This document shows, one piece after another, positions 1-64,000 of a DNA stretch of 64,000 bases. Below the pieces are notes generated by a model that did no database searches, was not told where the DNA came from, and worked only from the letters and a program-made list of their open reading frames with translations. Positions within the stretch are counted from its first letter, which is position 1, and every line of letters starts with the position of its first letter. A program made the translations under genes and the position numbers. The stretch spans positions 1,317 to 65,316 of IMG/VR virus record IMGVR_UViG_3300029106_000003. One strand, given 5' to 3'. This DNA comes from a virus.

Positions 1-435
1 CCGTATCGGGAAAGGTACTCCGTCATGCCAGAGGGGAAAATATCATAAATGTCTAATCGTTGGTTCATAACACTGCTTTTTTATGTTTTTGAAGAGAGAG
101 GGGATTTCTCCCCTCCCGATTAATAGAACTCGCCGTTGGCCCGTCTGCGTCTGCGTTCCCCCATTTCGTCATAGTACGAAGGAGGATAACCGGGAGCATA
201 ACGGTTGTTCATTCCACTGGAAGAACCTCCGCCATAATTCCCGCCGCCGTAACTGCCGCCATTATTGCCACGGAAGCCCATATCGCCGCCCTGCATTTCC
301 CGCATGGCAGCTTCATAGCCTTTCTTGTAGCCGTGCTCGCAACCTTCCTTGTAGGCCATTTCGAGCTCTCTACCGCCGCGTTCATTGAATCCTTCATATC
401 CACGGCCTTCTTCTAATATTGACCACATTCCCATA

Positions 436-978
436 TTACTTTTTGTTTTTAGAAGTTTCAGAAACACTGAGCTGTTCCATCAGTTTCTTGTTCATGGCCA
501 TTAGGTCGGCCATGCTTCTGCTCATTTCGGACATCTGCCCTTTGAGGGTGGCAATCTCCTGCTCCTGCCTTTGCTTCTCCGCAAATTCGGGATTCAAAAT
601 TGTCAATATCTTGTCGCACCCGGCAATCACGTTCTCGTGGTAATTACGCCGGTTCAGTTCGTCCAAGCTCTTTTGCCGGATAGCCGACACTTCCGAGTTC
701 ATGGCCTCTCTGGAACAAGATATGACGATGTTTCCGTTTTGCCCGAAGTCAGCGATGTCCGCCCCTGCCGGCAAGTTCTGGAACGTCGTGTTCTGCCCGT
801 TCACGCAGACCACCACGTCCACCACCATTTCCATCTGTGGTATCTGCCCGATAGGTGTCGGCATGGGGTACTTGGGCTTCGCAGCCGAAACGCTGACGAC
901 GGAACCTATATCCACTAAGGGATTTTCGTCCTTATGAAGGATAAATAACTGGTTGTTTGCTCGAAGATTCTGAAACAT
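436..978 (-). CDS. hypothetical phage protein (tail-region)
   Basis: 180-aa ORF co-directional with tail genes; no recognisable motif. Confidence 0.4.
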   Translation of the reverse strand: MFQNLRANNQLFILHKDENPLVDIGSVVSVSAAKPKYPMPTPIGQIPQMEMVVDVVVCVNGQNTTFQNLPAGADIADFGQNGNIVISCSREAMNSEVSAIRQKSLDELNRRNYHENVIAGCDKILTILNPEFAEKQRQEQEIATLKGQMSEMSRSMADLMAMNKKLMEQLSVSETSKNKK

Positions 979-1029
979 AGTTTTTTTTGATTTAATGGGA
1001 CTGCCCGATAAAAGGCAGCCCCGTGTTAA

Positions 1030-1491
1030 TTATTTGCTTTTGGCAGCGACGTTGGTTGCCGCCGTCGCCGTAGTAGGTCTGTACCCACCGTTGACAAGGT
1101 ACACTTCGTTGGTGTACTTGTTGTAATGGATTTCATAGATCCCAGTACCGGCTATATTCTCTACCGTCACCGGCTCGTTGTTGTAAGCCAGCAGAGGTCT
1201 CGTGTCCCCATTCGTCCCGATGAGAATGGGAAGCGTTGCGGTCGTTCCGGCGGGTATCGCCTGACGGAGATTGATATAGAATCCTCCCACATAGTCCCTG
1301 TTACGGAACGCATGGTCGGGAAGTTCCAAAGTCACGTTCTCCGTGCCGACCGTCACCGCCACCGTTGGCAGCGTGTTGAAATTCGCCCTGCCCAACGTCG
1401 GGAACGGAAAGGGAAACCCTGTAAAAAAGTTAGGCCACATATATACCTCCTTTCTTACTGGAATTAACCCCAGTAGTTGTTGCAACCGCAT
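1030..1491 (-). CDS. hypothetical phage protein
   Basis: 153-aa ORF, minus-strand operon. Confidence 0.4.
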   Translation of the reverse strand: MRLQQLLGLIPVRKEVYMWPNFFTGFPFPFPTLGRANFNTLPTVAVTVGTENVTLELPDHAFRNRDYVGGFYINLRQAIPAGTTATLPILIGTNGDTRPLLAYNNEPVTVENIAGTGIYEIHYNKYTNEVYLVNGGYRPTTATAATNVAAKSK

Positions 1492-2447
1492 CCGTAACCG
1501 CTGCGCCCGTATGCGACATCGCCCGCATAAGCTCCATAAGCGGCAGCCCGGTACAAGTCCGTGTTTACAGCCTGAATGTTCGGATATACCACGGGAACGG
1601 TATTGGGCAATTTACACTTGATGCCGTCCACATCGCTTTGGAGAGCCTGCAAACCGGCAGCGAGGGGAGCAATCTGTTGCCCTACCGCATTGAGAATGGT
1701 CGCATTCTGGTTACGTTGGGAGATTTCAGCCGCCAAAGTAGCCTTCTCTGCCGTCAAAGCGGTGATCTTGTCCTGTAAAGCCTGAGTTTGGATAGAATCT
1801 AGCTTCGCCAAAATGGCACGAGTGTTCTCATTGCCGCTGTCCACGAGGGAATGGGTTTGTTCCGAGGTGGCGATACGGGTTTCATATCCCTGTCTCTCGA
1901 TTGCGTTTTGCGTCTTGCAGCAGCAATCTGCGATTTGAGTCGCCAGCGTACAATTACTCGATTGAATGCTGTTGATGATCTGTTGTGCGGACATGCCCAC
2001 TTGGTTGCCGACACCCTGAATCAAGCCCTGAATGTTGCACAAGGCGGATTGTAACTGTTGGGTAGAGCAGTTCAAGGACGAAGCGAGTTGGTTGATGGCA
2101 TTACCGTTCCCTTGAATGGCCGACATCAGGTATTCACGTCCTACATCGCCGTTCAACTCGGCAGGAAGCCCGCCCCGGTTGCCAAAACCTCCGAATCCGT
2201 TACCGCCCCAGCAGAACCACAGCAGGATAATCCAAATCCACCACATGCCTCCGCCCCAAGCGTCCTGATTGTTCCTTCCCTGATTGAGAAGGGCCAAGAG
2301 TCCGGGATCGACCCCTTTACCGCCCATCAGGTTGGGCAATAAAGCCATGATGTCGAACTTGCTTCCGCCACCATTGGGCTCTTGATTGAAAACATACGTT
2401 CTTTCCATATAGATATAATTGATGGTTACGGCCAATATCGGCCGCAT
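1464..2447 (-). CDS. Gly-rich membrane-anchored coiled-coil protein with Cys-rich C-terminus
   Basis: TM segment MWWIWIILLWFCWGG, GG/NG-rich linker, long Q/A-rich heptad region, C-terminal GYGCGCNNYWG; true start uncertain (possibly internal MERTYVF). Confidence 0.4.
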   Translation of the reverse strand: MRPILAVTINYIYMERTYVFNQEPNGGGSKFDIMALLPNLMGGKGVDPGLLALLNQGRNNQDAWGGGMWWIWIILLWFCWGGNGFGGFGNRGGLPAELNGDVGREYLMSAIQGNGNAINQLASSLNCSTQQLQSALCNIQGLIQGVGNQVGMSAQQIINSIQSSNCTLATQIADCCCKTQNAIERQGYETRIATSEQTHSLVDSGNENTRAILAKLDSIQTQALQDKITALTAEKATLAAEISQRNQNATILNAVGQQIAPLAAGLQALQSDVDGIKCKLPNTVPVVYPNIQAVNTDLYRAAAYGAYAGDVAYGRSGYGCGCNNYWG

Positions 2448-2471
2448 ACAAACGTATGGCTATTGCCGTTG

Positions 2472-2771
2472 CTATCCTCTGATTTCGGTGGCTATCCTGT
2501 TGCTGACCCGTTGATTTGTCGTTGTCAGAATAAAACTTCCCGAACACCGCTGTTTCAGGCTGTTTTTCAATTTGTTCACTCCCTGTCGGGTCATGGAAAG
2601 ATAAGCGGCGGTGTTCTCCTCGGAGAAGCCGAGCGATACCAACGCACAGATGAGCAGGCAACGTGCGTCGACCGCATTTTTGTTCGCCCCGTTGATCAAT
2701 TCGCCGTAACACAGCTCACATTCCTCGCAAACGATTTGCAAGACGTGTTCAAAGATTTCATTAGTTTTCAT
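2472..2771 (-). CDS. small putative DNA-binding protein
   Basis: 99 aa; helix-turn-helix-like segment AAYLSMTRQGVNKLKN. Confidence 0.35.
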   Translation of the reverse strand: MKTNEIFEHVLQIVCEECELCYGELINGANKNAVDARCLLICALVSLGFSEENTAAYLSMTRQGVNKLKNSLKQRCSGSFILTTTNQRVSNRIATEIRG

Positions 2772-2965
2772 ATCTCTTGCCTTTTTAAATATTTGTTAAA
2801 TTATAGATTGTTGACACAATAAAAAACATCACGTTTCTGTTTAAAGGCTGTGAAAGCCTCGTAACATTCCCCGTGATGTTGTCTCTTGTTAGTTTTGGAA
2901 GAGCAGCAAGAGATTGAGGCTTTCCTCTTTATACTCCGAAGCCCCGGAAGGAGTCGTAAATCAAA

Positions 2966-3355
2966 TTATATCAAGAAACCCAGTCCTTTCAATTTTGTTA
3001 TCCATTTCACGATGTAAGGGAAGAGCAGCAAGACAATGCCACCGAGAGCCCACCAGCACCATCGGGGAGTCTTGTACTTTACTACCTCGACGGGGTATGG
3101 TACTTGTATGCTTTCCGTCTTGGATATATACAGCGTATCGGTTCTGTCCTTGAACCTATATATGTACTTGTATTGGAACTCCCGTATCGTGTCTCCCGAT
3201 TTCTCGATGAAAACACTGTCCCGCATGTATATGGAATCGAGCTGCACACGATTCAGATACACCGTGTCGCTCTTTGTCGTTTCCACAGGAACATACACAT
3301 GTCTGGTACAACTCGTCGCAGCCAAAAACAACAATAGGAATACGATATGTCTCAT
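2966..3355 (-). CDS. lipoprotein with C-terminal transmembrane helix (unimolecular spanin candidate)
   Basis: Signal peptide plus lipobox MRHIVFLLLFLAATSC; C-terminal TM WCWWALGGIVLLLFPYIV; ATGA start/stop overlap with upstream endolysin. Confidence 0.45.
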   Translation of the reverse strand: MRHIVFLLLFLAATSCTRHVYVPVETTKSDTVYLNRVQLDSIYMRDSVFIEKSGDTIREFQYKYIYRFKDRTDTLYISKTESIQVPYPVEVVKYKTPRWCWWALGGIVLLLFPYIVKWITKLKGLGFLI

Positions 3356-3750
3356 AGGCTCAGTATTTGTTTCCGGTTCTTCGATGTCGACACATAAGAC
3401 ACGTGCACCCAACTGTAATTGCTCTCGTCAATCAACTGGTCGAAGGGAAGGTTATCCCGAATCAACTCGAACAGCTTCTTGTTCTCCGTCTTGCTCCCTG
3501 CCGTTATATCCGCCGCCTCGCCCCTCATGTGCTGGCTCGTTTTCGCACCACCCACAGCGGCATTGAGTTTGGAACAACGATAGCCCGAATTGACGGTTAT
3601 CGCCTTCCCGTACATCTCCCGCAGTGGGTCTAAAACATGGGTGACAAGGTTCGACAACTGGGCCGACACTTCGGTCGTCGGGGTATTGTCTATACCCAGT
3701 TTATCGGCCGTTGAACTCTTTGTGAGTTCTTTCATCGTGAAGTATTTCAT
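3352..3750 (-). CDS. peptidase M15 family (D-Ala-D-Ala carboxypeptidase-like) endolysin
   Basis: NSGYRCSKLNAAVGGAKTSQHMRGEAADI matches Zn-dependent M15/DUF882 peptidoglycan hydrolase motifs (H..D, SxH). Confidence 0.7.
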   Translation of the reverse strand: MKYFTMKELTKSSTADKLGIDNTPTTEVSAQLSNLVTHVLDPLREMYGKAITVNSGYRCSKLNAAVGGAKTSQHMRGEAADITAGSKTENKKLFELIRDNLPFDQLIDESNYSWVHVSYVSTSKNRKQILSL

Positions 3751-4031
3751 ATCTCGAAGATTAAGTTTTCCATGTTGTTAATTCTGTCCGGCTCAGATAC
3801 GAGCAAATCCTCTTCCGGAAATTTTTCTTGAAATTCTTTCCATAACAGATACTCCATTTCCATGTATTCTTCACTGCCTCTTCTTATGCTTTCAGGAGAG
3901 ACCTCCACGATATGGAAGTTGGTCTGTATGTCGTAGGCATACCTGATACTTATTCCCGGTATTTTCGAGGCAATCGATTGAATCGTCTCGATGACAAAAT
4001 CCTGTACATTCTTATTCATGTCTTTCTTCAT
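3747..4031 (-). CDS. hypothetical protein
   Basis: ORF 3747..4070; probable start MKKDMNKN at 4031 because a terminator hairpin overlaps the longer ORF; ATGA overlap with endolysin start. Confidence 0.4.
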   Translation of the reverse strand: MKKDMNKNVQDFVIETIQSIASKIPGISIRYAYDIQTNFHIVEVSPESIRRGSEEYMEMEYLLWKEFQEKFPEEDLLVSEPDRINNMENLIFEI

Positions 4032-4040
4032 TTTTGGCGA

Positions 4041-4075
4041 CAAAAAAAGCGGTGACTTTTTTAGAATCACCGCTT
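4041..4075 (-). terminator. rho-independent terminator
   Basis: Minus-strand hairpin AAGCGGTGA(11-nt loop)TCACCGCTT followed by U7. Confidence 0.55.
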
Positions 4076-4156
4076 GTAACGAATGTATGAGAGAGTAGCC
4101 TTAGGGTTAGGCTTATCCGTTATTGAAAATGGGACAAACGTAGGCCGAAGGCATTA

Positions 4157-4348
4157 TCAATCCTCTCTCCTCAATTCATCGAGCCATTGTACTGGGTTGA
4201 CATCTTTTAGACGAGGATAAGCCTTTTCGATTAAAGAATTTAAATAACTTTCATCGAATTTTGGAGAATAATCAGCCGGTATCGGAGGTTTAGAATCCGT
4301 ATCGGACGAGTTCTGGACATAGGGGAATGAACCTTTTGTATCCATGTG
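4157..4348 (-). CDS. small hypothetical protein (third gene of PanA module)
   Basis: ORF 4157..4540 overlaps neighbour in another frame; likely real start MDTKGSF at 4348. Confidence 0.3.
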   Translation of the reverse strand, partial: HMDTKGSFPYVQNSSDTDSKPPIPADYSPKFDESYLNSLIEKAYPRLKDVNPVQWLDELRRED

Positions 4349-4356
4349 AACAATGT

Positions 4357-4704
4357 TTATTTTTTTCGGTTCGGGAAAATACCCTTTAATACGATATTGG
4401 CTAAACCTAATACATTGATAGTTGTCGTAGCCAGTAGAGATATCAATATTTCCGGTCCCAATGAAAATAATCCGATCCCGCAAAATACAAGAATGGCAAT
4501 TACTATGAATAACCATATGGGGATAATCCACATGACCCATCTGGCCAAATGTTTACGAAATTGTGTATCTTGTGAATATCGCTCCCGTATTTGTTCGGAT
4601 AAATTCTTGTCGTCTATATCGCCCAAATTTGAGTCGGGAGAAATATGGACACCATTCTCACTACGTAAATCCAAGCCGCTAAAAGAATCTTTCTGTTTAG
4701 TCAT
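4357..4704 (-). CDS. small two-TM membrane protein (candidate PanT toxin)
   Basis: 115 aa; hydrophobic helices WVMWIIPIWLFIVIAILVFCGIGLF and ILISLLATTTINVLGLANIVL; start overlaps stop of Panacea gene (ATGA). Confidence 0.5.
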   Translation of the reverse strand: MTKQKDSFSGLDLRSENGVHISPDSNLGDIDDKNLSEQIRERYSQDTQFRKHLARWVMWIIPIWLFIVIAILVFCGIGLFSLGPEILISLLATTTINVLGLANIVLKGIFPNRKK

Positions 4705-5213
4705 GCTTTGGGAGAAATTAGTGTCTTAAAATACTCTTGGATATAACTATCCGGGATTCTATCCCCCCAGCTGAATGAAGGCTGCTTAACGGTCCTATCC
4801 CACGGAGAACCGGGCTTGTGAGACCATTCCGTCAGATAGGCGGCAGTTTTAGAACCATAGCTGCCAAAGACCAGTTTCATCAGAGATTCCATTTCGGAAT
4901 CACGGGCTATTTTTTCAAGGTTTTCATCAGAAAGGGAAATTTCTGAAAAATCCTTTTTTATCAATTTATTTCGAGTGGTCGGGAAAACCGGACCATACGG
5001 CCAAGCCTGAGGGTGCTCGTTTGTCAAGCGTTCGTTCTTTACGTAAAGATATACTCCATAAGCTATATACAACAACTTTTGAAGCTTAGTCATGTTAATG
5101 AAAAACTTATTCTGGTTAGCAAACGCAATGATATAGTTTGCAACCGTAACGCTATCGTATTTATAGGTATCGCTTATCATCTTGTTGCAAAGTAACAAAA
5201 AATATCGTAACAT
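4701..5213 (-). CDS. Panacea domain (DUF4065, SocA/GepA-like) antitoxin-type protein
   Basis: VANYIIAFANQNKFFINMTKLQKLLYIAYGVYL ... PQAWPYGPVFP typical of DUF4065/Panacea. Confidence 0.7.
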   Translation of the reverse strand: MLRYFLLLCNKMISDTYKYDSVTVANYIIAFANQNKFFINMTKLQKLLYIAYGVYLYVKNERLTNEHPQAWPYGPVFPTTRNKLIKKDFSEISLSDENLEKIARDSEMESLMKLVFGSYGSKTAAYLTEWSHKPGSPWDRTVKQPSFSWGDRIPDSYIQEYFKTLISPKA

Positions 5214-5313
5214 GCAACCAATTCTTATACTTTTTTACGATAAATCAAACGGTGATTCCAAGAAGTCAAAGAACGCTTTCCCGTCGCCGGGTTATAAAAA
5301 TTCATTTTTTTCG

Positions 5314-5583
5314 TCAGGCAATCCAAACTTCGATTTGAATCACCAGCCCGCCCAGTATGGTCGCCAGCAAGTCGGCATACGACCAAGCCCCCGGCTTCTT
5401 CCACTCGTCGGCAGCCTCCTTGATACAGCCCGCTATGGCAGAGAACAGCACACAATATTCCGCCGTCGCACCTATCACGATGGCGAAGAAAGAGGCGATG
5501 ACACCTCCTGCGATAAAATGCAGCAGCTTGTCGTGGGGAATAGACAATAACAACCCTTTGATTCTCTCCAAAATTTTCTTCAT
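5314..5583 (-). CDS. small two-TM membrane protein (holin-like candidate)
   Basis: 89 aa; two hydrophobic helices, charged C-terminus. Confidence 0.4.
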   Translation of the reverse strand: MKKILERIKGLLLSIPHDKLLHFIAGGVIASFFAIVIGATAEYCVLFSAIAGCIKEAADEWKKPGAWSYADLLATILGGLVIQIEVWIA

Positions 5584-5584
5584 A

Positions 5585-6190
5585 TTATTCGTTATTTAAT
5601 CGGTGATAAAAATCGAGCTTGATACGGTCATAGACAGAAAATACATTGGTTTTAGCCCTGTCATCGTTCACCGTATGGGCATATATCTCGTTCTCGACAA
5701 CCTCTGCCACCCAGTCTATCCATTCAGGATTGGTATAACATGAAAGACGTTTACCCCGATAGGTAAAGTAGTCGAAACGGCTGTTCCTGTCCTCGTACTG
5801 GTTCGTGAGATTTCCGATAATTTTTTCATGCGTCCTATTCCTGTCGGATATATGGTTTTCCTTCCTAACTTGTTCGATAATTTCCAAAACCCGTCTGGCG
5901 GAAAGGTTGAAAAATTCACTCGTCATGTTCTTTATTCGAAGCTGCGTTTCCGGTCTAAGACCTTCCGATATGTCGGACAACATGTTATTCTGGTCGTTCG
6001 TTTTTTCGATAAGCTCTTTCAGGGATTCGCCGTAATCCTCCATACTCTTGGTGATAATCGATTTGAACCACTTGAAGCAGGCCACCATCATCATGGCCGA
6101 CAACACCAAGAAGAATGCTGCGGTCATCACCAAGAACCCCTGTTCGCTTATCCCTCTGGCTACCTCCGTAGCCTCGTTTATCCCTCCCAT
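5585..6190 (-). CDS. hypothetical membrane-anchored protein
   Basis: N-terminal TM (FLVMTAAFFLVLSAMMMVACF), coiled-coil rest. Confidence 0.4.
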   Translation of the reverse strand: MGGINEATEVARGISEQGFLVMTAAFFLVLSAMMMVACFKWFKSIITKSMEDYGESLKELIEKTNDQNNMLSDISEGLRPETQLRIKNMTSEFFNLSARRVLEIIEQVRKENHISDRNRTHEKIIGNLTNQYEDRNSRFDYFTYRGKRLSCYTNPEWIDWVAEVVENEIYAHTVNDDRAKTNVFSVYDRIKLDFYHRLNNE

Positions 6191-6191
6191 A

Positions 6192-6578
6192 TCAATGTTT
6201 CTGTTTTTCGATTAACAATCTAGCTTCTCCTTTGCAGGATTCCGCATAGGCGTTATAAGCCTCGAACTCCTCTGCTTTCGTATCTCTTTGCCGAAGTATC
6301 GCCAACTCCTCCGACAATGTATATTTCCGACGAATCAATCCGTTTACCGTTTCTCCGTAGTCTATTTGGGCAGGTGGTGTTCCCGTGTCGTCCTCCGTCG
6401 CTTCCGGTGCTTCCTCGTACTCATAGACTATCGCCCCGTTCCGGTAATACATCACGGGTATTTTTCCGGGTATCTCCTCGGGAGATGGGATAGAATCTAT
6501 TCGTATGAATCCTTCTATCAGGGTTTCGCCATAATAAATATTAGTGACTCTTTCGTCGTATATTTTAATTTGTATCAT
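6192..6578 (-). CDS. hypothetical protein
   Basis: 128-aa ORF, overlapping start/stop with neighbours. Confidence 0.4.
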   Translation of the reverse strand: MIQIKIYDERVTNIYYGETLIEGFIRIDSIPSPEEIPGKIPVMYYRNGAIVYEYEEAPEATEDDTGTPPAQIDYGETVNGLIRRKYTLSEELAILRQRDTKAEEFEAYNAYAESCKGEARLLIEKQKH

Positions 6579-8142
6579 ATCTGCTTACGTCTTCAATTAT
6601 TAAAACATTACCTTTTGTGGTGCTATAAACAAAGTTTTTATAATTTGTTTGACGCCATATATTGTTTTGCGAAACTATATCTGCATCTACCCCTCTAAAA
6701 GTTGAATTTAATATTCCATAAGGGTATCTGAAAACATACTTTCCATTATGTGTAAATGCTACTGTTAATCTGTCATCTACATTTATACAATACCCATATT
6801 CCTGCACATTGCCTATATCCCCAAAATTATAACTTGTTGTATTATTTTTATTTGATATATTACTCATATGGCAAATCATATTGCCATTTGAAAAAACATA
6901 TAGTAAGTTTATATTTCCTCCCAAATTTGGAAATGTAAGTTTTTCAAAAGTTAAATCTTCAAGATTTACTTTATACCCATCTTTTGTAAAGGCTATACCA
7001 TCTGTTATTTTTATGTACTTATAATCATAGGCTTTATTTGTAACTAAATTCCCATCAGCATCATACACATATATATGTGGTTTATCATATCTATGAAAGT
7101 AATATACTTTATTATCATAAGCATATACAGCCCCATAATATTTAAGTCCTTCGGGGTTGTCAAGATATTTACCTTCACTTGTTTCTTCATCATACATATA
7201 GACAATATTTACAAACCAACAAATTGCAAAAAATATTTTATTGCCTATTTTACAAAGCACATTTCTCATTACACCAGACTCCACCCTGTTAGATGTATTA
7301 GAAATGTTTACAGTGTATATCTTTTTGAAATATAAATCTGTCTTTGTGAAATTATTTGTAGTTATAATATAATACCCAGTATCATCAAATCTATAAACCC
7401 CTGTAACACTTGATCCAAATTCTGACAAATCAATACATCTTTGAATTGATATTGTACCATCTTCTTGACCGCTAAAAGGCACAAACTCCCCATTCTTATA
7501 CACATAAGAGTGCAAAGTCTCGCCGTCAATGTATATTTTATTCGGGTTGGTCTCGCCACTTGCTTCAATAGCATCGTAGTTTTCATAGACCTCTGATGCC
7601 TTTCCTTCGAGAGCTGTCACACGACCATCTACATTTTGAGCCGCTTGTGTCGCTTTATCGGCTGCCTCATTAGCGAGAGTTGCCGAGTTGTTAGCTTCCG
7701 TTGCGGCATTCTCCGCATTTCCTGCCGCTGTGTTGGCGTTCGATGTGGCTGTGTTTGTATCGGAAATAAGCCCTTCGAGCGTAGTTTGCATTTGGGAAAA
7801 ACTCGTCTCTCTTAGAACTTCCGCTTCGGCTCTATCACTCTCTGCCGAGGCACGGCCGCTTTCAGCCGATTCCCGTTTCGCTTCTTCTGCCGTCAATCTG
7901 TCGCCGAGAGCCTCTATATCCGTGGCCGCCTTGTTTGCCTTTTCAGCCGCTTGATTGGCAACTGCCGCCGCCTCTGTCGCAGGGCGTTGAAGCTCGGCGA
8001 TTTGCTCCGGCGTAAAATCGTCGTAGGTAAAAGGGTCTCCCTTGTCACCTTTTTCACCGGGCAAGGCAACCATTTCCTCCACCACGGCGGCATCGGGCAC
8101 TACCACCTGCTCATGAACAATTATGCAATCACTATCTGCCAT
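6565..8142 (-). CDS. tail fibre protein with collagen-like triplets and coiled-coil shaft
   Basis: GEKGDKGDP collagen-like repeats, A/E/N-rich heptad region, Tyr/Asn-rich beta-rich C-terminal domain; C-terminal 1 kb is markedly AT-rich. Confidence 0.6.
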   Translation of the reverse strand: MADSDCIIVHEQVVVPDAAVVEEMVALPGEKGDKGDPFTYDDFTPEQIAELQRPATEAAAVANQAAEKANKAATDIEALGDRLTAEEAKRESAESGRASAESDRAEAEVLRETSFSQMQTTLEGLISDTNTATSNANTAAGNAENAATEANNSATLANEAADKATQAAQNVDGRVTALEGKASEVYENYDAIEASGETNPNKIYIDGETLHSYVYKNGEFVPFSGQEDGTISIQRCIDLSEFGSSVTGVYRFDDTGYYIITTNNFTKTDLYFKKIYTVNISNTSNRVESGVMRNVLCKIGNKIFFAICWFVNIVYMYDEETSEGKYLDNPEGLKYYGAVYAYDNKVYYFHRYDKPHIYVYDADGNLVTNKAYDYKYIKITDGIAFTKDGYKVNLEDLTFEKLTFPNLGGNINLLYVFSNGNMICHMSNISNKNNTTSYNFGDIGNVQEYGYCINVDDRLTVAFTHNGKYVFRYPYGILNSTFRGVDADIVSQNNIWRQTNYKNFVYSTTKGNVLIIEDVSRYDTN

Positions 8143-8143
8143 A

Positions 8144-8491
8144 TCACTTGATGATTATATTGGTTTTGTAAACATCTCCATAGTCCCATTTGCCGTCATC
8201 GAAATCGGCATCCTCTATCCAGTAATGCCTCTCGACCGTGAGCAAGCCATAGCGGAAAGTTCCGGAATTGAATATGCCGTACAGCACGCCGTCACGGAAC
8301 ACACAGTTCTTACGTGTCTTCCCGTCGTAGCTCACTTCGCAACAACAACCGGCCTCGTCCTTGTAGATGAACTTAAACTTCTTCGTCTCGGCATCGATCG
8401 GGCTCCCGTTCTTGTCCTCAAATCCAATGGTAAACTTAATATCCTCCCACGAGTATTTCTCTTCGTACTTTTTGTCACTCATCGCTGCCAT
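8144..8491 (-). CDS. hypothetical protein
   Basis: 115-aa ORF. Confidence 0.4.
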   Translation of the reverse strand: MAAMSDKKYEEKYSWEDIKFTIGFEDKNGSPIDAETKKFKFIYKDEAGCCCEVSYDGKTRKNCVFRDGVLYGIFNSGTFRYGLLTVERHYWIEDADFDDGKWDYGDVYKTNIIIK

Positions 8492-8714
8492 CGGATAATG
8501 CGTTGAACATTTTTTCCACCAGAGCTTTCGTTTCCTCGACCGTGGAGGTCATGGAATAGACATTCATGTTAAAACTGCCTTGCCCGACAGTGACATGGCC
8601 TTTTTCCACACCGTTTTCCACAATTCGGTAATTGACCGCTTGCAGGGTTTCCACAGTCTCTTTTCCGTTGAACGAACGGCTGATGTTTTCGCTGATTTTT
8701 ACTAACTCAATCAT
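8475..8714 (-). CDS. hypothetical protein
   Basis: 79-aa ORF. Confidence 0.35.
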   Translation of the reverse strand: MIELVKISENISRSFNGKETVETLQAVNYRIVENGVEKGHVTVGQGSFNMNVYSMTSTVEETKALVEKMFNALSDGSDE

Positions 8715-8732
8715 AATGTTTTGTATTTATGG

Positions 8733-10004
8733 TTAACTGATAATCCCGCTGTCGGGAATGTCGAATGTCACGTTTTTGGATAGTGAGTCGAGTTGGACGC
8801 CGGCCTCGCCCGACGAGGAGACCCCATACACGGAACAGGTCAGGTAATAGGTATGGGCTCCCGGTGGAAGGTCCGGATGTATCGTCCCCAAAGGGATATT
8901 CAAAATGAGAATCCCTGCTCCCTTGTATTCGTAATCATATATCGCGAGGAATCCGGACCCCGAAATGCGGAAGGTGTATTTCTCACCCACCGGAGGATTT
9001 CCGTTCGGAAAACTGATACGCACCTGAAAGTAACTCGAAAGAAAAGTGAAATCCACGATTTTAATCGGGGTATATGTGCTGTTTATCTCGGCTGTCATGG
9101 CTATCGATGTGGGTATGGGGAAATAATCCGCCACGGTGATCTGTTTGTCGACCCCTGTCCAGTATTCGAACGACTTCTTATCGATAAGGAACAATGTCAC
9201 CTTCAAATTCGTCCCTATCGAATCCTCCCCCGGAAATGTGTCGCTCTGTCCGACAGGAAGTATCGGCGGAGTAGTACCGTCACTGAAAAACTTGACCTTG
9301 AAAGCGGAGTACCACACATTGCCCACCCGCAAGGTGGTTACGGTATTTGTCGAGGTATTTGTCAGCAATCGGGCAAAACTGCTTCCATTTCCATCGGTTG
9401 CCAAAATAGCCGGGTAATAATCGCCGATACTCTTGTCGGAGGCCAGCGACAGCCACGACTCGACGGGTACGCCGGTAGGATTCACCGAAGTGTCGTAATA
9501 GTTAATATCGACAAAAAGATACGGCACGTCCGCACTGATTTCGTCAATTTTACTTCCGGTAAGATTAGGTTCCGCATTGTGGTCGTAGCCGTCGAAATCG
9601 CTCAGGCGGCAAAAATCCGTCCCCGAGTGAGGATAGGCGACATAATCGAAAGAGGTATCATGGATAGCGACGATATTCGTGCCGTGCGGTATCGTAGCTT
9701 TCAAGCCATAGCGTATGCCTTGATTCTTATCCGTTTCGCTTCCTTCCCATTGATTGATGTATGTCGTGACCCCGCCGGATTGCTGAGGATAGTTGTCGGA
9801 TAGCGGTGCAGCCTGCGGATAGCGCACGGGTTTATGACGACTCCATTTGTTGATACGTCCCGGACGGCCACCCTGCAACAGGGGACGTTCGAGGGCAACG
9901 ATGTCGGCCACGTCCCATACCCCGTTTGCCGGGTATATTCCCAGCAGATTATACGGGTCGGTTATCGCTACCGGGGCTACGATCTTGTTTTTATCGATGG
10001 CCAT
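8733..10004 (-). CDS. tail or baseplate structural protein
   Basis: 423-aa ORF directly downstream of tail spike gene; beta-rich composition. Confidence 0.45.
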   Translation of the reverse strand: MAIDKNKIVAPVAITDPYNLLGIYPANGVWDVADIVALERPLLQGGRPGRINKWSRHKPVRYPQAAPLSDNYPQQSGGVTTYINQWEGSETDKNQGIRYGLKATIPHGTNIVAIHDTSFDYVAYPHSGTDFCRLSDFDGYDHNAEPNLTGSKIDEISADVPYLFVDINYYDTSVNPTGVPVESWLSLASDKSIGDYYPAILATDGNGSSFARLLTNTSTNTVTTLRVGNVWYSAFKVKFFSDGTTPPILPVGQSDTFPGEDSIGTNLKVTLFLIDKKSFEYWTGVDKQITVADYFPIPTSIAMTAEINSTYTPIKIVDFTFLSSYFQVRISFPNGNPPVGEKYTFRISGSGFLAIYDYEYKGAGILILNIPLGTIHPDLPPGAHTYYLTCSVYGVSSSGEAGVQLDSLSKNVTFDIPDSGIIS

Positions 10005-10008
10005 AGGC

Positions 10009-13000
10009 TCACTTTCCTCCTTTCCCTTTTAATTCGGACAATTCTTTTTTCAATCGTTCTATATCTTCCATAAGGGCTTTAACCAGACGGGCGGTCTCCT
10101 GCGTTGCCCCGGCTATGGTGTTGATATAGTCGGGCGACAGGTAGTTCAGAGCCCCGTAACCGTCCCCCGTTTCGTAGGCCATCGATGGCAATACCTCTTT
10201 CACCTTTTGGTACAACAGCCCCGTATGGGCTTCCCCGTCCACACCGCCCTTGTTACGCTTCCGTGCTTTTTCGGTGTATCGGAAATCGCATACCCTGCCC
10301 ATCGCCAAGAGGCGGTCGGTATAACTTCGGGTATAGTCGAAATCTCGCTTCAAACGCATGTCCGAAGTCGTTAGAGCGGTGACCGAGCCTTGTGCCGAGA
10401 TATTGCCTTGCGACGATATATCCCCTCCGGCCGTGATGTTACCGTCCGATGTGATATACCCGTTCGATCTGAGATAGTTTGTGGCCAATATTCCGCCATT
10501 ATAGATAGTAACCCTCTTGCTACCGGTTTCCGCCACGACTCCTGAACAGTAAATTCTTTCAACCCCATTTATATCTCCGCTCATGGAAATGCTGCCTACA
10601 TCTGTCAGATTACCCGAAACGTCACCCGTACCGTCAAACGGATTTCCCCAAATCGTCCGGATATTTTTAAGCCTGTCGGCGGCGATGGAATCGTTATCCG
10701 TCAAGGCGACAGACGGGGTCACCACGGTCAGCTTGCTCACGCCGACTGCCGGCATGGGAGACAACGATATACTATCCACACAGTTCTCGCAAGTCCCGTT
10801 CAAAGCCCCGTATGTGTTATAGACGAATATGGAGCAGGTCTGGTAATCCGTCTTGGCCGAAACCCAAAAACACACGCGTCCCCCGTACAAGAACACCTTC
10901 ACGTCACCCAAATCGTCACCGAAATGCGTACCGGCCGTAGCCGTAAACTCGACATCGTTCGGGGCATAATTATACGCCTGTACGATCGTATTGATAATTC
11001 GTCGGCTATAATATCCATTTCCGATCAGATGCAACGTCAACATAGCCGCCTCGGCCTCTTCGACTTTCGTGCGAATCAACCACCCGTTTCCGGTGGCTGT
11101 CTCATACATGCCGCCCCTCTTATACAGGAAAGCCCCGTTGTCAAGTCCGTTCAACTTTTTCGCATTGTCCGATTCGACCGCACGTCCGACTGTCAGCCCC
11201 GTATATGTACCGCTCACGTTGTTTATCTCGGCCAGCGAATAGGTAGGCTTGTTCGGCTGCTGCACCCAATCGTACAGGGTTATGCCTTTGGTGACAACGA
11301 TATTACCACCCGTTTTGCTGATCGCCGTCACCACATTGCCTGTACCTATCGTAGATGCGCCGGCGTTGGCGAGTTTCCAAATCTCGTTGATGGTGTAGGC
11401 GTTGAAGGTATCGGTAAGGGTGGCGTTGTCGAATGCGCCGCCCAGATCGTCGAACCCATACACGAGCTTGATGAGCCCTCCTTCACCACCGCCACCCCCT
11501 TCCCCACGCCATACACCAAGAGCGGATATTCCACCCTGTGAATACACATTAAATTTCGAGTATATCGTATTTTCCAACTCTGTGTCGAATTTCCACATAT
11601 CGTTAATACGGGCAAATCCTTCCTGCATTTGTTTTACAGTCCGTTGATACGATTGTTGCAGGGAAGCCGTCATATCATTGATGGCAGAAATCAAGTCGAT
11701 ATTCTTATTGGCAGATGCAACCTCTTCTTTCAGTTCTTGCGTATTCCCTTTTATTAGGTTGTTCCCGATGGTAATAGTCTGTTCGAAAGGATAGTCGAGT
11801 TTGGTTGTAAGGCTTATAACACGAGTAACATATGAATATCCTGCGTTTATGTATTCGACTTTTCTTCCTATGGATAAATCAGGATTGTTTTCATCGAACA
11901 CCACAGGATTAGATGAAAACTGGTAGTTGTTTTGGTCGGAAGAAAGCCGTTCTATTTCTTCGTTCATAGCTGTTTCCAGCCGTATGTACGCCGAATCTGT
12001 ATATTCTTCCGGCATTTTGACGTTGAATAGGATAATATCGTCATTTTCCGACGGTATAAGTCCCGTAATAGCAGGGATAATATAGTTACCTTCTTCCTCT
12101 TTATATTTAATCTCGAAATCTCCTTTTTTGACTTCGAAGCTTATGCCATCATCACTCGTTATTGTTTTACTCTCATCATGGTATATAAGCTCAAATTCCA
12201 TACCTTGCAAAGCCCCCGATTGGAAATGTACCGAAGGTTCCTTATTTGGTATACGCATACCATTCGGATTTTTTTCTTCGTCATAAGGGGAATTGTCGAA
12301 GTTAAATTCCGGTATTTGAAAATACCATATCGCATATTGGTCGTATATAGGGTCTCCATTTTCATCTGTGCCTATCTGTATTTTATCATTCGTTTCCGAG
12401 TCTATACGCCACATAAGGCGGAATCTGACATCTGATATGGAGAGTTCCGATGAAGGGTATATATCATCGAACAGGAGGATTTTGCTAAATATCTCTCCCT
12501 GTTGAAGGTTTGGCCTTATATCTTTATATCCGTTCGGATATTTTTTAGGGTCAAGAGTCAGCCGTTTGTTGACCAAATTGTTGACATTAGCACCTTTGTA
12601 TTCCTGTACGATGTTTCGAGTTGACCCGAATGCGTAAAATCGGGTATAATACCCATCTTTTCCCTCCGTGACCGAAGGTGTATTGATGTTTTCACCAACT
12701 TCGAGAGAAACAACAGCTCCATGTTCGGATTTCGACAGATGAATAATCATGGAATCTTTCTCAACCCACCATTCTGTATCAAACGCAGATGCTATACTGT
12801 TCAAGGCAGACAATATGTCGATTGATTGGAAAGACAAAGAAGTGGAAGCGTTAAGAGAAGAATCTACGGCGTAAGTCCATGTATCTCCGGTTTCGTTCTC
12901 GATAGCCTTGCAAATAACACTCATGAAATTGGCCGGGTTATCGGTAAGAGACCAATCCGGCTCCCGATTCGTTATCTCGTTATTCTCATCGTAAGAATAC

Positions 13001-13302
13001 ATGAAAAAAGGCACTTTACCCCATGATATAAATTTCGAATGAAATTGTGGTTTGTATTGAAATTCGACCTCGTTCTTTTGTTTTGGATTATATGGCTCCA
13101 AAAGAGAATATTTCTCACCATCGAGTATAATATAAGCCCCTACCGGAATCTCTTCATTTTGGTCCGAGTTCCACGACAATTCTACATAATCGGATTTCAT
13201 CAATTCCTCTACATGAACACACTCTTCTGTTATAGGAACTGATAAAATAGTCTCTCCTTGTATGTTTTTAATGTCTATCATGATGGTTTCGTATATCTTC
13301 AT
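10009..13302 (-). CDS. tail spike / tail-associated lysin-like protein with C-terminal intramolecular chaperone (peptidase S74) domain
   Basis: 1097 aa; C-terminal SDMRLKRD...LKKELSELKG matches autoproteolytic intramolecular chaperone domain of endosialidase/tail-fibre proteins; GGGGGEGG linker. Confidence 0.6.
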   Translation of the reverse strand: MKIYETIMIDIKNIQGETILSVPITEECVHVEELMKSDYVELSWNSDQNEEIPVGAYIILDGEKYSLLEPYNPKQKNEVEFQYKPQFHSKFISWGKVPFFMYSYDENNEITNREPDWSLTDNPANFMSVICKAIENETGDTWTYAVDSSLNASTSLSFQSIDILSALNSIASAFDTEWWVEKDSMIIHLSKSEHGAVVSLEVGENINTPSVTEGKDGYYTRFYAFGSTRNIVQEYKGANVNNLVNKRLTLDPKKYPNGYKDIRPNLQQGEIFSKILLFDDIYPSSELSISDVRFRLMWRIDSETNDKIQIGTDENGDPIYDQYAIWYFQIPEFNFDNSPYDEEKNPNGMRIPNKEPSVHFQSGALQGMEFELIYHDESKTITSDDGISFEVKKGDFEIKYKEEEGNYIIPAITGLIPSENDDIILFNVKMPEEYTDSAYIRLETAMNEEIERLSSDQNNYQFSSNPVVFDENNPDLSIGRKVEYINAGYSYVTRVISLTTKLDYPFEQTITIGNNLIKGNTQELKEEVASANKNIDLISAINDMTASLQQSYQRTVKQMQEGFARINDMWKFDTELENTIYSKFNVYSQGGISALGVWRGEGGGGGEGGLIKLVYGFDDLGGAFDNATLTDTFNAYTINEIWKLANAGASTIGTGNVVTAISKTGGNIVVTKGITLYDWVQQPNKPTYSLAEINNVSGTYTGLTVGRAVESDNAKKLNGLDNGAFLYKRGGMYETATGNGWLIRTKVEEAEAAMLTLHLIGNGYYSRRIINTIVQAYNYAPNDVEFTATAGTHFGDDLGDVKVFLYGGRVCFWVSAKTDYQTCSIFVYNTYGALNGTCENCVDSISLSPMPAVGVSKLTVVTPSVALTDNDSIAADRLKNIRTIWGNPFDGTGDVSGNLTDVGSISMSGDINGVERIYCSGVVAETGSKRVTIYNGGILATNYLRSNGYITSDGNITAGGDISSQGNISAQGSVTALTTSDMRLKRDFDYTRSYTDRLLAMGRVCDFRYTEKARKRNKGGVDGEAHTGLLYQKVKEVLPSMAYETGDGYGALNYLSPDYINTIAGATQETARLVKALMEDIERLKKELSELKGKGGK

Positions 13303-13313
13303 ACGATTTCAGT

Positions 13314-13349
13314 CAAAGATAATAAAAGTGTATGAAAAACATGCACTTT
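13314..13349 (-). promoter_or_regulatory. palindrome-type promoter (TATCTTTG -7 box plus 27-bp palindrome) for tail spike operon
   Basis: AAAAGTGTATGAAAAACATGCACTTTT adjacent to TAnnTTTG box about 12 nt upstream of ATG at 13302. Confidence 0.5.
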
Positions 13350-13351
13350 TT

Positions 13352-13771
13352 TTATGAATTTCTATCTGCTGGATTATATTCGACAAGTTTTAGAGAAAAT
13401 CGTGCTATTCCTCTCATGAATTGCGTAAATTGATTGCATGAAATATAGATTGTTTTGTAAGTAATATTTGGTTGATACTTTGTTTTTATATTTATTATGC
13501 CTGTTGCCAATTCTTCACAAAAGCTGTTGTATCTTGAAAAGAATTCTTCTTCCGTTTTTGCCGTCAGGTTAAAAGTTAAAGTGATATTTCGTTCATCGAT
13601 TTTAGGATTAGAGGACAGGACTCGTTTGCCATGTTCTAATCGAGACTTGTTTTCGATGAACTCTTTTAAAGGTGACGGTGTCATTAAGGAGGAAAGAGAT
13701 GATGTATCCATACTTATACCCCAAGTTGTATAGCAGTCTTTCCCATTTATGTAAAACTCTCCCGATGCCAT
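13352..13771 (-). CDS. hypothetical protein
   Basis: 139-aa ORF, AT-rich. Confidence 0.4.
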   Translation of the reverse strand: MASGEFYINGKDCYTTWGISMDTSSLSSLMTPSPLKEFIENKSRLEHGKRVLSSNPKIDERNITLTFNLTAKTEEEFFSRYNSFCEELATGIINIKTKYQPNITYKTIYISCNQFTQFMRGIARFSLKLVEYNPADRNS

Positions 13772-13772
13772 T

Positions 13773-14198
13773 TTATTTAAGTATAACTGAAGTTTTGTCT
13801 TTATTGATTTCTACAGGACAATTTCGTATGTTTATAAGTCTAATAACTGCGTAATTACGGGCAACTATTATAGCTCTGGCTCCATGCATGAGTATAACTT
13901 TGTGAACTCTAGTATTATCGTCAAATACTAGTTCCGCATTGGTATTGCCTATTAAAGCAATATTGGTATCATTACTTCTTTTTACATTTTTAGTGTCAAC
14001 AAACACGCAATAATTAGCAATATCATTACTCATCTCACGGAACGTTTCAATAGGAGGGAAGTTGTTCTTCTCACAAAACTCTATGCCTTGTGGTGTAAAG
14101 AACAACCATACTAGAGTTTTCCAGTCACTAACACCATAAGACTTATCGCAAGCTCCTTTTTGTAAAGCAGCCATCATTATTTCTTTTACTGTATTCAT
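13773..14198 (-). CDS. hypothetical protein
   Basis: 141-aa ORF, AT-rich. Confidence 0.4.
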   Translation of the reverse strand: MNTVKEIMMAALQKGACDKSYGVSDWKTLVWLFFTPQGIEFCEKNNFPPIETFREMSNDIANYCVFVDTKNVKRSNDTNIALIGNTNAELVFDDNTRVHKVILMHGARAIIVARNYAVIRLINIRNCPVEINKDKTSVILK

Positions 14199-14200
14199 AT

Positions 14201-17200
14201 CTATAAATCTTTAGTATTCCTATTGACTTGTGCTATATCGGATTTTATATCAATTAATAATTTCGTATATTTTGCAATGTCTTCTAAGTAGCTATTCGTA
14301 ATCACATGTTGATTAAGAATGTTATTTAGTATAGAATTGCTATTAGTTGATACAGATAAAAGAGAATTTAGAGAGATTACGGCTGAAATCATTTGATTTT
14401 TGATTTCTTCACCAGAAAGCTGCAACGCTGTAAACCGGCCGTTTAATTCCGTTGCTGTATCTTGTGACATGGTTTCAAAACCTCCGGCTTTCGACTTTTG
14501 TTCGGTGGTAGAACTTTCTCCCATGAGACTATCAGCCCAACCGAATTGAGCATCTATTTCTTGTTGAAGCTGTTCAGCCATGTTGTTGATGTAATCTTGT
14601 TCCCATTGAGAAAGCACGTTGTCGGCATAAAATTGTTGCAACTTAGTGCGTATTTCCTCCATTTTATTTGAGGATTTAATTGCTGCCTTAATGCTCTCTG
14701 TTACCATTTGTTGCATCATCTGCTTTACAACATCTTTTGCAGATTTAGCCCTATTCTCGCCAGAAGCCCATGCATCTGCATAAGCTTCTGCAAAGTTGTC
14801 AATAGCACTTTTTAGGTCTTCACCAAATATGACATTGATAGCTTTTTCTTTGTTATCAGAAATGAGATTGTTTATTTCGTCAATTTGATTTTCCCATTCT
14901 TTTATTCTGTCGCTATCTGTATTCTTTTTATCTTGTTCTTCTTTAATTTGATTTTGAATAAGTACTTTTTGTTGTTCTAGCAATTTATTTTGGTCTTCAA
15001 TCAAGCTGGAAGCACTCTTTCCGTAAGCAGTTTCAATGGACTTGCCTAACTTTTCATACGAACGGTCAAGTGTATCTACCTGATCTTGTAATTTCTGAAT
15101 CCGTTTTTCATTTTTTGCGTCGTGGATTTTTGCGATAGAGGAAGCAAGAGAGGAGACAAGACCGATGGCAGCACCAGCAGCAGAACCTATCGGTCCAAAT
15201 ATAGCACCTGCCTCTGCTCCTTGCATAGCTGAATTGAGGCCGTCCATAGCCACATTGATACCTTCGGCAATGCCTGACAGTGTATCAGATCCGAAAGCCT
15301 CTCCGAGATTTGAAAATGTGTCGGAAAGGAATTTGGCCACACTTAATACCTCACTCAATCCACTTCTTATTTCTTCAAGTCCATCTTGCAATTTTTTTGT
15401 ATTTGAACCGGCATCGAATACTTTTTTAAGACCATTAGCTAGTTTGTTAAACCCCGTTTCAGATTGATCTGCGGAATTACGGACATTATCTATACCTTTT
15501 CTAATTCGTTCTAATTCTTCGGGAGATTTACGCAATGTGTCGAAGGTCTCTTTTGTCATACCAAATTCAAGACCTTTGTTTTCGTCCCATTCGCCTGATT
15601 GCAAGAATTGGAATGCCCGTTCAGCTTCATTAGCAATGAGACGCATATCTGCAACTGTGTGTTGACGCATATCGTCAAACAATTTACTTATGGCAGACGT
15701 AGATTTATTCGCCTCTATATCCAAATCAGATAGTGCCCTTTTTGTTTCTTCGTCAATAGACTTCTGTTCCCATTCGTTTTTGCCTACCTTACGAGATTCG
15801 CCTTGCTCAATAATAGCATTACGCTTTTCATAATAGTTCCCGTAAGCGGCAAGATAATCGTTCATTGCGTTAATTTCATCATCGAGAATTTCTTTGGTCT
15901 GTTTATTCTTATTCTTTTCATTTAACCTATTTGCGGTATCAATATTTTCCTGTTGTTCAGTTGTTAGTCCATTCTCATTAAGCTTGGAGGGTTCAATCTT
16001 AGCTACTTTGTTTAACTCGGCCAGCTCTTTCTCTTTCTTTTTAATTTCTTTTTTCTGTTCTTCATAATAGTAGTTAATTTGCTTCAATTTCTTATCTTTA
16101 CCTTCTTCCCAGAGGGAGATTTCTTTCTCTTGATTTTTTTTACGAAGCTCAAGAAGTTCATCAACAAGTTTCTGCTCGGCCTCTTTTTGCTCTTTTGCTT
16201 GCTTATCTTCAGCCGCTTTATCAGATTTGGTTTTAGGCAGCTTTGCACGGAGTGCGTCAATTCGTGATTGTAACGCATTGTATTCCTTGCTTCCGCTTAC
16301 AGTTTCTCCCTGCTCTTTCTCTAATTTTGAGATTTGTGTTTTGACTTCATTGATTACTCTCAAATCTTTCTCACGTTCAAGTATAGTGTCTTGAAGCGAC
16401 TTGATATAAGCCTCTTGTTGATCCACTGCTTCTTTTGTTCCGCTGCCGTCTGCAAGGGCCTTTTTTAATGATGCAAGTGAGGTTTCAGCCTTCTTGATTT
16501 CTTCTTCAAGTTGGGAGATGGATTTACCTTCTGTTGTAAAAATATTTTCAGTAGGTGAATCAAATGAGGGTTCGGGAATGAAATATTTGTTTCTGTATTC
16601 TTCTAAATTTTTATTTCTTATTTCAGCTTGTCGCCTTATTTCAAATAGAAGTGTATTTGCACTTTCTCCCCATCCAGTAGATACATCATTAAAAATCCTT
16701 TGAATTTCTGTCGGTATATCTCGACCGCTATCCAGCCAGTTTAACCAATTTCGGTAGACTTTTAATCCAGACTCATCTCCATATTTTTTTGTAAATGCAT
16801 CATATACTTTTGTTAAGTTTTTTTCTCTGACGCTATTGTATATATCTTCTTCTTGTTTGGCAAAATTGGTATAATTTTGTGCGGCCATAGATTTACGTAT
16901 GGCTTTTTCTAATTTTTCATATTGTCCAGCAAGAGACCCTGTTTTATCAATTTCTTCATCAATGCCAGAAAGATACTTTGAATAGCCATTTACTATTTTT
17001 TCTTTTATAGCATACCATTCGTCAGACCATTTTTTAGCCTCCGTAAGTTGCCTATTAAGTTCCCTTAATGTGGACATTTCATTTAATGCAGCCACTTCGG
17101 TTTTACCAAATTCATCGTTCAGCCTTTCCTGTGCCTTTTCTGCTTCTGTTTGATAAGTGACTAATTTATAAATACCTAAACCTAGTGCTGTTACTGCCGC

Positions 17201-18232
17201 TGCTACTGCGACATATGGGTTGGCAAGTAAAGTCTTGTTGAGTAGGGATTGAGCTTTTTGTGTAAGCACCAGCCAACTATAATGTATTGCCTCTTTAGCT
17301 GTCAATGCAGTAATACCAGCAGCTTGAAGGTTATGTAATGCAGTAATAGCCATAAGCGCAGTTCTGTATGCTCCGTATGTACCGACCAATTCAATTAGTA
17401 TTTTTCCTACTTTTTCATAGTTTTCTATCAAATAAGAGACGCTGGATAATGCATCATTGATAATACCTTCATTCGCTTTGCCGATCTCGTTCAACATCAT
17501 CGAGAAACTATCTCCTATGTTAGAAATCTGTCCGGTAATGGTTTTGCTTTGTTCTTGCATTAAGTTAAAGAACATACCACCCTCGTTGGTAAGGTTCTGT
17601 ATGACTTTCTGAACCTCTGGAAACCCTATCATACCAGCTTCTACCATTCCTTTGATTTCACTTTCAGCTACTCCAAATTCTTTGGCAAGTTCTTTTATCA
17701 TTGGAATACCTCGTCCAGTGAATTGGTTTAGGTCCTGTGTATAAAGTCGACCTTGTGTCATAGTTGTACCATAGAGATATACTAAGTCTCCCAAAGGTTG
17801 TGAAAGTCCGGCTGCAATGTTCCCTAATCGTATAAGAGTCTCGTTAACATCTTCAGCAGAAGTACCGTAAGCCAGTAATTGACGAGCTCCATTGGCAACA
17901 CCTTGTAGATCGAATGGAGTTTTGGCGGCTGTTTCTGTGAGCTGAGCCATAAGGACGTTTGCCTTTTCACTACTTCCAAGCATAGTGGTAAAGGCGACCT
18001 CTAATTGTTGAAATTCACCTCTTACTTGTATAATATTTTGGATAAGTTCTTTTGCTGTAAAGCCAGCCCCAAAAGCTGCAGCTGCTTTCGTCATTTTGTT
18101 GAACATATCTTCTATGCCCAATCCATTTTTTTCTATTTCCTTAGAAGTATTGGTTACTCCGGTTTCTACTTCTCGTAGTTTACGAAGAAAATTAGAATTG
18201 TCGCCTGTTATATCAAAATGAAGTCCGGCCAT
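14201..18232 (-). CDS. tail tape measure protein
   Basis: 1343 aa, largely coiled-coil, hydrophobic Gly/Ala-rich stretch (AGAIFGPIGSAAGAAIGLV), position between tail tube and tail tip genes. Confidence 0.8.
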   Translation of the reverse strand: MAGLHFDITGDNSNFLRKLREVETGVTNTSKEIEKNGLGIEDMFNKMTKAAAAFGAGFTAKELIQNIIQVRGEFQQLEVAFTTMLGSSEKANVLMAQLTETAAKTPFDLQGVANGARQLLAYGTSAEDVNETLIRLGNIAAGLSQPLGDLVYLYGTTMTQGRLYTQDLNQFTGRGIPMIKELAKEFGVAESEIKGMVEAGMIGFPEVQKVIQNLTNEGGMFFNLMQEQSKTITGQISNIGDSFSMMLNEIGKANEGIINDALSSVSYLIENYEKVGKILIELVGTYGAYRTALMAITALHNLQAAGITALTAKEAIHYSWLVLTQKAQSLLNKTLLANPYVAVAAAVTALGLGIYKLVTYQTEAEKAQERLNDEFGKTEVAALNEMSTLRELNRQLTEAKKWSDEWYAIKEKIVNGYSKYLSGIDEEIDKTGSLAGQYEKLEKAIRKSMAAQNYTNFAKQEEDIYNSVREKNLTKVYDAFTKKYGDESGLKVYRNWLNWLDSGRDIPTEIQRIFNDVSTGWGESANTLLFEIRRQAEIRNKNLEEYRNKYFIPEPSFDSPTENIFTTEGKSISQLEEEIKKAETSLASLKKALADGSGTKEAVDQQEAYIKSLQDTILEREKDLRVINEVKTQISKLEKEQGETVSGSKEYNALQSRIDALRAKLPKTKSDKAAEDKQAKEQKEAEQKLVDELLELRKKNQEKEISLWEEGKDKKLKQINYYYEEQKKEIKKKEKELAELNKVAKIEPSKLNENGLTTEQQENIDTANRLNEKNKNKQTKEILDDEINAMNDYLAAYGNYYEKRNAIIEQGESRKVGKNEWEQKSIDEETKRALSDLDIEANKSTSAISKLFDDMRQHTVADMRLIANEAERAFQFLQSGEWDENKGLEFGMTKETFDTLRKSPEELERIRKGIDNVRNSADQSETGFNKLANGLKKVFDAGSNTKKLQDGLEEIRSGLSEVLSVAKFLSDTFSNLGEAFGSDTLSGIAEGINVAMDGLNSAMQGAEAGAIFGPIGSAAGAAIGLVSSLASSIAKIHDAKNEKRIQKLQDQVDTLDRSYEKLGKSIETAYGKSASSLIEDQNKLLEQQKVLIQNQIKEEQDKKNTDSDRIKEWENQIDEINNLISDNKEKAINVIFGEDLKSAIDNFAEAYADAWASGENRAKSAKDVVKQMMQQMVTESIKAAIKSSNKMEEIRTKLQQFYADNVLSQWEQDYINNMAEQLQQEIDAQFGWADSLMGESSTTEQKSKAGGFETMSQDTATELNGRFTALQLSGEEIKNQMISAVISLNSLLSVSTNSNSILNNILNQHVITNSYLEDIAKYTKLLIDIKSDIAQVNRNTKDL

Positions 18233-18277
18233 GAGTCTTTTCGATTAAAAGGGGTAGATGTAACATCACATCATTTG

Positions 18278-18313
18278 CAAATATACAAAAGTGTATGAAA
18301 TTCATATACTTTT
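18278..18313 (-). promoter_or_regulatory. palindrome-type promoter for tape measure operon
   Basis: AAAAGTGTATGAAATTCATATACTTTT adjacent to TATATTTG box (minus strand). Confidence 0.5.
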
Positions 18314-18422
18314 GATAAAATAGAATAGAGTTAATAAAGTTTAACTAATGTGTGAGTATAAATATTTTAATAAATGATTATTGTATTATACTTTTGACGA
18401 AACAATCTAAACAGCATAAGAT

Positions 18423-19583
18423 ATGGATTTCAAAGATACAATTCAACAGATTGTAGAGAAAATTGCTAAACAGAAGGATAGCATAGCAACGGAAGAAGCG
18501 ACAAAAAACTCTTTTGTAATGCCTGTGATAGCAGCATTGGGATATGATGTATTCAATCCCTTTGAGGTTGTACCGGAAATGGATTGTGACTTAGTTAAGA
18601 GGAAAGGCGAAAAAATAGACTATGCCATAATGAAGGACGAAAATCCTATACTACTTATAGAATGCAAGCATTGTAAACAAAACTTGAATTTACATGACAC
18701 TCAATTACAAAGATATTTTGTCGCTTCAAAGGCTAGGTTTGGGGTCTTGACGAATGGAATAGAATATCGCTTTTATACAGATTTAGAAAAGGTGAACATA
18801 ATGGACGAAAAGCCGTTCCTTGTGGTGAATATGCTCGATTTATCGGACAACGATATTGAGCAACTAAAAAAGTTTCATAAGTCTTATTATAATGAGCAAG
18901 ATATATTGAGCACGGCACAAGAGTTACAAATCACGATACAAGTAAAAGAAATGCTTAATCGTAATTTCCAAATGCCGGACGATGAATTTACACGTTATTT
19001 TGTCCGTAATCTTAATGATGGGAAATATACGGCAAAACTTGTGGATCAATATAGACCTATTGTTAAGAAATCCATTGCTTTGGTGATTAACGATATTATA
19101 TCCGACCGTTTAAATGTGGCTATGAAGAATGAGAATAAGGAGGAAAAACAGATACCACAGGAGGTTGAGAATGAAAATCAACAGCCGAACGAAATGAATG
19201 AAGAAAAACTTCCCGATGGTGTAGTATTTCAAGACCGAGAAAAAGGTATAGTTACTACACAAGAGGAGATAGATGCCTATAACATCGTGCGTAGTATATT
19301 GAGGCAGTATGTAGATGTATCTCGTATTCAATATAACGACTACAAGACTTATTTTTCCGTGAACATAGATGGTAGTACATGGTGGTGGATTTGCCGCATT
19401 TATATAGGGAAACGGAGTAAAAAAATATGCTTGCCAAAGGATAACTACAAGACGAATGAATGGATTGACATTGAGACTATCGATGATATTTTTAATTATG
19501 CCGATGGTCTTAAAGAGGGTCTTGATTTGGCATTGAAAGAGGCGAATTATTGGCTTGCAAAGAAAAATGAATTAGAAAAATGA
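18423..19583 (+). CDS. PD-(D/E)xK nuclease, HsdR N-terminal-domain-like (moron)
   Basis: VMPVIAALGYDVFNPFE...KIDYAI...LLIECKHCK gives the D...ExK core of type I restriction R-subunit N-domain; antisense to surrounding tail genes; AT-rich. Confidence 0.55.
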   Translation: MDFKDTIQQIVEKIAKQKDSIATEEATKNSFVMPVIAALGYDVFNPFEVVPEMDCDLVKRKGEKIDYAIMKDENPILLIECKHCKQNLNLHDTQLQRYFVASKARFGVLTNGIEYRFYTDLEKVNIMDEKPFLVVNMLDLSDNDIEQLKKFHKSYYNEQDILSTAQELQITIQVKEMLNRNFQMPDDEFTRYFVRNLNDGKYTAKLVDQYRPIVKKSIALVINDIISDRLNVAMKNENKEEKQIPQEVENENQQPNEMNEEKLPDGVVFQDREKGIVTTQEEIDAYNIVRSILRQYVDVSRIQYNDYKTYFSVNIDGSTWWWICRIYIGKRSKKICLPKDNYKTNEWIDIETIDDIFNYADGLKEGLDLALKEANYWLAKKNELEK

Positions 19584-19609
19584 CAAACGTAACTAATACA
19601 AATTTTAGA

Positions 19610-20074
19610 ATTATGAGAAAGTTTTTGCTAATCATAGTTTGTGCTTTATCCATTACATCTTGCTCAGATAATGATCCTGAGATATTATCAGTAATGATTA
19701 ATGTAAAATGTGATAATAAAATTGCATCTCCTTCTTTGGTTCGCTTATATGAATATGAAACAGCAAGAGACTTTGATGACAGCTATATGTCTACAATGGA
19801 GTACGGCGATTCTCAAGTTTTAAGAGATAAGTTGGGTAATGAGTTGACTCCCGCATATACATCTGACACGTTTTCTGGAATAAATATTTTTGAGGATATA
19901 AAAACAGGGGTATATTTGGCTGTAATACTTTATAAACCTGACGGCTTTACATGGCCTATGTTTTATTTTTATGGATATAAAGTAATTAATGTTGACGAGG
20001 ATAATAACGCACTTTTACATAATATATGTTTTTCTTATAGTGAATACGACCGAGGTAAATTCATTGAGTTTTAG
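19610..20074 (+). CDS. lipoprotein (moron; superinfection-exclusion candidate)
   Basis: MRKFLLIIVCALSITSC signal peptide plus lipobox; ORF track 19580..20074. Confidence 0.5.
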   Translation: MMRKFLLIIVCALSITSCSDNDPEILSVMINVKCDNKIASPSLVRLYEYETARDFDDSYMSTMEYGDSQVLRDKLGNELTPAYTSDTFSGINIFEDIKTGVYLAVILYKPDGFTWPMFYFYGYKVINVDEDNNALLHNICFSYSEYDRGKFIEF

Positions 20075-20787
20075 TCCCACTTCATGCCTTTTATTTTATC
20101 CATATTTTTAGGATCGTCCCCGTTTATAAATGTTCGGTCCGTAGATATATGATATTTCTTTATCTCGTCGTCTGTAAGGTATATAGATGTTATGTAATCA
20201 TTAAGTAACATATGCAGGTTGGCATAACTAATACCCCATACAACATAGTCAATAGTCCAGCCATAGCGTTCGCAGGCTATATCTATCAAAGTTCCATAAA
20301 TACTTTTACCTCCAAAGGTTATAGTGTTACACTTCTTTTTCTTGATTCTTGATATTTTTTCTTGTTCTTTTTTCTCAATATCAATCTTAAAGTGTTGAAT
20401 AAACTGGTCAATGTTATCCTTTGATAACACTATTATGAATAGTTGAGCAAGTTCTTCATTCGATAGGTTGTCTTCAAATAGCTTTCGTCTTTCATTTATT
20501 AGGTGGCTATTGAATAATTCTTCCTTTTTATCGAATGTATGGTAAGACAATATTTTGCATATAATATCTCTTTTGGAATCGCATAATCGTAATGCTTCCA
20601 TATATGGATTTATAGAAAGGAAGTCTTTATTTATTTCTAAATTTTCGGTAAGACGTGATAAAAGGTATATTTTACCCAATGTGGCAGGGTATAAGTAGAA
20701 TTGCATTTCTCCTATATGGAACTCATAAGGTCTTTCCATGATAGTATCTGCAATATCCATTTCTATTATTTTCCCTTCTTTGTCCAT
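20071..20787 (-). CDS. hypothetical protein (tail assembly region)
   Basis: ORF 20071..20883 begins at GTG; likely ATG start MDKEGKI at 20787. Confidence 0.4.
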   Translation of the reverse strand: MDKEGKIIEMDIADTIMERPYEFHIGEMQFYLYPATLGKIYLLSRLTENLEINKDFLSINPYMEALRLCDSKRDIICKILSYHTFDKKEELFNSHLINERRKLFEDNLSNEELAQLFIIVLSKDNIDQFIQHFKIDIEKKEQEKISRIKKKKCNTITFGGKSIYGTLIDIACERYGWTIDYVVWGISYANLHMLLNDYITSIYLTDDEIKKYHISTDRTFINGDDPKNMDKIKGMKWD

Positions 20788-20929
20788 GCAAAATAAATTA
20801 TATTGAGCGCAACTGTGGGGTCGAACCACAACTTTATACATGGAGTGTATATGTGCTACCGTTACACTAGATACGCAGAACACGTGGGTACGAAGCCCCC
20901 ACGTTTGGCTCTATCTACAACCTATTGAA

Positions 20930-21478
20930 TTATCCACCAACACTTGGATTAGGAGCTACTTCGAATTTATCACCGTCTCCAGACTCATCTTCAGGATCGC
21001 ATTCAATTTTACTGATGTTTCCACCGGATTCCGTCACGATGATTTTACCCCACTGAATTTGTTTTTTATCGGCGGCTGCTTTCAACGCATCAAAAGTGTA
21101 TGCCCAAACACCACCGTCAGCAGAAGTAAAAGTGTCTTCAACGGAAACTGTCGTTTTCTCCATGCAGAAACCTTGAACTTCTGGGTCTTCCGGTTGAACA
21201 ACAACAGCATAATTGTGTGCAACAACACCATCGCTATCACTTACAGGACGCTTACGTCCTTTTGCGGCACGAATGTTCAATGCCAAAGCATAGGTATTCT
21301 TTCCATACTTTACATCCTCATTTTCGCCTCCTTCGATTTTTGCTTCTTGTTTATCTCCTTTTGTTGTTGTCAACTGTGTAGAATCTTCCACAGGGGTAGG
21401 TAATTCCTCCCATTTAGGAGCAGAAGCATCCAAATCTTTTATAAATACACGGGGCTTACCCCATCCTATTACTGCCAT
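20930..21478 (-). CDS. major tail (tube) protein candidate
   Basis: 182 aa, position upstream of tape measure region; beta-rich. Confidence 0.4.
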   Translation of the reverse strand: MAVIGWGKPRVFIKDLDASAPKWEELPTPVEDSTQLTTTKGDKQEAKIEGGENEDVKYGKNTYALALNIRAAKGRKRPVSDSDGVVAHNYAVVVQPEDPEVQGFCMEKTTVSVEDTFTSADGGVWAYTFDALKAAADKKQIQWGKIIVTESGGNISKIECDPEDESGDGDKFEVAPNPSVGG

Positions 21479-21503
21479 GATATACCTAATTTATATTAAA
21501 AAT

Positions 21504-21926
21504 TTATTCGTTATTTATCTCTATGTACAGTTTGTTATTAATGAAATGCTCTGTATGTCCGTCTTCAAATGAAACTCCTGTTGAATCAGTTTTTTGACTG
21601 CATTGTGATGGAACCGTATGATATTCGTCTTTTCGTATAGAGAATAAAAACTTCGATAGTTCGCATAATTCACGAATTCGGATTGAATCTTTTTCCCATG
21701 TTTTGGTTTCAGAGTTCCATAAGTCTTTGACATATATATTGACATTCACATAAGCTCGTTGTATTTGTCCGCAACCTTCATTTGCAAGAACAGATATGAC
21801 TATATCTTCTTTATCAGATTTGTTGGGCCTTCCTCTGTCACTCAATTTACCGGAGACATTACATTCGAGTTCTGTACCTTTAATTTTGTGATAAACGAAC
21901 TTAGCTATTTCAATATCAGATTTCAT
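21504..21926 (-). CDS. hypothetical head-tail protein
   Basis: 140-aa ORF. Confidence 0.35.
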   Translation of the reverse strand: MKSDIEIAKFVYHKIKGTELECNVSGKLSDRGRPNKSDKEDIVISVLANEGCGQIQRAYVNVNIYVKDLWNSETKTWEKDSIRIRELCELSKFLFSIRKDEYHTVPSQCSQKTDSTGVSFEDGHTEHFINNKLYIEINNE

Positions 21927-22387
21927 TATTTCGCAATCTGTCTTTTAAGTTTTTCAAGCATCAATGGAACTTGTTCTCTTGCCCAAAGTTCGGTTGATGC
22001 AAGTACGTCTTTATTATCCATCGCTTCTACAAATTCAGCATAGTTCATTCCGGCGACTACGATAAGTACATAGTTATTAGAATATCTTTTAGCAAGTTCT
22101 TTCGCTAAGTCTTTACCTGTTTTTACACCTTCTGAACCTTGCTTCACTTGGTTGAAAGTTGAGTATTGAATGATGTTCTTATTATGAGCAATCACATATC
22201 CAACCGAACTACGCAAGTTGCCTGTTTGGTCGTACCAACTTTTATCACCTGCTCTATCACGAATTTTTGTAACGCATTGTTCGCCAAGTTTGGATAAAGC
22301 ACGAATAGTAAGACGCTCGACACGCTCTGCTTCTCTCATGAGCATGTCATGCACTTCGCTTAGCTTGGTGGTCATTCTTATACCCAT
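21926..22387 (-). CDS. head-tail joining/neck protein candidate
   Basis: 153-aa ORF in neck position; weak HK97 gp10-like feel. Confidence 0.3.
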   Translation of the reverse strand: MGIRMTTKLSEVHDMLMREAERVERLTIRALSKLGEQCVTKIRDRAGDKSWYDQTGNLRSSVGYVIAHNKNIIQYSTFNQVKQGSEGVKTGKDLAKELAKRYSNNYVLIVVAGMNYAEFVEAMDNKDVLASTELWAREQVPLMLEKLKRQIAK

Positions 22388-22722
22388 AGTTTACATTGTT
22401 TCTGGTAGCGATGGAAACCTTTCACACTAAACTCCCTTTCAATTCCTTCAAGCAGATGTATCTTAATCCTGTCACCGATCATGAATGTTCGACAATTTGC
22501 ACGTAGATAAACTGTATATGAATAGCTTCTTACAATACCATCGTCAAACTCTTTTTCAGAGGCTTTACCAGCAGGAACTGCGTCGCATTCAATACAGCCT
22601 TCCCAGTTAGTTTCTCCTTCATGATAATCACCGTTGCTATCCTCGTAACCATCTTTTGATACGAGGTACTGCAATCTGTGTGGATATAGTCTTATTACTG
22701 ACATATTACAAAAGGCAGTCAC
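22378..22722 (-). CDS. hypothetical head-tail protein
   Basis: 114-aa ORF. Confidence 0.35.
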   Translation of the reverse strand: MTAFCNMSVIRLYPHRLQYLVSKDGYEDSNGDYHEGETNWEGCIECDAVPAGKASEKEFDDGIVRSYSYTVYLRANCRTFMIGDRIKIHLLEGIEREFSVKGFHRYQKQCKLWV

Positions 22723-23044
22723 CTATATATACCATTGGCTTTGCCTCCAACTCTACCGAAGGTTCACCAATGGCATTATAGATTGAGTTAACACGTAACA
22801 GAATACGTTCTTTGTCTTTATCTGATAAAGAACCAAAAGACTTGTCTGCTTCAGAAAAATTGATAGCCTGAACTAAAGACCAAAGACAGTCAGCCAAAGC
22901 TCCCATATACTCCTTTGAGTTCATTGTATCTGAATCGCAATCACCAACTGGATTGAGTTTGCGTTTTATCATCACATTCTCTACAAAACCTTCTGGAATA
23001 GGGTAATGTATTTCGTCTATAAGAGCTTGCTGAATTGTCTTCAT
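22706..23044 (-). CDS. hypothetical head-tail connector protein
   Basis: 112-aa ORF immediately after capsid gene. Confidence 0.35.
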   Translation of the reverse strand: MKTIQQALIDEIHYPIPEGFVENVMIKRKLNPVGDCDSDTMNSKEYMGALADCLWSLVQAINFSEADKSFGSLSDKDKERILLRVNSIYNAIGEPSVELEAKPMVYIGDCLL

Positions 23045-23047
23045 GGC

Positions 23048-24358
23048 TTAACTATCTCCATTTGTTGTTTTATATGATTCAACAGCTTTTTTGAGCTTAG
23101 CTTCATCGGCATCATTCAATTTGTTTACAGCAGCAATTAACTTATCGTCTGAAATAGTAGTCGATAAGTTTTTACCGGTTATTTTATTGAACTCTGCGAC
23201 GAAGTTTGCTTTTATGTAAGCTTGTCCCCAAATGGTGATGTTCTTATCGGTAGAATCTTTTCCCTCTTCGGTAGTGTCAATCGTTTGAGCCTCTGAGATG
23301 TCAAGAGAGTAGATTTGGTCTACGTTTTCAATAACAGGGAGAACTAATGCTTGACCACTTGTAAATTCCTGCAAAGGATCATTTTTAGAATACTTGCTGA
23401 TAAGTTTGTATTCATCTACCGTGGAATAAATTACTCCTGCTACGGGATTAGTAACTTCTGCAAGTGTGCCCCAAACCAATGCGCCAACTTCTTGTGTAGT
23501 AAGGAATATTAGTTTGTTCGCATTCCACGGTTTGTACGGAATGCGTTTACCATTTTTCTCAGAAATTACTGTACGGTCAATCTTTAAGAATGTAATTCCG
23601 TTGTTGTCATCGGCAAATGCTTCGTCAAATAATGTAGCAGTAGGAACAGGTAACTTAGTGTTGCTGTCGAATGTCTGACCTCGATAGTTGGCAACCAATT
23701 CTTTTGCCCATTGTTCTTGTCTCATTTTATTGTAAGTCGATAACGAGATTGCTATCGTTGTAATTGAGTTTCCATCTGCGTCAGCTTTTGCAATAACACG
23801 CTTTATGTCATCAGAGGAAATAGTTCCAGCTGTTTCTACACCAAAGCTATTTTGCGGTAAATAGTTGAAATTTATGCGCAATCCAGTTCCTGTATTGTTT
23901 TCATCTTCAACGATTACAACTCCATCAGATAAAGCAGTTAAAAAGTTTGCTTCGTTCTTTTCATCGATACCAACAGAGCAAGCTACCGCATCGTTGGTTA
24001 GCTTGTTAGCTATATTAGTGAACGCAGCTCCTTGAGCTTTCATGATGTTGATTGTGTTGATCTGAGTCTCACGAAGAATTTTTTTCATTCCGACCTTTGG
24101 CAATGTACCATTTGCGTGTGCAATGGAGTCTCTCATCTTGGGAGGGAGAGGTGAGTCCATTGCTACCATGTCGGCCGCAACATAAGTTGTGTTAACTGAT
24201 GCACTTTCCCACTTTTGGTCTGCGGAATATTCTTTGCGAAGCATTGTCTTGTGAAGATATGTAAGCTGATTGCCTCGCTTACCATTGATTCTCTCGATGA
24301 TGGTTTGAAGTTTCGGGAAAATCTTTCTGATGTATTCAATAAATAGTGATTCTTTCAT
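23048..24358 (-). CDS. major capsid protein
   Basis: 436 aa following scaffold-like acidic protein, in TerL-scaffold-capsid order. Confidence 0.55.
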   Translation of the reverse strand: MKESLFIEYIRKIFPKLQTIIERINGKRGNQLTYLHKTMLRKEYSADQKWESASVNTTYVAADMVAMDSPLPPKMRDSIAHANGTLPKVGMKKILRETQINTINIMKAQGAAFTNIANKLTNDAVACSVGIDEKNEANFLTALSDGVVIVEDENNTGTGLRINFNYLPQNSFGVETAGTISSDDIKRVIAKADADGNSITTIAISLSTYNKMRQEQWAKELVANYRGQTFDSNTKLPVPTATLFDEAFADDNNGITFLKIDRTVISEKNGKRIPYKPWNANKLIFLTTQEVGALVWGTLAEVTNPVAGVIYSTVDEYKLISKYSKNDPLQEFTSGQALVLPVIENVDQIYSLDISEAQTIDTTEEGKDSTDKNITIWGQAYIKANFVAEFNKITGKNLSTTISDDKLIAAVNKLNDADEAKLKKAVESYKTTNGDS

Positions 24359-24378
24359 TTTTTTACCTCCTTTCTACA

Positions 24379-24780
24379 TTAATCGTGTAAGAATACAAGA
24401 GTTGGCAATGCCGTTTTCATAGCCGCTTTTATGTCGTCTATGGGGTATGGACTCGCCAAATCATTGACTTCGCCACTATACATAATACCAACCAATGGTT
24501 CACTAGTTGGTTTTGTACATACAACTACTCCTACATATTCATGAGAACCGGGAAGTGAGTCGTATCCATCGCCAGATGATTTTACGGGCATAGGTTTGTA
24601 CGTGTCTGTTGACGGATCACGAATAACAACGTGCCCGGCTTTAATAACCGGAAGGTTATAATTTGATACGTCAAGAGTACGACCTCCGATAATGCCAGCT
24701 ACATAATGCCGGATTACGACAGAATCCATTCCGGCATTGAGAACTTCCATTTCGCTTGATAAATTTGCTGTTGCACCCAT
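24379..24780 (-). CDS. hypothetical head protein
   Basis: 133-aa ORF between scaffold and capsid. Confidence 0.35.
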   Translation of the reverse strand: MGATANLSSEMEVLNAGMDSVVIRHYVAGIIGGRTLDVSNYNLPVIKAGHVVIRDPSTDTYKPMPVKSSGDGYDSLPGSHEYVGVVVCTKPTSEPLVGIMYSGEVNDLASPYPIDDIKAAMKTALPTLVFLHD

Positions 24781-24801
24781 TGTTACAATTTCTTTTTTGA
24801 C

Positions 24802-25510
24802 TTAGAAAGTGTTGACTAAATCTTCAACTTCTTTGTCGGTTAATACTTCGTCTTGTTTACCCGAACCTTTACTTCCGGCAGCAGGAGGGGTTGCCAATGT
24901 TGCCAAACCTGCATCTGCACGCTCTTGATTGTAATTCTTCAGGTCTTCCTCAACATCTGAATAGAACTCCTCGAAATCGTCGTCACTTTCAAAGTTCATC
25001 TTAGAGAAGCTTTTCAAGGTACGTGAACCGAATGTTCCAGTGTCTTTCAGCAGGGCTTCAAGTTTGGCTTTACGCAAGTTAGAAACTTTTTCACCTTCCA
25101 ATGCTGCAAAACGGGCTTCCTGTTGCTCTCTGAAAGACTTAAACCATGCGGGTTCTTCGTCTTGTTCATTTCCTTTGTTGTTGGGATTTTTCTTGTTTGA
25201 ACCAGCTGGACGAGAGCCGCCTTTTGACGTGTCATCGTCAACGTCGTCATCATCATCTTCTTCTGATTCGGGGTGTTTTTTCTTCCATTCGTCAAGCAAA
25301 CGGTTGGCTTGCGACTGGCCGAAAGTGAGGTAAGGGAGAACCGCTTCTATCTGCTCGTCGATTTCTGCGTTTACATCCTCTTCTGAGGCATCTTCTGCGG
25401 ATTTCAGGTTATCGGCAATATTGGCGGCGATACCCTTCAATTCCTTTGCGTTGAACCCTAACGCCTTCGCTTTAAGTTTCAACCTTACGAAAACTTGCTG
25501 TTGTCTGTTC
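24802..25510 (-). CDS. scaffolding protein candidate
   Basis: Highly acidic (EEDDDDDVDDD), helical, upstream of capsid; start MNRQQQ at 25510. Confidence 0.5.
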
Positions 25511-25528
25511 ATTTCATTTAGGTTTAAA

Positions 25529-25566
25529 CAAAAAAATAGTCTGCGTAGCAATGTAGCCAGCAGACT
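25529..25566 (-). terminator. hairpin plus U-run in leader of scaffold/capsid operon
   Basis: TAGTCTGC(15-nt loop)GCAGACTA followed by U7 on minus strand, lying between promoter palindrome (25658-25695) and start codon 25510. Confidence 0.5.
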
Positions 25567-25657
25567 ATTCGCATCTTCTTTCAGATGTGCCTCCGCCTAA
25601 ACGGACAAACAGGTGTTTACGACAAGTCGGGTGGCGTACATCTTCATACGCTTTTTG

Positions 25658-25695
25658 CAAATATACAGTAAAGTATATGAATTTCATACACTTTT
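25658..25695 (-). promoter_or_regulatory. palindrome-type promoter for head operon
   Basis: TAAAGTATATGAATTTCATACACTTTT adjacent to TATATTTG box. Confidence 0.5.
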
Positions 25696-25919
25696 CAATA
25701 AAATATTGATCGAGTTTTATTTTTTTTAAGAAAAGAGGATAATAAAGAATAAGACAAAGCAAGACAAAAACAAGATGGCTGGGAATGAGAGATTTATCAT
25801 CAAGTAACCAAAGGCAAGTGGAAGTGAATTTGCGTTATTATCCAGTTATTCTATTGAGAATGGCAAAGATTGTTTCGTCAGTGAATCTGAAAATTGCGTG
25901 TGAGGTTGCAGCTGAGATA

Positions 25920-26357
25920 CTATATAAGGCATTCATCGTTCATTGAAAGATAATCATTTTCAGTTAGAATAATACTGTCTAATAATTTTATATCAAATAT
26001 ATCTAATAGATTTTTAAGGGAGTGAGTCATTTTTATATCCTCATTACTAGGGTTTTTGTTACCGCTTGGGTGATTATGAACGAATATGACATTAGTAGAG
26101 AGGGTATCAATAGCATATTTGGCAATCAATCTTTTGTCAGCTAATGCGCTGCATATTCCTCCTTGAGAGATTTTAGCATACCCGGTTATATTGCAGGCTT
26201 TGTTCATCAATATAATGAATGCACTTTCGTAAATAAGAATATCTTCATGATAGAACTTTCTTGAGAAATTAGCAGAGTCTATAGAAGAATAAACTTTGAC
26301 AACTTCAAAATCTTGTTTTTTTGCTGTTATGCTGTATTCTACTGCTTTCTTTTTCAT
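25920..26357 (-). CDS. RadC-like JAB/MPN domain protein
   Basis: VHNHPSGNKNPSNED JAMM motif. Confidence 0.7.
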   Translation of the reverse strand: MKKKAVEYSITAKKQDFEVVKVYSSIDSANFSRKFYHEDILIYESAFIILMNKACNITGYAKISQGGICSALADKRLIAKYAIDTLSTNVIFVHNHPSGNKNPSNEDIKMTHSLKNLLDIFDIKLLDSIILTENDYLSMNDECLI

Positions 26358-26374
26358 TGCTCTTATGTATTTAG

Positions 26375-26563
26375 TTATGCTATTTCGAATTTGCGATTAG
26401 GATTGTATTTTTCTAGTCTTTTGAGTATATCTTCTGCACTATTTTCTAAACCGACAAAAGTGTAGAATGTAGGTTGGGCATATCTTTCGCCATTCTTCTT
26501 GATTGAATAAATAAATGCTCCTTTAGATAAACCTTTCGAATTTGTGTACTTTGTTGCTTTCAT
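26375..26563 (-). CDS. hypothetical small protein (MKAT start, cassette copy A)
   Basis: 62-aa ORF directly downstream of repeated promoter cassette. Confidence 0.4.
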   Translation of the reverse strand: MKATKYTNSKGLSKGAFIYSIKKNGERYAQPTFYTFVGLENSAEDILKRLEKYNPNRKFEIA

Positions 26564-26564
26564 C

Positions 26565-26700
26565 GTTTTTGTCTTTTAATTGTTAGTAATGTTGGTTTGT
26601 TTTAGTATTGTAAAGATACTCATTATCAGCGAGTTATCCAAATATTTGCAGCGTTATTTTGCTCATAATCAAGAGTTTAACTTTTGGTAACTTGGATATT
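26565..26700 (-). repeat. 125-bp promoter/5'UTR cassette, copy A
   Basis: About 90 percent identical to 37712-37840 and 51890-51990, each ending in ATGAAAGC start. Confidence 0.6.
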
Positions 26701-26708
26701 GTAATATC

Positions 26709-26735
26709 AAAAACGCCGACTTTCACAAGCCGGCG
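26709..26735 (-). terminator. rho-independent terminator after terminase large subunit
   Basis: CGCCGGC-loop-GTCGGCG hairpin plus U5 on minus strand. Confidence 0.45.
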
Positions 26736-26813
26736 TACATAAGAGCAATGAAAACTGCAATTATTAATAAATAATAAGACAGTCTTCGATACAAAGATAG
26801 AGGTTTATAGCGA

Positions 26814-28325
26814 TCATAAAAAGTCTTTTAGTAATTCTTCGTCACTAATAAAATCATAGTCAAGTGGATAAAATGTATTAGCAAGTGCATCCATATAGTC
26901 AGGCGAACGTTTGATACGTTTCTTGATTTCTTCTTTCGGTTCAATTATAATCCGTCCATCGCTTTGGAACTTCCAGTGTGTCTCGGTTGCTTCCTCCATG
27001 AGTTTATCACAAGGGGGAATAGCCGCCCCAAAACCGTTCTTCGGATTAAGCCAATCACGTAAAGACCAATAGCAGTAAGCTCGCATATTGGCAAATTCAT
27101 ATTGTCCGGTAAGGTCATGCAAGCCTCTTGCACTCTCGGAATACTTGCAAGAATAAACATTCCTATATCCAAGTTCTTCCAGTCGAGAATATACTCCAGC
27201 TCCTTCACCTATTGTATCGATGTACGCTTTGGATTTTTTGTCAGAAAGATATATGATGTGCATTCCTGCGACATGCATGTGATCCGCTTTTCCAGCAGAT
27301 TGGTGAACTTCAAATTTAGGGACATAGTTTCCGTATCGAGGGCAAAGTACACTTTCATCTCGACCCATACCAGCAACATCAGAACCAATCTTACATGATT
27401 TAGACGGTGTAAAACCTTCTTCTTGTAAACGATTCCAATTATCATTTGCAAGCTCTATCCATTCATACGGAATAAGTACATCTTCGGAGACTTTTGGAAA
27501 CATACCAAGTACCTTGACACGAAAAAGGTCATTAGGTCGGTATAGACCACCTTCCCACTTAAAATCACCTTCTCCTTCATTAAAATCTGCCTTCTGAATG
27601 GGAGAACACCAATTTATCACTTTATCTTTTACCCATTCATAATCTACTTGACCGGGAATGACTAATTTCCTTTTGACTACATTCTCTGCATTGAGTGAGT
27701 TTAACCGGAATTTCGCAAATCGATTGGATTTCATGGCTCGTGCGGCATAACCCGTAGTTATGTTAGGATTAAACACGATGAGTAAACGGGAATTTCCCTG
27801 TAAGTTACCTTCAATAGCATTATATGTTGCTTCTGAAATACCCGATGCTTCAGTAACGACGAACATTGTATTCACAGCGTGGAACCCAGACCATGCTTCA
27901 GTATTGTCATCACCAGCCTTAAACCCCGTTAAAAACCATTCTTCATAATCAGTCTTTATACCCGAAGACAACAATCTTCCCGGAAGAAAAACTGCATTTC
28001 TGTACAAGCGTGAGATTTCCGGGATCATAATATTCTGTACCTGCCTTGCTGTTGGTGCAGTCATGGCAATTTTTGTATTCTTGGATAATTTGCCATCTTT
28101 CCAACGTGGAGTGAGGTACATAAAACACATAGCAGCACATGCTGCAACGAAGTCCTTACCACGAGCTGTACCTGATGCAACAGCTGTCATAGGATTGTGC
28201 TGGACAGAGGATATGATAGATTGCTGCTCGCTGTCTAAACGAACCTTCAAAACATCACGGCAAAACCTATTCCAGTCTTCTATCCATGACTTTAAGTAGC
28301 GTATGTCCTTGCGTACATGGCTCAT
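26814..28325 (-). CDS. terL: terminase large subunit
   Basis: ATPase motifs VASGTARGKDF (Walker A-like), LLIVFNP (Walker B), nuclease domain IGSDVAGMGRDESVL / IDTIGEGAGV. Confidence 0.85.
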   Translation of the reverse strand: MSHVRKDIRYLKSWIEDWNRFCRDVLKVRLDSEQQSIISSVQHNPMTAVASGTARGKDFVAACAAMCFMYLTPRWKDGKLSKNTKIAMTAPTARQVQNIMIPEISRLYRNAVFLPGRLLSSGIKTDYEEWFLTGFKAGDDNTEAWSGFHAVNTMFVVTEASGISEATYNAIEGNLQGNSRLLIVFNPNITTGYAARAMKSNRFAKFRLNSLNAENVVKRKLVIPGQVDYEWVKDKVINWCSPIQKADFNEGEGDFKWEGGLYRPNDLFRVKVLGMFPKVSEDVLIPYEWIELANDNWNRLQEEGFTPSKSCKIGSDVAGMGRDESVLCPRYGNYVPKFEVHQSAGKADHMHVAGMHIIYLSDKKSKAYIDTIGEGAGVYSRLEELGYRNVYSCKYSESARGLHDLTGQYEFANMRAYCYWSLRDWLNPKNGFGAAIPPCDKLMEEATETHWKFQSDGRIIIEPKEEIKKRIKRSPDYMDALANTFYPLDYDFISDEELLKDFL

Positions 28326-28687
28326 TCCTCATCATCAGGCAATTCTTGCATCAGTTTCTCAAATGGATTGACAGTAACCTCCTGTTCCAGCCTCTCAACA
28401 TATCCTCTCTCTCGCATTTTGGTCTTACTAAGCCAAATGAGCATTGTGTTGTCTTGTTCTGTCAAAGCCTTTGAGAACATAACAGTTTCTAATTTATCTT
28501 TGAACGCTTCTTCTACTTCCTCCCATTGCTTCCTAAACTCTTCATCTTTCTCTTTCCACTTGTATGCAATGGAACGAGATATTCCGGCTGCCTCACACGC
28601 TTTCGTAACGTTAAGCAGTCTTGCATCAAGTGCATTCAGAAAAATCTCTTTCTTTTTCTTTACAGGAATCCTAAACTTCTGTCCCAT
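28322..28687 (-). CDS. terS: terminase small subunit
   Basis: 121 aa, HTH TKACEAAGISRSIAYKWKEKDEEF, immediately upstream of TerL with overlap. Confidence 0.6.
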   Translation of the reverse strand: MGQKFRIPVKKKKEIFLNALDARLLNVTKACEAAGISRSIAYKWKEKDEEFRKQWEEVEEAFKDKLETVMFSKALTEQDNTMLIWLSKTKMRERGYVERLEQEVTVNPFEKLMQELPDDEE

Positions 28688-29375
28688 CTTTATTTACCTC
28701 CAATACGTTATTTACTATTTCCAACATCTTACAAATGCTTAATGCCTGAGCCTTGATTTTATATTTCGCTTGGACTTTTGCACTGATTTCATTTAAATGG
28801 TGCATGGTTTCCATATCTACAAGAGTAAGATTTCCCAACTCTTTTTCCGAATAACACTCTAGCGTTTCCATGAGTTTGTCGAATGATGCTTTCTGCGTGT
28901 CTATGAACATCAGCGTTACAGGAACAATTTCGTTATTCGGCATTTCTACTGTGTAATTAATATCCTTTACACTTTCCAATACTTCGTTACTGATGTGTGC
29001 GTATTCTTTTAAGGCAACATCAGTTATTTCATCAAGTAGCTGTTTTAATACCTCCGCATCGTCTTGACCAACAATACTGTTGTGACTGAGTTGTGTCGCT
29101 AATAGCCAATCGTTGGAAGTGTTATTCTCATCAATATACATTACGTGAATAGAAGTAAGACCTGCCATCTTTGCTGCCTGTGTTCTATGATTACCACTGA
29201 CAACTGTATATGTACCATCATTATGCTTTACACAAAATGGAACAGATGAAAGCTGCCCATCTCTACGGATATTATTAACAAGTGCATTAAATGTGTCATT
29301 GCTCATAAAATGAGCATTCTTCTTGACAAATTTAATGTCAGAGAGTTGAACTTCCTCAATTTTAAATTTTTTCAT
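28671..29375 (-). CDS. ParB-like nuclease domain protein
   Basis: VVSGNHRTQAAKMAGLTSIHV ParB/Srx N-domain motif; start MKKFKIEE. Confidence 0.6.
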   Translation of the reverse strand: MKKFKIEEVQLSDIKFVKKNAHFMSNDTFNALVNNIRRDGQLSSVPFCVKHNDGTYTVVSGNHRTQAAKMAGLTSIHVMYIDENNTSNDWLLATQLSHNSIVGQDDAEVLKQLLDEITDVALKEYAHISNEVLESVKDINYTVEMPNNEIVPVTLMFIDTQKASFDKLMETLECYSEKELGNLTLVDMETMHHLNEISAKVQAKYKIKAQALSICKMLEIVNNVLEVNKDGTEV

Positions 29376-29376
29376 A

Positions 29377-31464
29377 TTACTCCTTTCTAGGTTCGTTACC
29401 ATATTTCTGTACAAATGCTTTTAAAATCTCATCTAAATTTCCACGAATACCTGAATCTTGAATATAGTGAAGTTTACCAACGCATCTTTCATGTAACTTG
29501 AATACTCCCCGATACTTCATACTTACGGGCTTATCAGTAAACACAGAAGTGGCAATTATACCACATTCATGCTTGTATCTTATATTCAATTCCTCTTTAA
29601 ATTCAGTTGAAAGCACACCTGTAATAAGTAATCTGCTTAGCTTTGGTATAGTATGGTCTATCACAAAATCTGACTTCATCCAAACTGCATCCATGCCGTA
29701 TTTGCTGACTTTTAAGAAATCAAACATACAAGCTCCAAATACGTAATTATCTAAGAACCATAAATAGCAGAATGGAGCCGAGCCTAATACTATACCTTTC
29801 TTCAAATATATCATACGTAGATAATCTATCTCTGACATAGAAGCACGCATAAAACGAAATTTGCTATTTTCAGAAATGGAATAATCATCTGGTAAACGTT
29901 TGTACTTTAATGGAGTAATAGCACGTTTATTAAAACTGCTATCACCAGTACTACTTACATTGGAATAAATATAAGTTCTCTGGTCTTTGAATACCTCTCT
30001 GCGTCCCATGAAACCATGTTGCGACAATGCCATGTAATTCACCTGCTCTTCATCTATCTCAGAATATTTTGTACGGATTCTTTCTTGCCAACCGAAATCA
30101 TTCAACAAGAAGCGTTGTAAAGCATTGCTTGTAGCTTTCATACCGGAATGAAACTCATTCTGATAAATCAAAATATCATTTTCATTGCAATTAAGTATAG
30201 CATCCGAAATATCAGCACAATACAGAACTTCAATGTTCTTTGATTTCAGATTATCAACGAGTTTCTGATAACGTTCTGTGTATTTCTTCTTGTAGTAATC
30301 TAAACGGGACACGAAGTCATCATATAGTGACTTATGGTAAATATCCTGTGAGTTCTTATGCTTTTTTATGGCATTGAAAAGATGAATAACAGCTACCATT
30401 TCGGAAGGATTGTCCGACTGTAAATCCATGAAACTATACTCGTCGTTGAAACGTAGCTCTTTTATCTCTCCCTTAATAGCTTTATACATAAGATAGATAA
30501 AATACTCTTTCGTATATACCTTTATCTCACGGTTAGTAAGCACTTGTTCTATATCCATGTAGTATGAGTTTACCACATGGGCGACATCAAATCTTGAAGC
30601 CTCTTTTTTGATGAAAGAAAGCATCCGGTTTGACTTCTTGAACATAGAGCCTACTACCGTAACATTATCCGAGTGTTCTGCCGCCCAAAGTAGCGGTTTA
30701 TGTCTTTGGGGAACTTTGGAATAGTCAATATGAAACACCTCAAGACACTTATCAATTGTGGAGAGTTGCTTATACTCTTCTATATTTTCATGCAGGTAGG
30801 CATACTCTACAAATGAATACATGAATTTGATTGTCTCCAATACTTTATCAAAGTTCCATGAACTGTTGAAGATTCTGAACTCTGCCGTGCCAATCTTGGC
30901 AATGGAACATAAATTGAGCCAATACCTGATATGTCCCCTGTCTGAACCATTGTTGAATACTTTTAGTAGGTTGTCGATATTATCAGCTTCTAGCACACGT
31001 TTCACCACATCATATGGAGGGCTTGGCACGAGGTATTTTGTTTCCCACCACTCGGCTATATCGAATATCCGCTTGATTGGATATGCTGTATAGTAGGAAA
31101 GGACAAACATACGCTTGATAACATTCAAATCCATATCTTTGATATACAGATGTGCGTCAAAGCCTTCATTCCACATGAGGTAACTTCCTGCATCTTTCAT
31201 TGTTTTGATGAAGCCTTTCAACTCCTGTAAGTCTTCCACACAATAATGGTATGGACGAGTGTTTATCTCGCCACCAAATTGACCGTGGTGTGTGACAGCC
31301 GAACCGTCCGAGTTATTCATCATGGTTAGCTTGTTGTCCGTCCATTTATAACCGACTGGAAGGGAAATGCATTGTTTGTCTCCATCGGCAAACTCCAATT
31401 CCATGCCAAACGTGCGGTTGGCAATGTAATCAATCCACGGCTTATCTATATTCATGTTCTGCAT
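29377..31464 (-). CDS. large protein with amidoligase-like (GCS2/glutamine-synthetase-fold) N-terminal domain
   Basis: N-terminal RTFGMELEF (TxGxExE first strand of carboxylate-amine ligase fold), HH pair; about 400 aa of unassigned C-terminal sequence; overlaps neighbours at both ends. Confidence 0.4.
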   Translation of the reverse strand: MQNMNIDKPWIDYIANRTFGMELEFADGDKQCISLPVGYKWTDNKLTMMNNSDGSAVTHHGQFGGEINTRPYHYCVEDLQELKGFIKTMKDAGSYLMWNEGFDAHLYIKDMDLNVIKRMFVLSYYTAYPIKRIFDIAEWWETKYLVPSPPYDVVKRVLEADNIDNLLKVFNNGSDRGHIRYWLNLCSIAKIGTAEFRIFNSSWNFDKVLETIKFMYSFVEYAYLHENIEEYKQLSTIDKCLEVFHIDYSKVPQRHKPLLWAAEHSDNVTVVGSMFKKSNRMLSFIKKEASRFDVAHVVNSYYMDIEQVLTNREIKVYTKEYFIYLMYKAIKGEIKELRFNDEYSFMDLQSDNPSEMVAVIHLFNAIKKHKNSQDIYHKSLYDDFVSRLDYYKKKYTERYQKLVDNLKSKNIEVLYCADISDAILNCNENDILIYQNEFHSGMKATSNALQRFLLNDFGWQERIRTKYSEIDEEQVNYMALSQHGFMGRREVFKDQRTYIYSNVSSTGDSSFNKRAITPLKYKRLPDDYSISENSKFRFMRASMSEIDYLRMIYLKKGIVLGSAPFCYLWFLDNYVFGACMFDFLKVSKYGMDAVWMKSDFVIDHTIPKLSRLLITGVLSTEFKEELNIRYKHECGIIATSVFTDKPVSMKYRGVFKLHERCVGKLHYIQDSGIRGNLDEILKAFVQKYGNEPRKE

Positions 31465-32317
31465 ACCTCAACTTAACTAAGGATTTATAATTGGGAATGA
31501 ATGTAACAATGTCTCCGATACAATAATCAGAACTGTCACCGTATACTTTCATTATCGTGTATTCGCTTGAGCTGTTAGAAAAGTCCAAATGGTTATCAAG
31601 GCAACGACATTCCCCCATATCAGCCATTGAATAACCGCAATCAAGTAGTATTTGATTCCGCTCAGGGTAAATGCCGATAACTTCTGTATGCAACTCGATA
31701 CCATTTAACCCTAACTTTTCATCATCGCTGTTATATGGGATTGTGCCAAATAGCATATATTCTCCAATGCGCACGTCGCTTATGAATTTAGGTAGATCTT
31801 CATTCTGTCCTAACCAAAAACTACCACCTAAACTGATAGATTCAATGTAACTATTCAGCTTAGACCATATTTCACACAATCGTTGCATATTCGGCCTGTT
31901 TCCATTTAGGCAACCGGAAGTAATCATACCATAAGCGTGAGAATTATCATCGCATTTACGAACCGTATTAGCAATCTGTCTTGCTTCAAATAGGCTTACT
32001 CCCTCTCTGTTGTCGAAAGCATTGATGGGAATATATATTTTTTTAATACCCTTATTTACTACACAATCCATTGCTTCATACGCAGTAACAGTTACTGTCC
32101 CTTTCTGATTATGAATTGCTTTTCCAATAGAGTAGCACACGCTATCTTCAAAGTGAAGCGAGAAAATGTCATTATCAACCCTATAATGGATATGTCTCCA
32201 AATATCCTCATAGAAGTCTTTGAACATGAGAGAGACAGGGACATTCACAAGCGTTTCCGCTTTCTTGATGTTCTTTATAACATTATCAGTATATATGATT
32301 ACTTTCATAGCTCCCAT
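31442..32317 (-). CDS. hypothetical enzyme (possible Cys-nucleophile hydrolase/transferase)
   Basis: 291 aa; YGMITSGCLNGN and LLDCGYSMADMG motifs; operonic with amidoligase-like and GNAT genes. Confidence 0.35.
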   Translation of the reverse strand: MGAMKVIIYTDNVIKNIKKAETLVNVPVSLMFKDFYEDIWRHIHYRVDNDIFSLHFEDSVCYSIGKAIHNQKGTVTVTAYEAMDCVVNKGIKKIYIPINAFDNREGVSLFEARQIANTVRKCDDNSHAYGMITSGCLNGNRPNMQRLCEIWSKLNSYIESISLGGSFWLGQNEDLPKFISDVRIGEYMLFGTIPYNSDDEKLGLNGIELHTEVIGIYPERNQILLDCGYSMADMGECRCLDNHLDFSNSSSEYTIMKVYGDSSDYCIGDIVTFIPNYKSLVKLRYAEHEYR

Positions 32318-33204
32318 TTTAAAATGATACGTTCAGCTCCTTTGTATTTCGTATCTCGTTTGAATGAGAACCCGACATTGGTGAAACTTTTTATGCTTGC
32401 TTCATTTTTAGGAGAGGTCATTGCAAATATCTCTTGTGCACCATTAGAAACCAATTTTGCGATATTCGCATTGAGAAGGAGGTACTGGAATCCATTTCCT
32501 CTGTAACCAGAACAGACAAAACATTTGTCGACGTATGCCGTACCGTATTCCGTAAAATAAGCAAGCGAGTAGGCTACAAGAGAACCGTCTAGCAATAAGC
32601 CATAACTGCAACCGGATTGCAAACATTTAGTTATATCCTGTGGTTCTGATGCAAAGCAGGTTTCAGGATTCGAGAGCATGGTTTGTTCCATTGCTTCAAT
32701 TTCAGAAATGTCAGACATGGACAGCGTTTTGATTTCCATCTTACACTCAATGCTTCCTATATCAGTGGGAAACAAAGGATCATATCTGTCTATCCATGCT
32801 TTAGATAGGAATACATCAATATCTGTTTGAGGTAGTAATTTTCTTCTGTAATTTTCAAAAATACCTAATACAAACTCTTTATGCTTAGTTAGTTGTTCAT
32901 TCTTCAAAGGGCACTTACCACTACGAAAAACAAAGCCTTTATTCACTGATTTTATCCACAATGGATAGGTACGACACATGATAGGTTTATAGCCGTTATC
33001 ACATGATTTGCAGTTTTTAGCGATACATTTTACCTTTTTACCGCCAAAATAATCATTATCTATAATTTGTAAATGGGATATTTCCTGTTCGTGTCCAGCA
33101 AATTCATGGGGTAGAATAACAATATGTCCGTCCGATCCGAACGAACAACATTTCCAACCGCAACCGGAGTTTTCGCATGCTCTTATTAGTCCTTTATCGT
33201 ACAT
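32305..33204 (-). CDS. YkgJ-like Cys-cluster domain fused to GNAT acetyltransferase
   Basis: N-terminal CENSGCGWKCC...CIAKNCKSCDNGYKPIMCRTYP (UPF0153 CxxCxxCC-like); C-terminal GYRGNGFQYLLLNANIAKLVSNGAQEIFAMTSPKNEASIKSFTNVGF (GNAT motif A/B). Confidence 0.5.
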   Translation of the reverse strand: MYDKGLIRACENSGCGWKCCSFGSDGHIVILPHEFAGHEQEISHLQIIDNDYFGGKKVKCIAKNCKSCDNGYKPIMCRTYPLWIKSVNKGFVFRSGKCPLKNEQLTKHKEFVLGIFENYRRKLLPQTDIDVFLSKAWIDRYDPLFPTDIGSIECKMEIKTLSMSDISEIEAMEQTMLSNPETCFASEPQDITKCLQSGCSYGLLLDGSLVAYSLAYFTEYGTAYVDKCFVCSGYRGNGFQYLLLNANIAKLVSNGAQEIFAMTSPKNEASIKSFTNVGFSFKRDTKYKGAERIILKWEL

Positions 33205-33426
33205 ATTCTTGGGTTGTATATAACTTCATATACATTTTGTGTTAAATCTGCCGAGCGTATTCCCGGCAGACTTAAACACAAATTCAATCATTCTTCAAGC
33301 TACTTACAAGAACACTTATGCAATTCTTCGGCTTCTTTCAGTCGTGTCAGATAGCAATTTCTATCACCCCGTAAACTGCACAAGCTTTAATGTTCTTGCT
33401 TTTGCTTATCGCTACTATAAGGGTTG

Positions 33427-33496
33427 AGCGGAAACAGGGAATCGAACCCCACTCTTTGGTTGGAATGCCAACGCTCTGCCGATGAGCTATTTCCGC
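33427..33496 (-). tRNA. tRNA-like gene with atypical anticodon arm (TCC/TTC region; possible 8-nt loop)
   Basis: GCGGAAATAGCTCATCGGCAGAGCGTTGGCATTCCAACCAAAGAGTGGGGTTCGATTCCCTGTTTCCGCT: good acceptor, D and T arms (TTCGATT) but anticodon stem-loop cannot be folded as canonical 5-bp/7-nt. Confidence 0.5.
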
Positions 33497-33574
33497 AATA
33501 TGGGCAGCCTGCAAACCGTTTATCAGAATTTCCACTGCCCTTCCTTGTACTTCGGTCGTTATTTCTTATCTCTG

Positions 33575-33647
33575 AGGTTGAAGTGGGATTCAAACCCACG
33601 AATAACGGTTTTGCAGACCGTTGCGTTAATCACTTCGCCATTCAACC
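33575..33647 (-). tRNA. tRNA-Cys (GCA)
   Basis: GGTTGAATGGCGAAGTGATTAACGCAACGGTCTGCAAAACCGTTATTCGTGGGTTTGAATCCCACTTCAACCT: acceptor 7 bp, anticodon stem ACGGT/ACCGT, loop CTGCAAA, T-loop TTTGAAT. Confidence 0.7.
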
Positions 33648-33727
33648 AAACCAATGCTGTCAAACCACCGCTTGCTTGGCAAATCTGACAGCATCCCATC
33701 AAACGCTATTGATGGTTGGCATTATTT

Positions 33728-34132
33728 TCAAAACAAACTCGCTTGTTCATAATTGGGCTCTTTCTTCTCAACAACTCCAAATTCTGTGATTTCAATACCA
33801 GTATTTTCTGTGATCCATTTTGCCAAAATATGGCGATGGCAGAAATCACCCGGTTTTTCGTAGCAACAAAGAGCAACGTCTTTTCCTCCGCTTAACATTT
33901 CAATTTGTTTCACGACTTGGTTCGCATCTTGGCTTGCCAATATTCTGTCGTAAAGTTTTAGGTATTCATCGTGGGAACAAGGTCCACTTACCATATAACG
34001 AGTCGGGCAAACATTCAGCATTTGTGGAATACCAGCTATAAATCTGGGTTTTCCGATTGCTACGCAAATCATATTAACTTCCGCCTCTTTCAGTTTTCGG
34101 ATATTACCGAAATACGATGTAAAAATCTTCAT
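33728..34132 (-). CDS. DUF488 family protein
   Basis: MKIFTSYFGN...GKDVALCCYEKPGDFCHRHILAKWI conserved DUF488 signature; longer ORF start overlaps promoter palindrome. Confidence 0.5.
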   Translation of the reverse strand: MKIFTSYFGNIRKLKEAEVNMICVAIGKPRFIAGIPQMLNVCPTRYMVSGPCSHDEYLKLYDRILASQDANQVVKQIEMLSGGKDVALCCYEKPGDFCHRHILAKWITENTGIEITEFGVVEKKEPNYEQASLF

Positions 34133-34153
34133 TTTTTTGTTCTTTTTACGGTG

Positions 34154-34190
34154 TAAATATATAAAAAGTATATGAAATTCATGCACTTTT
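34154..34190 (-). promoter_or_regulatory. palindrome-type promoter for DUF488/tRNA/GNAT-amidoligase/terminase transcription unit
   Basis: AAAAGTATATGAAATTCATGCACTTTT adjacent to TATATTTA box. Confidence 0.45.
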
Positions 34191-34209
34191 AGTGCTAAAA
34201 TTGTCTAAA

Positions 34210-34461
34210 CTACCACGTTTTTATTATTTCTATGACTTTTTCATATTCTCCAGCGTGTAACAATGACGCTTCGGTATGGAAATTTATATCAGTTAATCGA
34301 TATTCTATAAGTAAACAGGTATATTCATCACCAATTTTGCGATGGTTTTGATGTTTCTTGGCAAGTGATTCCAATTCTTTGCAAGATAGACAGTAGTGAT
34401 TCTTGCGATTAAGATTCCGCATCTTATTAACATCTTCTTCTTTCAAATCTTCGTATGTCAT
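34210..34461 (-). CDS. hypothetical protein
   Basis: 83-aa ORF. Confidence 0.35.
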   Translation of the reverse strand: MTYEDLKEEDVNKMRNLNRKNHYCLSCKELESLAKKHQNHRKIGDEYTCLLIEYRLTDINFHTEASLLHAGEYEKVIEIIKTW

Positions 34462-34958
34462 GGCTTAATCCTCCTCAAATTCGTCTTCATATACAAAAAT
34501 ATGTTTACCACTTCCACAAATCTCGACTTCCCATTTATGTATGTTCGGCCAATATTCGATTAGAATTATGTTTCTATAGCCTTTATATGGCTCTTTCAAT
34601 GTTGCTGTTCTCATTGCTCATGATTTATGTGATTTGATACTCGTTTCTTTTAGCTTAGCGAAATAATCAATCCGATCTTTGTCTTCATATCGCAATCGCT
34701 AGGAACATCTTTCTATGCTGTCTCTCTGTTTTTTACTAAGCATATCTGCATGTTTAGCCCATTCGATTGAACCGGCAGGAAGAAACTCAAACTTAGGGAA
34801 AAATTTTGTTTCATATGAAAACCTCACTATTCTAGCATATTCCCTCAAATCGTTTGTTTCTGGGTCTGTGGAATTAGGGGTCTCTATTGATTCACATACA
34901 ATTACCATACAGGGCTGGTATAGAAACACAATTTTATTTGCTTTCATTGCTTTTAATG

Positions 34959-35387
34959 CTAAAAATGTGGATCTATATAGTGATTTTGATAATGCAACAT
35001 AAGCAGAACTCCATCTTTGTAATGCTGCCCTTCTGCTACCCAATATCCATTCCTTCTTTTGGTGAACACTTTTGGTGCTCCTTCCAATTTTGGTAGGACT
35101 TCATATTCGCTGGCATAATAGTCTATACATTTGGTTTGATTGAAAGTAACTTCAATCTTGCATGGAGAAATAATTTTAGTAACTGTTGCCGCTCGTTTAT
35201 CCGAGTAATAGCAGACCGTACAGCCAAGTCCAACTTCGGGTACGAGATTTTTGATTGCGTCCAACTTCGCTTTTTCCTTTTGCTCTTGCCAATCTGAGAA
35301 TTTTATACCGCCGGGATATTTGCGACTTTCTATTTCGTGTAGAATAGCAAAACTCCCCTTGCTTGTTAATTTCTTTGATATTTCCAT
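34959..35387 (-). CDS. hypothetical protein
   Basis: 142-aa ORF. Confidence 0.4.
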   Translation of the reverse strand: MEISKKLTSKGSFAILHEIESRKYPGGIKFSDWQEQKEKAKLDAIKNLVPEVGLGCTVCYYSDKRAATVTKIISPCKIEVTFNQTKCIDYYASEYEVLPKLEGAPKVFTKRRNGYWVAEGQHYKDGVLLMLHYQNHYIDPHF

Positions 35388-35398
35388 TGCTCTGTATT

Positions 35399-35683
35399 TT
35401 ATCCGTTATACGTTGATGTTATTTCTTCTGCACGGAGTTCTTTTCTTAACTCACCGTTCCTATATATTCTCACGGCTACTATTCTAACTGTATCGGATAG
35501 GAAACGCCCGCAGTCATTAGCTAGCTTAACTTGTAATTGAATAGCTTTTGCTAAATTTTTAGTACGCTTTCTTATGGTTTTCTTGAATCCGAAAACATAA
35601 TCTTCGGTATCGATTTCGAACTGGTAGGTGTCAGAGTGTAGTATCTGACTCAATTCAGCTGTCATTTGTTGTATTCTATTCAT
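35399..35683 (-). CDS. hypothetical protein
   Basis: 94-aa ORF with conserved AAGAGCAATG start context. Confidence 0.4.
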   Translation of the reverse strand: MNRIQQMTAELSQILHSDTYQFEIDTEDYVFGFKKTIRKRTKNLAKAIQLQVKLANDCGRFLSDTVRIVAVRIYRNGELRKELRAEEITSTYNG

Positions 35684-36823
35684 TGCTCTTATTGTTTAAG
35701 TGGTTATTTTGGATATATAAAGATACAAATAATATATTGAATATCAGTAGTTTGTGTTTAAAATATTGCTTACTTAAACTTTGTTTAACTTTTTGTCTCT
35801 CAGCGACTTTTGGTCAAGTATCTGTGCAAACAAACCAGTTGCAAACACTATTTCACGTCCATACTTATCCTTGCATCGAATGTATATATCTGCATCTTTA
35901 CCAGACATATAAAGCTCATACAGATTATTGTATGGACGAATGCAATCACGGAACATTTCCGATGCTGTCTTTGGCTTACGATAACCACCTCTGCCCATAC
36001 TTTTCAAATAATAATGATTTACTTTTCTCTATCTCCTTGTCTGTGTCGATTCCGAGTTGTTGATAGAAAACAGAATTACCGGATAGGCATTCATGTGCTA
36101 TCTTCAATGTTCTACGTTCTTCTTTGGAGAAACCAACTCGAAAAGTAGAGAATATAGCTAATGCTTCTTTCAAATAGCCGGAGTGGAGTAGGGATATAGC
36201 TTTACTTGTTTTGGTTTCCATAAGGGTAAATTTCGATGTCTTCAAAATCATCGTCAGTAAGGGCGATTTCTTCTGTGTTTATCATTTCTTCTACTTTCTC
36301 ATGAGCGGAATCCATGTTTTCTGCTTCTACCACCACTACCTTCGAGTAGGTTTCGATTATTCTGAATTTGTATTTCATTCTATATCCCCTTTATTTAGTT
36401 TTGAATTTTGCAATCCTGCATGATACCCATCAATCCATATCAACAATTCTGTGGGTTTCAGATACCCGCTTATCCTGTGACATGGAATGCCCCCTTCTAT
36501 TACTCTATCCCCAGTAAATGATTTGTCGTGTATTACGAACGCATAATACCCATAAGAGAATGACGAAGCGGTTAGATGCATTTGATTAGCATGACAGTAC
36601 TTTTCTAATTGTTTTAATGCTTCTTTTTGTGTCATAACTGATGATTTATAGATTTTCGTTGATTTTCTTTTCTGTCCGTTTAATGAATCGTTTAATCATA
36701 TCTTCTAACTCATTCCTTAAATCGTCCTTGTCAAGATATGAGCGGAAAGTTTTCGATTGTAAAATATAAATGATAGCATACGATTTTTATCCGTTAGATT
36801 TAACAATGATTATTCGTCACTTA

Positions 36824-37465
36824 TTACCCCCATAATTTTACTGCAAGATCATAATTCTTTTGAGCTTCATTTACTGCTTTTTTGGCATAAGTAAGAGTGT
36901 AGGAGTGTTCACGTGGATATTTGCCTGACTTTACACCTTCATGATATTCTTTGGCTTCTTCCAGCTTGTGCGCATAAAAGTCAATACTTTCCGGCATAGA
37001 TAGGTTGATGGTTGTAGCACGCTTGTCCCAGTATTCGGCTTCTCTTTCATGTTCTGTTGCTTTGTCGCTAAATTCAACGCTTTTACCCATGTTTCTCCAA
37101 GCATCCGCTATTGCTTTTCTGTGTCGTCTTTCGCTATGATGTCCTATTTTAATAGGTTCTCCAAGTGAAAGAAAATCTCTGTCCTTATTTGACTTTTCGA
37201 AATATTCATGACTTTTTTTATTTGCTGATACAGACCATTCACGTCTACGTTCGGCTCTACGTTTTGCCCATTCTTGTACGTTGAATCCGTCAGCCCTTAC
37301 GATGGAGTAATAATAGAATCCGTCACGCTCAAATATCAGATTAAAAACGATACTTTCATTCTCTTTTCCATACTTGGTTGTAACTAGAATTTCCTCACCT
37401 CTTTCGTGCTTTTCTTCGCACTTTGCCAAAAATACGTTTGGCGCAAACTTGTAATATGTGTTCAT
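36824..37465 (-). CDS. DUF3560-like protein
   Basis: IKIGHHSERRHRKAIADAWRN motif. Confidence 0.45.
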   Translation of the reverse strand: MNTYYKFAPNVFLAKCEEKHERGEEILVTTKYGKENESIVFNLIFERDGFYYYSIVRADGFNVQEWAKRRAERRREWSVSANKKSHEYFEKSNKDRDFLSLGEPIKIGHHSERRHRKAIADAWRNMGKSVEFSDKATEHEREAEYWDKRATTINLSMPESIDFYAHKLEEAKEYHEGVKSGKYPREHSYTLTYAKKAVNEAQKNYDLAVKLWG

Positions 37466-37477
37466 TGCTCTTATGTA

Positions 37478-37708
37478 TTAAATTGCTAACTTTAATTTTT
37501 CTATATCTCGAATAAGCCTATTAGCTCTCTGCCTTTCATTGCTTGCAAAGTCCTCATTACAGATACTTTCATAGAATGCTGCATTTTCTTCTGCCTCTTT
37601 TAACGAAATCTCTTTGCGTTCTATCAAAGACTTTATTGCATCAATATCATTGCTATTAATGACTTCTTCTAAAGCTGTCCTTTTTGTTAATTCGATTGTC
37701 GCTTTCAT
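37478..37708 (-). CDS. hypothetical small protein (MKAT start, cassette copy B)
   Basis: 76 aa downstream of repeat cassette. Confidence 0.4.
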   Translation of the reverse strand: MKATIELTKRTALEEVINSNDIDAIKSLIERKEISLKEAEENAAFYESICNEDFASNERQRANRLIRDIEKLKLAI

Positions 37709-37711
37709 TGC

Positions 37712-37840
37712 TCTTTGTCTTTTAATTGTTAGTAATGTTGTTGTTTTAGTATTGTAAAGATACTCATTATCAGCGAGTTAACCAAATATTTACAGCGTTA
37801 TTTTGCTCATAATCAAGAGTTTAACTTTTGGTAACTTGAA
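37712..37840 (-). repeat. 125-bp promoter/5'UTR cassette, copy B
   Basis: Near-identical to 26565-26700. Confidence 0.6.
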
Positions 37841-37982
37841 ATGAAATATGAATGAAATGGAGTATCACGGACAATAGGTTTAATCTATTGGTTTTTATTA
37901 AAGTGACCCGGCTTTTGTTTCCACAGTGATATAGCCGGGCCACCGCTCTTGTTGTTTTGGAAGAGCACGTGTATTTGGTGTA

Positions 37983-38270
37983 TTAATCTCCACAATAACG
38001 CCCGCTTTGGTTTCTGTAATACTCTATTATACCTCTTTCCATTGCTGAGTCGAATACAATCGATTCGGGCTTTTGTGCGGGTCCCGACTTTTTCATTAAC
38101 CGGCGAGCCTCTTTTTCTGCCTTGCGGGCTTCCGCTTTCATCTTAAACCATGCGTTCCTCAAACAAGCACTGAACGACTGGCAGAACTCACGGCCGAGAA
38201 CCGAGATAGAGCGTTTATACATTGACCATGCCATTTTGAAGAGTTGCGATTTGTTGATTTTCGTTTTCAT
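37983..38270 (-). CDS. hypothetical basic protein
   Basis: 95 aa, K/R-rich. Confidence 0.35.
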   Translation of the reverse strand: MKTKINKSQLFKMAWSMYKRSISVLGREFCQSFSACLRNAWFKMKAEARKAEKEARRLMKKSGPAQKPESIVFDSAMERGIIEYYRNQSGRYCGD

Positions 38271-38298
38271 ATCTTTGTTTTAGTTTTATGATATAAAG

Positions 38299-38381
38299 AT
38301 ACAAGTTATATCTTGTATTTACAATAGTTTGAGCAAGATTTATCTTGTATTTAACTTTATTTATACAAGATATAGCTTGTA
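38299..38381. promoter_or_regulatory. operator-like inverted repeats in divergent control region
   Basis: ATACAAGTTATATCTTGTAT (38299-38318), CAAGATTTATCTTG (38334-38347), TACAAGATATAGCTTGTA (38364-38381); shared half-site CAAG/CTTG. Confidence 0.55.
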
Positions 38382-38428
38382 TATACTAATAAAAAAACGA
38401 CTTTTGTAACAGAAATAACTTTTAGGAT

Positions 38429-38692
38429 ATGAGAATAAGAGATATTATTGAGCAAAAAGGTATAACGACAAAAGAGTTAGCCGAAAGAATGGGAATTAGC
38501 CAAAGTGCATTGAACCAACATATATCAGGGAATCCTTCGATTAAAGTTCTTACTTCAATTGCTTCTAATTTAGGAGTTGATATATGGGAATTGTTTATAT
38601 CACCAGAAGAAGTACGCCCCAATAGCGATACTACTATATTGACGTGTCCTAAATGTGGAGCGAAGTTAAAGGTAATTGAGTCAAAAGATTAA
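38429..38692 (+). CDS. XRE-family HTH regulator with C-terminal zinc ribbon
   Basis: ITTKELAERMGISQSALNQHISG HTH; CPKCGAKLK. Confidence 0.65.
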   Translation: MRIRDIIEQKGITTKELAERMGISQSALNQHISGNPSIKVLTSIASNLGVDIWELFISPEEVRPNSDTTILTCPKCGAKLKVIESKD

Positions 38693-38695
38693 GCC

Positions 38696-39457
38696 ATGAA
38701 CGAGGAAATAACAAAGCTATTACTTCAATGCGACACGTTGAAAGCCCGTTTGTTGGGGCTGCGCCCATTACCACCGGATGCCCTGCAAAAGATAGAGAAT
38801 GCGTTTGCCATTGAATACACCTATGAAAGCAACCGGATCGAGGGAAATACGCTCACACTGCAAGAAACGGAGTTAGTAGTGAACGAGGGGGTTACTATCG
38901 CCGGAAAGTCAATGCGGGAACACCTTGAAGCGATTAACCACGTTGAAGCGATAGACTACATAAAGGACTTTGCAAAGGGAGGTATGGAAATATCGGAGCG
39001 CACAATCAAGGAAATACACGCTATTGTGCTACATGGCATAGACAGAGAGAATGCCGGACGTTATCGGGGCGTGCCTGTTATGATTTCGGGAAGTACACAT
39101 GTCCCTCCACAGCCGTATTTGATACAACCACAAATGGAGGCTTTTATGACAAGGTTTTCCGGAATGGAGGAGCAGGGCATTCACCCGGTGCTCATTGCGG
39201 CTTATCTTCATGATGAGTTGGTACGAATACACCCGTTTATAGACGGGAACGGGCGCACATCTCGGCTTCTGATGAATCTATACTTACTCCGCAACGGTTA
39301 TACGCTGGTAAATCTCAAAGGCAGCAACGAGGACAAAATAAGCTATTACAAGGCACTGGAAGCCTCTCATACGGAGAACAATCCGGCAGAGTTCCAAAAG
39401 GTCGTTATACGGGCTGAAATAGAATCTTTAAGCCGGTATCTCTCAATTGTAGGATAG
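38696..39457 (+). CDS. Fic/DOC family protein (class II, auto-inhibited)
   Basis: HPFIDGNGRTSR catalytic motif; N-terminal SNRIEG inhibitory (S/T)xxxE(G/N) motif. Confidence 0.8.
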   Translation: MNEEITKLLLQCDTLKARLLGLRPLPPDALQKIENAFAIEYTYESNRIEGNTLTLQETELVVNEGVTIAGKSMREHLEAINHVEAIDYIKDFAKGGMEISERTIKEIHAIVLHGIDRENAGRYRGVPVMISGSTHVPPQPYLIQPQMEAFMTRFSGMEEQGIHPVLIAAYLHDELVRIHPFIDGNGRTSRLLMNLYLLRNGYTLVNLKGSNEDKISYYKALEASHTENNPAEFQKVVIRAEIESLSRYLSIVG

Positions 39458-39616
39458 TATTGTCTGGATTTTAAAGATTATGAATGAAGCAATGATTTCA
39501 TTTGTAACTCGTTTAAGTTTATTTATTACCTGACACGACCTAAATTTAAAGTATAAGGAGACAAAAAAAAGGAGGGCGTTTTGCGTCCTCCTCGTTATGG
39601 ATCCTGCTTTATATAC

Positions 39617-39949
39617 TTACCACAAAGCAACCTTTCCGCCTATTCCCAAATCAAGGGTGGCCGTTGTAATTCCCAAAGCCTTAAAAACTTTGCTCATAGT
39701 AGGAAGTGTTATTATACACTTACCGCTTTCAAGTTTGGATATTTGCGACTTCTTTACACCTACTTTAGCCCCTAACTCTTCCTGTGTGAGGTTCTGTTTG
39801 AGCCTTTCTGCCTTGATAGCCTCTCCAATGTAATAAGCCTGCAAATCATCTTTGAGTTGAGCTTCCATAGCGTCCCTTTCGGGAGTGCCTTTTTCTCCCC
39901 AAACCTCATCTACTACCACGCTAAGTGGAGTTAAGTTCATCTTTGCCAT
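39617..39949 (-). CDS. higA: HigA-like HTH antitoxin
   Basis: LTQEELGAKVGVKKSQISKLESGK XRE HTH; immediately downstream of HigB-like gene. Confidence 0.6.
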   Translation of the reverse strand: MAKMNLTPLSVVVDEVWGEKGTPERDAMEAQLKDDLQAYYIGEAIKAERLKQNLTQEELGAKVGVKKSQISKLESGKCIITLPTMSKVFKALGITTATLDLGIGGKVALW

Positions 39950-39951
39950 AG

Positions 39952-40320
39952 CTATTTGTTTTTATCGTTGAAGTATTCTATTCTCAATTTCTCCGCCTTT
40001 TCTATCTCCTTTTTAGGCGTTTTCTGTGTCTTTTTCACTATCCCGTGAGTGGCTACTACCAAAGCCTCTATTTCCGTGTCCCAAAAAGCAAACAGGCGAT
40101 AACATACCCCGTTAAAGAGCGTCCGAAACTCCCATATATCGGAGTTCTCCAACTTCTTGAAGAGTTCCTTATCTATTTCCCCTCCCTCCACTTTAAGGAG
40201 ATTATAGGTTATTTTCTTTTGCGCCTTTTCTGGTAAGGAAGAAACAAACTCCCTTGCTGCGTCCATAAATGCTATTTTTATTCTTCGTCCGCTCATAAGG
40301 TTCAAATTATTACTCTGCAA
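39952..40320 (-). CDS. higB: HigB/Gp49-like RelE-family toxin
   Basis: IWEFRTLFNGVCYRLFAFWDTE...VVATHGIVKKTQKTPKKEIEKAEKLRIEYF matches Gp49/HigB family. Confidence 0.65.
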   Translation of the reverse strand: MQSNNLNLMSGRRIKIAFMDAAREFVSSLPEKAQKKITYNLLKVEGGEIDKELFKKLENSDIWEFRTLFNGVCYRLFAFWDTEIEALVVATHGIVKKTQKTPKKEIEKAEKLRIEYFNDKNK

Positions 40321-40486
40321 AGATATACAAAAGTTTCCATAAAAGCAAACTTTTGCGAGGATTTATTAGCTTGATAATTGGCTGACCCCTCCTACTTGTA
40401 AGCTCGGAGGGGAGATGTTCAGGAAATTGGGATCCGATATATTATAAACATCGGTATCTTTATATTAATGCTTAAAATATTACGTT

Positions 40487-40786
40487 TCATATCGCCTTAA
40501 AATCCAATCGGCCTAAATTGTCATTTATAGACTTAATGATACTTTCCTGTATCAAGGTTCCGCATTGGGTTGTTAGTTGTATAAAGTGATCTGTATCATT
40601 ATCTGATACAATTCCGTACTTGTTCTTCCAGTTGCAAAAAGAGTTCTCTATATCTCGCAATCCTGCCAACATGATTAATAACTCCCTTGTCTGTCCACTG
40701 ATGACTGCGTTACGCATGGTATCGACGCTACGATGTTCGATTACTTCTACTGTCTGCTCATCTTGTTTTAATTCGGTTGTTTCCAT
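40487..40786 (-). CDS. hypothetical protein
   Basis: 99-aa ORF. Confidence 0.35.
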   Translation of the reverse strand: METTELKQDEQTVEVIEHRSVDTMRNAVISGQTRELLIMLAGLRDIENSFCNWKNKYGIVSDNDTDHFIQLTTQCGTLIQESIIKSINDNLGRLDFKAI

Positions 40787-40992
40787 ATAAAAAAAGTTTA
40801 TTGTTTAACGATGTTAGGAATAGCGGGAATCCTCCCGGACACGTCCGCTACCGGTGGGATAGCTTACTTTCACAAGCGGCTGCCCCGTCTATAATTTAAC
40901 AAACATATAAAAGCACCCTATTAGGGTAGGGTAACCCGGAGCGGATAAACCGCCCCTTTGGATTTATAATAACTTTATGGTTATAGCTGATA

Positions 40993-41817
40993 TTATGCCG
41001 AGAGTTTGGTATTGAACAATTCAATGACAAACTTTCTACCTGATTCGGTCCAATACATGTGCTCTCTTGATTTCTGTACTCCGTTATCCATATAAGGGTA
41101 GGGGACATGTTTGGTAAATCCTTTACTGCGGTATTTGGCCGTGAGGAAGTAAACAGAAGATTGTCTGTATTGAACTCCCCATTCACATAGTAGTTTGTTC
41201 AGCTTTATAGCCGATACACCTAAGAATGCTGCTATCATGTTTGTCGTCACAAGTCCTTCACTCGACATGATTTCATCGTAACATTTACCTTTGGGGGCGA
41301 GGACCTTTATAGTATCGTCCTTTATGGATATTTCCTCGTCTTTTCTCTCGATGATAATTTGTTTCTGGGCATTTTCAGTTTCGAGCTGTTTTAATCGTTC
41401 TTCTCTTTTGGCAAGAGTGGCTTGTGCAATGGTTAGTGCACGTGCCATGATTTCTTCTGGTGTGTCTTCTTGCTTGGTGGAGATGTAGCCGCCTGTCTTT
41501 CGGATTGACGGAAGGACTTCACTTGTTATCCATTTGCGAAATGATTTTGCTTCTTGCTTCCTACTATCAAGAATAACATCATACATTCCGTCTTCATTAA
41601 CGAATAACATTTGTTGTATGCCTCCTGTTGTTTCAAGGGGGTAAGTTGAAATTACCTCCTTACTAAGTCTCTGATTTACGCCTTTTGATGATAATCCAAG
41701 ACATCTGCATAAATCACCTAAGCAAAATTTAGGATCATCGCTTGTACCGGCAGTACGGATTTCACCGAATTTAGGTGAATTAAAAATTTGAATGTTAGAT
41801 TGCATATCTGTAAGCAT
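40993..41817 (-). CDS. Bro-N / KilA-C antirepressor
   Basis: N-terminal FGEIRTAG...PKFCLGDLCRCLGL (Bro-N); C-terminal antirepressor KilAC-like region. Confidence 0.65.
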   Translation of the reverse strand: MLTDMQSNIQIFNSPKFGEIRTAGTSDDPKFCLGDLCRCLGLSSKGVNQRLSKEVISTYPLETTGGIQQMLFVNEDGMYDVILDSRKQEAKSFRKWITSEVLPSIRKTGGYISTKQEDTPEEIMARALTIAQATLAKREERLKQLETENAQKQIIIERKDEEISIKDDTIKVLAPKGKCYDEIMSSEGLVTTNMIAAFLGVSAIKLNKLLCEWGVQYRQSSVYFLTAKYRSKGFTKHVPYPYMDNGVQKSREHMYWTESGRKFVIELFNTKLSA

Positions 41818-42063
41818 TTAAAGATATGTTATAGGCAAACATAAAAAGCGGCTGCCATATACGCTGCTTACAGATAATGGGTTCCACTCCACAGAGCGAA
41901 ATATCTACGTATAGGCAACCGCCAATATATAAAAGTATAGGCATAAAAAAAGCCCAACTTTCTATTGAGCAAATTAACCGCTTGCCCTGCGAAATGGTTT
42001 ACCATTATCATGTAAGCATTACAAAAGTATTGAATTTTACGAGGTAATGCTAATTATTGGGCA

Positions 42064-42110
42064 CAAAATTAGAGCATGGAATCTTGAAAGTATATGAATT
42101 TCATACATAA
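42064..42110 (-). promoter_or_regulatory. palindrome-type promoter (degenerate copy)
   Basis: GAAAGTATATGAATTTCATACATAA with TAATTTTG box 14 nt downstream on minus strand. Confidence 0.35.
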
Positions 42111-42253
42111 TTCAACATTATTAACCTTTGAGGGCTATTATACGATTTCCTAAATCAGTGAATCGTAAGGCAGTATTAAAAGATACGAAAAGTAAGCACA
42201 TATGTAAATATTGGTAAGTATCTTGGTATCTATTGAAATTCATTTTATCTGAA

Positions 42254-43168
42254 TCATAATAGAGCTAATGCTTGTGTTACAATCGGTGTTAGTTGATTTG
42301 CTGCTATTCCCGTAGCAATACCTTGTATAGCGTTCAATGCCAATTTTAAGGTTTTCTTACCCCAAGATGGTTTATTACACTCTTCTTTTATCGTATCAAT
42401 TGCCATTTTTAGGTCTGAATTATCTATATCACTTGCTTTTTCTACAAGCTGAGAGATTACACTTTGTAGTTTTTCTTTTTGATCTTGGTCTGATATATAT
42501 AATGTAAGATCACTGTCTGAAATATTTCCTGTATTGACATTACCATCTCCTGTATTAGCTACTACTGAATTAATATAATAATTATTCATAATATTACTTA
42601 TCACTTTTTGTTCTTCAATTTTCGAAAAATCAATACCTGCATCAATTTTTTCGTCTAAATCTAGAAAAAATGATAACAGCTTTGACTTAAATTTATCAAC
42701 AATACACACCAATGAAGACACTGAGAACTCCTGCCATACTTTTTCTACATTCCCAGAAACATATTTGTTTACTTCGGTATATGCCATTGATGGAGAATTA
42801 ATAGATACATTGCCAGTTTTTTGGCTACTGCCTATATTTTCTATTTCGTTTAGTGAATGAACAATGCACACATGACTCATGCAATCATTTATGATAGCAT
42901 TATCAAAAATACCTTGAGGAATTATGATGTTTTGATACATTCCCACAAATGGTTGTGAAACATTGGCCTTTACAATAGCATTGAGAATTCTATAATCTGG
43001 AAGGTTTTCTGCATCTGGATATCCATTTTGTTCGTTTCTTATCCACATTTCAAAGTCATTATTACCCAATTTGGATGCGACTATCTGAGCTTTCAATAAT
43101 ATACCTTTAATCGGCTTATCATCGCCTAAGTCTTGAATGATTTTGTTTATTATCTCTTTCATAAGCAT
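42254..43168 (-). CDS. AbiTii-like abortive-infection family protein (candidate)
   Basis: N-terminal ILLKAQIVASKLGNNDFEMWIRNEQNGYPD resembles AbiTii N-domain; AT-rich island. Confidence 0.45.
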   Translation of the reverse strand: MLMKEIINKIIQDLGDDKPIKGILLKAQIVASKLGNNDFEMWIRNEQNGYPDAENLPDYRILNAIVKANVSQPFVGMYQNIIIPQGIFDNAIINDCMSHVCIVHSLNEIENIGSSQKTGNVSINSPSMAYTEVNKYVSGNVEKVWQEFSVSSLVCIVDKFKSKLLSFFLDLDEKIDAGIDFSKIEEQKVISNIMNNYYINSVVANTGDGNVNTGNISDSDLTLYISDQDQKEKLQSVISQLVEKASDIDNSDLKMAIDTIKEECNKPSWGKKTLKLALNAIQGIATGIAANQLTPIVTQALALL

Positions 43169-44232
43169 TATTTCATTCGAAAAATATTCATAGGAATAAC
43201 CTTCGGTTTACAGACAAACCAATTAATAAAATCAGCCTTATTAATGCGCATCACACTCATTAAATCCTCATCGGTATATCCTAATTCGTTTCGATACAAA
43301 TTTAGTGTTTCTTCCCACATCGTAGGATGTTCTACAGGAAGAGGTATTGGTTCAATTCTACTATATCCTTTTTTGGAAAAGTATATTTGCAAATTACGAT
43401 ACTGCTGATATGTAATAGCGTCCAAGTCCCTAGCCCTTCTAACTAAAGCATGCATAGATACTCGCCATTTTCTTTTGAGTATACCTAATATTTGTACATT
43501 CAAATTTTGCAACATTGGAAAAATTTCCTCCTCTGGCATTAAAAATTCTGAAGCAAATTCATCCGCTTGACGTTCTGCATCATCAGAAGAACAAGGCGGA
43601 TTTTCTAAATGCATCACCAAATGTCCTAACTCATGAGCCATTGAGAAGCGAATTCTGTCATTAGGCATTTGATTGTTAATAAACATTACTTTCTTATCGG
43701 AATCTGTTATTGTTGTTAATCCATCTATTTTATCGGTTCCAAAATCAAAACGAATAATAATAACACCGTTATTTTCAAGCAATGTTGATAAATTGGGAAC
43801 TGCACCATTGAAAACTTTTAGTTTATATCGTATATTACGAGCAATTTCTTTAGCTGACAAATTTTCATTTGGGATATAATTACCTAAAGTGTATTCTGGC
43901 AATTCAACAGCAGACATTAATTCATCAATGATCGCTTTAAAAATCTTTACTTTGGCAACAAAAGAATCTATTATTTTATTTGTAACAGTAAGTTTCTTTC
44001 TATAATAGAGATGCCCTAGTGGAGAAATCCCTTCACTACGCATAAAAAATGTTTCGGGAAAATCGTAGTATTTACACAATTTTTCCATTATATCTCTTGG
44101 TAGCTCTTGAAGTCCGTGCTCGGCTTTCGATAAAGACGATTGAGATATTCCTACAGCCTCAGCAACTTCTTTTTGCGTTTTTTGCCTTAACAATCGAACT
44201 GTTTCAAGTAATGAGAAATTTATATTATTCAT
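43168..44232 (-). CDS. XRE HTH fused to ImmA/IrrE (M78) metallopeptidase
   Basis: HTH QKEVAEAVGISQSSLSKAEHG; HEXXH MAHELGHLVMH. Confidence 0.75.
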   Translation of the reverse strand: MNNINFSLLETVRLLRQKTQKEVAEAVGISQSSLSKAEHGLQELPRDIMEKLCKYYDFPETFFMRSEGISPLGHLYYRKKLTVTNKIIDSFVAKVKIFKAIIDELMSAVELPEYTLGNYIPNENLSAKEIARNIRYKLKVFNGAVPNLSTLLENNGVIIIRFDFGTDKIDGLTTITDSDKKVMFINNQMPNDRIRFSMAHELGHLVMHLENPPCSSDDAERQADEFASEFLMPEEEIFPMLQNLNVQILGILKRKWRVSMHALVRRARDLDAITYQQYRNLQIYFSKKGYSRIEPIPLPVEHPTMWEETLNLYRNELGYTDEDLMSVMRINKADFINWFVCKPKVIPMNIFRMK

Positions 44233-44834
44233 ACAGCCTCTTTATTGTGGTTCGTTTTCTTAAATCTGGGTTTCTGTGCAACAATTTCTTTGTTTTCACT
44301 TTCTATTTCTACAACATCTACTATTTGTTGTGTCGGAATAGAATATTTCCATAAAGTGGTTTGTCCTTTAATATATTGCAGACTTAGCGTATTTATATTT
44401 TCCCTAAATGTATCTAATGTATATACTATGGAAATGACATGGCATCCTAATTCTTGATTTCGAATTTTATCCTCCTGCTTAGTCCTATTTCGAGTGCTAT
44501 CTGCCAATTTTATGATAAAAACATAACCTTGATATTCAAAAAATAATCGTTCATTTCCAGATATATTTGAAGTAAAAACAAAATGTTCTGAGGTCATCTG
44601 AGCAGAAAGTTCATTTTTTATTGCATTATATATATCTTCATGAAGACAATGAGATATTACGCTCATCGAGTTGAGCCCTTCGCGAAATTTTTCCTGTGTT
44701 TTACTTAAACCTGTTGTAACTCCAATTCTTAAACATTCTTCAAATTTATCGGTCAATACGGATGCTTTAAATTTATCCGAATTGAATTCATGTTCAGCAG
44801 GAAACACTGAGCATTGTATAATTTCTTTTGTCAT
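44229..44834 (-). CDS. hypothetical protein co-transcribed with HTH-ImmA
   Basis: 201 aa, ATGA overlap with downstream gene. Confidence 0.4.
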   Translation of the reverse strand: MTKEIIQCSVFPAEHEFNSDKFKASVLTDKFEECLRIGVTTGLSKTQEKFREGLNSMSVISHCLHEDIYNAIKNELSAQMTSEHFVFTSNISGNERLFFEYQGYVFIIKLADSTRNRTKQEDKIRNQELGCHVISIVYTLDTFRENINTLSLQYIKGQTTLWKYSIPTQQIVDVVEIESENKEIVAQKPRFKKTNHNKEAV

Positions 44835-45232
44835 AAATTCATTTTTTACTATTCATGACAACAAATATATAAAAAATATTCCATTTTCCGACAACATTCT
44901 ATATTAAAATATTCTATCGATGAAAAAACATCTTGTTTTATAGACATATATGACACATCTATAGTAAAAAGGCTATGTAGATTGTGAGTGTACACCGATG
45001 TTTATGAAAACGCATGGTTGGAAATAGTCTAATTACTAAGAGAAATTCAGTTTTAAAAGAAATCCCCATATCTTCACAAATAATGAAGTGCCCCCAAAAA
45101 GTTGTAACAGAAAAGGTGAAAAGAAAGCGATGAAAAATTAATCTCACCGCTTTTTATATGCCTCAAAATAGACGTGTGTAAACAAATGCCAAATTAGAGT
45201 TGTACAAACATCAATTCTTTAAATCAAAGGAA

Positions 45233-45562
45233 TTATCCGTATTTTATCGAGCAAGCCACAAACAAGGCCATAGCGCCGAATATGGCACTTGCTACTGCGA
45301 TGATGGTAGTTATAATCCATTTCCAGTCTATGGGATTGCGCAAGTTAGGATTGGTGGCAAGATAAATTTTTCCATATTTCGTTATGCGGACATCTTCAAG
45401 TTCATGCCCCTCGTTCCATAGACCTTTGACAAGACCTAATCTTTCCAGCGAGTCTACGCACGAAATGAATATATGGTGCGGATAAGTGTTTGGGCAGACA
45501 ATCCCGCTGCTGATTAAACGCAACACTTGCTTCTCCTGTTTTGATAGCTTGATTTGCTTCAT
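45233..45562 (-). CDS. small membrane protein
   Basis: C-terminal TM WKWIITTIIAVASAIFGAMALFVA. Confidence 0.4.
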   Translation of the reverse strand: MKQIKLSKQEKQVLRLISSGIVCPNTYPHHIFISCVDSLERLGLVKGLWNEGHELEDVRITKYGKIYLATNPNLRNPIDWKWIITTIIAVASAIFGAMALFVACSIKYG

Positions 45563-45572
45563 GACCGTTTCT

Positions 45573-46010
45573 CTACAATGACAGCAAAAACTTATACGCT
45601 TTAAGATACTTGTTCAATCTCGGTAAGTCTTCCTCTATTATTTGAGGTAAACGGGTTACGTCCAAATTGTCCTCCAAGTCGTGCAGCTTTACTTGTCTTC
45701 CAATAGGATTCAATCTACACCGTTTTATGAAATCGTCATAGATCTCATCATCGTTACGAGTGACAGAAAGTATAGCATCCACAATATTATGAGGAAAGCC
45801 TTCCATTAGTAAATATTCAGCAGTAACTTCGGTATCTTCTATCGTGTCATGCAATAAAGCTACTATGCGCTCCTCATCTGTTTTGCATCGGTTTGCCACA
45901 CGGATAGGGTGGAAGATGTAGGCTGCTCCAGCTTTATCGGTTTGTCCGCTATGGGCTTTGACGGCGATTTGAAGGGCTTTTTCTAATAGTGAATTTTTAG
46001 TACATGTCAT
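45573..46010 (-). CDS. HD-domain small alarmone hydrolase (SpoT/Mesh1-like)
   Basis: AHSGQTDKAGAAYIFHPIRVA...VALLHDTIEDT = RelA/SpoT hydrolase HD signature in a 145-aa standalone protein. Confidence 0.7.
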   Translation of the reverse strand: MTCTKNSLLEKALQIAVKAHSGQTDKAGAAYIFHPIRVANRCKTDEERIVALLHDTIEDTEVTAEYLLMEGFPHNIVDAILSVTRNDDEIYDDFIKRCRLNPIGRQVKLHDLEDNLDVTRLPQIIEEDLPRLNKYLKAYKFLLSL

Positions 46011-46227
46011 ATTCTGATTTGGGTATTTCTATACCTCCTAATATTATCTCGCAAACGGTTTCATTTGACTGTGATATTTCCTTTTCATTGCGTCTTCCTT
46101 TGTGCTTAATGAAAGCATTTGTCTTTCCATTTTCAAGAACAAGACGTATTGCAGATTCTTCAAAATCGTCTAAAATATAGACTTCTTCACCCGCTTGTAA
46201 TTTTTTTTGTAGGATATTTGGGTTCAT
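45997..46227 (-). CDS. hypothetical small protein
   Basis: 76-aa ORF between MuF and HD genes. Confidence 0.35.
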   Translation of the reverse strand: MNPNILQKKLQAGEEVYILDDFEESAIRLVLENGKTNAFIKHKGRRNEKEISQSNETVCEIILGGIEIPKSEYDMY

Positions 46228-46251
46228 ATTTATATGTAAAGATAATTATTT

Positions 46252-47871
46252 TTATCGGAAATGACTATAATATTCAATAGATTTTTCTACTATTTTTAGT
46301 GCTTCATTACTTGATTTATCGAGTATGCGCCATTGCTCATAATATTTATGTCCGAGACCACCTTCCATTCCTGTCTCATTATGTATTTCTTCCCAACGTT
46401 TTTTCCCAAGAATACGTTTCGCATCTTCCGGCCTTTCTTTTGCAAAAATCATACGTTCCGTATTAACTTGTATTTCCGCAGTAAGACCATTTGTGGTTCT
46501 TATGTTTACGATGTTTCCACTATATACCATGAATGATTCTGGTTTTTGCCTTTTAAGGCGTAAGAAGCCTTCCGTTTTGTACAGTTCTTCTAACACATCT
46601 TCTATTCGGGACTTCGGAACGATTATGGTTGTTCTTACAGCACCTTTAATATCGTATGGAGTTATACCTTCTGTGATGACTTTTCTTGTGATAGAAGTTG
46701 TACTCTTGAAATTAATAGGCGTAACATAACCACCATTTTTTATTGCGATCCGTTCTGCTATGGACTGTACTTCATCTCCCACTGATGATGCTCGTTTTAC
46801 AATTTCCGAAATGGAACTTTCAACTGTTATTTTCTGATAAACGGATTTATTATCACGCAAAAAGTATGGTAAAGTATTACGTTTTTTTGCTGTGCTGATG
46901 CGCTCTTGATTATCTAATACCCACTTTTTGAAAGCGTCCGGTACGTCTTTAACTTCGTTCACGCTTGCTGTCGTGGCTTCATTCCGACCGTCCCATTCCC
47001 AAAATTCTTCTTCGGTTTTTAGAATGGGTATCTTGTAACACCGGCAAAGGGGATGCCAACCGGTCCATTGGAAGTCTTTCGGGTACTTCCCAGCTAGTAT
47101 ATCGCAAATGTCTTGGAAAGGCTTTCCGTTACAAGTATGATTGTTGCTCAACTTGATTTCATATCCCACCACGAAGTCCATCTGCTGCCAGCGTAGATTT
47201 TCCGCTTGGCGGTATGCCATATTGATTTCGGAAGCAGCCAAACGGATAGAACGATACTCGCAATCCATTGCCCGTGATGCTTTTCCGAACCTTTCCTTGT
47301 AATCTTTTTGTAGTTGCGGGAAATCGAGCAGATATTTGGAGATTTGCTTACTTAATGTAATTGCACTCGTACCTTTTTGAATGGCACATGATATAGCTTC
47401 TTCAAGTTCTTGCTTATACAGAGTCGATTGATTCCACAACTTATCTGATATGGTAAATCCTTTATCCTTACGTTGCTGAAACGCTTTCAATGCATCATTA
47501 TTGGGCTGGTATAGGATTTCGTATTTCTCCTTTCCTATGGTTGCGCCATAAGTTTGCAATACTTTGTTGGCAAGAAGATCTTGAACTTCGTTGCTGTTTT
47601 TCCATTCTTCAGAAGTTCCACTATATATTACAGATCCGATGTCCTCAACGAACCGTTCTTGTAAGTCTCTTATCCGTTTCCTTGTTTGGGGATAATCCGA
47701 CCACATAAACGTCCTATCACTATCAATGGTAAAATCGGTAATTCCGACTATTTTAGCCGCCTCTAAATTCAAATCCTCGTATATGGATTCCACAAGCATG
47801 ACGTACTTGGCGAGCCGTTTATTCAGCTCGCCGTACTTGCGTTTCTGATTTGGAGTTTTTGGCTTTGCCAT
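46252..47871 (-). CDS. MuF/SPP1 gp7-like head morphogenesis protein with C-terminal RelA/SpoT-like nucleotidyltransferase (toxSAS-like) domain
   Basis: Phage_Mu_F motif NHTCNGKPFQDICDILAGKYP...WHPLCRCY; C-terminal YDIKGAVRTTIIVP and GLTAEIQVNTERMIFAKE resemble D-x-x-G-x-R and E-I-Q-I-R-T synthetase motifs. Confidence 0.6.
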   Translation of the reverse strand: MAKPKTPNQKRKYGELNKRLAKYVMLVESIYEDLNLEAAKIVGITDFTIDSDRTFMWSDYPQTRKRIRDLQERFVEDIGSVIYSGTSEEWKNSNEVQDLLANKVLQTYGATIGKEKYEILYQPNNDALKAFQQRKDKGFTISDKLWNQSTLYKQELEEAISCAIQKGTSAITLSKQISKYLLDFPQLQKDYKERFGKASRAMDCEYRSIRLAASEINMAYRQAENLRWQQMDFVVGYEIKLSNNHTCNGKPFQDICDILAGKYPKDFQWTGWHPLCRCYKIPILKTEEEFWEWDGRNEATTASVNEVKDVPDAFKKWVLDNQERISTAKKRNTLPYFLRDNKSVYQKITVESSISEIVKRASSVGDEVQSIAERIAIKNGGYVTPINFKSTTSITRKVITEGITPYDIKGAVRTTIIVPKSRIEDVLEELYKTEGFLRLKRQKPESFMVYSGNIVNIRTTNGLTAEIQVNTERMIFAKERPEDAKRILGKKRWEEIHNETGMEGGLGHKYYEQWRILDKSSNEALKIVEKSIEYYSHFR

Positions 47872-47877
47872 TGCGTA

Positions 47878-48240
47878 TTATTTATTTTCAACCCTGTCAG
47901 GTGCTGGCATTTCCAATAAACGAATAGCTTTAATTGTTTCTTTACCCTCTAGTATTGCTTTACATAAGCGGTGGTATCCATCGGCGATTTGTCCTACATC
48001 ATCAAGAATAATAGGATATTCAAGAGAACATTGATTCACTCGTTTGCACTGAAATATAAAACTATGAAGTTGATTACACTCAAACGGCTCTGCTGTCAAG
48101 TCAATATTCCATAAGGGCATATCAAGTATAGGGTATTCTTTTACTTTTGCAAAGTCATAGAGTGTTTGAGCTTTCCAGATCTTGTCTCCACGATGATATT
48201 CACTTTCGCTAAAAGTTATGTTATCTATAGGAACCTGCAT
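47878..48240 (-). CDS. hypothetical protein, weak ParB-like motif
   Basis: ILDDVGQIADGYHRLCKAI. Confidence 0.3.
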   Translation of the reverse strand: MQVPIDNITFSESEYHRGDKIWKAQTLYDFAKVKEYPILDMPLWNIDLTAEPFECNQLHSFIFQCKRVNQCSLEYPIILDDVGQIADGYHRLCKAILEGKETIKAIRLLEMPAPDRVENK

Positions 48241-48241
48241 A

Positions 48242-48589
48242 TTATTCTTTTTTTATATATACTTTGATTTCACCGGTAACATGGAGTTCATCACCAACTT
48301 TTTCAACGGAGTATTCTATTAGCCCCCTCTGGTTGATTGAGCTTACAATTGATTGGAGAACTTCATCCTTTACTTCTTTGATGAACATTTCATCTGATTT
48401 TCGATTAGACCAACCTTCATCAAGTTTCTTCTTTTTTCGGTAATCCTTGATTTCTTTTTTAGTTCGGGCAAGGCAGATACCAAGCTTCTTTGCTTCGTAG
48501 TTATCAACTCGTTCAATACTACTCAATCTTTCTTGTGGATTGATTTTTTCTGCTAATCTAATAAGCCAGTTTGATATTTTTGTCTTCAT
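48242..48589 (-). CDS. hypothetical protein
   Basis: 115-aa ORF. Confidence 0.35.
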   Translation of the reverse strand: MKTKISNWLIRLAEKINPQERLSSIERVDNYEAKKLGICLARTKKEIKDYRKKKKLDEGWSNRKSDEMFIKEVKDEVLQSIVSSINQRGLIEYSVEKVGDELHVTGEIKVYIKKE

Positions 48590-48664
48590 GATTTTAAGTT
48601 TTAAGCCAGCAGCGTAAACATCTGCTTACGCTGCTTTAACCTTTTTTACAGCTTGGCAGATAGG

Positions 48665-49165
48665 CTATTGTACAATTTCCCAGTCTTCTGCAAACACATC
48701 ACTGATGGATGGTACCCACGAATCAGCACGTCCCGTATTTTCGTTATAGATAAGGCATTGGCTTGTATAGTCAATAAAACCTTTTCCTTTCAGAATAAGG
48801 TCTTTTGCTGATTGAGGAAGCGATTGCATCTTGGGAATGGTATCGCTTTCAATATGTGCAGGCACTTGCTTGAATACCGTCAGGCCTTTGCCGTTCCAGC
48901 CGTTTCTACGGATAGCCCCACCTTGCTTCAAAACTTCGATAGCATCACCGAAACACATAGGAGTTTCTTTCTTGACTTCTCGATATGATTCTTCAAACAA
49001 TTCTTTGGGGGACCAACTTTCATAGCCATATTCAGCACGAGTGTGATATCCAAGCTTGCAAGATTCATGCTCTCCTATTTCACTTTTTACCAAACCTTTA
49101 CGGCAAGCTTCGCCTAATGTCATAGGTTCTGCTTCAATCTGTTTTGTGCTAATGTACTTTTTCAT
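48665..49165 (-). CDS. DUF2829-like phage protein
   Basis: FGDAIEVLKQGGAIRRNGWNGKGL signature. Confidence 0.45.
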   Translation of the reverse strand: MKKYISTKQIEAEPMTLGEACRKGLVKSEIGEHESCKLGYHTRAEYGYESWSPKELFEESYREVKKETPMCFGDAIEVLKQGGAIRRNGWNGKGLTVFKQVPAHIESDTIPKMQSLPQSAKDLILKGKGFIDYTSQCLIYNENTGRADSWVPSISDVFAEDWEIVQ

Positions 49166-49186
49166 GATAGTATATTTATTTACAAA

Positions 49187-49477
49187 TTAAACATCTTCCT
49201 CTTCATAAGCCATCTTTGCACTCATGACACCAACCGAACTTAGCATCCTGATAGAAAGCCCCTTTTGTACGTCAAGCTCAAAAATCATATTGTCATTGAA
49301 TTGAGCGGCAGGGTATTGATACAATAGCGCATAATCCATTCCTTCCAGCTTTGCGTATATACTAAGTGTGCCACTCTTCTCTCTGTCTATCTGCATTACA
49401 CATTTTCCAACAGAAGTAAACTCACAGGAATAGCCCTGTTTTTCTTTACTAAATTCTAGTACATCAGTTTTTGCCAT
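49187..49477 (-). CDS. hypothetical protein
   Basis: 96-aa ORF. Confidence 0.35.
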   Translation of the reverse strand: MAKTDVLEFSKEKQGYSCEFTSVGKCVMQIDREKSGTLSIYAKLEGMDYALLYQYPAAQFNDNMIFELDVQKGLSIRMLSSVGVMSAKMAYEEEDV

Positions 49478-49497
49478 AATATTTATATTTTAGATTA

Positions 49498-50898
49498 TTA
49501 TTCCGGTTCTTCGAATATATTGCTTATCCTGCTTCTGGAAGCATCTGCATCTTCTTTTTGGATTTGGGCAAGAGTTTCTTGTGGATCAGTAGAGATACCT
49601 AAGTTCTTGATGGCCTCTAATTGGCTGACAACTGCTTTTCCACCACTTGCTGTAACCCATTTTTCTATTTCTGACTTTTCATCATTTTGGATAAACGGAG
49701 TTATGATGTGCTCAACCTCAACATTATCTACTTCATTTTTCCAAGAAACATTCATCATTTTTAGAAAGGCTTTGATTACGCTACATTCACGTTCAAATGC
49801 TTCTATCCATGCACCACTTTCATCTCCAACCTTTAAATGAGCGTCAGTAAGTAAAGTCTGCCTTGCATCAAATCCGATATTGCCAAGAGACTTCATGTTT
49901 TCGAAGGAAATATCCGGCATTTGTGATTGTGACCAGAACAACTCAACAAGGGTATCGACATGATATTTTAATGCCTCGATAGATTGTGCCCATGAAACAT
50001 AGGACACGTCCCCGTTTTGTTCTACTCGGTAAACTCTACGGCTTTCTCCTTTATCTTCTCCTCCTTTTATGCCACCTGCTATTTTTAGGATAGGAGCGGA
50101 GTTATATGCTATGACATCGCTATTGCGTGAGAGGGTATATTCGATTTCTTTTCTGATATAGGAAAGACCGTGATAAATGGGAACAGGACGATAAACGTAT
50201 ACTCCAGGTATTTTCAGAATAACGACCGGTTCTGATTTTACTAATTCCCAGCCGTTTCCCTGTTGTTTCCATTTATAATGAATGTTTGCCGTGTATGTCT
50301 CGAAATAGGTAACTTCTTCATTTTTGGCCTTTTTTGTGTATTCAAAAGACATTGCGATCATATCGCCAAGCTCATCAAGTAGAGGGTATAAGCTAACACC
50401 GTCCATTGGTGAGTAGGTTTTGCATTTTAGCTTATATTTACTTTTAAAGCCGTATAGAGTGTTGGGATTCTCAACTGTGTACCAAATGGTGAACACTTCG
50501 CATGAAGCAAAGTAAGCATTGCCTCGCTTAATATTCTCACTGTCAATACGGGCATACTTATATATCGCTTCAATCGCTTTCGCAATACTTTGGCGGGTTT
50601 CATTGTCTTCTATATTGTGATATACACGTTTAACCGGGATAGCGAACATGAATTCAGTCATTCGCTTGGTGAGGAGTTTTTCAAGTCCGATGTAGATACG
50701 GGAAGCTTTTTCTGTATCTCCATTAGAGCGGATCTTATCTTTACGGGTAACTGTGTCAGATACTATATCATGTTCTGTTGGTTCGTAGTCTTTGAGAAGT
50801 TTATCCCATGAGGGGACTGTTACAGACTTTTCTTTCAAATCGTTGATTATGTTATCAACGGGCCGCGTACTGTCTAAGATAGAGGTGATTTCGTCCAT
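49498..50898 (-). CDS. portal protein
   Basis: 466 aa, SPP1 gp6-like composition, located upstream of MuF-like gene. Confidence 0.6.
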   Translation of the reverse strand: MDEITSILDSTRPVDNIINDLKEKSVTVPSWDKLLKDYEPTEHDIVSDTVTRKDKIRSNGDTEKASRIYIGLEKLLTKRMTEFMFAIPVKRVYHNIEDNETRQSIAKAIEAIYKYARIDSENIKRGNAYFASCEVFTIWYTVENPNTLYGFKSKYKLKCKTYSPMDGVSLYPLLDELGDMIAMSFEYTKKAKNEEVTYFETYTANIHYKWKQQGNGWELVKSEPVVILKIPGVYVYRPVPIYHGLSYIRKEIEYTLSRNSDVIAYNSAPILKIAGGIKGGEDKGESRRVYRVEQNGDVSYVSWAQSIEALKYHVDTLVELFWSQSQMPDISFENMKSLGNIGFDARQTLLTDAHLKVGDESGAWIEAFERECSVIKAFLKMMNVSWKNEVDNVEVEHIITPFIQNDEKSEIEKWVTASGGKAVVSQLEAIKNLGISTDPQETLAQIQKEDADASRSRISNIFEEPE

Positions 50899-50976
50899 TT
50901 GAGTAGAATATTACTTAATATTCGTTTTTACTTGGTGCAAATATAATAAAAGTCGCGTAATTTATATCACTTTTAT

Positions 50977-51249
50977 TTATAAATATCCAACTAATTTGAT
51001 AGCTTCATGCATGTAATAAGGGAAATTAATGACAGCAATCTCACCAGAATATCCACAACGCCATAATTCAGCCTGCCAATCTTGTATATCATCACGTTCA
51101 TCAATATTGTACTTCTTCATTAAATCTCTCATGATAGCGCAATCCTCATATCTTTCCGTAACTTTAGCAGAAGAATAAAGATTGAGTAAGACGTATTCTC
51201 CATAAAGGAGGAGTACTTTTTCAAATATATCAAGTCGATCTTGTGTCAT
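50977..51249 (-). CDS. hypothetical protein
   Basis: 90-aa ORF. Confidence 0.35.
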   Translation of the reverse strand: MTQDRLDIFEKVLLLYGEYVLLNLYSSAKVTERYEDCAIMRDLMKKYNIDERDDIQDWQAELWRCGYSGEIAVINFPYYMHEAIKLVGYL

Positions 51250-51257
51250 ATCTATTT

Positions 51258-51575
51258 TTAAAAGTCACACATTATAGTATATTTAGTTTGCAAAATCTTT
51301 AGAACCTTCTCTGTTACATGAATTATATTTTCATTATACCTTCTTACGTTTCTACCATATCCCTGTATGTCTTTGTTTATCTCCTGGCGAAGTGTAGTAC
51401 TTTTAGGCAAACTGATTTCATAGAAATTGCCATCAATTGAAGTTATCAACATATCAGCTTGCTTCTTTTGACAATCAAGTTCTGTTTCTTTGTATTCACC
51501 TTTGGGAATGAAATTAGGATTGGGTACTAAGTAGCCTTCTGCTACTACATTTCCATTTATATCATATACTTTCAT
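51258..51575 (-). CDS. hypothetical protein
   Basis: 105-aa ORF. Confidence 0.35.
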   Translation of the reverse strand: MKVYDINGNVVAEGYLVPNPNFIPKGEYKETELDCQKKQADMLITSIDGNFYEISLPKSTTLRQEINKDIQGYGRNVRRYNENIIHVTEKVLKILQTKYTIMCDF

Positions 51576-51862
51576 AATCGTGTTTTCATGACATTATCAG
51601 TAATTTTGTTCCCTGTACTATCAAATACTTCTATGGTTGGTCTACCTCCGTTATCAATAGGAGAAATAGCCTCTGATGTTTCATATAAAGTTTCTCCGTC
51701 TGTAACCATTATCTGCTTGTCATCTTCAAAACAAAGTACATCTTCACCTTCCCATGATTTTATTATTTCTAACGCTTCTTTATAACTTTCTGCTTCGATA
51801 GAAAACTGAGTACGCTCCCAACATGTTACTTTGCGGTCCTGATAAAAATCAAATGTTTTCAT
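51572..51862 (-). CDS. hypothetical small protein (MKT start, cassette copy C)
   Basis: 96 aa downstream of repeat cassette. Confidence 0.4.
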   Translation of the reverse strand: MKTFDFYQDRKVTCWERTQFSIEAESYKEALEIIKSWEGEDVLCFEDDKQIMVTDGETLYETSEAISPIDNGGRPTIEVFDSTGNKITDNVMKTRL

Positions 51863-51889
51863 TGCTATACTATTTTAGTAAATAATATT

Positions 51890-51990
51890 GGTTTCTTTTA
51901 GTATTGTAAAGATACTCATTATCAGTGAGTTAACCAAATATTTACAACCTTATTTTGTTCATAATCAGGAGTTTAACTTTTGGGAACTTT
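51890..51990 (-). repeat. 125-bp promoter/5'UTR cassette, copy C (more diverged)
   Basis: tattgtaaagatactcattatcag...gagtttaacttttgg shared with copies A and B. Confidence 0.55.
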
Positions 51991-52217
51991 ACAATTTCCG
52001 TTTATATCCTGCTTTGTCCCATTATAAAATCTCATCATGTTTATTCTTGTATTAATTTTTTGCTTAATATTTTTCTTTTTGAGTTGTTCACCCCACTGAT
52101 AGGCTTCCTCAATGACACTCTTGCAATGTTTCTTCTCCCAATTCTCGCAGAAAGGATATGACTTGTATATACTCTCAATCATGTTTCAAATAATTTTTTA
52201 TAACTCATATTTTACTC

Positions 52218-52652
52218 CTAATTTTCATCAAATATGCTTTCGATTTTTTTGTTCACCCTGTCACATGTATCTCCAAAGGAAATGGCAAAAGATTCGTCGC
52301 CTACACGGTCTATGATGGATCGCAGGTCACGGGCGATGTGGTTGAACGCCCGCAGTTCTTCCAGCATAGGGAGGGTAACAGTGCCGTCATATTTTTTCAG
52401 TAGCGAAAGTAAATCGACAGCGGAGGATTCTGCAATGTCCGCCAACACTGGGATTTTTCTCAGGAGGCGATTACATTTATCTTTGTCCTCTTTGCTCATG
52501 GTGTCGGTGATTGTTTTTGCCGTGACTTGCTCACGGGTTTGTAGTAGCCGGTCGTATTGCCTTCGTAAGTTGTCAAACAGAGCGAAGTCACCCCTTCTCA
52601 GAGCCTTCTCCATCTTCCGGCTGTACTCCTCTTTCAATATTTCAATGTCCAT
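52218..52652 (-). CDS. hypothetical protein
   Basis: 144-aa ORF. Confidence 0.4.
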   Translation of the reverse strand: MDIEILKEEYSRKMEKALRRGDFALFDNLRRQYDRLLQTREQVTAKTITDTMSKEDKDKCNRLLRKIPVLADIAESSAVDLLSLLKKYDGTVTLPMLEELRAFNHIARDLRSIIDRVGDESFAISFGDTCDRVNKKIESIFDEN

Positions 52653-52881
52653 GATTATTCCAAAGTTTAACTAATTGTTTTTCTGTATATGGTTCTTTTA
52701 CACCCATATTTGCATTCACATACCATATTCCTATGGAATCAACAAGTATGAACTCATTTATCTTTATCTGGTATATCTCACTATCGGGGTGTGCTTCTTT
52801 TACAGCAATTAATGTATCTCCATTTGTATAGCAGCTTGTTAGTATAAGCGATACTAATAAAAGCAATAAAAATTTCTTCAT
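52642..52881 (-). CDS. small lipoprotein
   Basis: MKKFLLLLLVSLILTSC. Confidence 0.45.
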   Translation of the reverse strand: MKKFLLLLLVSLILTSCYTNGDTLIAVKEAHPDSEIYQIKINEFILVDSIGIWYVNANMGVKEPYTEKQLVKLWNNHGH

Positions 52882-52883
52882 AG

Positions 52884-53621
52884 TTACTCCTCCCACTCGA
52901 TTTTAATGGTTGTAATATAGCCATATTCTATACTTCTATTTTTCAAGGCATCTTCCTTAGTTAAATAAGCACAACAAACTGTATCCTCGAAATCTTTATA
53001 GATATTAATCCACCCCTCTTTCTTTTCGGGGAGCATCATGAGGTCTCTTTCAGTTCCAACATTACATTTTCCATCTTTGTTGTAATAGAATATAGCTTCA
53101 CATCCTTTATCTTCCAATAATGCTATAATTGGATAATTACCTTTGTTAATAGTATCAAAGCAAATAATCCTTGCCTTTCTACCATCACGAGTACATACAG
53201 GTTTACCGGCTTTGGCTGCTTCGAAGTCAAAGGGTTTTAGATTCAATTTCTTTTCTTCCATATTTTCTAATTTTAATTCGGTTTCTACTAAAAATGAGTC
53301 TTTATCACAGGAGTCAAAATTACATGCTTGCTCTTTAAACAAACAGTGCACACATGAGTATCCATCAATAGACCTCAATCTTTGAAGTACTTTACCCTCA
53401 TAAACAAAAGGCTCTCCGACCTTTTCAAGTTTCTTGAAGATTACAGATTTACCATCTTTTCTATTGCTTGATAAACATTCTCCTCTTATCTTAAATGCAT
53501 CAATACAATGAATATTATTCTGGACAGTTAAATTACAATTCTCACATCCAAAAGATTTTGTATGAATACACTGATACCATTCTCCGTTGTACTCAAATAT
53601 TTCTCCTACTTTTCTTTCCAT
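52884..53621 (-). CDS. hypothetical Cys-rich protein
   Basis: 245-aa ORF. Confidence 0.4.
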   Translation of the reverse strand: MERKVGEIFEYNGEWYQCIHTKSFGCENCNLTVQNNIHCIDAFKIRGECLSSNRKDGKSVIFKKLEKVGEPFVYEGKVLQRLRSIDGYSCVHCLFKEQACNFDSCDKDSFLVETELKLENMEEKKLNLKPFDFEAAKAGKPVCTRDGRKARIICFDTINKGNYPIIALLEDKGCEAIFYYNKDGKCNVGTERDLMMLPEKKEGWINIYKDFEDTVCCAYLTKEDALKNRSIEYGYITTIKIEWEE

Positions 53622-53992
53622 ATCTTACTGTATTTTAATCGTTCAAATTCTATTATCTCCTTATCCCATAGTTGGGCCACGAAATGTTCTAACTGGCAGC
53701 CCTTGGATTTTTCCCAACCGGGGCAAAGGCATATCGCATCGCATTCCATTAGTGCCTTTATATCGTTTCCCAGAAGTTCATGATAGGGTTTGTCCAAATC
53801 GGGGTTTACATCGAAGTCTATCGGTGTGACGACACGGTAACCTTCCCCTTCGAGGACTCCCGAAACGTATAGTATTTCACTTTCCACTTCATCGAAGTCC
53901 CTGCCGGTGATGGGTAGGGAGATGTAGATTTTCTTTTTATTCATTTTCAATGATTGCTTTATAATATTATCTGTTATCTCCATTTCCGCCAA
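53606..53992 (-). CDS. nucleoside 2-deoxyribosyltransferase-like (DUF4406-type) protein
   Basis: KIYISLPITG...LMECDAICLCPGWEKSKGCQLE pattern. Confidence 0.4.
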   Translation of the reverse strand: MAEMEITDNIIKQSLKMNKKKIYISLPITGRDFDEVESEILYVSGVLEGEGYRVVTPIDFDVNPDLDKPYHELLGNDIKALMECDAICLCPGWEKSKGCQLEHFVAQLWDKEIIEFERLKYSKIWKEK

Positions 53993-54293
53993 TCACACCC
54001 CTTTGTTTCCGGGAAGCTAATTTGGTATAGTTCATTTCTCCGATTTTTTCAAGCGTATATCCTAAGTCATGTGAGAGGGTAGCGATATACCAAAGCACAT
54101 CGCCGAGTTCCTTTGCCAATTCGCATTTTATGCTTTCTGAGAAATCTCCGTTGTGGTCTCGTAGTACCTTTTTTACTTTATCCGATACTTCGCCGGCTTC
54201 TCCAGTCAGTCCGAGTGTCGGGTAAATTATGTTATATTCTCTCCGGTATTGAGCTGTTTCAAGTGCCTTTTTCTGATATTCATTCAGTGTCAT
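53967..54293 (-). CDS. MazG-like NTP pyrophosphohydrolase
   Basis: LGLTGEAGEVSDKVKK...LAKELGDVLWYIATL. Confidence 0.7.
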   Translation of the reverse strand: MTLNEYQKKALETAQYRREYNIIYPTLGLTGEAGEVSDKVKKVLRDHNGDFSESIKCELAKELGDVLWYIATLSHDLGYTLEKIGEMNYTKLASRKQRGVIGGNGDNR

Positions 54294-54425
54294 TTTTATT
54301 CTCCTTTTTAGTTATAATATTGATTATCTCATTATGTTTGGTATTAAATCTTTGATGTATGCCCTGCGAACTATATTTACATCACGTAAAAAGAGGAAAA
54401 GACCTTGTTCGTCCGTAATCATATT

Positions 54426-54962
54426 TCATTTTAAATCGAATATCTTGCTTGAATCCCTAATAGAATCAATAGACATCTTGGCACTCATTTGCCCCATAAA
54501 TTCAGCGAAATCCATCGCCCGATCCCAACTAGACCATCTATGAGTAATCTCTACTAGTTCAAAAGCATTTAGTAATACCAATTTTTCGTTTTTCTCTCTC
54601 AGGTCATTTACAGCATTTCTTACTCTGTGATAAAGCTTGCAATTATATCTTTTTGCGTTATACGGTTCCGCACCTTCTCTTGGTTCAATACTACGATATT
54701 TAACCGAAAACGAAGGAAGTTTATCTTCGCACATTGCATTATATACATCACTCTCTACCGGGCCATATGGCATAGCATAGAAATTATCGAATATATCCAA
54801 AAGGTCATCGCCTCCATCTTTCTTAGGAGCAGCAGCCAAAAACAGCAGCTTCATGGCTGTAAGTTTAGGAAACGGTTTGCCCTTAATCGTTTCATGATTA
54901 TCCCGCCACTCCTCAAAAAGATGGAGCATATAATCAAATGCCTCTATTTTATCTACTTCCAT
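54426..54962 (-). CDS. Panacea domain (DUF4065) antitoxin-type protein, second copy
   Basis: LTAMKLLFLAAAP...FYAMPYGPVESDVY. Confidence 0.65.
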   Translation of the reverse strand: MEVDKIEAFDYMLHLFEEWRDNHETIKGKPFPKLTAMKLLFLAAAPKKDGGDDLLDIFDNFYAMPYGPVESDVYNAMCEDKLPSFSVKYRSIEPREGAEPYNAKRYNCKLYHRVRNAVNDLREKNEKLVLLNAFELVEITHRWSSWDRAMDFAEFMGQMSAKMSIDSIRDSSKIFDLK

Positions 54963-54966
54963 AATT

Positions 54967-55608
54967 TCACTTTACCAGTTCGAAATCATACACAAATACA
55001 TAGGGGTTGTTCTCCCATGTGCCTTTACCGCTTATCTTGTCGATTAAGTATGAATAAGCCCCTTGTGGCGTGCAAAAAGGATCTTTTTTTAATGTCGGAA
55101 TATAATATGCGTCCATAAAATGGGTATCTTCACTGCCGACTTTGCCTTTTATTATTCCCTCTTTCAAACAATCTTCATCTGAAATATCTTGTAACCGTTC
55201 AGCACGTACATTAGTTATGCGGATTTGGTGTGGCATTAGCTCTGGCTTCACATACATTTTATTTGTCCAGCCTGCACCGTTTGGGAATAAATTAGGATTG
55301 CACTCATCATTGTAAAAGGAATTGTAGCTTTGAGCTATGGCTATGATTTCACCTACTTTATACGGGAGTCGGAATATGCTACCACCTTCCAGCTTTGCTC
55401 CATAACCACAGAACTCACAATAAACACTACCATCTTCGTTGACAACCAAACTCATGGGTTTGTCCTTCCAATATGCTGATTTATACCAACAATGTACCGT
55501 AGAACAGTCCTCCGGTTGTGGATTCATTATCCGCCTTGTCTGAGTTTTTATACCTTCAAGTACGGCTTGTGTGAGTCCGTTTTTATCATTGAACATTATT
55601 TTCTTCAT
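54967..55608 (-). CDS. ASCH/PUA-like domain protein (candidate PanA partner)
   Basis: MFNDKNGLTQAVLEGIKTQTRR N-terminal ASCH-like signature; 4-nt gap to PanA gene. Confidence 0.4.
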   Translation of the reverse strand: MKKIMFNDKNGLTQAVLEGIKTQTRRIMNPQPEDCSTVHCWYKSAYWKDKPMSLVVNEDGSVYCEFCGYGAKLEGGSIFRLPYKVGEIIAIAQSYNSFYNDECNPNLFPNGAGWTNKMYVKPELMPHQIRITNVRAERLQDISDEDCLKEGIIKGKVGSEDTHFMDAYYIPTLKKDPFCTPQGAYSYLIDKISGKGTWENNPYVFVYDFELVK

Positions 55609-55791
55609 ATTTCAATCGCCATTAATTAAATCCAAATTATAAATACATAATCGCTATTAACTGTACGATTTATATCATTAGTCTCATAAAGCGAAGCTAC
55701 TTTAATAAGTTTTGACTTATCTTCCACTTTTTCAAGTTCGTCAATCAATTCTTGTACTGTCATATTCTTTTCTTTTTAAGTCTTTCAACCT

Positions 55792-56325
55792 CTATTCCTC
55801 CTTTATAATTTCTTTCATGAAACAAATCCAGTGTGTATTAGATCGTTTGCCGGATATATGCCCGAATATTGGTTTTTCAGGTGTGAGTTTGAGAACTTCC
55901 GACACTTTGATGTCGGTCTCGTTCCATTTGAAAATCAAAAATCCTCCGGGTTTCAGGACTCTAAAACATTCTTTAAATCCCTTTGCCAGCATATCACGCC
56001 AATCTGAATACAGAGCTCCATATTTAATTTGTTGGTAGCCTGTTGGCGATGCTTTTTCGTTCAAACTTCCGTACATATCTGCCATCTTTGACTTTCCAGC
56101 ATTCCTTAATAAGTGAGGCGGATCGAAAACTACCATCGAAAAAGATTTATCCTCATAGGGCATATTTGTAAAGTCGGCTTGTATGTCGGGATTTACTTCA
56201 AATAATCTACCATCGCATAAATGAGTAGATACCTTTCGAATGTCTTGAAAAAGAACTCTTTCGTCATGTTTGTCGAAGTAGAACATCTTTCCCCCACAAC
56301 AGGCATCTAATATCGTTTTTCTCAT
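55792..56325 (-). CDS. DNA methyltransferase (N6-adenine or N4-cytosine; DPPH motif)
   Basis: ILDACCGGKMFYF (motif I) and VVFDPPHLL (motif IV). Confidence 0.7.
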   Translation of the reverse strand: MRKTILDACCGGKMFYFDKHDERVLFQDIRKVSTHLCDGRLFEVNPDIQADFTNMPYEDKSFSMVVFDPPHLLRNAGKSKMADMYGSLNEKASPTGYQQIKYGALYSDWRDMLAKGFKECFRVLKPGGFLIFKWNETDIKVSEVLKLTPEKPIFGHISGKRSNTHWICFMKEIIKEE

Positions 56326-56654
56326 TGCTCTCCTCCTTTCTTCAATTCAGCAATGAGGGCATCGGCACATTCTATTGCATATTGCGCTTGTGCCATTGTA
56401 TTTTTGAATCCTGTTGTGTCATTGTTATGTTGTTCAGCAGAAGTCATCATATCTTTGGCTATCTCATACCTGCGTTGCTCCCAATCAATGTTCTTGTGTT
56501 TTTCTTCTTTAATAAATTCAAGCTCTGATTGCACGTATGTACACCAACTACGCTTGTTATCAACATATTGACGCTCCACTCCTCTTTTGGTGATAATATT
56601 TTCTATCCGTGATACCTCTATGACTTCGCCAGTCGATTTAATTTTTGCTTTCAT
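56322..56654 (-). CDS. hypothetical protein
   Basis: 110-aa ORF. Confidence 0.35.
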   Translation of the reverse strand: MKAKIKSTGEVIEVSRIENIITKRGVERQYVDNKRSWCTYVQSELEFIKEEKHKNIDWEQRRYEIAKDMMTSAEQHNNDTTGFKNTMAQAQYAIECADALIAELKKGGEQ

Positions 56655-56685
56655 TGTTCTCCTCCTTTCATAAGTCCGGTTTCTC

Positions 56686-56907
56686 TCATATCCGTATACT
56701 TTTTACTCTTATTTCCATTAACTCTAATAATGCCTTTCTCAAATCTCTATCCATGCCTACGCCGGAAACATTTTCGAAATAACATTGCCATACTTTCTTA
56801 TGGCTGTCGAAAATGATTAACAGGTCGTGTAACCCGATTGTCGGCTTATGAGACAGTATCTCCGATACGATGTCTTCTAGGGGTTCTGTTGGTGATTCTT
56901 TTTTCAT
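56686..56907 (-). CDS. hypothetical protein
   Basis: 73-aa ORF. Confidence 0.3.
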   Translation of the reverse strand: MKKESPTEPLEDIVSEILSHKPTIGLHDLLIIFDSHKKVWQCYFENVSGVGMDRDLRKALLELMEIRVKSIRI

Positions 56908-56975
56908 AACTTATTGTTGAAATAGTCTTACCCGTAGCCTAATTACTGTATGATCTACATCTAACAACCCTATCC

Positions 56976-57278
56976 TCATAAGTCACTGAGATTAAAAGTT
57001 TTTATTTCCTCCTCGGTGAACCAATATTTGACTTTGAGAGGCCTTATGCTGTAAAGCATTTCGTCGTAGCTATTCCTATTGTATATCTCGTCTAATCGGC
57101 TATATAGTTGCTTAGCTCTGTCTATGTCTTCATAGATAACTCGCTGAACTTCTTCATGAGAACAGTTGATAATATGCATCGAGAAAACATATACTTGGTT
57201 ATTCCTTATGTCAAGATAAATAAATATTACAAGCGTCATAAAAAGAATGGCTAATCCCGCTATCAATGTTATTTCCAT
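56976..57278 (-). CDS. small membrane protein
   Basis: N-terminal TM EITLIAGLAILFMTLVIFIYL. Confidence 0.35.
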   Translation of the reverse strand: MEITLIAGLAILFMTLVIFIYLDIRNNQVYVFSMHIINCSHEEVQRVIYEDIDRAKQLYSRLDEIYNRNSYDEMLYSIRPLKVKYWFTEEEIKTFNLSDL

Positions 57279-57299
57279 GTCATTTCTCCTTTCTTAATT

Positions 57300-57812
57300 T
57301 TACTTCAAATCATTCATTTCATATCCCATGTTAAACAGCCATTTGAGCTCTTCCCATTCCTCGAACGTGAGGCTGGTGGTTCTGATTCGTTCCCATTCCC
57401 GTTCCTTTCCCTCATGCCTTTTCTTGTCCTCATAGAACCGCAATAGTTTCTCTCTGTCGGCTCTGAATTCTCGAAGAGACCTTGTTATCACCATAGGGTC
57501 GAAAACTCCGTAGAACGTCCCGTAAAGCCCTTGCTTGAACCGCTGGAAGAATACCATGAACTCGGTGAGCTTGAAATCGCCATAGCCGGAGATGATGATA
57601 CGGGCTATCTCCTCGTATTCCTTTTCCGTCATTCCGTCCTTGCGGACTCCCGAAAATTCGGCGAGGTCGAGAAGCTGTATTTCCAGCCACGACTCGGCGA
57701 TGTGACTGCCGAACGTCCTCGACACACGGGCTATGCTCGGAGCCTTGCCGATAAAGCAGCGTTCGAGGCTCTGGCAATAGCGGCCTTGATTGTCGGGGCT
57801 AAAAAGGCAGAG
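57300..57812 (-). CDS. hypothetical replication-region protein
   Basis: ORF 57300..57944 overlaps upstream gene; probable internal start. Confidence 0.35.
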   Translation of the reverse strand, partial: LCLFSPDNQGRYCQSLERCFIGKAPSIARVSRTFGSHIAESWLEIQLLDLAEFSGVRKDGMTEKEYEEIARIIISGYGDFKLTEFMVFFQRFKQGLYGTFYGVFDPMVITRSLREFRADREKLLRFYEDKKRHEGKEREWERIRTTSLTFEEWEELKWLFNMGYEMNDLK

Positions 57813-58596
57813 CATATTCTCCCCCGTCTTGTAGGTTGCCAGTATCTCCCGTTGCCAGCTTGGTGGCGATGGCTTCTGCAAACTCTGCATATCGCTCCTG
57901 TTTGGTCTTGGAATTAGGTTTTTGATGGATTCCGGATTGCTCATCTCGTGCTCGTTTTAGTTCGATTATTAACCAGCGGGCAAAGTGTTGTTGTGCATCG
58001 CTGACGCTTTTTCTTGCAATACCCTCGTTTTGAAGTTTACGGATATATGCCTCGATATATAACATCGATTCGTTCTCGTCGATGTGGTTGTTCATCGATA
58101 GCGTTTCTATCCACGTTTGATTTGAGAGTAGTTCTTCACGCAGTTCTGTCAGTGGCTTGTCAACGTCTTTGCCAAAATCATCTTCTTTTTCTTTGCTTCT
58201 CGATAGAGAAGTTTCTTTTAAATCATTATCATTTTCATTATCATTATCATTATCATTTAAGCCCCCACTGGCTCGTTTGGCTCCCACTGGGTTATTTGGG
58301 GTCGAGTGGCTCGTTTGGCTCCCACTGGACTTTGATTTAACCGTTTCAGAGTTTTTGTCATTACCTCCTTTACGCCCGTTGTTCCGGTTTCTCTCGACAA
58401 TGCCCTGATATTTGAGTTCATCTATCTCGAATTGATTCTTGAAAAACTCAAATGCCATTTCAATGTCCTCCTCTACCGTAACCTCCTCGCCAAGTTGATA
58501 TTTGAATATTGCTCGAAACAGCCTGCCCAGTTGTTTGTCCGATAATTTCGATATGGGTTTATAAAATGATTTATAAATCAAAAAGCTGTCTTTCAT
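57799..58596 (-). CDS. replisome organizer / replication initiator-like protein (DUF4373-like N-terminus) containing internal iterons
   Basis: N-terminal LSDKQLGRLFRAIFKYQLGEE; ND-repeat linker; DNA direct repeats inside gene. Confidence 0.45.
   Translation of the reverse strand: MKDSFLIYKSFYKPISKLSDKQLGRLFRAIFKYQLGEEVTVEEDIEMAFEFFKNQFEIDELKYQGIVERNRNNGRKGGNDKNSETVKSKSSGSQTSHSTPNNPVGAKRASGGLNDNDNDNENDNDLKETSLSRSKEKEDDFGKDVDKPLTELREELLSNQTWIETLSMNNHIDENESMLYIEAYIRKLQNEGIARKSVSDAQQHFARWLIIELKRARDEQSGIHQKPNSKTKQERYAEFAEAIATKLATGDTGNLQDGGEYALPF
58227..58327. repeat. candidate origin: ATCATT hexamer repeats plus 22-bp iterons
   Basis: (cattat)n 58227-58260; TGGCTCGTTTGGCTCCCACTGG at 58269-58290 and 58306-58327, extra CCCACTGG at 58264. 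Confidence 0.5.
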
Positions 58597-58802
58597 TTAT
58601 TCTCAATATTGATAGTGAATGCCCCCCCGTTCAGGGTCTTGTGCTTGTCAATCTCACCGGTTTTGCATAGCTCGTTTATCTCGGATTTGAGTGACCGGAT
58701 AACCACCGACTGTATTTCGGTAAAGCTCGCTATGGAGGGCTCCTTGTTATTCTTTTTCTTTTCCTCGATAATGGAGGATATAACTTGCTTGGCTATAATC
58801 AT
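58593..58802 (-). CDS. hypothetical protein
   Basis: 69-aa ORF. Confidence 0.3.
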   Translation of the reverse strand: MIIAKQVISSIIEEKKKNNKEPSIASFTEIQSVVIRSLKSEINELCKTGEIDKHKTLNGGAFTINIENK

Positions 58803-58829
58803 GGCTATTCTTGTTTTAACAATTCTGGG

Positions 58830-59519
58830 TTATGAGAATACAGCCGGCAGGTACTTGTGCCGGTAAACGTTTTTCAGATAGGTTATCATTTGGTCGTAGC
58901 TCTTGATAAAGCCCTCGTTGATAAGGTCGGCGACTTTTCTTTCCAGCTCGTACAATTCCCGCTGTTTCTTTTCTTCGCCGTATTGGTTGCGGATATTCCT
59001 TTCATGCTCGTTGAACACAATCCAGTTCAACGCTTCGCCTACTTTCTGCATGGCTTGGGGCATGAAGTCTTTCCGAACGATCTTTGAAACAGCCGAGCCT
59101 AGTTTGTTGTAGGCATCGCCGGCTTCGTTGCGGTACTTTATCATTTCGTCATAGACGAATTTCAACACCTTAACTTTAAACGACGGGTTAATCCACATTG
59201 CAAAATCGATGAACAGTAAGGGCGACATCCAAACAGCTCCTGCCTCTTTGCTCCCGTCTTTGTTGGTTCTCGATTTATTTATTATAAGTATTTGATTTAT
59301 AGGTTTTTCGGAATTCCGAATTTGATCGTCGTCATTTATAAGAGCTTTTATAAACTCTTTTGTCTTACTGTTTTCGAGATAGTGGTTAACATTTTTCTTG
59401 TGGTTGTTGCCTTCGTTCCACTGTTTCAACAATTCGGATGCACAGAAAAATCCGTCTTTGGTACGTTGGGTCACATCTATGTTACCCATTCGCCTTTTCA
59501 TCAGTTGGTTCGTTTTCAT
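58830..59519 (-). CDS. KilA-N domain protein
   Basis: TKDGFFCASELLKQWNEG ... AVWMSPLLFIDFAMWINPSFK. Confidence 0.6.
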   Translation of the reverse strand: MKTNQLMKRRMGNIDVTQRTKDGFFCASELLKQWNEGNNHKKNVNHYLENSKTKEFIKALINDDDQIRNSEKPINQILIINKSRTNKDGSKEAGAVWMSPLLFIDFAMWINPSFKVKVLKFVYDEMIKYRNEAGDAYNKLGSAVSKIVRKDFMPQAMQKVGEALNWIVFNEHERNIRNQYGEEKKQRELYELERKVADLINEGFIKSYDQMITYLKNVYRHKYLPAVFS

Positions 59520-60028
59520 AGCGTATTTTTATTTATTGATTTTTGATTGGATAAATTGCAAATACGAAATCCGTGTAGATTTTCGTTTTCTATGCACCAG
59601 CATAACATCTCGTAGGCGGCATCGATAATATCTTCATGTTCGGCAGTGACATAAATGTCTTTATAACAAACCTGTACAAGTAAATCGAATGTGCATTTTA
59701 TCATTAAAGGGCTTGCATACTCATCAATCATTTGTCTGGGCAACAAATCCAAAATATCCTGCAAAGTGAATGTGGGTGCGGTTTCTGCCTCCATATTGTC
59801 AAATTTGTTTGGGACAATACCAAAAGCTAAACTCCAACAATTTTCCACCTCTTTCCCGTCAATTTTGGTAACTTTAACCCAACATGCACTTGCATAGTTT
59901 GTATTTAATCCAAGTTCTTGCAAGTGCTTCATCTGCTCTATTGATAATACTTGTTCGCTCATAATACTAAAATTTACATACCACAAGAAGGTGAATTTAT
60001 GATGTTTTCGTTGTGGCAATATGTGCAC
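59516..60028 (-). CDS. hypothetical protein
   Basis: 170-aa ORF. Confidence 0.4.
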   Translation of the reverse strand: MHILPQRKHHKFTFLWYVNFSIMSEQVLSIEQMKHLQELGLNTNYASACWVKVTKIDGKEVENCWSLAFGIVPNKFDNMEAETAPTFTLQDILDLLPRQMIDEYASPLMIKCTFDLLVQVCYKDIYVTAEHEDIIDAAYEMLCWCIENENLHGFRICNLSNQKSINKNTL

Positions 60029-60222
60029 ATAGATGTCATTGGCGAATAAACTCTACCGCATTTAGGGCATATCCAGCCCTGCATACCGACAAATGTCTGA
60101 GCTTTTTCGAGTCTTGTCATCTCAATAGCTTTTAAGGCATCATCTTCTGAAACTCTACGGTATATATGCCCGCCTGCGCAATCTTCTACGCTTACCGATT
60201 TTATAAATTCTTCTGCTGTCAT
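59974..60222 (-). CDS. small zinc-ribbon protein
   Basis: CPKCGRVYSPMTSMCTYCHNE. Confidence 0.4.
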   Translation of the reverse strand: MTAEEFIKSVSVEDCAGGHIYRRVSEDDALKAIEMTRLEKAQTFVGMQGWICPKCGRVYSPMTSMCTYCHNENIINSPSCGM

Positions 60223-60223
60223 A

Positions 60224-60835
60224 TCATTTGTTTATTTTAGATTCAACGACTTTGTATTTAATGGGCAATCCGGAGCAGGTGATGGCGAGCAGGGCAGAGT
60301 CCCTTTCTTCTTGGTTGCTGCGGGGGCTGTTAAACTCTATCCCGCTCATCTGGCACAACCGCTTCAATTCTTCATGGGTGATCTTGCCGTCTTTCCCTTG
60401 CCAGCACTTGCGCAATGGGGATTGCTCCATGACTTGTATTCCGTAATGCCTCAGCATTTCGACTATCTTGCGACCGGTCTCTTGGTTACGACCTACATGC
60501 TCGCCTTTCTTGGCTGCGCTCGCCCGTGTGTCTTTCGGTGACAAATGCCAGTTGGATTTGTTTTTCCAACCTGCCTCGACATATACCGCCACTCGTTCAT
60601 CGTTTTTATTGCAGTGCTCATGAAGTTTTTTTATGCCCTCTACCAACAAGGGGAATGGGCAAACACTCATCTCCATTTTCATTTTCCTTGTGTCCAATAC
60701 GGAGTAGCCGCTACGCTCCACGTCGGGGTCTATCCCTATCAATACATCGTATTTGAGTTTTCTGTTGTATGTGGCCTGTTCTTCCATTATATTTTGTCTT
60801 TTTATCAGAAAAGTTTCTTTTGTATAGATTCGCAT
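60224..60835 (-). CDS. RuvC-like Holliday junction resolvase
   Basis: VLIGIDPDVERSGYSVLD N-terminal RuvC motif. Confidence 0.55.
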   Translation of the reverse strand: MRIYTKETFLIKRQNIMEEQATYNRKLKYDVLIGIDPDVERSGYSVLDTRKMKMEMSVCPFPLLVEGIKKLHEHCNKNDERVAVYVEAGWKNKSNWHLSPKDTRASAAKKGEHVGRNQETGRKIVEMLRHYGIQVMEQSPLRKCWQGKDGKITHEELKRLCQMSGIEFNSPRSNQEERDSALLAITCSGLPIKYKVVESKINK

Positions 60836-61893
60836 GATTTGTCCGTGAACAGTTTTCGGAATATGTGGAAAAGGACATCTACGACGATACTGTTACCTGC
60901 CATCACATATTGCCTGCTGTCGCTTATTCCCGCATTTTGAATCTTGTTTATATCCGATTCGCTGACACCCATTAACCGGAAACATTCTCTCGGTGTCAGC
61001 CTTCTTATCTTTTCCAGACACAGAAAGTTATTTTCCTGCCACGAGTTGCTTGTTATCGCAGGGCATATCGTGTATGTCCCTCCTTTGTTGAATCCTCTGC
61101 TGCGTTGTATTATCTCGGGTTCCGAATATTCCCCCACGATTATCGAATTGTCGGTCGGACTTAATGCTCCGTTAGCTCTCAGACAATTGGCTGTGCCATC
61201 ACTTGTTTTAGGCAACCATAAAAAGCCTGTTCCTTTTTTTACGTGAGCGATGTTGTGTCTTATGAAACCTTTTATCATTTTCTCGCTCAAAAAATACTTT
61301 TCGTCCACGTCGCATTCGAGAATGTCCCTCAATCTCTTTTCAATGGGTAAGGGTTCCGGGAAATAATACGATTCCGAGTCTCGTATCGAAATCATGAATA
61401 CTCTTTCCCTGTTATGGGGAATGCCGTAGTCTTTCGCATTCAGAACCTTCGTATGGTTCGTGTACCCTAATTGGGAAAGGTATTGTTCCCATGCCGATAA
61501 AAAACACTTGTATTTCCTTCCGGTAAGGGACTTTACATTTTCCATGAGCAGGTATTTCGGCATCTTGGTCTCTATCGCTTTCTCGCATTCCCATAACAGG
61601 CTGCTGCGTGTCCCGCTGCCTTTCTCCAATCCCGCCTGCTTTCCGGCCGTTGAAATGTCCGTGCAGGGGAAAGAATATGTGAACAGGTCGAAGTCGGGAA
61701 CTTTTGCCCAGTCTATATGGCATATATCCCCGAAGTTCCTGTCTCGGTATTGAGGATATACGGCATTATGGGCTTGTATGGCGTACTTGTCGATTTCCGA
61801 CCAGCCGACCAGATCGTAACCGATTCCGAGCCGGTCGAGTGCCATGCACTGGCTGTCATATCCGCTGAATGCTGTAAAGACTTTTAATTGCAT
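60805..61893 (-). CDS. DNA cytosine-5 methyltransferase
   Basis: FSGYDS (motif I), FPCTDIS (PC motif IV), ENV (VI), QYVMAGNSIVVDVL (X); start MQLKVF. Confidence 0.8.
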   Translation of the reverse strand: MQLKVFTAFSGYDSQCMALDRLGIGYDLVGWSEIDKYAIQAHNAVYPQYRDRNFGDICHIDWAKVPDFDLFTYSFPCTDISTAGKQAGLEKGSGTRSSLLWECEKAIETKMPKYLLMENVKSLTGRKYKCFLSAWEQYLSQLGYTNHTKVLNAKDYGIPHNRERVFMISIRDSESYYFPEPLPIEKRLRDILECDVDEKYFLSEKMIKGFIRHNIAHVKKGTGFLWLPKTSDGTANCLRANGALSPTDNSIIVGEYSEPEIIQRSRGFNKGGTYTICPAITSNSWQENNFLCLEKIRRLTPRECFRLMGVSESDINKIQNAGISDSRQYVMAGNSIVVDVLFHIFRKLFTDKSCESIQKKLF

Positions 61894-61914
61894 ATCTTTC
61901 TCTTTTTGTTCGGC

Positions 61915-61945
61915 AGGCGGGACTCGAACCCGCATGATAGGAGTT
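61915..61945 (-). other. tRNA 3'-end fragment (T-arm plus acceptor 3' strand), candidate att core remnant
   Basis: GCGGGTTCGAGTCCCGCCTGCCGAA on minus strand with no complementary 5' half. Confidence 0.4.
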
Positions 61946-62243
61946 TTCCTAAGACTTTCACTTAGTAGTTTTAATTTGTGAGGTTGCGCTCACCGTGCGA
62001 TACTTTCGTATGCCTAAACTCGGAGGAGAATTGTCAAGCGGTAATTTTTATTTTACGGCTACGCCTCTACAAGCTGTGCCATTGCCAACCTATCTATAAG
62101 AGCTACACTTTATCGTATACCAATTCCGACACTGCCGATACCACCTAAAACACTTATGGCTTATTTCTCCCCGCAGTTCCTTCCTCCGTATGGTGCTCGA
62201 CCACGTACCCGGTTCTGCTTGCGGGAATGTCTCACATTATGTC

Positions 62244-63074
62244 TTATTTTATGAATTTATTCATGTCGAATATCATTGAACCACCACCGGTAACTGTCGG
62301 TAGATTCCCGTTCCACTTCTCTATCATATTCTGCTGTATTATCAGAGTGGATAAGGAGGCTGATATTTTTCGGTTATATTCAGCCTCGGCATCTCCTTTT
62401 ATTTTCAATGCGTCTGCCTGTCCTTTCGCTTCGGCAACCTTTTTCTTTGCCGCTGCTTCTACTGCTTTTACTTCATTTTCTATTTTCAAAGCATCTTGTA
62501 CAGCCTTGTTTTTGGCATCTATGGCGGCAACCAAACTCGGTGGATATTGTAAGCCGGATGTCATTTGTTCGAGCTGGAAATTCTCTGCGAGCAACTCTTT
62601 GGACAGTCTGTCTTCTATGGCCTTCTCAAACTCTTCCCGTTTGCTGACCAGCTCGTCGGTAGTATAGGCATTTAACTGTATTCGAAATGCATTCTTTACA
62701 TAGTTATATAGGGTCGTATTGATTATGTCGTCTAAATTGTCTTTTCTATATTTCACGAATACTTGTGCGGCTTTTCCGTCTACTATCTTCAAGGAAATGG
62801 TCGGATCGACAGAAAATGATGAACCGTCTTTGGCATTGATAGTGAACGGTTCATAATCTACCGTCTGGACAAATGTAGGATATTCATAAACAGCTGTGGT
62901 TATCGGATTATACCAAACTGCACCGGTAACCAATGCTACATTGTCAACGCCTTTGGAATCTCCATAAAGATTGACTTTAATGCCTTCGTATCCGGCATCT
63001 ACTCGCTCGTAACAAGAGGTCATCGCCATTGATGTGAAAACGGCTATCAAGCCGATAATGAACTTACTTTTCAT
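62244..63074 (-). CDS. SPFH/band-7 domain lipoprotein
   Basis: Signal peptide plus lipobox IAVFTSMAMTSC; prohibitin-like body then coiled-coil tail. Confidence 0.65.
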   Translation of the reverse strand: MKSKFIIGLIAVFTSMAMTSCYERVDAGYEGIKVNLYGDSKGVDNVALVTGAVWYNPITTAVYEYPTFVQTVDYEPFTINAKDGSSFSVDPTISLKIVDGKAAQVFVKYRKDNLDDIINTTLYNYVKNAFRIQLNAYTTDELVSKREEFEKAIEDRLSKELLAENFQLEQMTSGLQYPPSLVAAIDAKNKAVQDALKIENEVKAVEAAAKKKVAEAKGQADALKIKGDAEAEYNRKISASLSTLIIQQNMIEKWNGNLPTVTGGGSMIFDMNKFIK

Positions 63075-63258
63075 GTTTCTTTTTTAATTTGATTGATGTT
63101 AAACAATTGGTCTTTATTGAAATGGATAGTATGAAGCAAAAGAGGATACAACCTAATATGTTTTCTACTGTGCTAGGAGTAGAAATCATTGTCAATGACG
63201 CTGTGATACCGGCCATGAATAGTATGAACCAAATAAATATAGTTATGATCGTTCTCAT
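63064..63258 (-). CDS. small membrane protein
   Basis: 64 aa, two hydrophobic helices. Confidence 0.3.
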   Translation of the reverse strand: MRTIITIFIWFILFMAGITASLTMISTPSTVENILGCILFCFILSISIKTNCLTSIKLKKKHEK

Positions 63259-63656
63259 TATATCAGGTCCATGATTTTTGTTTTCACAATTCCGTCCAAC
63301 CGCATATCGTTAAGGCCTTGTCTCATGTGTTCTTGCATAAGGCGGTTGGCTTCGGTGATGTCTTTGGCGCAAACGAGGTTGTAGTACTTCGTTTCCTTTT
63401 CATTGCCGTTGTCATCGATGAATATGTCTATCAACGTGGCTTTGTAGAAGGGCTTGCCTTCTTCCTTCTCGTTTACTATCTCGACGACATTAGAGCGGGT
63501 GATAGAGATTACATCGCAATTTCCGTTGTATTGTTCCAGTCCTTTGGCTTCGGCCTCGGCAAATAATCCTACATCGGTGATGAAGTGTTCGACGACTTCT
63601 TTCATCTCTCCTTTGCTGTTCTCTTTTTCTACTTTCAGTTTGATTTCGTAAAACAT
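63258..63656 (-). CDS. DUF4494-like protein
   Basis: MFYEIKLKVEKEN...KATLIDIFIDDNGNEKETKYY pattern common in Bacteroidota. Confidence 0.45.
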   Translation of the reverse strand: MFYEIKLKVEKENSKGEMKEVVEHFITDVGLFAEAEAKGLEQYNGNCDVISITRSNVVEIVNEKEEGKPFYKATLIDIFIDDNGNEKETKYYNLVCAKDITEANRLMQEHMRQGLNDMRLDGIVKTKIMDLI

Positions 63657-63668
63657 CGCTTTTATTTT

Positions 63669-63989
63669 TTATCGGTTAAAAACTTCTTTGAACTTCTCGT
63701 CGAGGGCATTCAATATTCTCATTCGCTCAGCCGCTCTACCTTGATTATCAGTAGTGTAAATTCTCATTAACAATTGCTCTCGTGAGCCACAAAAACAGCC
63801 ACATGTATAAAATGGAGCAACATTGGGATAGTTGTGTTTATACCAGATATGAGTAGTACCTTGTACTGACACATAGGTATCTTTTACCGTAAATTGAAGT
63901 TCTTCCGCTTCGTAATCGGGCTTGTTGGGATTTCTTGCCGCATTACTGCGGACAACACAGTCGCTATCCTTTGCCAGTTCTGTGAGCAC
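63669..63989 (-). CDS. hypothetical protein
   Basis: 106-aa ORF. Confidence 0.35.
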   Translation of the reverse strand: MLTELAKDSDCVVRSNAARNPNKPDYEAEELQFTVKDTYVSVQGTTHIWYKHNYPNVAPFYTCGCFCGSREQLLMRIYTTDNQGRAAERMRILNALDEKFKEVFNR

Positions 63990-64000
63990 ATCGGCGGGGG

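Follow-up and report, generated by a model that had tools for sequence, protein, structure and literature searches.

A Panacea-linked, probable toxin-antitoxin cassette with a putative membrane toxin in a cargo slot of the lysis region of a Barnesiella intestinihominis prophage

Two overlapping genes of a temperate phage of Barnesiella intestinihominis, encoding a Panacea-domain protein (PanA) and a small membrane protein (putative PanT), likely constitute a type II-like toxin-antitoxin cassette of the PanAT type, which the phage carries as a moron. They are located in a stretch of 64,000 nucleotides, hereafter called the window (positions 1,317 to 65,316 of the IMG/VR virus record IMGVR_UViG_3300029106_000003). 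The PanAT concept is already known, and the additions of this work are the definition of a family of membrane proteins, natural fusions and a cargo hotspot. The toxicity of the membrane protein, membrane depolarization, direct binding of the two proteins, the trigger and the biological role are proposed here by analogy with published PanAT systems.

Table 1. The cassette and the neighboring features, with their coordinates in the window
Feature	Coordinates	Strand	Details
PanA, stand-alone Panacea-domain protein	4701..5213	minus	170 aa as ORF
Putative PanT	4357..4704	minus	115 aa; two TM helices
62-aa ORF	4157..4345	minus	Most likely leftover of another cargo gene
Imperfect hairpin	4098..4152	minus	3′ untranslated region; RNA fold
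Intrinsic-terminator-like hairpin and T-run	4040..4075	minus	Terminator scan; hairpin 4047-4075
Constant 5′ boundary, ~53 nt	5247..5300	minus	Junction comparison, 14 representative loci
89-aa membrane protein, putative holin	5314..5583	minus	Upstream edge of the slot
94-aa ORF, phage backbone	3747..4031	minus	tblastn census of related phages
Endolysin (Peptidase_M15_3)	3352..3750	minus	Pfam PF08291 2.2e-24; phrog_894 endolysin 1e-40
Spanin-like protein	2966..3355	minus	LAATSC lipobox-type N-terminus; C-terminal TM helix

In this part of the window, every gene is carried by the minus strand Table 1. The original prediction had placed the insertion between lysis and tail genes; the cassette actually lies inside the lysis cassette, in the interval between the putative holin and the endolysin, the latter being the downstream edge of the slot. 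The role of the 89-aa protein as a holin is suggested by its position and its hydrophobic segments, its family matches in Pfam, PHROG and NCBIfam being only weak. Likewise, the lipobox-type N-terminus, TM helix and position of the product of the gene found downstream of the endolysin, which is kept in related phages, point to a spanin. The end of the 94-aa ORF overlaps the start of the endolysin gene; this ORF has no family match in Pfam, PHROG or NCBIfam and, according to the tblastn census, its presence or absence is independent of the PanA cassette. The locus is AT-rich, as had been noticed, with a GC content of 0.37-0.42 over positions 3800-5300 versus 0.45-0.55 in most flanking intervals. 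Nearby, GC is lowest in the 3′ half of the tail-fiber gene (0.275).

PanA is identical to WP_306557783.1, recorded as 'Panacea domain-containing protein [Barnesiella intestinihominis]' and found on contigs of up to 3.25 Mb, and the membrane protein is the public entry DAQ57554.1. The element is therefore a prophage of this gut species. An exact copy of the 115-aa membrane protein occurs in 1,457 indexed sample blocks, and human gut samples contain this prophage very often. Among INPHARED phages, tblastn found no match to the membrane protein, and the sole overlap detected by a DNA search was 600 bp on the endolysin side.

The PanA ORF holds the motifs ANYIIAFANQNKF, LQKLLYIAYG and PQAWPYGPV. 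The HMM search set beforehand as a test of the Panacea-domain assignment upheld it: PanA matches Pfam SocA_Panacea PF13274 with an E-value of 9.8e-14 and a score of 52.7 bits, above the gathering cut-off of 25.7, over positions 1-112 of the 113 of the model (residues 44-138 of PanA). This Pfam entry was formerly DUF4065. PanA also matches phrog_1281, a phage family without known function (7.6e-31). It scores 88.8 bits against NCBIfam SocA_antitoxin NF047745, under the equivalog cut-off of 190, and none of the PADLOC-DB 2.0 models matched it. In the AF2 model, the Panacea domain has a pLDDT of 85-95. The ORF does read 170 aa as predicted; however, translation probably starts at the second ATG (5180), which gives 159 aa, because homologs begin with MxxDxYKYNS and residues 7-14 are of low confidence in the AF2 model.

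The stop codon of the PanA gene (TGA, 4701-4703) overlaps the start codon of the 115-aa ORF (ATG, 4702-4704) as ATGA, in agreement with the coupling read initially from the sequence. Hydropathy also recovers the two transmembrane helices that had been announced, TM1 at residues ~56-78 and TM2 at residues ~86-106. The segment preceding TM1 carries a net charge of +3 and the one following TM2 a net charge of +4; as both flanks are positively charged, both termini are predicted to be cytoplasmic (N-in/C-in hairpin). The N-terminus is charged, acidic and variable over ~30 residues and is followed by a conserved segment ending with RYSQDTQFRKHLARW. The conserved residues preceding the TM helices are D31, Q38, R42, Q45-D46-T47 and R50, and TM2 carries the motif LLATTTxNVLGLAxIVLKGIF. 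Comparison of the window with a diverged copy of the cassette (L108) gave dN/dS values of 0.047 (PanA) and 0.055 (membrane gene); with dN/dS of about 0.05, both genes are real and under purifying selection.

The membrane protein has no sequence match above threshold in Pfam, NCBIfam or PDB, and Foldseek against PDB returned nothing below E = 1. A weak match to the TM tail of the CARF_TM model was found in PADLOC-DB 2.0 (E 0.0036); an identity with CARF_TM / Chp1 was dropped, Chp1 having a different, four-helix architecture described in a preprint. Matches to Pfam DUF2975 and DUF6768 are below threshold, and the public label 'Sporulation protein YhaL' is unsupported by any library searched.

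A word-indexed search, a full profile scan and scans for patterns in genomes and viral contigs supplied homologs of the membrane protein. At E<=1e-3, the scan of 1.84 billion representatives with the family profile retrieved 2,527 clusters (50% identity), of which 591 also pass E<=1e-10; member length is almost always 100-130 aa. This is therefore a large family that is unmodelled in Pfam and NCBIfam. An alignment of 29 sequences (A1), which was also used for the genome scan, has 27 invariant columns: D31, Q38, R42, Q45, T47, R50, W56, M58, W64 and V68 before TM2, and L90, L91, A92, T93, T94, T95, N97, L99, G100, L101, A102, I104, V105, L106, K107, G108 and F110 in TM2. In a larger alignment of 121 sequences (A2), R50, T93 and L106 stay invariant, and T94, T95, N97, G100 and F110 are conserved at >90%. 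The clade is almost wholly metagenomic. Cluster look-ups covering 18 members of the family returned no RefSeq accession of use, and for the Bacteroidales family no accession at all.

A Panacea gene is located directly upstream of the membrane gene in all of the 41 homologous loci whose upstream DNA is readable, the two genes overlapping or being separated by at most 30 nt. These loci comprise 16 loci (L001-L015 and L017) and 25 divergent viral contigs, all 25 of which show the pairing; four loci from E. coli, which were reached via PanA DNA, were excluded from this count. Among the genome loci with an HMM-recovered membrane gene, the pairing was found in nine out of ten (L008-L015 and L017 from Erwinia). 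At L016, PanA lies upstream of a membrane match that is truncated by the contig end, and at L018 neither gene was recovered. The pairing was observed in three unrelated phage contexts (capsid/portal, tail and replication) and is not due to chance. Adjacent or overlapping genes that stay paired across lineages, as in a PanAT two-gene unit, were thus observed, and this gene order, together with two single-chain fusions, backs the reading of the Panacea and two-TM proteins as a PanA/PanT-like pair.

In these fusions (P0154 and P0195, the representatives of two separate 50%-identity clusters), the Panacea domain is N-terminal and the membrane module C-terminal. Such stable fusions suggest a sensor-effector arrangement rather than one with a labile antitoxin: the bound Panacea domain would sense a phage or stress cue and switch the effector allosterically, without any turnover of an antitoxin. 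The defense-like cargo that fills the slot in related phages is consistent with this reading, as are the proposal of a sensory Panacea by the NetFlax authors and the case of CapRel, which needs no dissociation (PMC10440598). However, in the one tested pair of a stand-alone Panacea and a membrane toxin, Panacea neutralizes directly (PMC10440598), the pair is not known to have a trigger, and the fusions, only two among the best 150 of the 2,527 family cluster representatives, may be sequencing frameshifts. Overall, we consider such a sensor-effector unit rather unlikely compared with a PanAT-type toxin-antitoxin cassette.

The membrane module was also found behind other domains and next to Panacea genes of other hosts. 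In P0180, it follows a DUF2786 domain. In Erwinia rhapontici, a protein of 226 aa carries 110 coiled-coil-like residues N-terminal to the membrane module, and its gene begins 27 nt after a Panacea gene. It matches the family profile with hhalign (probability 98.8%, E 8e-17) and shares the TM2 motif LITTTTINILGLAYIV with the Barnesiella protein. E. coli lambdoid prophages carry PanA with a two-helix protein of 127/128 aa, and the neighbors include a repressor and kil-gam-bet in one case and dinI in another. The repressor-adjacent two-helix protein matches the family profile with a probability of 95.2% (E 2.7e-8). Judging from these profile comparisons, the family is remotely related to the two-helix proteins encoded beside Panacea genes in Erwinia and in E. 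coli prophages.

The prediction that the cassette is a moron was examined by comparing related phages. Using the neighboring 201-aa protein as bait, 80 related viral contigs were collected, on which eight proteins of the window and seven alternative cargo proteins were mapped by tblastn; 77 loci spanning the interval from the holin-like gene to the M15 endolysin make up the slot census. The slot contains PanA and the membrane gene in 31 loci, a HEPN protein and a SecB-like protein in 11, the 94-aa backbone ORF only in eight, an NYN-domain protein in six, an IrrE/Peptidase_M78 protein and a DUF4411 protein in five, a 262-aa uncharacterized protein with or without a PIN protein in four, and a short remnant in two, the domains of the alternative cargos being assigned by Pfam. 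It is empty in the ten remaining loci, where the stop of the 89-aa gene lies as close as 25 nt to the start of the endolysin gene (25-47 nt across the ten). The PanA cassette is therefore missing from 46 of the 77 related phages, and other cargo is present in 28. Empty sites and seven alternative contents thus occur at the same point. The slot is therefore a moron hotspot, and the cassette is a moron whose slot-mates are toxin-like or defense-like. Presence or absence in collinear relatives, a terminator and a lower GC content, i.e., the marks of a moron, were all found. Furthermore, the proteins of the PanA cassette are 99-100% identical in phages whose 201-aa backbone proteins are only 68-83% identical; since the cassette is near-identical on diverged backbones, it moves between them.

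The boundaries of the slot are shared by the various cargos. A 5′ boundary of ~53 nt, TTTTTATAACCCGGCGACGGG...CACCGTTT, is common to every cargo type. The 9-bp sequence AAAAATGAA lies immediately upstream of it (5301-5309) and recurs where the insert ends on its 3′ side (4027-4035). The terminator that had been proposed after the cassette is present (11-bp-stem hairpin and T-run at 4075-4047); with its 11 pairs, loop of 7 and T-run, it is identical across cargo types and invariably forms the 3′ boundary of filled slots. The shared 53-nt sequence, the terminator and the 9-bp repeat would suggest a mechanism of cassette shuffling rather than plain homologous recombination. We advance only tentatively, and with more doubt than confidence, the broader idea that the slot could be a dedicated exchange site for toxin or defense cassettes in gut Bacteroidales prophages, and that the Panacea-linked two-helix module could be a portable membrane effector from a very large family lacking any database model, whose members are deployed on their own or joined to Panacea or to another domain.

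The third small ORF that had been noticed after the pair exists (62 aa, called by public gene callers in eight out of eight contigs) but lies outside the pair. Its final 38 residues, DYSPKFDESYLNSLIEKAYPRLKDVNPVQWLDELRRED, correspond to the C-terminus encoded by the 262-aa cargo gene, leaving only the first 24 residues unique; in tblastn, it is 92% identical to the 3′ end of this gene in L095 and L096 and 76% identical in L073 and L092. It has no family match in Pfam, PADLOC, PHROG or NCBIfam, and the variant cassette of L108 is devoid of it. Most likely, the 5′ part of the 262-aa gene was exchanged for the PanA cassette, and the 62-aa ORF would be a scar of this event and not a third component. 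Further downstream, the RNA fold of 4036-4160, terminator included, has an energy of -33.9 kcal/mol (z = -5.2). The conserved imperfect hairpin of this region is also present in some other cargo cassettes (L043, L031 and L095), and its pairing, judged by eye, is retained in L108 through changes on both sides. Rfam gave nothing credible in 3900-5400.

The Bacteroides promoter consensus TTTG-N20-TAnnTTTG was not found upstream of PanA with one mismatch allowed, and exact copies of it are present for the NYN, HEPN and IrrE cargos; a sigma-70 scan is uninformative for Bacteroidetes. The cassette might be co-transcribed with the late lysis genes and not otherwise. According to a 2026 preprint, lysogens express the toxin-antitoxin genes of their Bacteroides prophages constitutively. 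In view of this result, expression of the PanA cassette in the lysogen is a reasonable assumption, and it is the one made here.

The lack of a detected independent promoter upstream of PanA, the position inside the lysis cassette, and a size and two-TM N-in/C-in layout like those of class II holins would also suit a lysis accessory, i.e., a second holin or an antiholin tuning the timing of lysis. Nevertheless, the comparison of relatives revealed no conserved place for the membrane gene beside the endolysin: 46 of the 77 related phages are devoid of it, ten of them having their holin-like gene at only 25-47 nt from the endolysin. Its homologs are located in capsid/portal, replication and tail regions, or, in prophages of E. 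coli, beside the repressor, always with PanA and never with lysis genes. In addition, a terminator follows the cassette. A role in lysis is thus highly improbable.

In the PanAT-type reading, the cytoplasmic Panacea protein would be made first from the common transcript, and translation of the two genes would be coupled via the ATGA overlap. The 115-aa protein would form an inner-membrane hairpin with both ends in the cytoplasm, and PanA would bind its cytoplasmic N-terminal region and the conserved helix preceding TM1, thereby keeping the toxin inactive. Loss, titration or triggering of PanA, for which a second infecting phage or prophage loss are candidate causes, would release the toxin. 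The free protein may then assemble via the polar face of TM2 (Thr-Thr-Thr-x-Asn) and depolarize or permeabilize the membrane. The outcome could be abortive infection or exclusion, possibly prophage retention.

This scheme follows published precedents. Nine PanA/PanT pairs were validated by Kurata et al. 2022 (PMC8832971), and three PanA-paired membrane proteins are toxic, depolarize E. coli and are neutralized by their own PanA (PMC8832971). A stand-alone Panacea protein from Bartonella directly neutralizes its membrane toxin (Ernits et al., PMC10440598); its predicted contacts involve the N-terminal region and a short pre-TM helix of the Bartonella PanT, and two point mutations in the interface abolished neutralization (PMC10440598). 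The best-conserved soluble segment of the Barnesiella protein directly precedes TM1, as in the Bartonella layout. An AF2 model of the joined Barnesiella proteins, built on a shallow alignment of the two natural fusions, is confident in the Panacea domain only, pLDDT being <50 in the linker and in the N-terminus of the toxin, and carries no interface information.

Small inner-membrane exclusion proteins are common in prophages. Accordingly, one could imagine that the 115-aa protein is not a toxin but an inner-membrane protein that excludes superinfecting phages or blocks injection, with PanA as its regulator or chaperone. The absence of any family annotation in Pfam and NCBIfam is compatible with this, and several predicted PanTs, one membrane candidate among them, were non-toxic in E. 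coli (Kurata et al., PMC8832971). By contrast, the strict and ancient pairing with Panacea and the ATGA coupling reproduce the architecture of validated PanATs, the conserved polar face of TM2 suggests self-assembly, and the enzymes that take its place in the slot are toxin-like. We thus judge an exclusion protein to be improbable and retain the toxin-antitoxin reading.

Our findings on the cassette, the family and the slot leave the known PanAT concept unchanged. By analogy, the view that the Barnesiella pair adds a member with a putative membrane toxin to the PanAT class already published appears essentially right. The Panacea-linked membrane partner is now defined by a motif, a topology and an alignment, for thousands of unmodelled sequences. 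If the cassette is active, it would widely influence how phages compete with one another, or how the prophage is retained, in a major commensal of the gut. Furthermore, the slot is a natural plug-in site for toxin-like cargo of Bacteroidales phages, which makes it handy for mining new defense systems.

The closest known systems are those with the PanAT membrane toxins T3 and T12 (Kurata et al. 2022). They have the same gene order, a stand-alone Panacea coming first with an overlapping or adjacent small partner, and are likewise carried by prophages or other mobile elements. Their partners combine a charged N-terminal region with C-terminal TM helices, as does the Barnesiella protein. T3 includes the PanT of E. 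coli STEC O31 and is found in many Bacteroidetes, including Parabacteroides merdae, and also in E. coli, Yersinia and Erwiniaceae, whereas T12 includes the PanT D11 of Bartonella apis/choladocola (PMC8832971). Hydropathy, charge and gene order of the Barnesiella pair agree with the T3/T12 layout, as judged against the published description, and the family probably overlaps these clusters. Validated members of them include WP_000019185.1 and WP_077993242.1. The searches of E. coli genomes reached two other pairs of PanA and a two-TM protein and did not find WP_000019185.1; the relatives detected in E. coli (WP_060710354.1 and WP_001402904.1) differ from this validated protein and are missing from the table of Kurata et al. 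The Helicobacter PanT (T4) and the E. rhapontici partner also have C-terminal TM helices and a PanA gene upstream; however, they carry a long coiled-coil N-terminal region where the Barnesiella protein has only ~30 variable residues.

More distant comparisons concern the Panacea domain itself and the fusion of toxins with their control domains. SocAB, a type VI toxin-antitoxin system of Caulobacter and the founding member of Panacea, involves the same domain family, SocA being a ClpXP adaptor. Its partner is nevertheless a clamp-binding toxin of the SocB type, unlike the membrane protein found here, and PanA remained at 88.8 bits where the SocA antitoxin model requires 190. CapRel joins a toxin and a neutralizing or sensing domain in one chain, as do P0154 and P0195, but its toxin modifies tRNA, its sensor is other than Panacea, and the window encodes two separate proteins. 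Finally, the slot resembles the defense or moron hotspots of the temperate phages P2 and P4, reportedly described by Rousset et al. in 2022. In hotspots of this type, many toxin-like or defense-like cargos are exchanged at one fixed position of the backbone, and empty sites were found here too. The present slot differs from them by its gut Bacteroidales host, by its position between a putative holin and an endolysin, and by the ~53-nt 5′ sequence and the 3′ terminator that its cargos have in common.

The interval between the 89-aa holin-like gene and the M15 endolysin gene is a hotspot for cargo genes. The comparison of 77 related phages spanning it revealed that this slot is either empty or occupied by one of seven alternative contents, one of which is the PanAT cassette (the Panacea-domain gene PanA and the gene of the 115-aa two-helix membrane protein, the putative PanT), as detailed in the table. 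A sequence common to all cargo types includes a CCCG-GCGA-CGGG hairpin. Either this constant sequence or the 9-bp repeat could serve as recombination homology or as a specific site.

Features of the cargo slot and of its boundaries
Feature	Window coordinates	Strand	Description
Cargo slot	3751-5313		comparison with loci L031-L110
9-bp repeat AAAAATGAA	5301-5309 and 4027-4035		one copy at each end of the insert
Constant 5' sequence (53 nt)	5247-5300		common to all cargo types
Imperfect hairpin	4098-4152	minus	upstream of the terminator
Slot content, kind 1			PanAT
Slot content, kind 2			NYN
Slot content, kind 3			HEPN+SecB-like
Slot content, kind 4			IrrE/M78+DUF4411
Slot content, kind 5			262-aa unknown, with or without PIN
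Slot content, kind 6			94-aa ORF alone
Slot content, kind 7			short remnant

The imperfect hairpin is also found in two other phages: L043 has it by itself, whereas in L031 it precedes the NYN gene. Judged by eye, its pairing is kept in the variant of L108, which carries a diverged copy of the PanAT cassette, with changes on both sides. The last 38 residues of the 62-aa ORF (4157-4345) correspond to the C-terminus of the 262-aa cargo gene from other phages (92% identity in L095). The ORF is probably a recombination scar. An exact match to the Bacteroides promoter consensus (TTTG-N20-TAnnTTTG) lies about 100-135 nt past the stop of the holin-like gene in each of the NYN, HEPN and IrrE cargos (L031, L034 and L046); among the slot cargos compared, the PanAT and 262-aa ones are devoid of this exact consensus.

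The annotated start of PanA (5213), also used by NCBI, gives a protein of 170 aa and is probably 11 codons too long (window 5180-5213). The starts of PanA homologues coincide with Met12, and the residues preceding it have low confidence in the structure model.

In some prophage copies, a 263-aa HNH_3/HTH gene has been inserted between the endolysin gene and a spanin-like gene (L024, 5412-6203; L030, 5413-6204). A plus-strand island (18423-20074) located inside the minus-strand tail genes, beside tRNA-Gly (20805-20876), contains a 164-aa ORF and the gene of a 386-aa protein that bears an HSDR_N domain (type I restriction), and is a candidate second moron. In its 3' half (6565-8142), the tail-fibre gene has a GC content of 0.275. 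Since prophages that are identical elsewhere have tail fibres ranging in length between 417 and 525 aa, swapping of host-range modules is suggested. Furthermore, a tRNA-like gene called by ARAGORN (33426-33496), its two-base anticodon given as undetermined, adjoins tRNA-Cys (33574-33647), and a 695-aa protein (29377-31464) combines an Amidoligase_2 domain and a phage GNAT-like domain.

Panacea-membrane pairs were also found elsewhere. In L010, a second, diverged Panacea-like ORF (3787-4368) lies downstream of such a pair. Among three cluster representatives of the membrane-protein family (P0154, P0195 and P0180), each read from its protein sequence, two are apparent single-chain fusions of Panacea with the membrane module and one is an apparent fusion of this module with DUF2786. 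Lambdoid prophages of E. coli S51 (L019, 2501-3354) and E41 (L113, 601-1457) carry PanA with a 127/128-aa two-helix protein, both pairs being annotated merely as "hypothetical protein"; one is located between the repressor and kil-gam-bet, and the other adjoins dinI and tail-fibre assembly genes.

What the first reader, a model, noticed from the sequence alone, without database searches (positions are those of the whole stretch)
13314..42110. Conserved 27-bp palindrome fused to TAnnTTTG -7 box at five operon starts (phage promoter/operator class)
The near-identical palindrome AAAAGT(G/A)TATGAA(A/T)TTCATA(T/C)ACTTTT occurs at 13323-13349, 18287-18313, 25669-25695, 34164-34190 and, degenerate, at 42086-42110. 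In every case a Bacteroides-type -7 element (TATCTTTG, TATATTTG x2, TATATTTA, TAATTTTG) lies 0-3 nt downstream on the minus strand (14 nt for the degenerate copy), just upstream of the first gene. The loci are tail spike, tape measure, scaffold/capsid, DUF488-tRNA-cassette-terminase, and the Bro region. The palindrome occupies the position of the -33 element, so it is most likely the binding site of a dimeric phage regulator gating structural and packaging transcription, either a late activator or a repressor. The regulator is not identified.
Basis: seen in the sequence. Interest (0 to 1): 0.68.

Follow-up and report, generated by a model that had tools for sequence, protein, structure and literature searches.

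The report
Shared late-promoter element of gut prophages
The repeated 27-bp palindrome is real and is one clade's version of a conserved DNA element found throughout a family of Bacteroidales gut prophages, placed just upstream of the promoter box of every virion-gene operon where the usual second promoter box should be, so it most likely binds a still unidentified phage regulator that switches late genes on.

Summary
Four near-identical 27-bp palindromes lie at 13324-13350, 18287-18313, 25669-25695 and 34164-34190, with a variant at 42086-42112; none is expected by chance. Each of the four sits 1-3 nt upstream of a TAnnTTT(G/A) -7 box on the minus strand. They head the tail-fibre, tape-measure, scaffold/capsid and DUF488-terminase operons.

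A sixth site (50948-50974, portal operon) shares only the outer arms. In 63 related viral loci, 173 sites follow one frame: AAAAGTG-N13-CACTTTT, then 1-3 nt, then the -7 box, all on the coding strand. The inner 13 bp differ between clades and often are not palindromic.

A hairpin or terminator role is not general. The CI-like HTH has its own, different operators. The fifth site, and copies in unrelated prophages, lie 13-16 nt from a -7 box and precede short RNAs that end in predicted terminators.

The best reading (about 0.5) is the binding site of an unidentified phage-encoded dimeric late activator. Repressor, terminator-insulator and direct RNA polymerase recognition remain possible. This is a new member of a known kind (P1 Lpa, Mu C and P2 Ogr late promoters).

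The parts
13324..13350 (-). Late-promoter element P_fibre (minus strand AAAAGTGCATGTTTTTCATACACTTTT). It starts right after the stop codon of tail gene 13352-13771.
13314..13321 (-). -7 box TATCTTTG, 2 nt after the element. No TTG lies 17-23 nt upstream.
18287..18313 (-). Late-promoter element P_tmp (AAAAGTATATGAATTTCATACACTTTT), in the divergent intergenic region before tape-measure gene 14201-18232.
18278..18285 (-). -7 box TATATTTG, 1 nt after the element.
25669..25695 (-). Late-promoter element P_scaffold (AAAAGTGTATGAAATTCATATACTTTA), before 24802-25551 and major head protein 23048-24358.
25658..25665 (-). -7 box TATATTTG, 3 nt after the element.
34164..34190 (-). Late-promoter element P_ter (AAAAGTGCATGAATTTCATATACTTTT), before DUF488 33728-34132, the tRNAs, amidoligase, ParB-like protein, TerS and TerL.
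34154..34161 (-). -7 box TATATTTA, 2 nt after the element.
50948..50974 (-). It has the same arms and frame but a different, non-palindromic inner 13 bp. It is identical to the portal-promoter element of the L138 clade.
50938..50945 (-). -7 box TATATTTG, 2 nt after the sixth element. The portal gene starts at 50898.
42086..42112 (-). Variant copy (AATTATGTATGAAATTCATATACTTTC). The inner palindrome is kept and the left arm is lost. The same form is conserved in relatives L308-L311.
42064..42071 (-). -7-like box TAATTTTG, 14 nt after the variant copy. It is followed by a structured region of about 110 nt ending in GCCCAA...TTGGGCTTTTTTT (41945-42062).

Best explanation
The palindrome is the upstream half of a phage-specific late promoter. 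A host-type -7 box (TAnnTTTG) supplies the core contact for the host RNA polymerase. The usual -33 TTTG is missing. In its place, at roughly -41 to -15 (inferred; no start site is mapped), lies a dyad whose invariant parts are two 7-bp arms, AAAAGTG and CACTTTT, separated by 13 A/T-rich bp.

The proposed mechanism is inferred, not shown. A phage-encoded dimer made early after induction binds the two arms on one face of the helix. It substitutes for the missing -33 contact and recruits or stabilises the polymerase. This turns on six operons together: portal, DUF488-terminase, scaffold/capsid, tape measure, tail fibre/lysis, and a short RNA at the variant site.

In the Barnesiella-infecting clade to which the window belongs, the inner 13 bp have also become uniform (TATGAAWTTCATA), giving the full 27-bp palindrome. 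The same full palindrome is reused one helical turn or more further upstream (13-16 nt spacer) in front of short RNAs that end in predicted terminators. Because the element is shared by all module heads, it also serves as a homology patch at which modules are exchanged.
For: Statistics and placement:
- The sites are non-random.
- All six stand 1-3 nt from a -7 box on the gene strand, at the heads of virion-gene operons.
- In 63 full TerL-anchored loci there are 173 frames with a -7 box 1-3 nt downstream. All are on the TerL strand, none on the other strand and none in shuffles.

Conservation pattern:
- The arms and the spacing are conserved across clades that infect different genera, while the inner 13 bp diverge.
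- In the tail-fibre promoter the upstream flank is unrelated between relatives but the palindrome is kept.

Promoter anatomy:
- None of the six promoters has a TTG 17-23 nt upstream of the box. Five other promoters in the window have one at 20 nt: 26618, 37762, 38301, 40325 and 51914.

Signs of a protein site rather than a direct polymerase contact:
- In L132 the asymmetric element occurs in both orientations relative to the box.
- Full palindromes occur at 13-16 nt spacing in other contexts. The 13-14 nt cases are about one helical turn from the canonical 2 nt.

Rivals weakened:
- The immunity repressor has different operators.
- The hairpin is weak or absent at most sites.

From my own knowledge, late genes of known phages are almost always under positive control.
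Against: - No transcription start site, expression data or binding data exist, so the -28 centre is inferred from the box position.
- No regulator was identified. Pfam, PHROG and PDB-sequence searches of more than 90 window proteins, and two structure predictions, gave no candidate with a recognisable late-activator or DNA-binding fold apart from the HTH, KilA-N and Bro-N proteins, which are accounted for otherwise or untested.
- A dyad centred near -28 overlaps the core promoter, which is also the classical position of a repressor.
- The arm consensus is partly circular, because sites were collected by their arms. They do, however, fall at homologous positions.
- The same frame in unrelated bacterial genomes is mostly ordinary terminators, so a terminator ancestry or a second role is possible.
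- The -33 box is the less conserved element in Bacteroides (my own knowledge), so these promoters might fire without help.
Confidence: 0.5

Rival explanations
1. The element is an operator of a dedicated repressor. The -7 boxes are sufficient promoters on their own. A dimer bound across -41 to -15 occludes the polymerase in the lysogen or early in infection, and late genes fire when it is removed.
For: - The dyad overlaps the core promoter, with an inferred centre near -28.
- The -7 boxes are near consensus.
- The element occurs at different distances from the box: 1-3 nt and 13-16 nt. A repressor tolerates this.
Against: - The only obvious lysogeny repressor (HTH 38429-38692, on the opposite strand) has its own three operators of a different sequence, and the palindrome is absent from the switch region.
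- No second repressor gene transcribed from the lysogenic strand was found.
- At 13-16 nt spacing the dyad would clear most of the core promoter.
- Negative control of all late operons is rare in known phages (my own knowledge).
Confidence: 0.2
2. The element is a terminator-promoter composite. The A-tract, hairpin and T-tract form a (bidirectional) intrinsic terminator that ends the upstream operon and insulates the next promoter. No dedicated DNA-binding protein is involved.
For: - The element lies between operons. At 13350/13352 it starts right after a stop codon.
- The window-type RNA hairpins fold at -6.7 to -13.9 kcal/mol and are followed by U-rich tracts.
- The same frame in 120 unrelated genomes is mostly perfect GC-rich hairpins. 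Median energy is -11.3 kcal/mol, and some abut a -7 box in Bacteroidota.
- 6 of 19 inner-sequence types pair better than shuffled interiors.
Against: - Across the family the interior is not significantly self-complementary: 2.64 against 2.20 pairs, p about 0.12.
- Mean energy is -5.0 kcal/mol, and only 16% of types reach -10. Whole promoter classes fold at 0 to -3.
- At 18287 there is no co-directional upstream gene to terminate.
- The half-site differences are not compensatory.
- The arms stay GTG/CAC while the inner 'stem' is free to vary, which is the reverse of what a hairpin constraint gives.
Confidence: 0.12
3. RNA polymerase reads the element directly. A phage-encoded or alternative host sigma, or a modified host holoenzyme, reads AAAAGTG as a -35-like box and CACTTTT as an extended -7 element.
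For: - The GTG of the left arm lies 22 nt from the box, one nt beyond the canonical 19-21 nt spacing of -33 TTTG.
- The fixed 2-nt spacing is promoter-like.
Against: - The perfect 7-bp dyad symmetry is unexplained.
- The element works in both orientations in L132.
- The element occurs 13-16 nt away from the box elsewhere.
- No sigma-like protein was found among the scanned proteins.
Confidence: 0.1
4. The primary role is as a recombination site or linker. The repeats exist because they mediate module exchange or site-specific rearrangement.
For: - Module order differs between clades exactly at these elements.
- Hybrid elements and alternative joints occur at L335:18174 and in L003/L034.
Against: - The fixed distance and orientation relative to a -7 box and to gene starts are not needed for recombination.
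- No recombinase is associated with the sites.
- The joints are what homologous recombination at any shared 30-40 bp would give, so this is better seen as a consequence than as the function.
Confidence: 0.05

Closest known systems
Phage P1 late promoters with the Lpa (gp10) activator (my own knowledge, not tested here)
   Same: Several late operons each carry a normal -10-type box, no -35 box, and a conserved inverted repeat immediately upstream of the box (centred about -22).
   Different: The sequence is different, the dyad here is longer (7-13-7) and centred about -28 by inference, and the host is Bacteroidales with a -7/-33 promoter grammar. No Lpa-like protein was detected.
Phage Mu C-dependent and P2/186 Ogr/B-dependent late promoters (my own knowledge)
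   Same: Four or so late operons are switched on together by one small phage activator. It binds a dyad (P2: TGT-N12-ACA; Mu: a dyad overlapping -35) at promoters with poor or absent -35 boxes.
   Different: The P2 dyad is centred near -55 and the Mu dyad near -43. No Ogr/Delta zinc-finger or Mor/C family hit was found in the window. A small zinc-ribbon protein (59974-60222) exists but is unassigned.
T4 middle promoters (MotA box at -30 replacing -35) (my own knowledge)
   Same: A phage-specific element sits where the -35/-33 box should be, next to a host-type -10/-7 box.
   Different: The MotA box is asymmetric, is read by a monomer and needs AsiA. Here the element is a dyad.
Canonical Bacteroidota sigma-A promoter (-33 TTTG / -7 TAnnTTTG) (my own knowledge)
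   Same: The -7 box is the same. The window's other promoters follow the full grammar.
   Different: The -33 box is absent and is replaced by the dyad.
Bidirectional intrinsic terminators abutting the next promoter
   Same: They share the A-tract, GTG...CAC and T-tract frame. Examples in Bacteroidota genomes sit directly against a -7-like box.
   Different: The genomic examples have strong, perfectly paired GC-rich stems. Most phage elements do not.

Membership tests
Bacteroidota sigma-A promoter (-33/-7) | TAnnTTTG -7 box shortly upstream of the first gene | tested here: met
   All six sites have one; for the variant fifth site it is only a -7-like box (TAATTTTG) about 250 nt upstream of the Bro gene.
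Bacteroidota sigma-A promoter (-33/-7) | TTTG -33 box 19-21 nt upstream of the -7 box | tested here: not met
   No TTG lies 17-23 nt upstream at any of the six sites. One is present at 20 nt in five other promoters of the window.
Bacteroidota sigma-A promoter (-33/-7) | Mapped transcription start 4-8 nt after the box | not testable with these tools
   No RNA data. A conserved CA lies 4-5 nt after the box.
Phage late promoter with an activator dyad in place of -35 (P1 Lpa / Mu C / P2 Ogr kind) | The same element heads several late (virion, lysis) operons | tested here: met
   Portal, terminase, capsid, tape-measure and tail-fibre/lysis operons.
Phage late promoter with an activator dyad in place of -35 (P1 Lpa / Mu C / P2 Ogr kind) | Dyad-symmetric element overlapping the -35/-33 position | tested here: met
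   A 7-bp inverted arms frame conserved in 173 sites of 63 loci.
Phage late promoter with an activator dyad in place of -35 (P1 Lpa / Mu C / P2 Ogr kind) | Homologue of a known late activator (Lpa, Mor/C, Ogr/Delta, RinA/ArpU) encoded by the phage | tested here: not met
   No such Pfam or PHROG hit among the proteins scanned. This is why it is filed as 'works like', not as a member of any of these families.
Phage late promoter with an activator dyad in place of -35 (P1 Lpa / Mu C / P2 Ogr kind) | Promoter silent without the phage factor and active with it | not testable with these tools
   Needs reporter assays.
Intrinsic terminator | Stable stem-loop followed by a U tract | tested here: not met
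   A U tract is present, but mean hairpin energy is -5.0 kcal/mol, many sites fold at 0 to -3, and the interior is not significantly complementary. The feature is met only for some sites, including the window type.
Operator of the prophage immunity repressor (CI/Cro type) | The same sequence is present in the divergent promoter region next to the repressor gene | tested here: not met
   The switch region 38271-38428 carries ATACAAG-N6-CTTGTAT repeats instead. L017 has a different HTH and different operators but the same palindrome.
Site-specific recombination site | Associated recombinase and crossover within a defined core | tested here: inconclusive
   Recombinant joints occur at the element, but no recombinase was found near any copy.

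The most novel reading that the evidence does not exclude
Temperate siphoviruses of several Bacteroidales genera may share a late-promoter code, AAAAGTG-N13-CACTTTT-N2-TAnnTTTG. It would be read by a regulator with no recognisable DNA-binding domain, that is, a new family of activator acting from about -28 in place of the -33 contact of the Bacteroidota sigma. In the Barnesiella clade a second layer would exist: the uniform inner palindrome, also placed 13-16 nt upstream of small-RNA promoters near the immunity region and prophage ends. That layer would be read by a mobile factor, for which the 95-aa protein 37983-38270 is a weak candidate. The shared elements would double as the crossover points that reshuffle whole genome modules.
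Probability: 0.2. Interest if true: 0.65.

Novelty: new member of a known kind. Interest (0 to 1): 0.45.

Why it matters
- It gives a simple sequence rule that marks the heads of late operons in hundreds of uncultured gut prophages of Barnesiella, Bacteroides, Phocaeicola and Paraprevotella. For these phages no transcription signals have been described in the papers searched.
- It provides a 27-bp bait for isolating the late regulator.
- It offers a compact, probably phage-inducible promoter part for Bacteroidales engineering.
- It is a clear example of shared promoter elements acting as the joints at which phage modules are exchanged.

Tried and rejected
- **Close cultured relative.** None was found. 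Megablast of 13000-35000 against GenBank phages gave nothing, and TerL is at most 30% identical to any record.
- **Strict palindrome in one genome per species.** There were 0 hits. The looser arm frame returned at least 120 single hits in all kinds of bacteria, mostly ordinary terminators, so it says nothing about host regulons.
- **Hairpin or terminator as the general explanation.** Rejected as general.
- **CI-like HTH 38429-38692 as the binder.** Rejected, because it has its own operators.
- **Regulator hunt by annotation.** Pfam and PHROG searches of early and pre-late proteins gave nothing beyond HTH_3, KilA-N, Bro-N and a zinc ribbon. PDB sequence searches of DUF3560, p91, p142 and 2472-2771 gave nothing.
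- **Regulator hunt by structure.**
  - The core 94-aa protein 35399-35683 was predicted at pLDDT 71 with an alpha-beta fold and no PDB fold match.
  - The 95-aa protein 37983-38270 was predicted as a long helix with pTM 0.31, which is uninformative.
- **Regulator hunt by co-occurrence.**
  - Protein 37983-38270 accompanies the full palindrome in unrelated prophage backbones (the contigs of L040, L085, L030 and L017).
  - It stays 92% identical where the neighbouring HTH and its operators differ.
  - Six loci with this protein have no palindrome within 10 kb.
  - An attempt to extend one of those contigs returned only about 2 kb. This remains a lead only.
- **Genes specific to palindrome-bearing genomes.** These are 34210-34461, 34465-34614 and RadC-like 25920-26357. 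They are physically adjacent to the sites, so the correlation is confounded by linkage.
- **Literature.** Searches found no description of this motif.
- **Rfam.** No family matched the short RNAs.
Full report

Yes. The stated consensus, allowing up to three mismatches, hits 13324-13350, 18287-18313, 25669-25695 and 34164-34190 and nowhere else. None occurred in 100 shuffles. The 19-bp core also recovers the fifth copy at 42090-42108.

Almost all genes of the window lie on the minus strand. Read on that strand, each of the four good copies is followed after 1-3 nt by TATCTTTG, TATATTTG, TATATTTG or TATATTTA. The first downstream genes are:

- tail fibre 10009-13281 (PHROG alignments start at residue 7-8, so the second ATG is the likely start)
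- tape measure 14201-18232
- a phrog_5824 protein plus major head protein
- DUF488, the tRNAs, amidoligase, ParB-like protein, TerS and TerL

Otherwise the description is accurate.

**2.

TerL-anchored relatives from IMG/VR split into two groups.

- Loci with TerL at least 89% identical carry the window-type palindrome at the three homologous places.
- Loci with TerL 84-87% identical have none, even with up to 5 mismatches allowed.

The homologous positions in the second group are not empty. They carry 27-nt elements with the same outer arms and the same distance to the -7 box but other inner sequences. Examples are AAAAGTGATTGAGTTTACGCCACTTTT, AAAAGTGGCATTTAAAACGTCACTTTT and TAAAGTGAAGTAAAAAGAATCACTTTT.

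The frame is T-AAAAGTG-N13-CACTTTT, then mostly 2 nt, then TAnnTTT(G/A).

In 63 full-length loci there are 173 such frames with a box 1-3 nt downstream. All are on the TerL strand, none on the other strand and none in shuffled sequence.

Scanning the window with the frame finds a sixth site, 50948-50974, 2 nt upstream of TATATTTG and 40 nt upstream of the portal gene. Its inner sequence is that of the L138 clade. The whole portal block of the window is 93-99% identical to that clade.

**3. Host and lifestyle**

Homologues of the 94-aa protein 35399-35683 at 93-95% identity are annotated in Barnesiella intestinihominis, on contigs up to 3.2 Mb. Homologues at 77-83% identity are in Paraprevotella, Bacteroides and Phocaeicola chromosomes.

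The family is therefore temperate and spans several Bacteroidales genera. The full palindrome marks the Barnesiella clade.

**4. Promoter anatomy**

None of the six element-bearing promoters has a TTG 17-23 nt upstream of the box. Five other promoters in the window have one at exactly 20 nt. Those five include three near-identical 48-nt copies at 26600-26647, 37744-37791 and 51896-51943.

The phage therefore has two promoter classes: a canonical -33/-7 class, and a class in which the dyad replaces -33.

Suppose the start lies 4-5 nt after the box, where a CA is conserved. Then the element spans about -41 to -15, with its centre near -28. This position is inferred, not measured.

**5. Protein site or hairpin?**

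The window hairpins are weak, at -6.7 to -13.9 kcal/mol. At 34164 the best fold does not even use the palindrome, and differences between half-sites are not compensatory.

Across the family:

- Mirrored inner positions are not significantly complementary: 2.64 against 2.20 pairs of 6, p about 0.12.
- The mean energy of the 19 inner-sequence types is -5.0 kcal/mol, against -3.0 with shuffled interiors.
- Only 16% of types reach -10, and whole classes fold at 0 to -3.

By contrast, the arm frame in unrelated bacterial genomes picks up mostly perfect GC-rich terminators, with a median of -11.3 kcal/mol. A terminator ancestry, or a weak insulating side role for the window type, is therefore possible. 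It cannot explain the conserved arms around a free interior.

Three observations argue for a symmetric DNA-binding protein rather than direct reading by the polymerase:

- the perfect 7-bp dyad
- the occurrence of the asymmetric L132 element in both orientations
- full palindromes at other distances from the box (section 6)

**6. The fifth site and copies elsewhere**

The Bro-side copy keeps the inner palindrome but has AATTATG as its left arm and a 14-nt spacer to TAATTTTG. Exactly this form is conserved in relatives L308-L311, so it is not random decay.

Downstream lies a structured stretch ending in GCCCAA...TTGGGCTTTTTTT (z = -2.75), with no Rfam match.

Other prophages of a different backbone show the same layout. 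Their tape measure protein is 34-36% identical over its N-terminus and few other genes are shared. There the full palindrome lies 13 nt (L006, L040, L341, L345, L359) or 15-16 nt (L017, L030) upstream of a TATATTTG that precedes a 70-90-nt RNA with a terminator, next to the immunity region or the prophage end.

The 13-14 nt spacers are one helical turn away from the canonical 2 nt.

**7. Who binds?**

This is not resolved.

The opposite-strand HTH 38429-38692 has three operators of its own, ATACAAG-N6-CTTGTAT, in the switch region 38271-38428.

In L017 the HTH is 54% identical and the operators are different. Yet the neighbouring 95-aa protein (window 37983-38270) is 92% identical and the palindrome is the same.

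That protein also turns up on the contigs of L040, L085 and L030. Most of the 59 loci that carry it hold a palindrome. However, six loci have it without a palindrome within 10 kb, and its predicted structure is uninformative.

The proteins 35399-35683, 35976-36251 and DUF3560 are present in nearly all clades just upstream of the first late promoter. They show no recognisable DNA-binding fold or family.

No homologue of a known late activator or sigma factor was detected.

**8. Most likely mechanism**

The most likely mechanism is a phage-encoded dimer that binds the two arms and replaces the missing -33 contact, so that all virion-gene operons come on together. I put this at about 0.5.

What is shown:

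- the sites, their frame and their strand bias
- their position at the heads of late operons
- the absence of -33
- conservation of the arms across clades
- the separate operators of the immunity repressor

What is inferred: binding by a dimer, activation rather than repression, and the phage origin of the factor.

The rivals are a dedicated repressor (0.2), a terminator-insulator (0.12), direct polymerase or sigma recognition (0.1) and a recombination site as the primary role (0.05).

**9. Comparison with known systems** (from my own knowledge)

The arrangement works like P1 late promoters (-10 plus an inverted repeat at -22, Lpa), Mu C and P2 Ogr late promoters (one dyad at four late operons), and T4 MotA boxes (a phage element in place of -35).

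It is not a member of any of these families. The sequences and positions differ, and no homologous activator was found. No paper in the searched library describes this motif.

**10. Verdict**

This is a real, family-wide cis-regulatory element and a new member of a known kind. Interest is moderate (0.45). Its value lies in annotating late operons of many gut prophages, in fishing out the regulator, and in showing promoters as module joints.

Noticed in passing
window 26600-26647, 37744-37791, 51896-51943 (minus strand): Three near-identical 48-nt copies of a second promoter class, AAATATTTGG(T/A)TAACTC(G/A)CTGATAATGAG-TATCTTTA-CAATACTAAAA. It has a canonical -33 TTTG 20 nt from the -7 box. Each copy lies 1-3.5 kb upstream of a late-type element, ahead of a few small genes.
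   Followed up: partly
window 38271-38428: Divergent switch region between the 95-aa gene 37983-38270 and HTH 38429-38692 (followed by Fic). It holds palindromic operators ATACAAG-N6-CTTGTAT at 38299-38318 and 38363-38382 and a variant at 38334-38350.
   Followed up: partly
window 13290-13305 and 25635-25650 (minus strand); L132, L138, L162 and others: A conserved small hairpin, CGTATGAAGAT(A/G)TACG, lies at the very start of the tail-fibre and scaffold transcripts. Before the scaffold gene it is conserved in all clades, together with a possible short upstream ORF MK(M/T)YAT(R/E)LVV and a second hairpin AATAGTCTGC...GCAGACTATT.
   Followed up: partly
window 41945-42062 (minus strand): Structured RNA candidate of about 110 nt downstream of the variant palindrome, ending in a terminator-like GCCCAA...TTGGGCTTTTTTT. 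It has no Rfam match.
   Followed up: partly
L040 1697-1795; L017 1196-1275; also L006, L085, L341, L345, L359: Two different short RNA genes, each ending in a predicted terminator and each 13-16 nt downstream of a full window-type palindrome. They lie in a different prophage backbone, next to the immunity region, tRNA genes or the prophage end, and run convergent to the preceding operon. Neither has an Rfam match.
   Followed up: partly
window 45573-51575 compared with L138, L132 and L170; L335:18174; L003/L034: Module order differs between clades at the elements. The portal block lies between TerL and scaffold in other clades but upstream of the immunity/Bro region in the window. Hybrid elements and alternative joints show crossovers inside the palindrome.
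   Followed up: partly
window 28322-29414, 31442-33204: The window is a mosaic against its own clade. TerS is 51% and the ParB-like protein 44% identical to the clade, but 71% and 89% to other clades. Genes 31442-32317 and 32305-33204 occur in only 4-5 of 18 clade members.
   Followed up: no
window 28671-33204; L308-L311: The terminase-side late operon carries amidoligase, GNAT-phage-like and DAM-like-phage2 genes plus a ParB-like nuclease. Relatives add D-Ala-D-Ala-ligase-like and octopine-dehydrogenase-like genes. This looks like a DNA-modification cluster.
   Followed up: no
window 33426-33496 (minus strand): ARAGORN reports a tRNA-like gene with an abnormal two-base anticodon call, next to tRNA-Cys. 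A tRNA-Gly lies at 20805-20876.
   Followed up: no
window 37983-38270; L345 10303-10728: The 95-aa protein next to the repressor gene is 91-93% conserved in many loci where the neighbouring HTH is only 35-54% identical. Its N-terminal motif, QLFKMAW...CLRNAWFKMK, recurs in the adjacent 141-aa protein of L345.
   Followed up: partly
window 39617-40320, 42254-44232, 4701-5213, 54426-54962: Accessory cassettes: a Gp49-like toxin with HTH antitoxin, AbiTii next to an HTH-M78 protein, and two SocA/Panacea-domain proteins.
   Followed up: no
L194, L208, L233, L277, L205, L234, L298 (Bacteroidota genomes): Strong terminator hairpins of the form AAAAGTG...CACTTTTTTT lie directly against a -7-like box, 18-43 nt from the next gene start. 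This shows that terminator-promoter fusions of this shape occur in host genomes.
   Followed up: no

What the first reader, a model, noticed from the sequence alone, without database searches (positions are those of the whole stretch)
29377..33204. Phage-borne amidoligase-like / unknown enzyme / Cys-cluster-GNAT cassette fused to the packaging operon
Three overlapping minus-strand genes sit between two phage tRNA genes and ParB-TerS-TerL. The first is a YkgJ-like Cys-cluster plus GNAT acetyltransferase. The second is a 291-aa enzyme-like protein with SGCLNGN and LLDCGYSMADMG motifs. The third is 695 aa with an N-terminal TFGMELEF carboxylate-amine-ligase (GCS2/Amidoligase_2-like) signature and a 400-aa unassigned C-terminus. 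The overlaps are 13, 23 and an ATGA junction. Amidoligase plus GNAT combinations in phages are predicted to make modified amino-acid/peptide metabolites or to hypermodify nucleotides or DNA. Placement immediately before ParB-like and terminase genes suggests a DNA or packaging-linked modification. This is a candidate for an uncharacterised phage modification system.
Basis: partly seen in the sequence, partly recalled or inferred. Interest (0 to 1): 0.78.

Follow-up and report, generated by a model that had tools for sequence, protein, structure and literature searches.

The report
Phage tRNA-linked DNA hypermodification module
A gut Bacteroidales phage carries a conserved gene set (a three-domain enzyme, a ParB-like partner, a DUF488 protein, two amino-acid-tailoring enzymes and its own crippled glycine-tRNA look-alike) that most likely attaches a glycine-derived group to the phage's DNA, a chemistry so far shown only for phage Mu.

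Summary
The three overlapping minus-strand genes are real, but they are the variable part of a larger module. ORF C (695 aa) has three domains: a GS-like amidoligase, a degenerate Dam-fold domain, and a GNAT domain whose best structural match among GNATs is phage Mu Mom, the Gly-tRNA-dependent adenine N6 modifier. ORF B looks like a fold-type III PLP enzyme. ORF A is an N-alpha-acetyltransferase-like GNAT with a Cys-rich N-domain.

The conserved core is DUF488, a tRNA-Gly-like RNA, the Dam-fold/GNAT protein and ParB. It recurs in more than 580 viral contigs:
- ParB lies directly downstream in 76 of 78 diverse loci.
- DUF488 lies upstream in 41 of 60.
- A tRNA-like gene sits in the module in 14 of 26 protein clusters (50% identity), always on the same strand.

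These RNAs keep the bacterial GlyRS identity set (G1-C72, C2-G71, U73, C35C36). Many have 5- or 6-nt anticodon loops. The window copy (33426-33496) has a 6-nt loop that is conserved in 66 related contigs.

Best reading: a Mom-analogous, ParB-assisted, tRNA-Gly-dependent DNA hypermodification. In this phage the amidoligase, PLP and acetyltransferase activities would elaborate it further. None of this has been tested biochemically. Interest is high.

The parts
33728..34132 (-). DUF488 (DUF488-N3a) protein, 134 aa from the ATG at 34132. It is the upstream member of the conserved module.
   Evidence: Pfam PF22751 scores 38.1 bits against a cutoff of 27. The start is read. A DUF488 gene lies upstream of the Dam-fold/GNAT gene in 41 of 60 eligible diverse loci and in all tri-domain loci examined. 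No solved homologue is found by sequence.
33574..33647 (-). Canonical tRNA-Cys(GCA). A variable neighbour, probably not part of the system.
   Evidence: ARAGORN and Rfam (66 bits) call it. In close relatives this slot holds tRNA-Cys, Phe, Ser or nothing, while the next tRNA stays constant.
33426..33496 (-). tRNA-Gly-like RNA with a 6-nt anticodon loop (AUUCCA). It has G1-C72, C2-G71, G3-C70 and U73, and no encoded CCA. Proposed dedicated, non-decoding glycyl carrier.
   Evidence: Rfam tRNA scores 47.4 bits against a gathering score of 29. ARAGORN reports a 2-nt 'anticodon'. The 6-nt loop is kept in 66 related IMG/VR loci, including a 78%-identity relative with different stems. Covariance-model searches find equivalent elements in 14 of 26 clusters of module proteins, and 34 of 34 hits are on the module strand. 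Covariation supports the cloverleaf. Identity elements are counted.
32785..33204 (-). ORF A N-terminal Cys-rich domain (about residues 1-140). Probably metal-binding; optional in relatives.
   Evidence: C10, C15, C19, C20, C60, C68, C77, C98 and H44 are invariant. It carries CGxxCC and YKPxxCRxYP motifs reminiscent of YkgJ, but has no Pfam hit at E<=10 and no hhalign match to E. coli YkgJ. It is a separate ORF in L005 and absent in L069, L076, L087 and L089. Part of the model has low confidence.
32308..32757 (-). ORF A C-terminal GNAT acetyltransferase domain (about residues 150-299), N-alpha-acetyltransferase-like.
31442..32317 (-). ORF B, a short (291 aa) fold-type III PLP-dependent enzyme-like protein (alanine-racemase / D-Ser dehydratase / D-Thr aldolase superfamily).
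   Evidence: NCBIfam ornithine racemase Orr E=8.7e-9. Pfam D-ser_dehydrat 21.7 bits against a cutoff of 22. A weak profile hit to D-serine dehydratase 3anu. K33 and the R183-I-G-E motif are invariant. Source names include 'predicted amino acid racemase' and 'type III PLP-dependent enzyme'. No structure was predicted.
30715..31464 (-). ORF C domain 1 (about residues 1-250): glutamine-synthetase-fold carboxylate-amine ligase (Amidoligase_2).
30025..30687 (-). ORF C domain 2 (about residues 260-480): Dam-fold (N6-adenine methyltransferase-like) domain that has lost its cofactor and catalytic motifs.
29380..29997 (-). ORF C domain 3 (about residues 490-695): GNAT-phage-like domain with a Mom-like fold and no acetyl-CoA P-loop motif.
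28671..29375 (-). ParB-like (ParB/Srx N-domain) protein, 234 aa, with a G61-N-H-R64 box II motif. The obligate partner gene.
   Evidence: Pfam ParB_N scores 25.7 bits; phrog_7405 E=1e-54; several ParB-like PHROGs also hit. The start is read. A ParB-like gene lies immediately downstream of the Dam-fold/GNAT gene in 76 of 78 diverse loci and in cultured Gordonia and Mycobacterium phages.
26814..28687 (-). TerS (28322-28687) and TerL (26814-28325). Downstream context, not a conserved part of the module.
   Evidence: PHROG terminase small and large subunit hits. The terminase families that follow the module differ between relatives (Terminase_6N, Terminase_3). In the actinophages no terminase is adjacent.

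Best explanation
The region is a phage DNA hypermodification module that works in the manner of phage Mu Mom.

**Core components.**
- A tRNA-Gly-like RNA. It would be charged by the host glycyl-tRNA synthetase, because it keeps G1-C72, C2-G71, U73 and C35C36. It is unfit for decoding, because its anticodon loop has 6 nt.
- The Dam-fold plus GNAT-fold part of ORF C.
- The ParB-like protein.
- DUF488.

**Proposed steps.**
1. The GNAT-like domain takes the glycyl group from the charged RNA.
2. It transfers the group to an exocyclic amine of a DNA base, most likely N6 of adenine presented by the Dam-fold domain.
3. The ParB-like protein loads or activates the enzyme on DNA late in infection, next to the packaging genes.
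4. In this Bacteroidales-phage lineage, three further activities tailor the amino-acid moiety. They are the fused ATP-dependent amidoligase domain, the PLP enzyme (ORF B) and the N-alpha-acetyltransferase-like GNAT (ORF A). They could act on the carrier RNA or on the DNA. Possible reactions are N-acetylation of the glycyl alpha-amine, C-alpha chemistry, or amide ligation of a further carboxylate or amine.

**Shown here:** the folds, the domain order, the synteny, the conservation and covariation of the tRNA-like element, and its identity nucleotides.

**Inferred:** charging by GlyRS, glycyl transfer, DNA adenine as the target, the role of ParB, the order and chemistry of the tailoring steps, and anti-restriction as the biological purpose.
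For: 2. **Mom precedent.** Mom transfers glycine from Gly-tRNA-Gly to N6-dA in dsDNA (PMC13219725).
3. **No CoA motif.** The ORF C GNAT domain lacks the acetyl-CoA P-loop motif that ORF A has.
4. **tRNA-like element.**
   - It is conserved in 66 close relatives while the neighbouring tRNAs vary.
   - Covariance-model searches find equivalents in 14 of 26 clusters (50% identity) of the protein family. These include Mycobacterium phage Argie (an annotated tRNA-Gly) and Gordonia phage Sting (unannotated).
   - 34 of 34 hits are on the module strand. 32 of the 34 hits lie inside the module, nearly all just upstream of the enzyme gene and a few just after ParB.
   - Of the 24 distinct sequences aligned, all keep G1, C2, G71, C72 and CC in the anticodon loop, and 23 have U73. 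That is the bacterial tRNA-Gly identity set (PMC9976931).
   - 12 of 24 have anticodon loops of 5, 6 or 9 nt, and others lack U33 or have C37.
   - Covariation: 92% of cells are paired against 64% in shuffles. The covariation score is 0.69 against 0.18, with 0 of 500 shuffles reaching it.
5. **ParB.** A ParB gene is directly downstream in 76 of 78 loci. ParB-like proteins activate phage thymine dioxygenases (PMC13229309) and accompany CmoX and DNA methyltransferases.
6. **Tailoring precedents.** PLP enzymes and acetyltransferases sculpt amino acids already attached to DNA (PMC8989533). An ATP-dependent amide ligase acts on a DNA base handle (PMC12783734).
7. **Co-occurrence.** GNAT and PLP genes occur only with the amidoligase-fused form.
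Against: - There is no biochemical or mass-spectrometric data for any member.
- Mom's essential HTH-like insertion and catalytic residues could not be mapped.
- The Dam-fold domain lacks the (D/N/S)PP(Y/F) motif, so adenine specificity is a guess. In ORF C even the family's own motifs are gone.
- About half of the protein clusters, and the 71%-identity relatives of ORF C, have no detectable tRNA-like element. They would have to use host tRNA.
- The role of DUF488 is unexplained.
- The amidoligase substrate is unknown. A glycyl group that rearranges as in Mu would leave no free amine or carboxylate to ligate.
Confidence: 0.5

Rival explanations
1. The module acts on the tRNA rather than with it. 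The GNAT-like domain would acylate or acetylate Gly-tRNA-Gly, as the TacT and AtaT toxins do, or the proteins would modify or repair tRNA-Gly. The phage tRNA-like RNA would then be a substrate, decoy or antidote used in host takeover or counter-defence.
Against: The best methyltransferase matches are the DNA Dam family. The obligate partner is a ParB-like DNA-associated protein. A decoy role does not explain the fusion to a Dam fold or the amino-acid-tailoring enzymes. Bacterial toxin GNATs were not the top neighbours.
Confidence: 0.15
2. One reading: the amidoligase, PLP enzyme and GNAT make a modified amino acid, peptide metabolite or peptide tag on a protein, for example a virion or host protein. 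DNA is not the target.
For: Amidoligase_2, fold-type III PLP enzymes and N-alpha-acetyltransferase-like GNATs are all typical small-molecule or peptide enzymes. Aminoacyl-tRNA-dependent GNAT-fold transferases also modify peptides, lipids and natural products (PMC13219725).
Against: The amidoligase is covalently fused to the Dam-fold/GNAT-phage-like unit. That unit is tied to ParB in 76 of 78 loci. The core family exists without any of the three tailoring activities.
Confidence: 0.12
3. The Dam-fold/GNAT protein is simply a ParB-associated DNA methyltransferase, as annotated in some actinophages. The nearby tRNA-like sequences would be incidental tRNA genes or remnants.
For: Gordonia phages Sting and Jollymon annotate the homologue as a '(DNA) methyltransferase'. 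The two-domain family keeps GxSG and ND motifs that resemble SAM-binding motifs I and II. ParB-methyltransferase fusions are common in phages.
Against: The catalytic (D/N/S)PP(Y/F) motif is absent from the whole family, which has [FY]-x-P-T-Y. ORF C has lost the glycine-rich and ND motifs as well. The conserved GNAT domain is unexplained. The tRNA-like elements are strand- and position-specific, glycine-specific and selectively maintained with aberrant loops.
Confidence: 0.08
4. The odd tRNA is a translational device. It could be a frameshift-promoting or doublet-decoding tRNA-Gly used for phage gene expression, or a remnant of a tRNA attachment site. It would be only loosely linked to the enzymes.
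For: Mutant tRNA-Gly(UCC) species can promote frameshifting (my own recollection, not checked here). Phage tRNA genes cluster, and the neighbouring slot is a tRNA swap site.
Against: The equivalents in other lineages have 3-5-nt loops, degenerate D or T arms, A33, C37 or A34. These features are unlikely to work on a ribosome. The linkage to the enzyme gene spans Bacteroidota-type and actinobacterial phages. The elements are full-length and sit far from any integrase.
Confidence: 0.07

Closest known systems
Phage Mu Mom (Pfam PF25680; PDB 8BV8): Gly-tRNA-Gly-dependent glycylation of N6-adenine in dsDNA, which rearranges to N6-carbamoylmethyl-dA
   Different: There is no detectable sequence similarity. 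Here the GNAT is fused to a Dam-fold domain and, in this lineage, to an amidoligase. It has obligate ParB-like and frequent DUF488 partners. It often brings its own non-canonical tRNA-Gly-like gene, whereas Mom acts alone with host tRNA-Gly. Extra tailoring enzymes are present. No product is known.
ParB-dependent phage thymine dioxygenases (5mYOX/ParB pairs; PMC13229309)
   Same: A phage DNA base-modifying enzyme is encoded next to a ParB-like protein that it needs. The pair often lies near terminase genes and hypermodification enzymes.
   Different: The enzyme class (Fe/2OG dioxygenase) and the target (thymine C5-methyl) are different. No tRNA is involved. ParB dependence is inferred here, not tested.
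Thymidine hypermodification clusters of phages M6, ViI and PaMx11 (5-HMUDK, amino-acid:DNA transferase, PLP decarboxylase, acetyltransferase; PMC8989533)
   Same: An amino acid (glycine or serine) is appended to a DNA base and then sculpted on the polymer by a PLP enzyme and/or a GNAT acetyltransferase. Amidoligase genes have been noted in such clusters.
   Different: Those systems use free amino acids and a phosphorylated 5-hmdU handle. No kinase, aGPT-Pplase, hydroxymethylase or TET/JBP gene was identified in the module or among the other window genes scanned against Pfam. The PLP enzyme here is fold-type III and racemase-like, not a decarboxylase family member.
CmoX/CmoY (5-carboxymethylcytosine plus an ATP-dependent glycine amide ligase; PMC12783734)
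   Same: An ATP-dependent amide ligase elaborates a DNA base adduct. ParB-domain genes are frequent neighbours.
   Different: CmoY is an asparagine-synthetase-type AMP-forming ligase, not a GS-fold Amidoligase_2. The handle is installed by a C5-methyltransferase homologue using Cx-SAM. Neither CmoA nor CmoX is present here.
Non-proteinogenic tRNA-Gly isoacceptors of staphylococci that feed FemXAB peptidoglycan bridge synthesis
   Same: Dedicated tRNA-Gly species are kept for a non-ribosomal glycyl transfer by GNAT-fold transferases.
   Different: Those are cellular genes with altered T arms and normal anticodon loops, and the acceptor is a peptidoglycan precursor. Here the RNAs are phage-encoded, often have truncated anticodon loops, and are linked to a presumed DNA-modifying enzyme.
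Pfam PF22555/PF22556 (DAM-like-phage1/2) plus PF22559 (GNAT-phage-like); PHROGs 7858 and 2443
   Same: ORF C belongs to this catalogued but uncharacterised family.
   Different: The databases give only fold-type names ('amidoligase enzyme', 'unknown function'). I found no paper that cites these accessions or describes the module.

Membership tests
Pfam GNAT-phage-like (PF22559) | Profile match above the gathering score | tested here: met
   87.1 bits against a cutoff of 27, residues 534-663. 90.3 bits for the isolated C-terminus.
Mom family (PF25680) | Sequence match to the Mom profile or to the Mu Mom sequence | tested here: not met
   Mu Mom scores 253 bits on PF25680, while the ORF C C-terminus gives no hit at E<=10. 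hhalign of the family profile against Mom gives probability 0.1%.
Mom family (PF25680) | GNAT fold closest to Mom | tested here: met
Mom family (PF25680) | Essential residues (R111, S124, R151) and the HTH-like insertion 175-209 | tested here: inconclusive
   Invariant S610, D599 and K650-Y651-R652 are candidates. No structural superposition was possible with these tools.
Mom family (PF25680) | Uses Gly-tRNA-Gly as donor and dsDNA adenine N6 as acceptor | not testable with these tools
   The evidence is genomic only: tRNA-Gly-like genes in 14 of 26 clusters.
Dam-type N6-adenine DNA methyltransferase | Rossmann methyltransferase fold of the Dam family | tested here: met
Dam-type N6-adenine DNA methyltransferase | SAM-binding motif I (FxGxG) and catalytic motif IV (D/N/S)PP(Y/F) | tested here: not met
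   ORF C has VVNSYY and YQNEF at the aligned positions. The wider family has GCSGNF and [FY]xPTY, without the polar catalytic residue.
Amidoligase_2 (PF12224) / GS-fold carboxylate-amine ligases | Profile match above threshold, GS-like fold, conserved metal/ATP-binding acidic and basic residues | tested here: met
GNAT acetyltransferase (PF00583), ORF A | Profile match, GNAT fold, Q/RxxGxG/A acetyl-CoA motif | tested here: met
YkgJ / CxxCxxCC (PF03692), ORF A N-domain | Profile match or profile-sequence similarity to YkgJ | tested here: not met
   No Pfam hit at E<=10. hhalign against E. coli YkgJ gives probability 0.1%. Only motif resemblance remains: CGxxCC against CGxCC, and YKPxxCRxYP.
Fold-type III PLP enzymes (alanine racemase / Orr / D-Ser dehydratase), ORF B | Profile match above the curated cutoffs; PLP-binding lysine | tested here: inconclusive
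   NCBIfam Orr E=8.7e-9, but 34.9 bits against an equivalog cutoff of 480. Pfam D-ser_dehydrat 21.7 against 22. PDB 3anu E=0.017. K33 is invariant. No structure model was made.
ParB/Srx N-terminal domain (PF02195) | Profile match; GxxR box II motif | tested here: met
   Pfam 25.7 bits against 26.3, which is borderline. phrog_7405 E=1e-54 and ten ParB-like PHROGs. TIGR00180 E=2.9e-8. G61-N-H-R64 is present.
tRNA (Rfam RF00005) | Covariance-model score above gathering; cloverleaf supported by covariation | tested here: met
   47.4 bits against 29. Across the module-linked elements, 92% of cells are paired and 0 of 500 shuffles reach the covariation score.
Canonical decoding tRNA | 7-nt anticodon loop with U33 and a purine at 37 | tested here: not met
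   The window element has the 6-nt loop AUUCCA. 12 of 24 distinct family elements have loops of 5, 6 or 9 nt. Others have A33, C37 or A34.
Bacterial tRNA-Gly identity set | G1-C72, C2-G71, U73, C35, C36 (PMC9976931) | tested here: met
   All are present in the window element. In the family, G1, C2, G71, C72 and CC are present in 24 of 24 and U73 in 23 of 24. Actual charging cannot be tested here.

The most novel reading that the evidence does not exclude
A widespread, undescribed class of phage DNA hypermodification systems. It has at least 1,300 protein clusters at 50% identity and occurs from gut Bacteroidales phages to mycobacteriophages. In it, a phage-encoded, non-decoding tRNA-Gly mimic serves as a dedicated aminoacyl carrier. 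A ParB-activated Dam-fold/GNAT-fold enzyme uses this carrier to aminoacylate a DNA base. In the lineage seen here, the DNA- or RNA-bound glycyl group is then built into a larger N-acetylated or peptide-like adduct by a fused amidoligase, a PLP enzyme and an acetyltransferase. That would be a new DNA base chemistry and the first case of a virus encoding a tRNA purely as a cofactor for DNA modification.
Probability: 0.35. Interest if true: 0.93.

Novelty: new variant of a known kind. Interest (0 to 1): 0.85.

Why it matters
tRNA-dependent DNA modification has been shown for a single enzyme, Mu Mom, published in 2026.

- **Breadth.** If this module works as proposed, the chemistry is not a Mu oddity. 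It would be a broad strategy carried by an unrelated-in-sequence, multi-component system found in hundreds of viral contigs.
- **tRNA genes.** It would also explain a class of 'broken' phage tRNA genes. They would be cofactors rather than decoding tRNAs.
- **ParB.** It would add a second enzyme class, after the thymine dioxygenases, that depends on ParB-like proteins.
- **New base.** It points to a probably new hypermodified base in abundant human-gut Bacteroidales phages. That bears on restriction and CRISPR evasion, on sequencing artefacts, and on phage engineering.
- **Testability.** Cultured carriers exist in M. smegmatis and Gordonia phages, so the prediction can be tested directly.

Tried and rejected
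- **Megablast against cultured phages.** Searching 26.8-34.2 kb gave no match. The lineage is known only from metagenomes and prophages.
- **Sequence searches of the PDB.** The ORF C family profile, ParB and DUF488 gave nothing.
- **hhalign of the GNAT-phage-like profile against Mu Mom.** Both global and local modes gave no signal. A claim of Mom-family membership was dropped and only the fold resemblance is kept.
- **YkgJ assignment of the Cys domain.** Neither Pfam nor hhalign supports it.
- **Literature searches.** Searches for the Pfam accessions and names, for DUF488 with ParB or with phage DNA modification, and for tRNA-dependent hypermodification with ParB found no description of this module. 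The Iyer et al. 2009 and 2013 papers could not be opened.
- **Thymidine-hypermodification cluster, considered and rejected.** No 5-hmdU kinase, aGPT-Pplase, dUMP hydroxymethylase or TET/JBP was found in the module or among the other window genes scanned against Pfam.
- **Packaging function, considered and rejected.** Adjacency to the terminase is not conserved in the actinophages.
- **Odd tRNA as an assembly error or recent pseudogene, considered and rejected.** The same 6-nt loop is seen in 66 independent contigs, including a diverged relative with compensatory stem changes.
- **No tRNA-like element found.** None was detected in L001, L076 or L087 even with the filters off.

Full report
**1. 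The observation**

The three minus-strand ORFs exist as described.
- ORF A is 32305-33204 (299 aa).
- ORF B is 31442-32317 (291 aa).
- ORF C is 29377-31464 (695 aa).
- A and B overlap by 13 nt, and B and C by 23 nt.

The ORF C stop and the ParB start are arranged TAATATG, with the ParB ATG at 29375. The ATGA overlap is between TerS and TerL. Two tRNA genes lie just upstream, at 33574-33647 and 33426-33496. Further upstream is a DUF488 gene (33728-34132).

All three proteins have many conserved homologues. ORF C has 58, ORF B 141 and ORF A 58. Nearly all come from metagenomes. A protein identical to ORF A is on 492 contigs up to 1.56 Mb, and a close relative is in Paraprevotella xylaniphila. 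The element is therefore a common temperate phage of gut Bacteroidales. No cultured phage matches at the DNA level.

**2. What the proteins are**

Pfam agrees. Amidoligase_2 scores 29.8 bits and GNAT-phage-like PF22559 scores 87 bits. DAM-like-phage1 is a sub-threshold hit.

The amidoligase domain keeps the acidic and basic residues typical of the fold: E22, E24, E66, H105, R180, E195 and R197, invariant in 29 sequences. The GNAT-like domain has invariant D599, S610, S648, K650, Y651, R652 and Y667. It has no Q/RxxGxG/A acetyl-CoA loop.

At the sequence level it is not a Mom family member. It gives no hit to Pfam Mom PF25680 and no hhalign signal.

*ORF B.* It resembles fold-type III PLP enzymes: ornithine racemase E=8.7e-9, and a borderline match to the D-Ser dehydratase C-domain. 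K33 is invariant.

**3. The real unit is larger**

Gene neighbourhoods of diverged ORF C homologues (30-49% identity) show the same order: DUF488, then (GNAT, PLP), then ORF C, then ParB, then terminase. The terminase families differ between these loci.

Residues 260-692 of ORF C align over their full length with a much larger family of roughly 430-460-aa proteins (hhalign E=2.7e-59). These have only the Dam-fold and GNAT-like domains.
- A whole-library profile search gave 1,382 representatives at 50% identity. About 28 are tri-domain and most are two-domain.
- IMG/VR holds at least 586 two-domain loci and 190 tri-domain loci.
- Cultured members are Gordonia phages Sting, Soos, Jollymon and Clawz, and eight Mycobacterium phages including Argie, Taptic, Jeon and D12. 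In these the gene is annotated 'hypothetical' or 'DNA methyltransferase'. In every record examined it is followed by a 'ParB-like nuclease domain' gene.

I built HMMs from the session's alignments and scanned 80 diverse two-domain loci.
- A ParB-like gene is immediately downstream in 76 of 78 eligible loci.
- A DUF488 gene is upstream in 41 of 60.

The GNAT and PLP genes occur only with the amidoligase-fused form. They are never in the two-domain loci. The Cys domain is optional even there.

The Dam-fold domain of the two-domain family keeps the GCSGNF, SND and [FY]xPTYxGGYE motifs, but lacks the polar catalytic residue of (D/N/S)PP(Y/F). ORF C has lost all of these motifs.

**4. The tRNA-like element**

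ARAGORN reports the second upstream tRNA (33426-33496) as having a two-base 'anticodon'. Rfam scores it 47 bits. It has a 5-bp anticodon stem in relatives and a 6-nt loop, AUUCCA.

- The same element, with the same 6-nt loop, is present in 66 of 68 IMG/VR loci whose ORF C is at least 78% identical. The other two lack upstream sequence.
- The tRNA beside it changes between Cys, Phe, Ser and none.
- A normal tRNA-Gly(UCC) sits at the equivalent place in a 44%-identity tri-domain locus (L008) and in Mycobacterium phage Argie.

I built a covariance model from 11 such sequences and a second from its hits, then searched 90 diverse loci (765 kb, both strands).
- The search gave 34 matches, all on the module strand.
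- 32 of the 34 lie inside the module, nearly all just upstream of the Dam-fold/GNAT gene (usually between DUF488 and it) and a few just after ParB. The other two are ordinary tRNA-Met genes kilobases away.
- With filters off, an unannotated element also appears between gp27 and gp28 of Gordonia phage Sting. It has the same acceptor stem as Argie's tRNA-Gly, U73-CCA, a long anticodon stem with a CCC loop, and a degenerate T arm.

In all, 14 of 26 clusters (50% identity) of the module protein carry such an element.

The cloverleaf is supported by covariation. 92% of cells are paired, against 64% in shuffles and 40-50% when the partners are slid. There are 147 double-sided changes against 45. The covariation score is 0.69 against 0.18, and 0 of 500 shuffles reach it.

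Of the 24 distinct module-linked sequences aligned:
- all keep G1, C2, G71, C72 and a CC in the anticodon loop;
- 23 have U73;
- 12 have anticodon loops of 5, 6 or 9 nt;
- others have A33, C37 or A34.

G1-C72, C2-G71, U73, C35 and C36 are the experimentally defined identity set of bacterial tRNA-Gly. U73 with G71 is unique to tRNA-Gly (PMC9976931).

**5. How it most likely works**

Mu Mom was recently shown to take glycine from Gly-tRNA-Gly and put it on N6 of adenine in dsDNA. The glycyl group then rearranges to carbamoylmethyl. Mom probably recognises the acceptor end (PMC13219725).

The system here combines four things:
- a GNAT of Mom-like fold without a CoA motif;
- a Dam-fold domain;
- a ParB-like partner;
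- in many lineages, a private RNA that keeps exactly what GlyRS needs but not what a ribosome needs.

ParB-like proteins are proven activators of phage thymine dioxygenases (PMC13229309). They are frequent companions of DNA methyltransferases and CmoX. DUF488-ParB fusions exist in archaea.

I therefore propose a ParB-assisted, tRNA-Gly-dependent aminoacylation of a DNA base, probably adenine N6. The phage RNA would act as a dedicated, non-decoding glycyl carrier.

The three activities peculiar to this lineage are all chemistries of an alpha-amino-acid moiety: an ATP-dependent amide ligase, a PLP enzyme and an N-alpha-acetyltransferase-like GNAT. They co-occur as a set. Precedents exist for a PLP enzyme and an acetyltransferase acting on amino acids already attached to DNA (PMC8989533), and for an ATP-dependent amide ligase acting on a DNA base handle (PMC12783734). 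They probably convert the glycyl group into a larger adduct. One attractive option is acetylation of the glycyl alpha-amine, on the RNA as TacT does or on the DNA. That would block the Mu-type rearrangement. The order, substrates and product are speculation.

**6. Weak points**

- There are no experimental data for any member.
- The Mom link is at fold level, with a small Z margin.
- The target base is a guess, because the Dam-fold domain lacks canonical motifs.
- Roughly half of the clusters show no tRNA-like element, and neither do the 71%-identity relatives of ORF C.
- DUF488 and the Cys domain remain unexplained.
- ORF B was not modelled.

Rival readings are scored in the structured fields: the module acts on tRNA-Gly; it makes a metabolite or modifies a protein; it is a plain methyltransferase; the tRNA is a translational device.

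**7. Novelty**

Pfam and PHROGs already catalogue the domains under fold-type names. Public records call the protein an 'amidoligase enzyme'. I found no paper describing the DUF488 / tRNA-Gly-like / Dam-fold-GNAT / ParB module or citing those accessions.

I rate it a new variant of a known kind, namely tRNA-dependent, amino-acid-based phage DNA hypermodification. It is of high interest, and cultured mycobacteriophages and Gordonia phages are available to test it.

Noticed in passing
window 49498-50898 (-) versus 26814-28325 (-): An SPP1-type portal gene lies about 21 kb upstream of the large terminase rather than next to it. The window may therefore hold two phage-like elements or an unusual gene order.
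   Followed up: no
window 38696-39457 (+), 42254-44232 (-), 48665-49165 (-), 54426-54962 (-): A cluster of defence or anti-defence-type genes: Fic, AbiTii, IrrE-type metallopeptidase with HTH, Tad2-like (Thoeris anti-defence) and SocA/Panacea antitoxin-like.
   Followed up: no
window 60805-61935 (-) and 55792-56325 (-): A C5-cytosine DNA methyltransferase and a small methyltransferase-like ORF. The phage therefore carries other DNA-modification genes besides the module.
   Followed up: no
window 20805-20876 (-): A canonical tRNA-Gly(UCC) lies among the structural genes. The phage thus has both a normal tRNA-Gly and the 6-nt-loop tRNA-Gly-like copy.
   Followed up: partly
window 33574-33647 (-); loci L010-L086: The slot next to the odd tRNA is a tRNA swap site. 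In close relatives it holds tRNA-Cys(GCA), tRNA-Phe(GAA or AAA), tRNA-Ser(GCU) or nothing.
   Followed up: partly
L003 5470-5541 (Gordonia phage Sting PQ201089.1, about 12801-12872): An unannotated tRNA-Gly-derived element lies between gp27 and gp28. Its acceptor stem is identical to that of the Mycobacterium phage Argie tRNA-Gly. It has U73-CCA, a 7-bp anticodon stem with a CCC loop, and a degenerate T arm.
   Followed up: yes
L097 2037-2105, L130 6199-6276, L165 2750-2822: In three lineages the tRNA-Gly-like element sits just after the ParB gene instead of before the enzyme gene.
   Followed up: partly
window 1-4000 and 8000-12000: GC content is 0.47-0.51 here against about 0.37 in the rest of the window. 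This includes the 1097-aa ORF at 10009-13302.
   Followed up: no
L001 7274-8017 and 6910-7290: In the most distant tri-domain lineage (30% identity), the PLP-like gene is N-terminally shortened (247 aa; hhalign probability 97.6%) and the GNAT is reduced to a weak 126-aa remnant. The tailoring genes may be decaying there.
   Followed up: partly
window 36824-37465 (-): A DUF3560 protein (E=6e-42) lies upstream of the module among small early-type genes. Its function is unknown.
   Followed up: no
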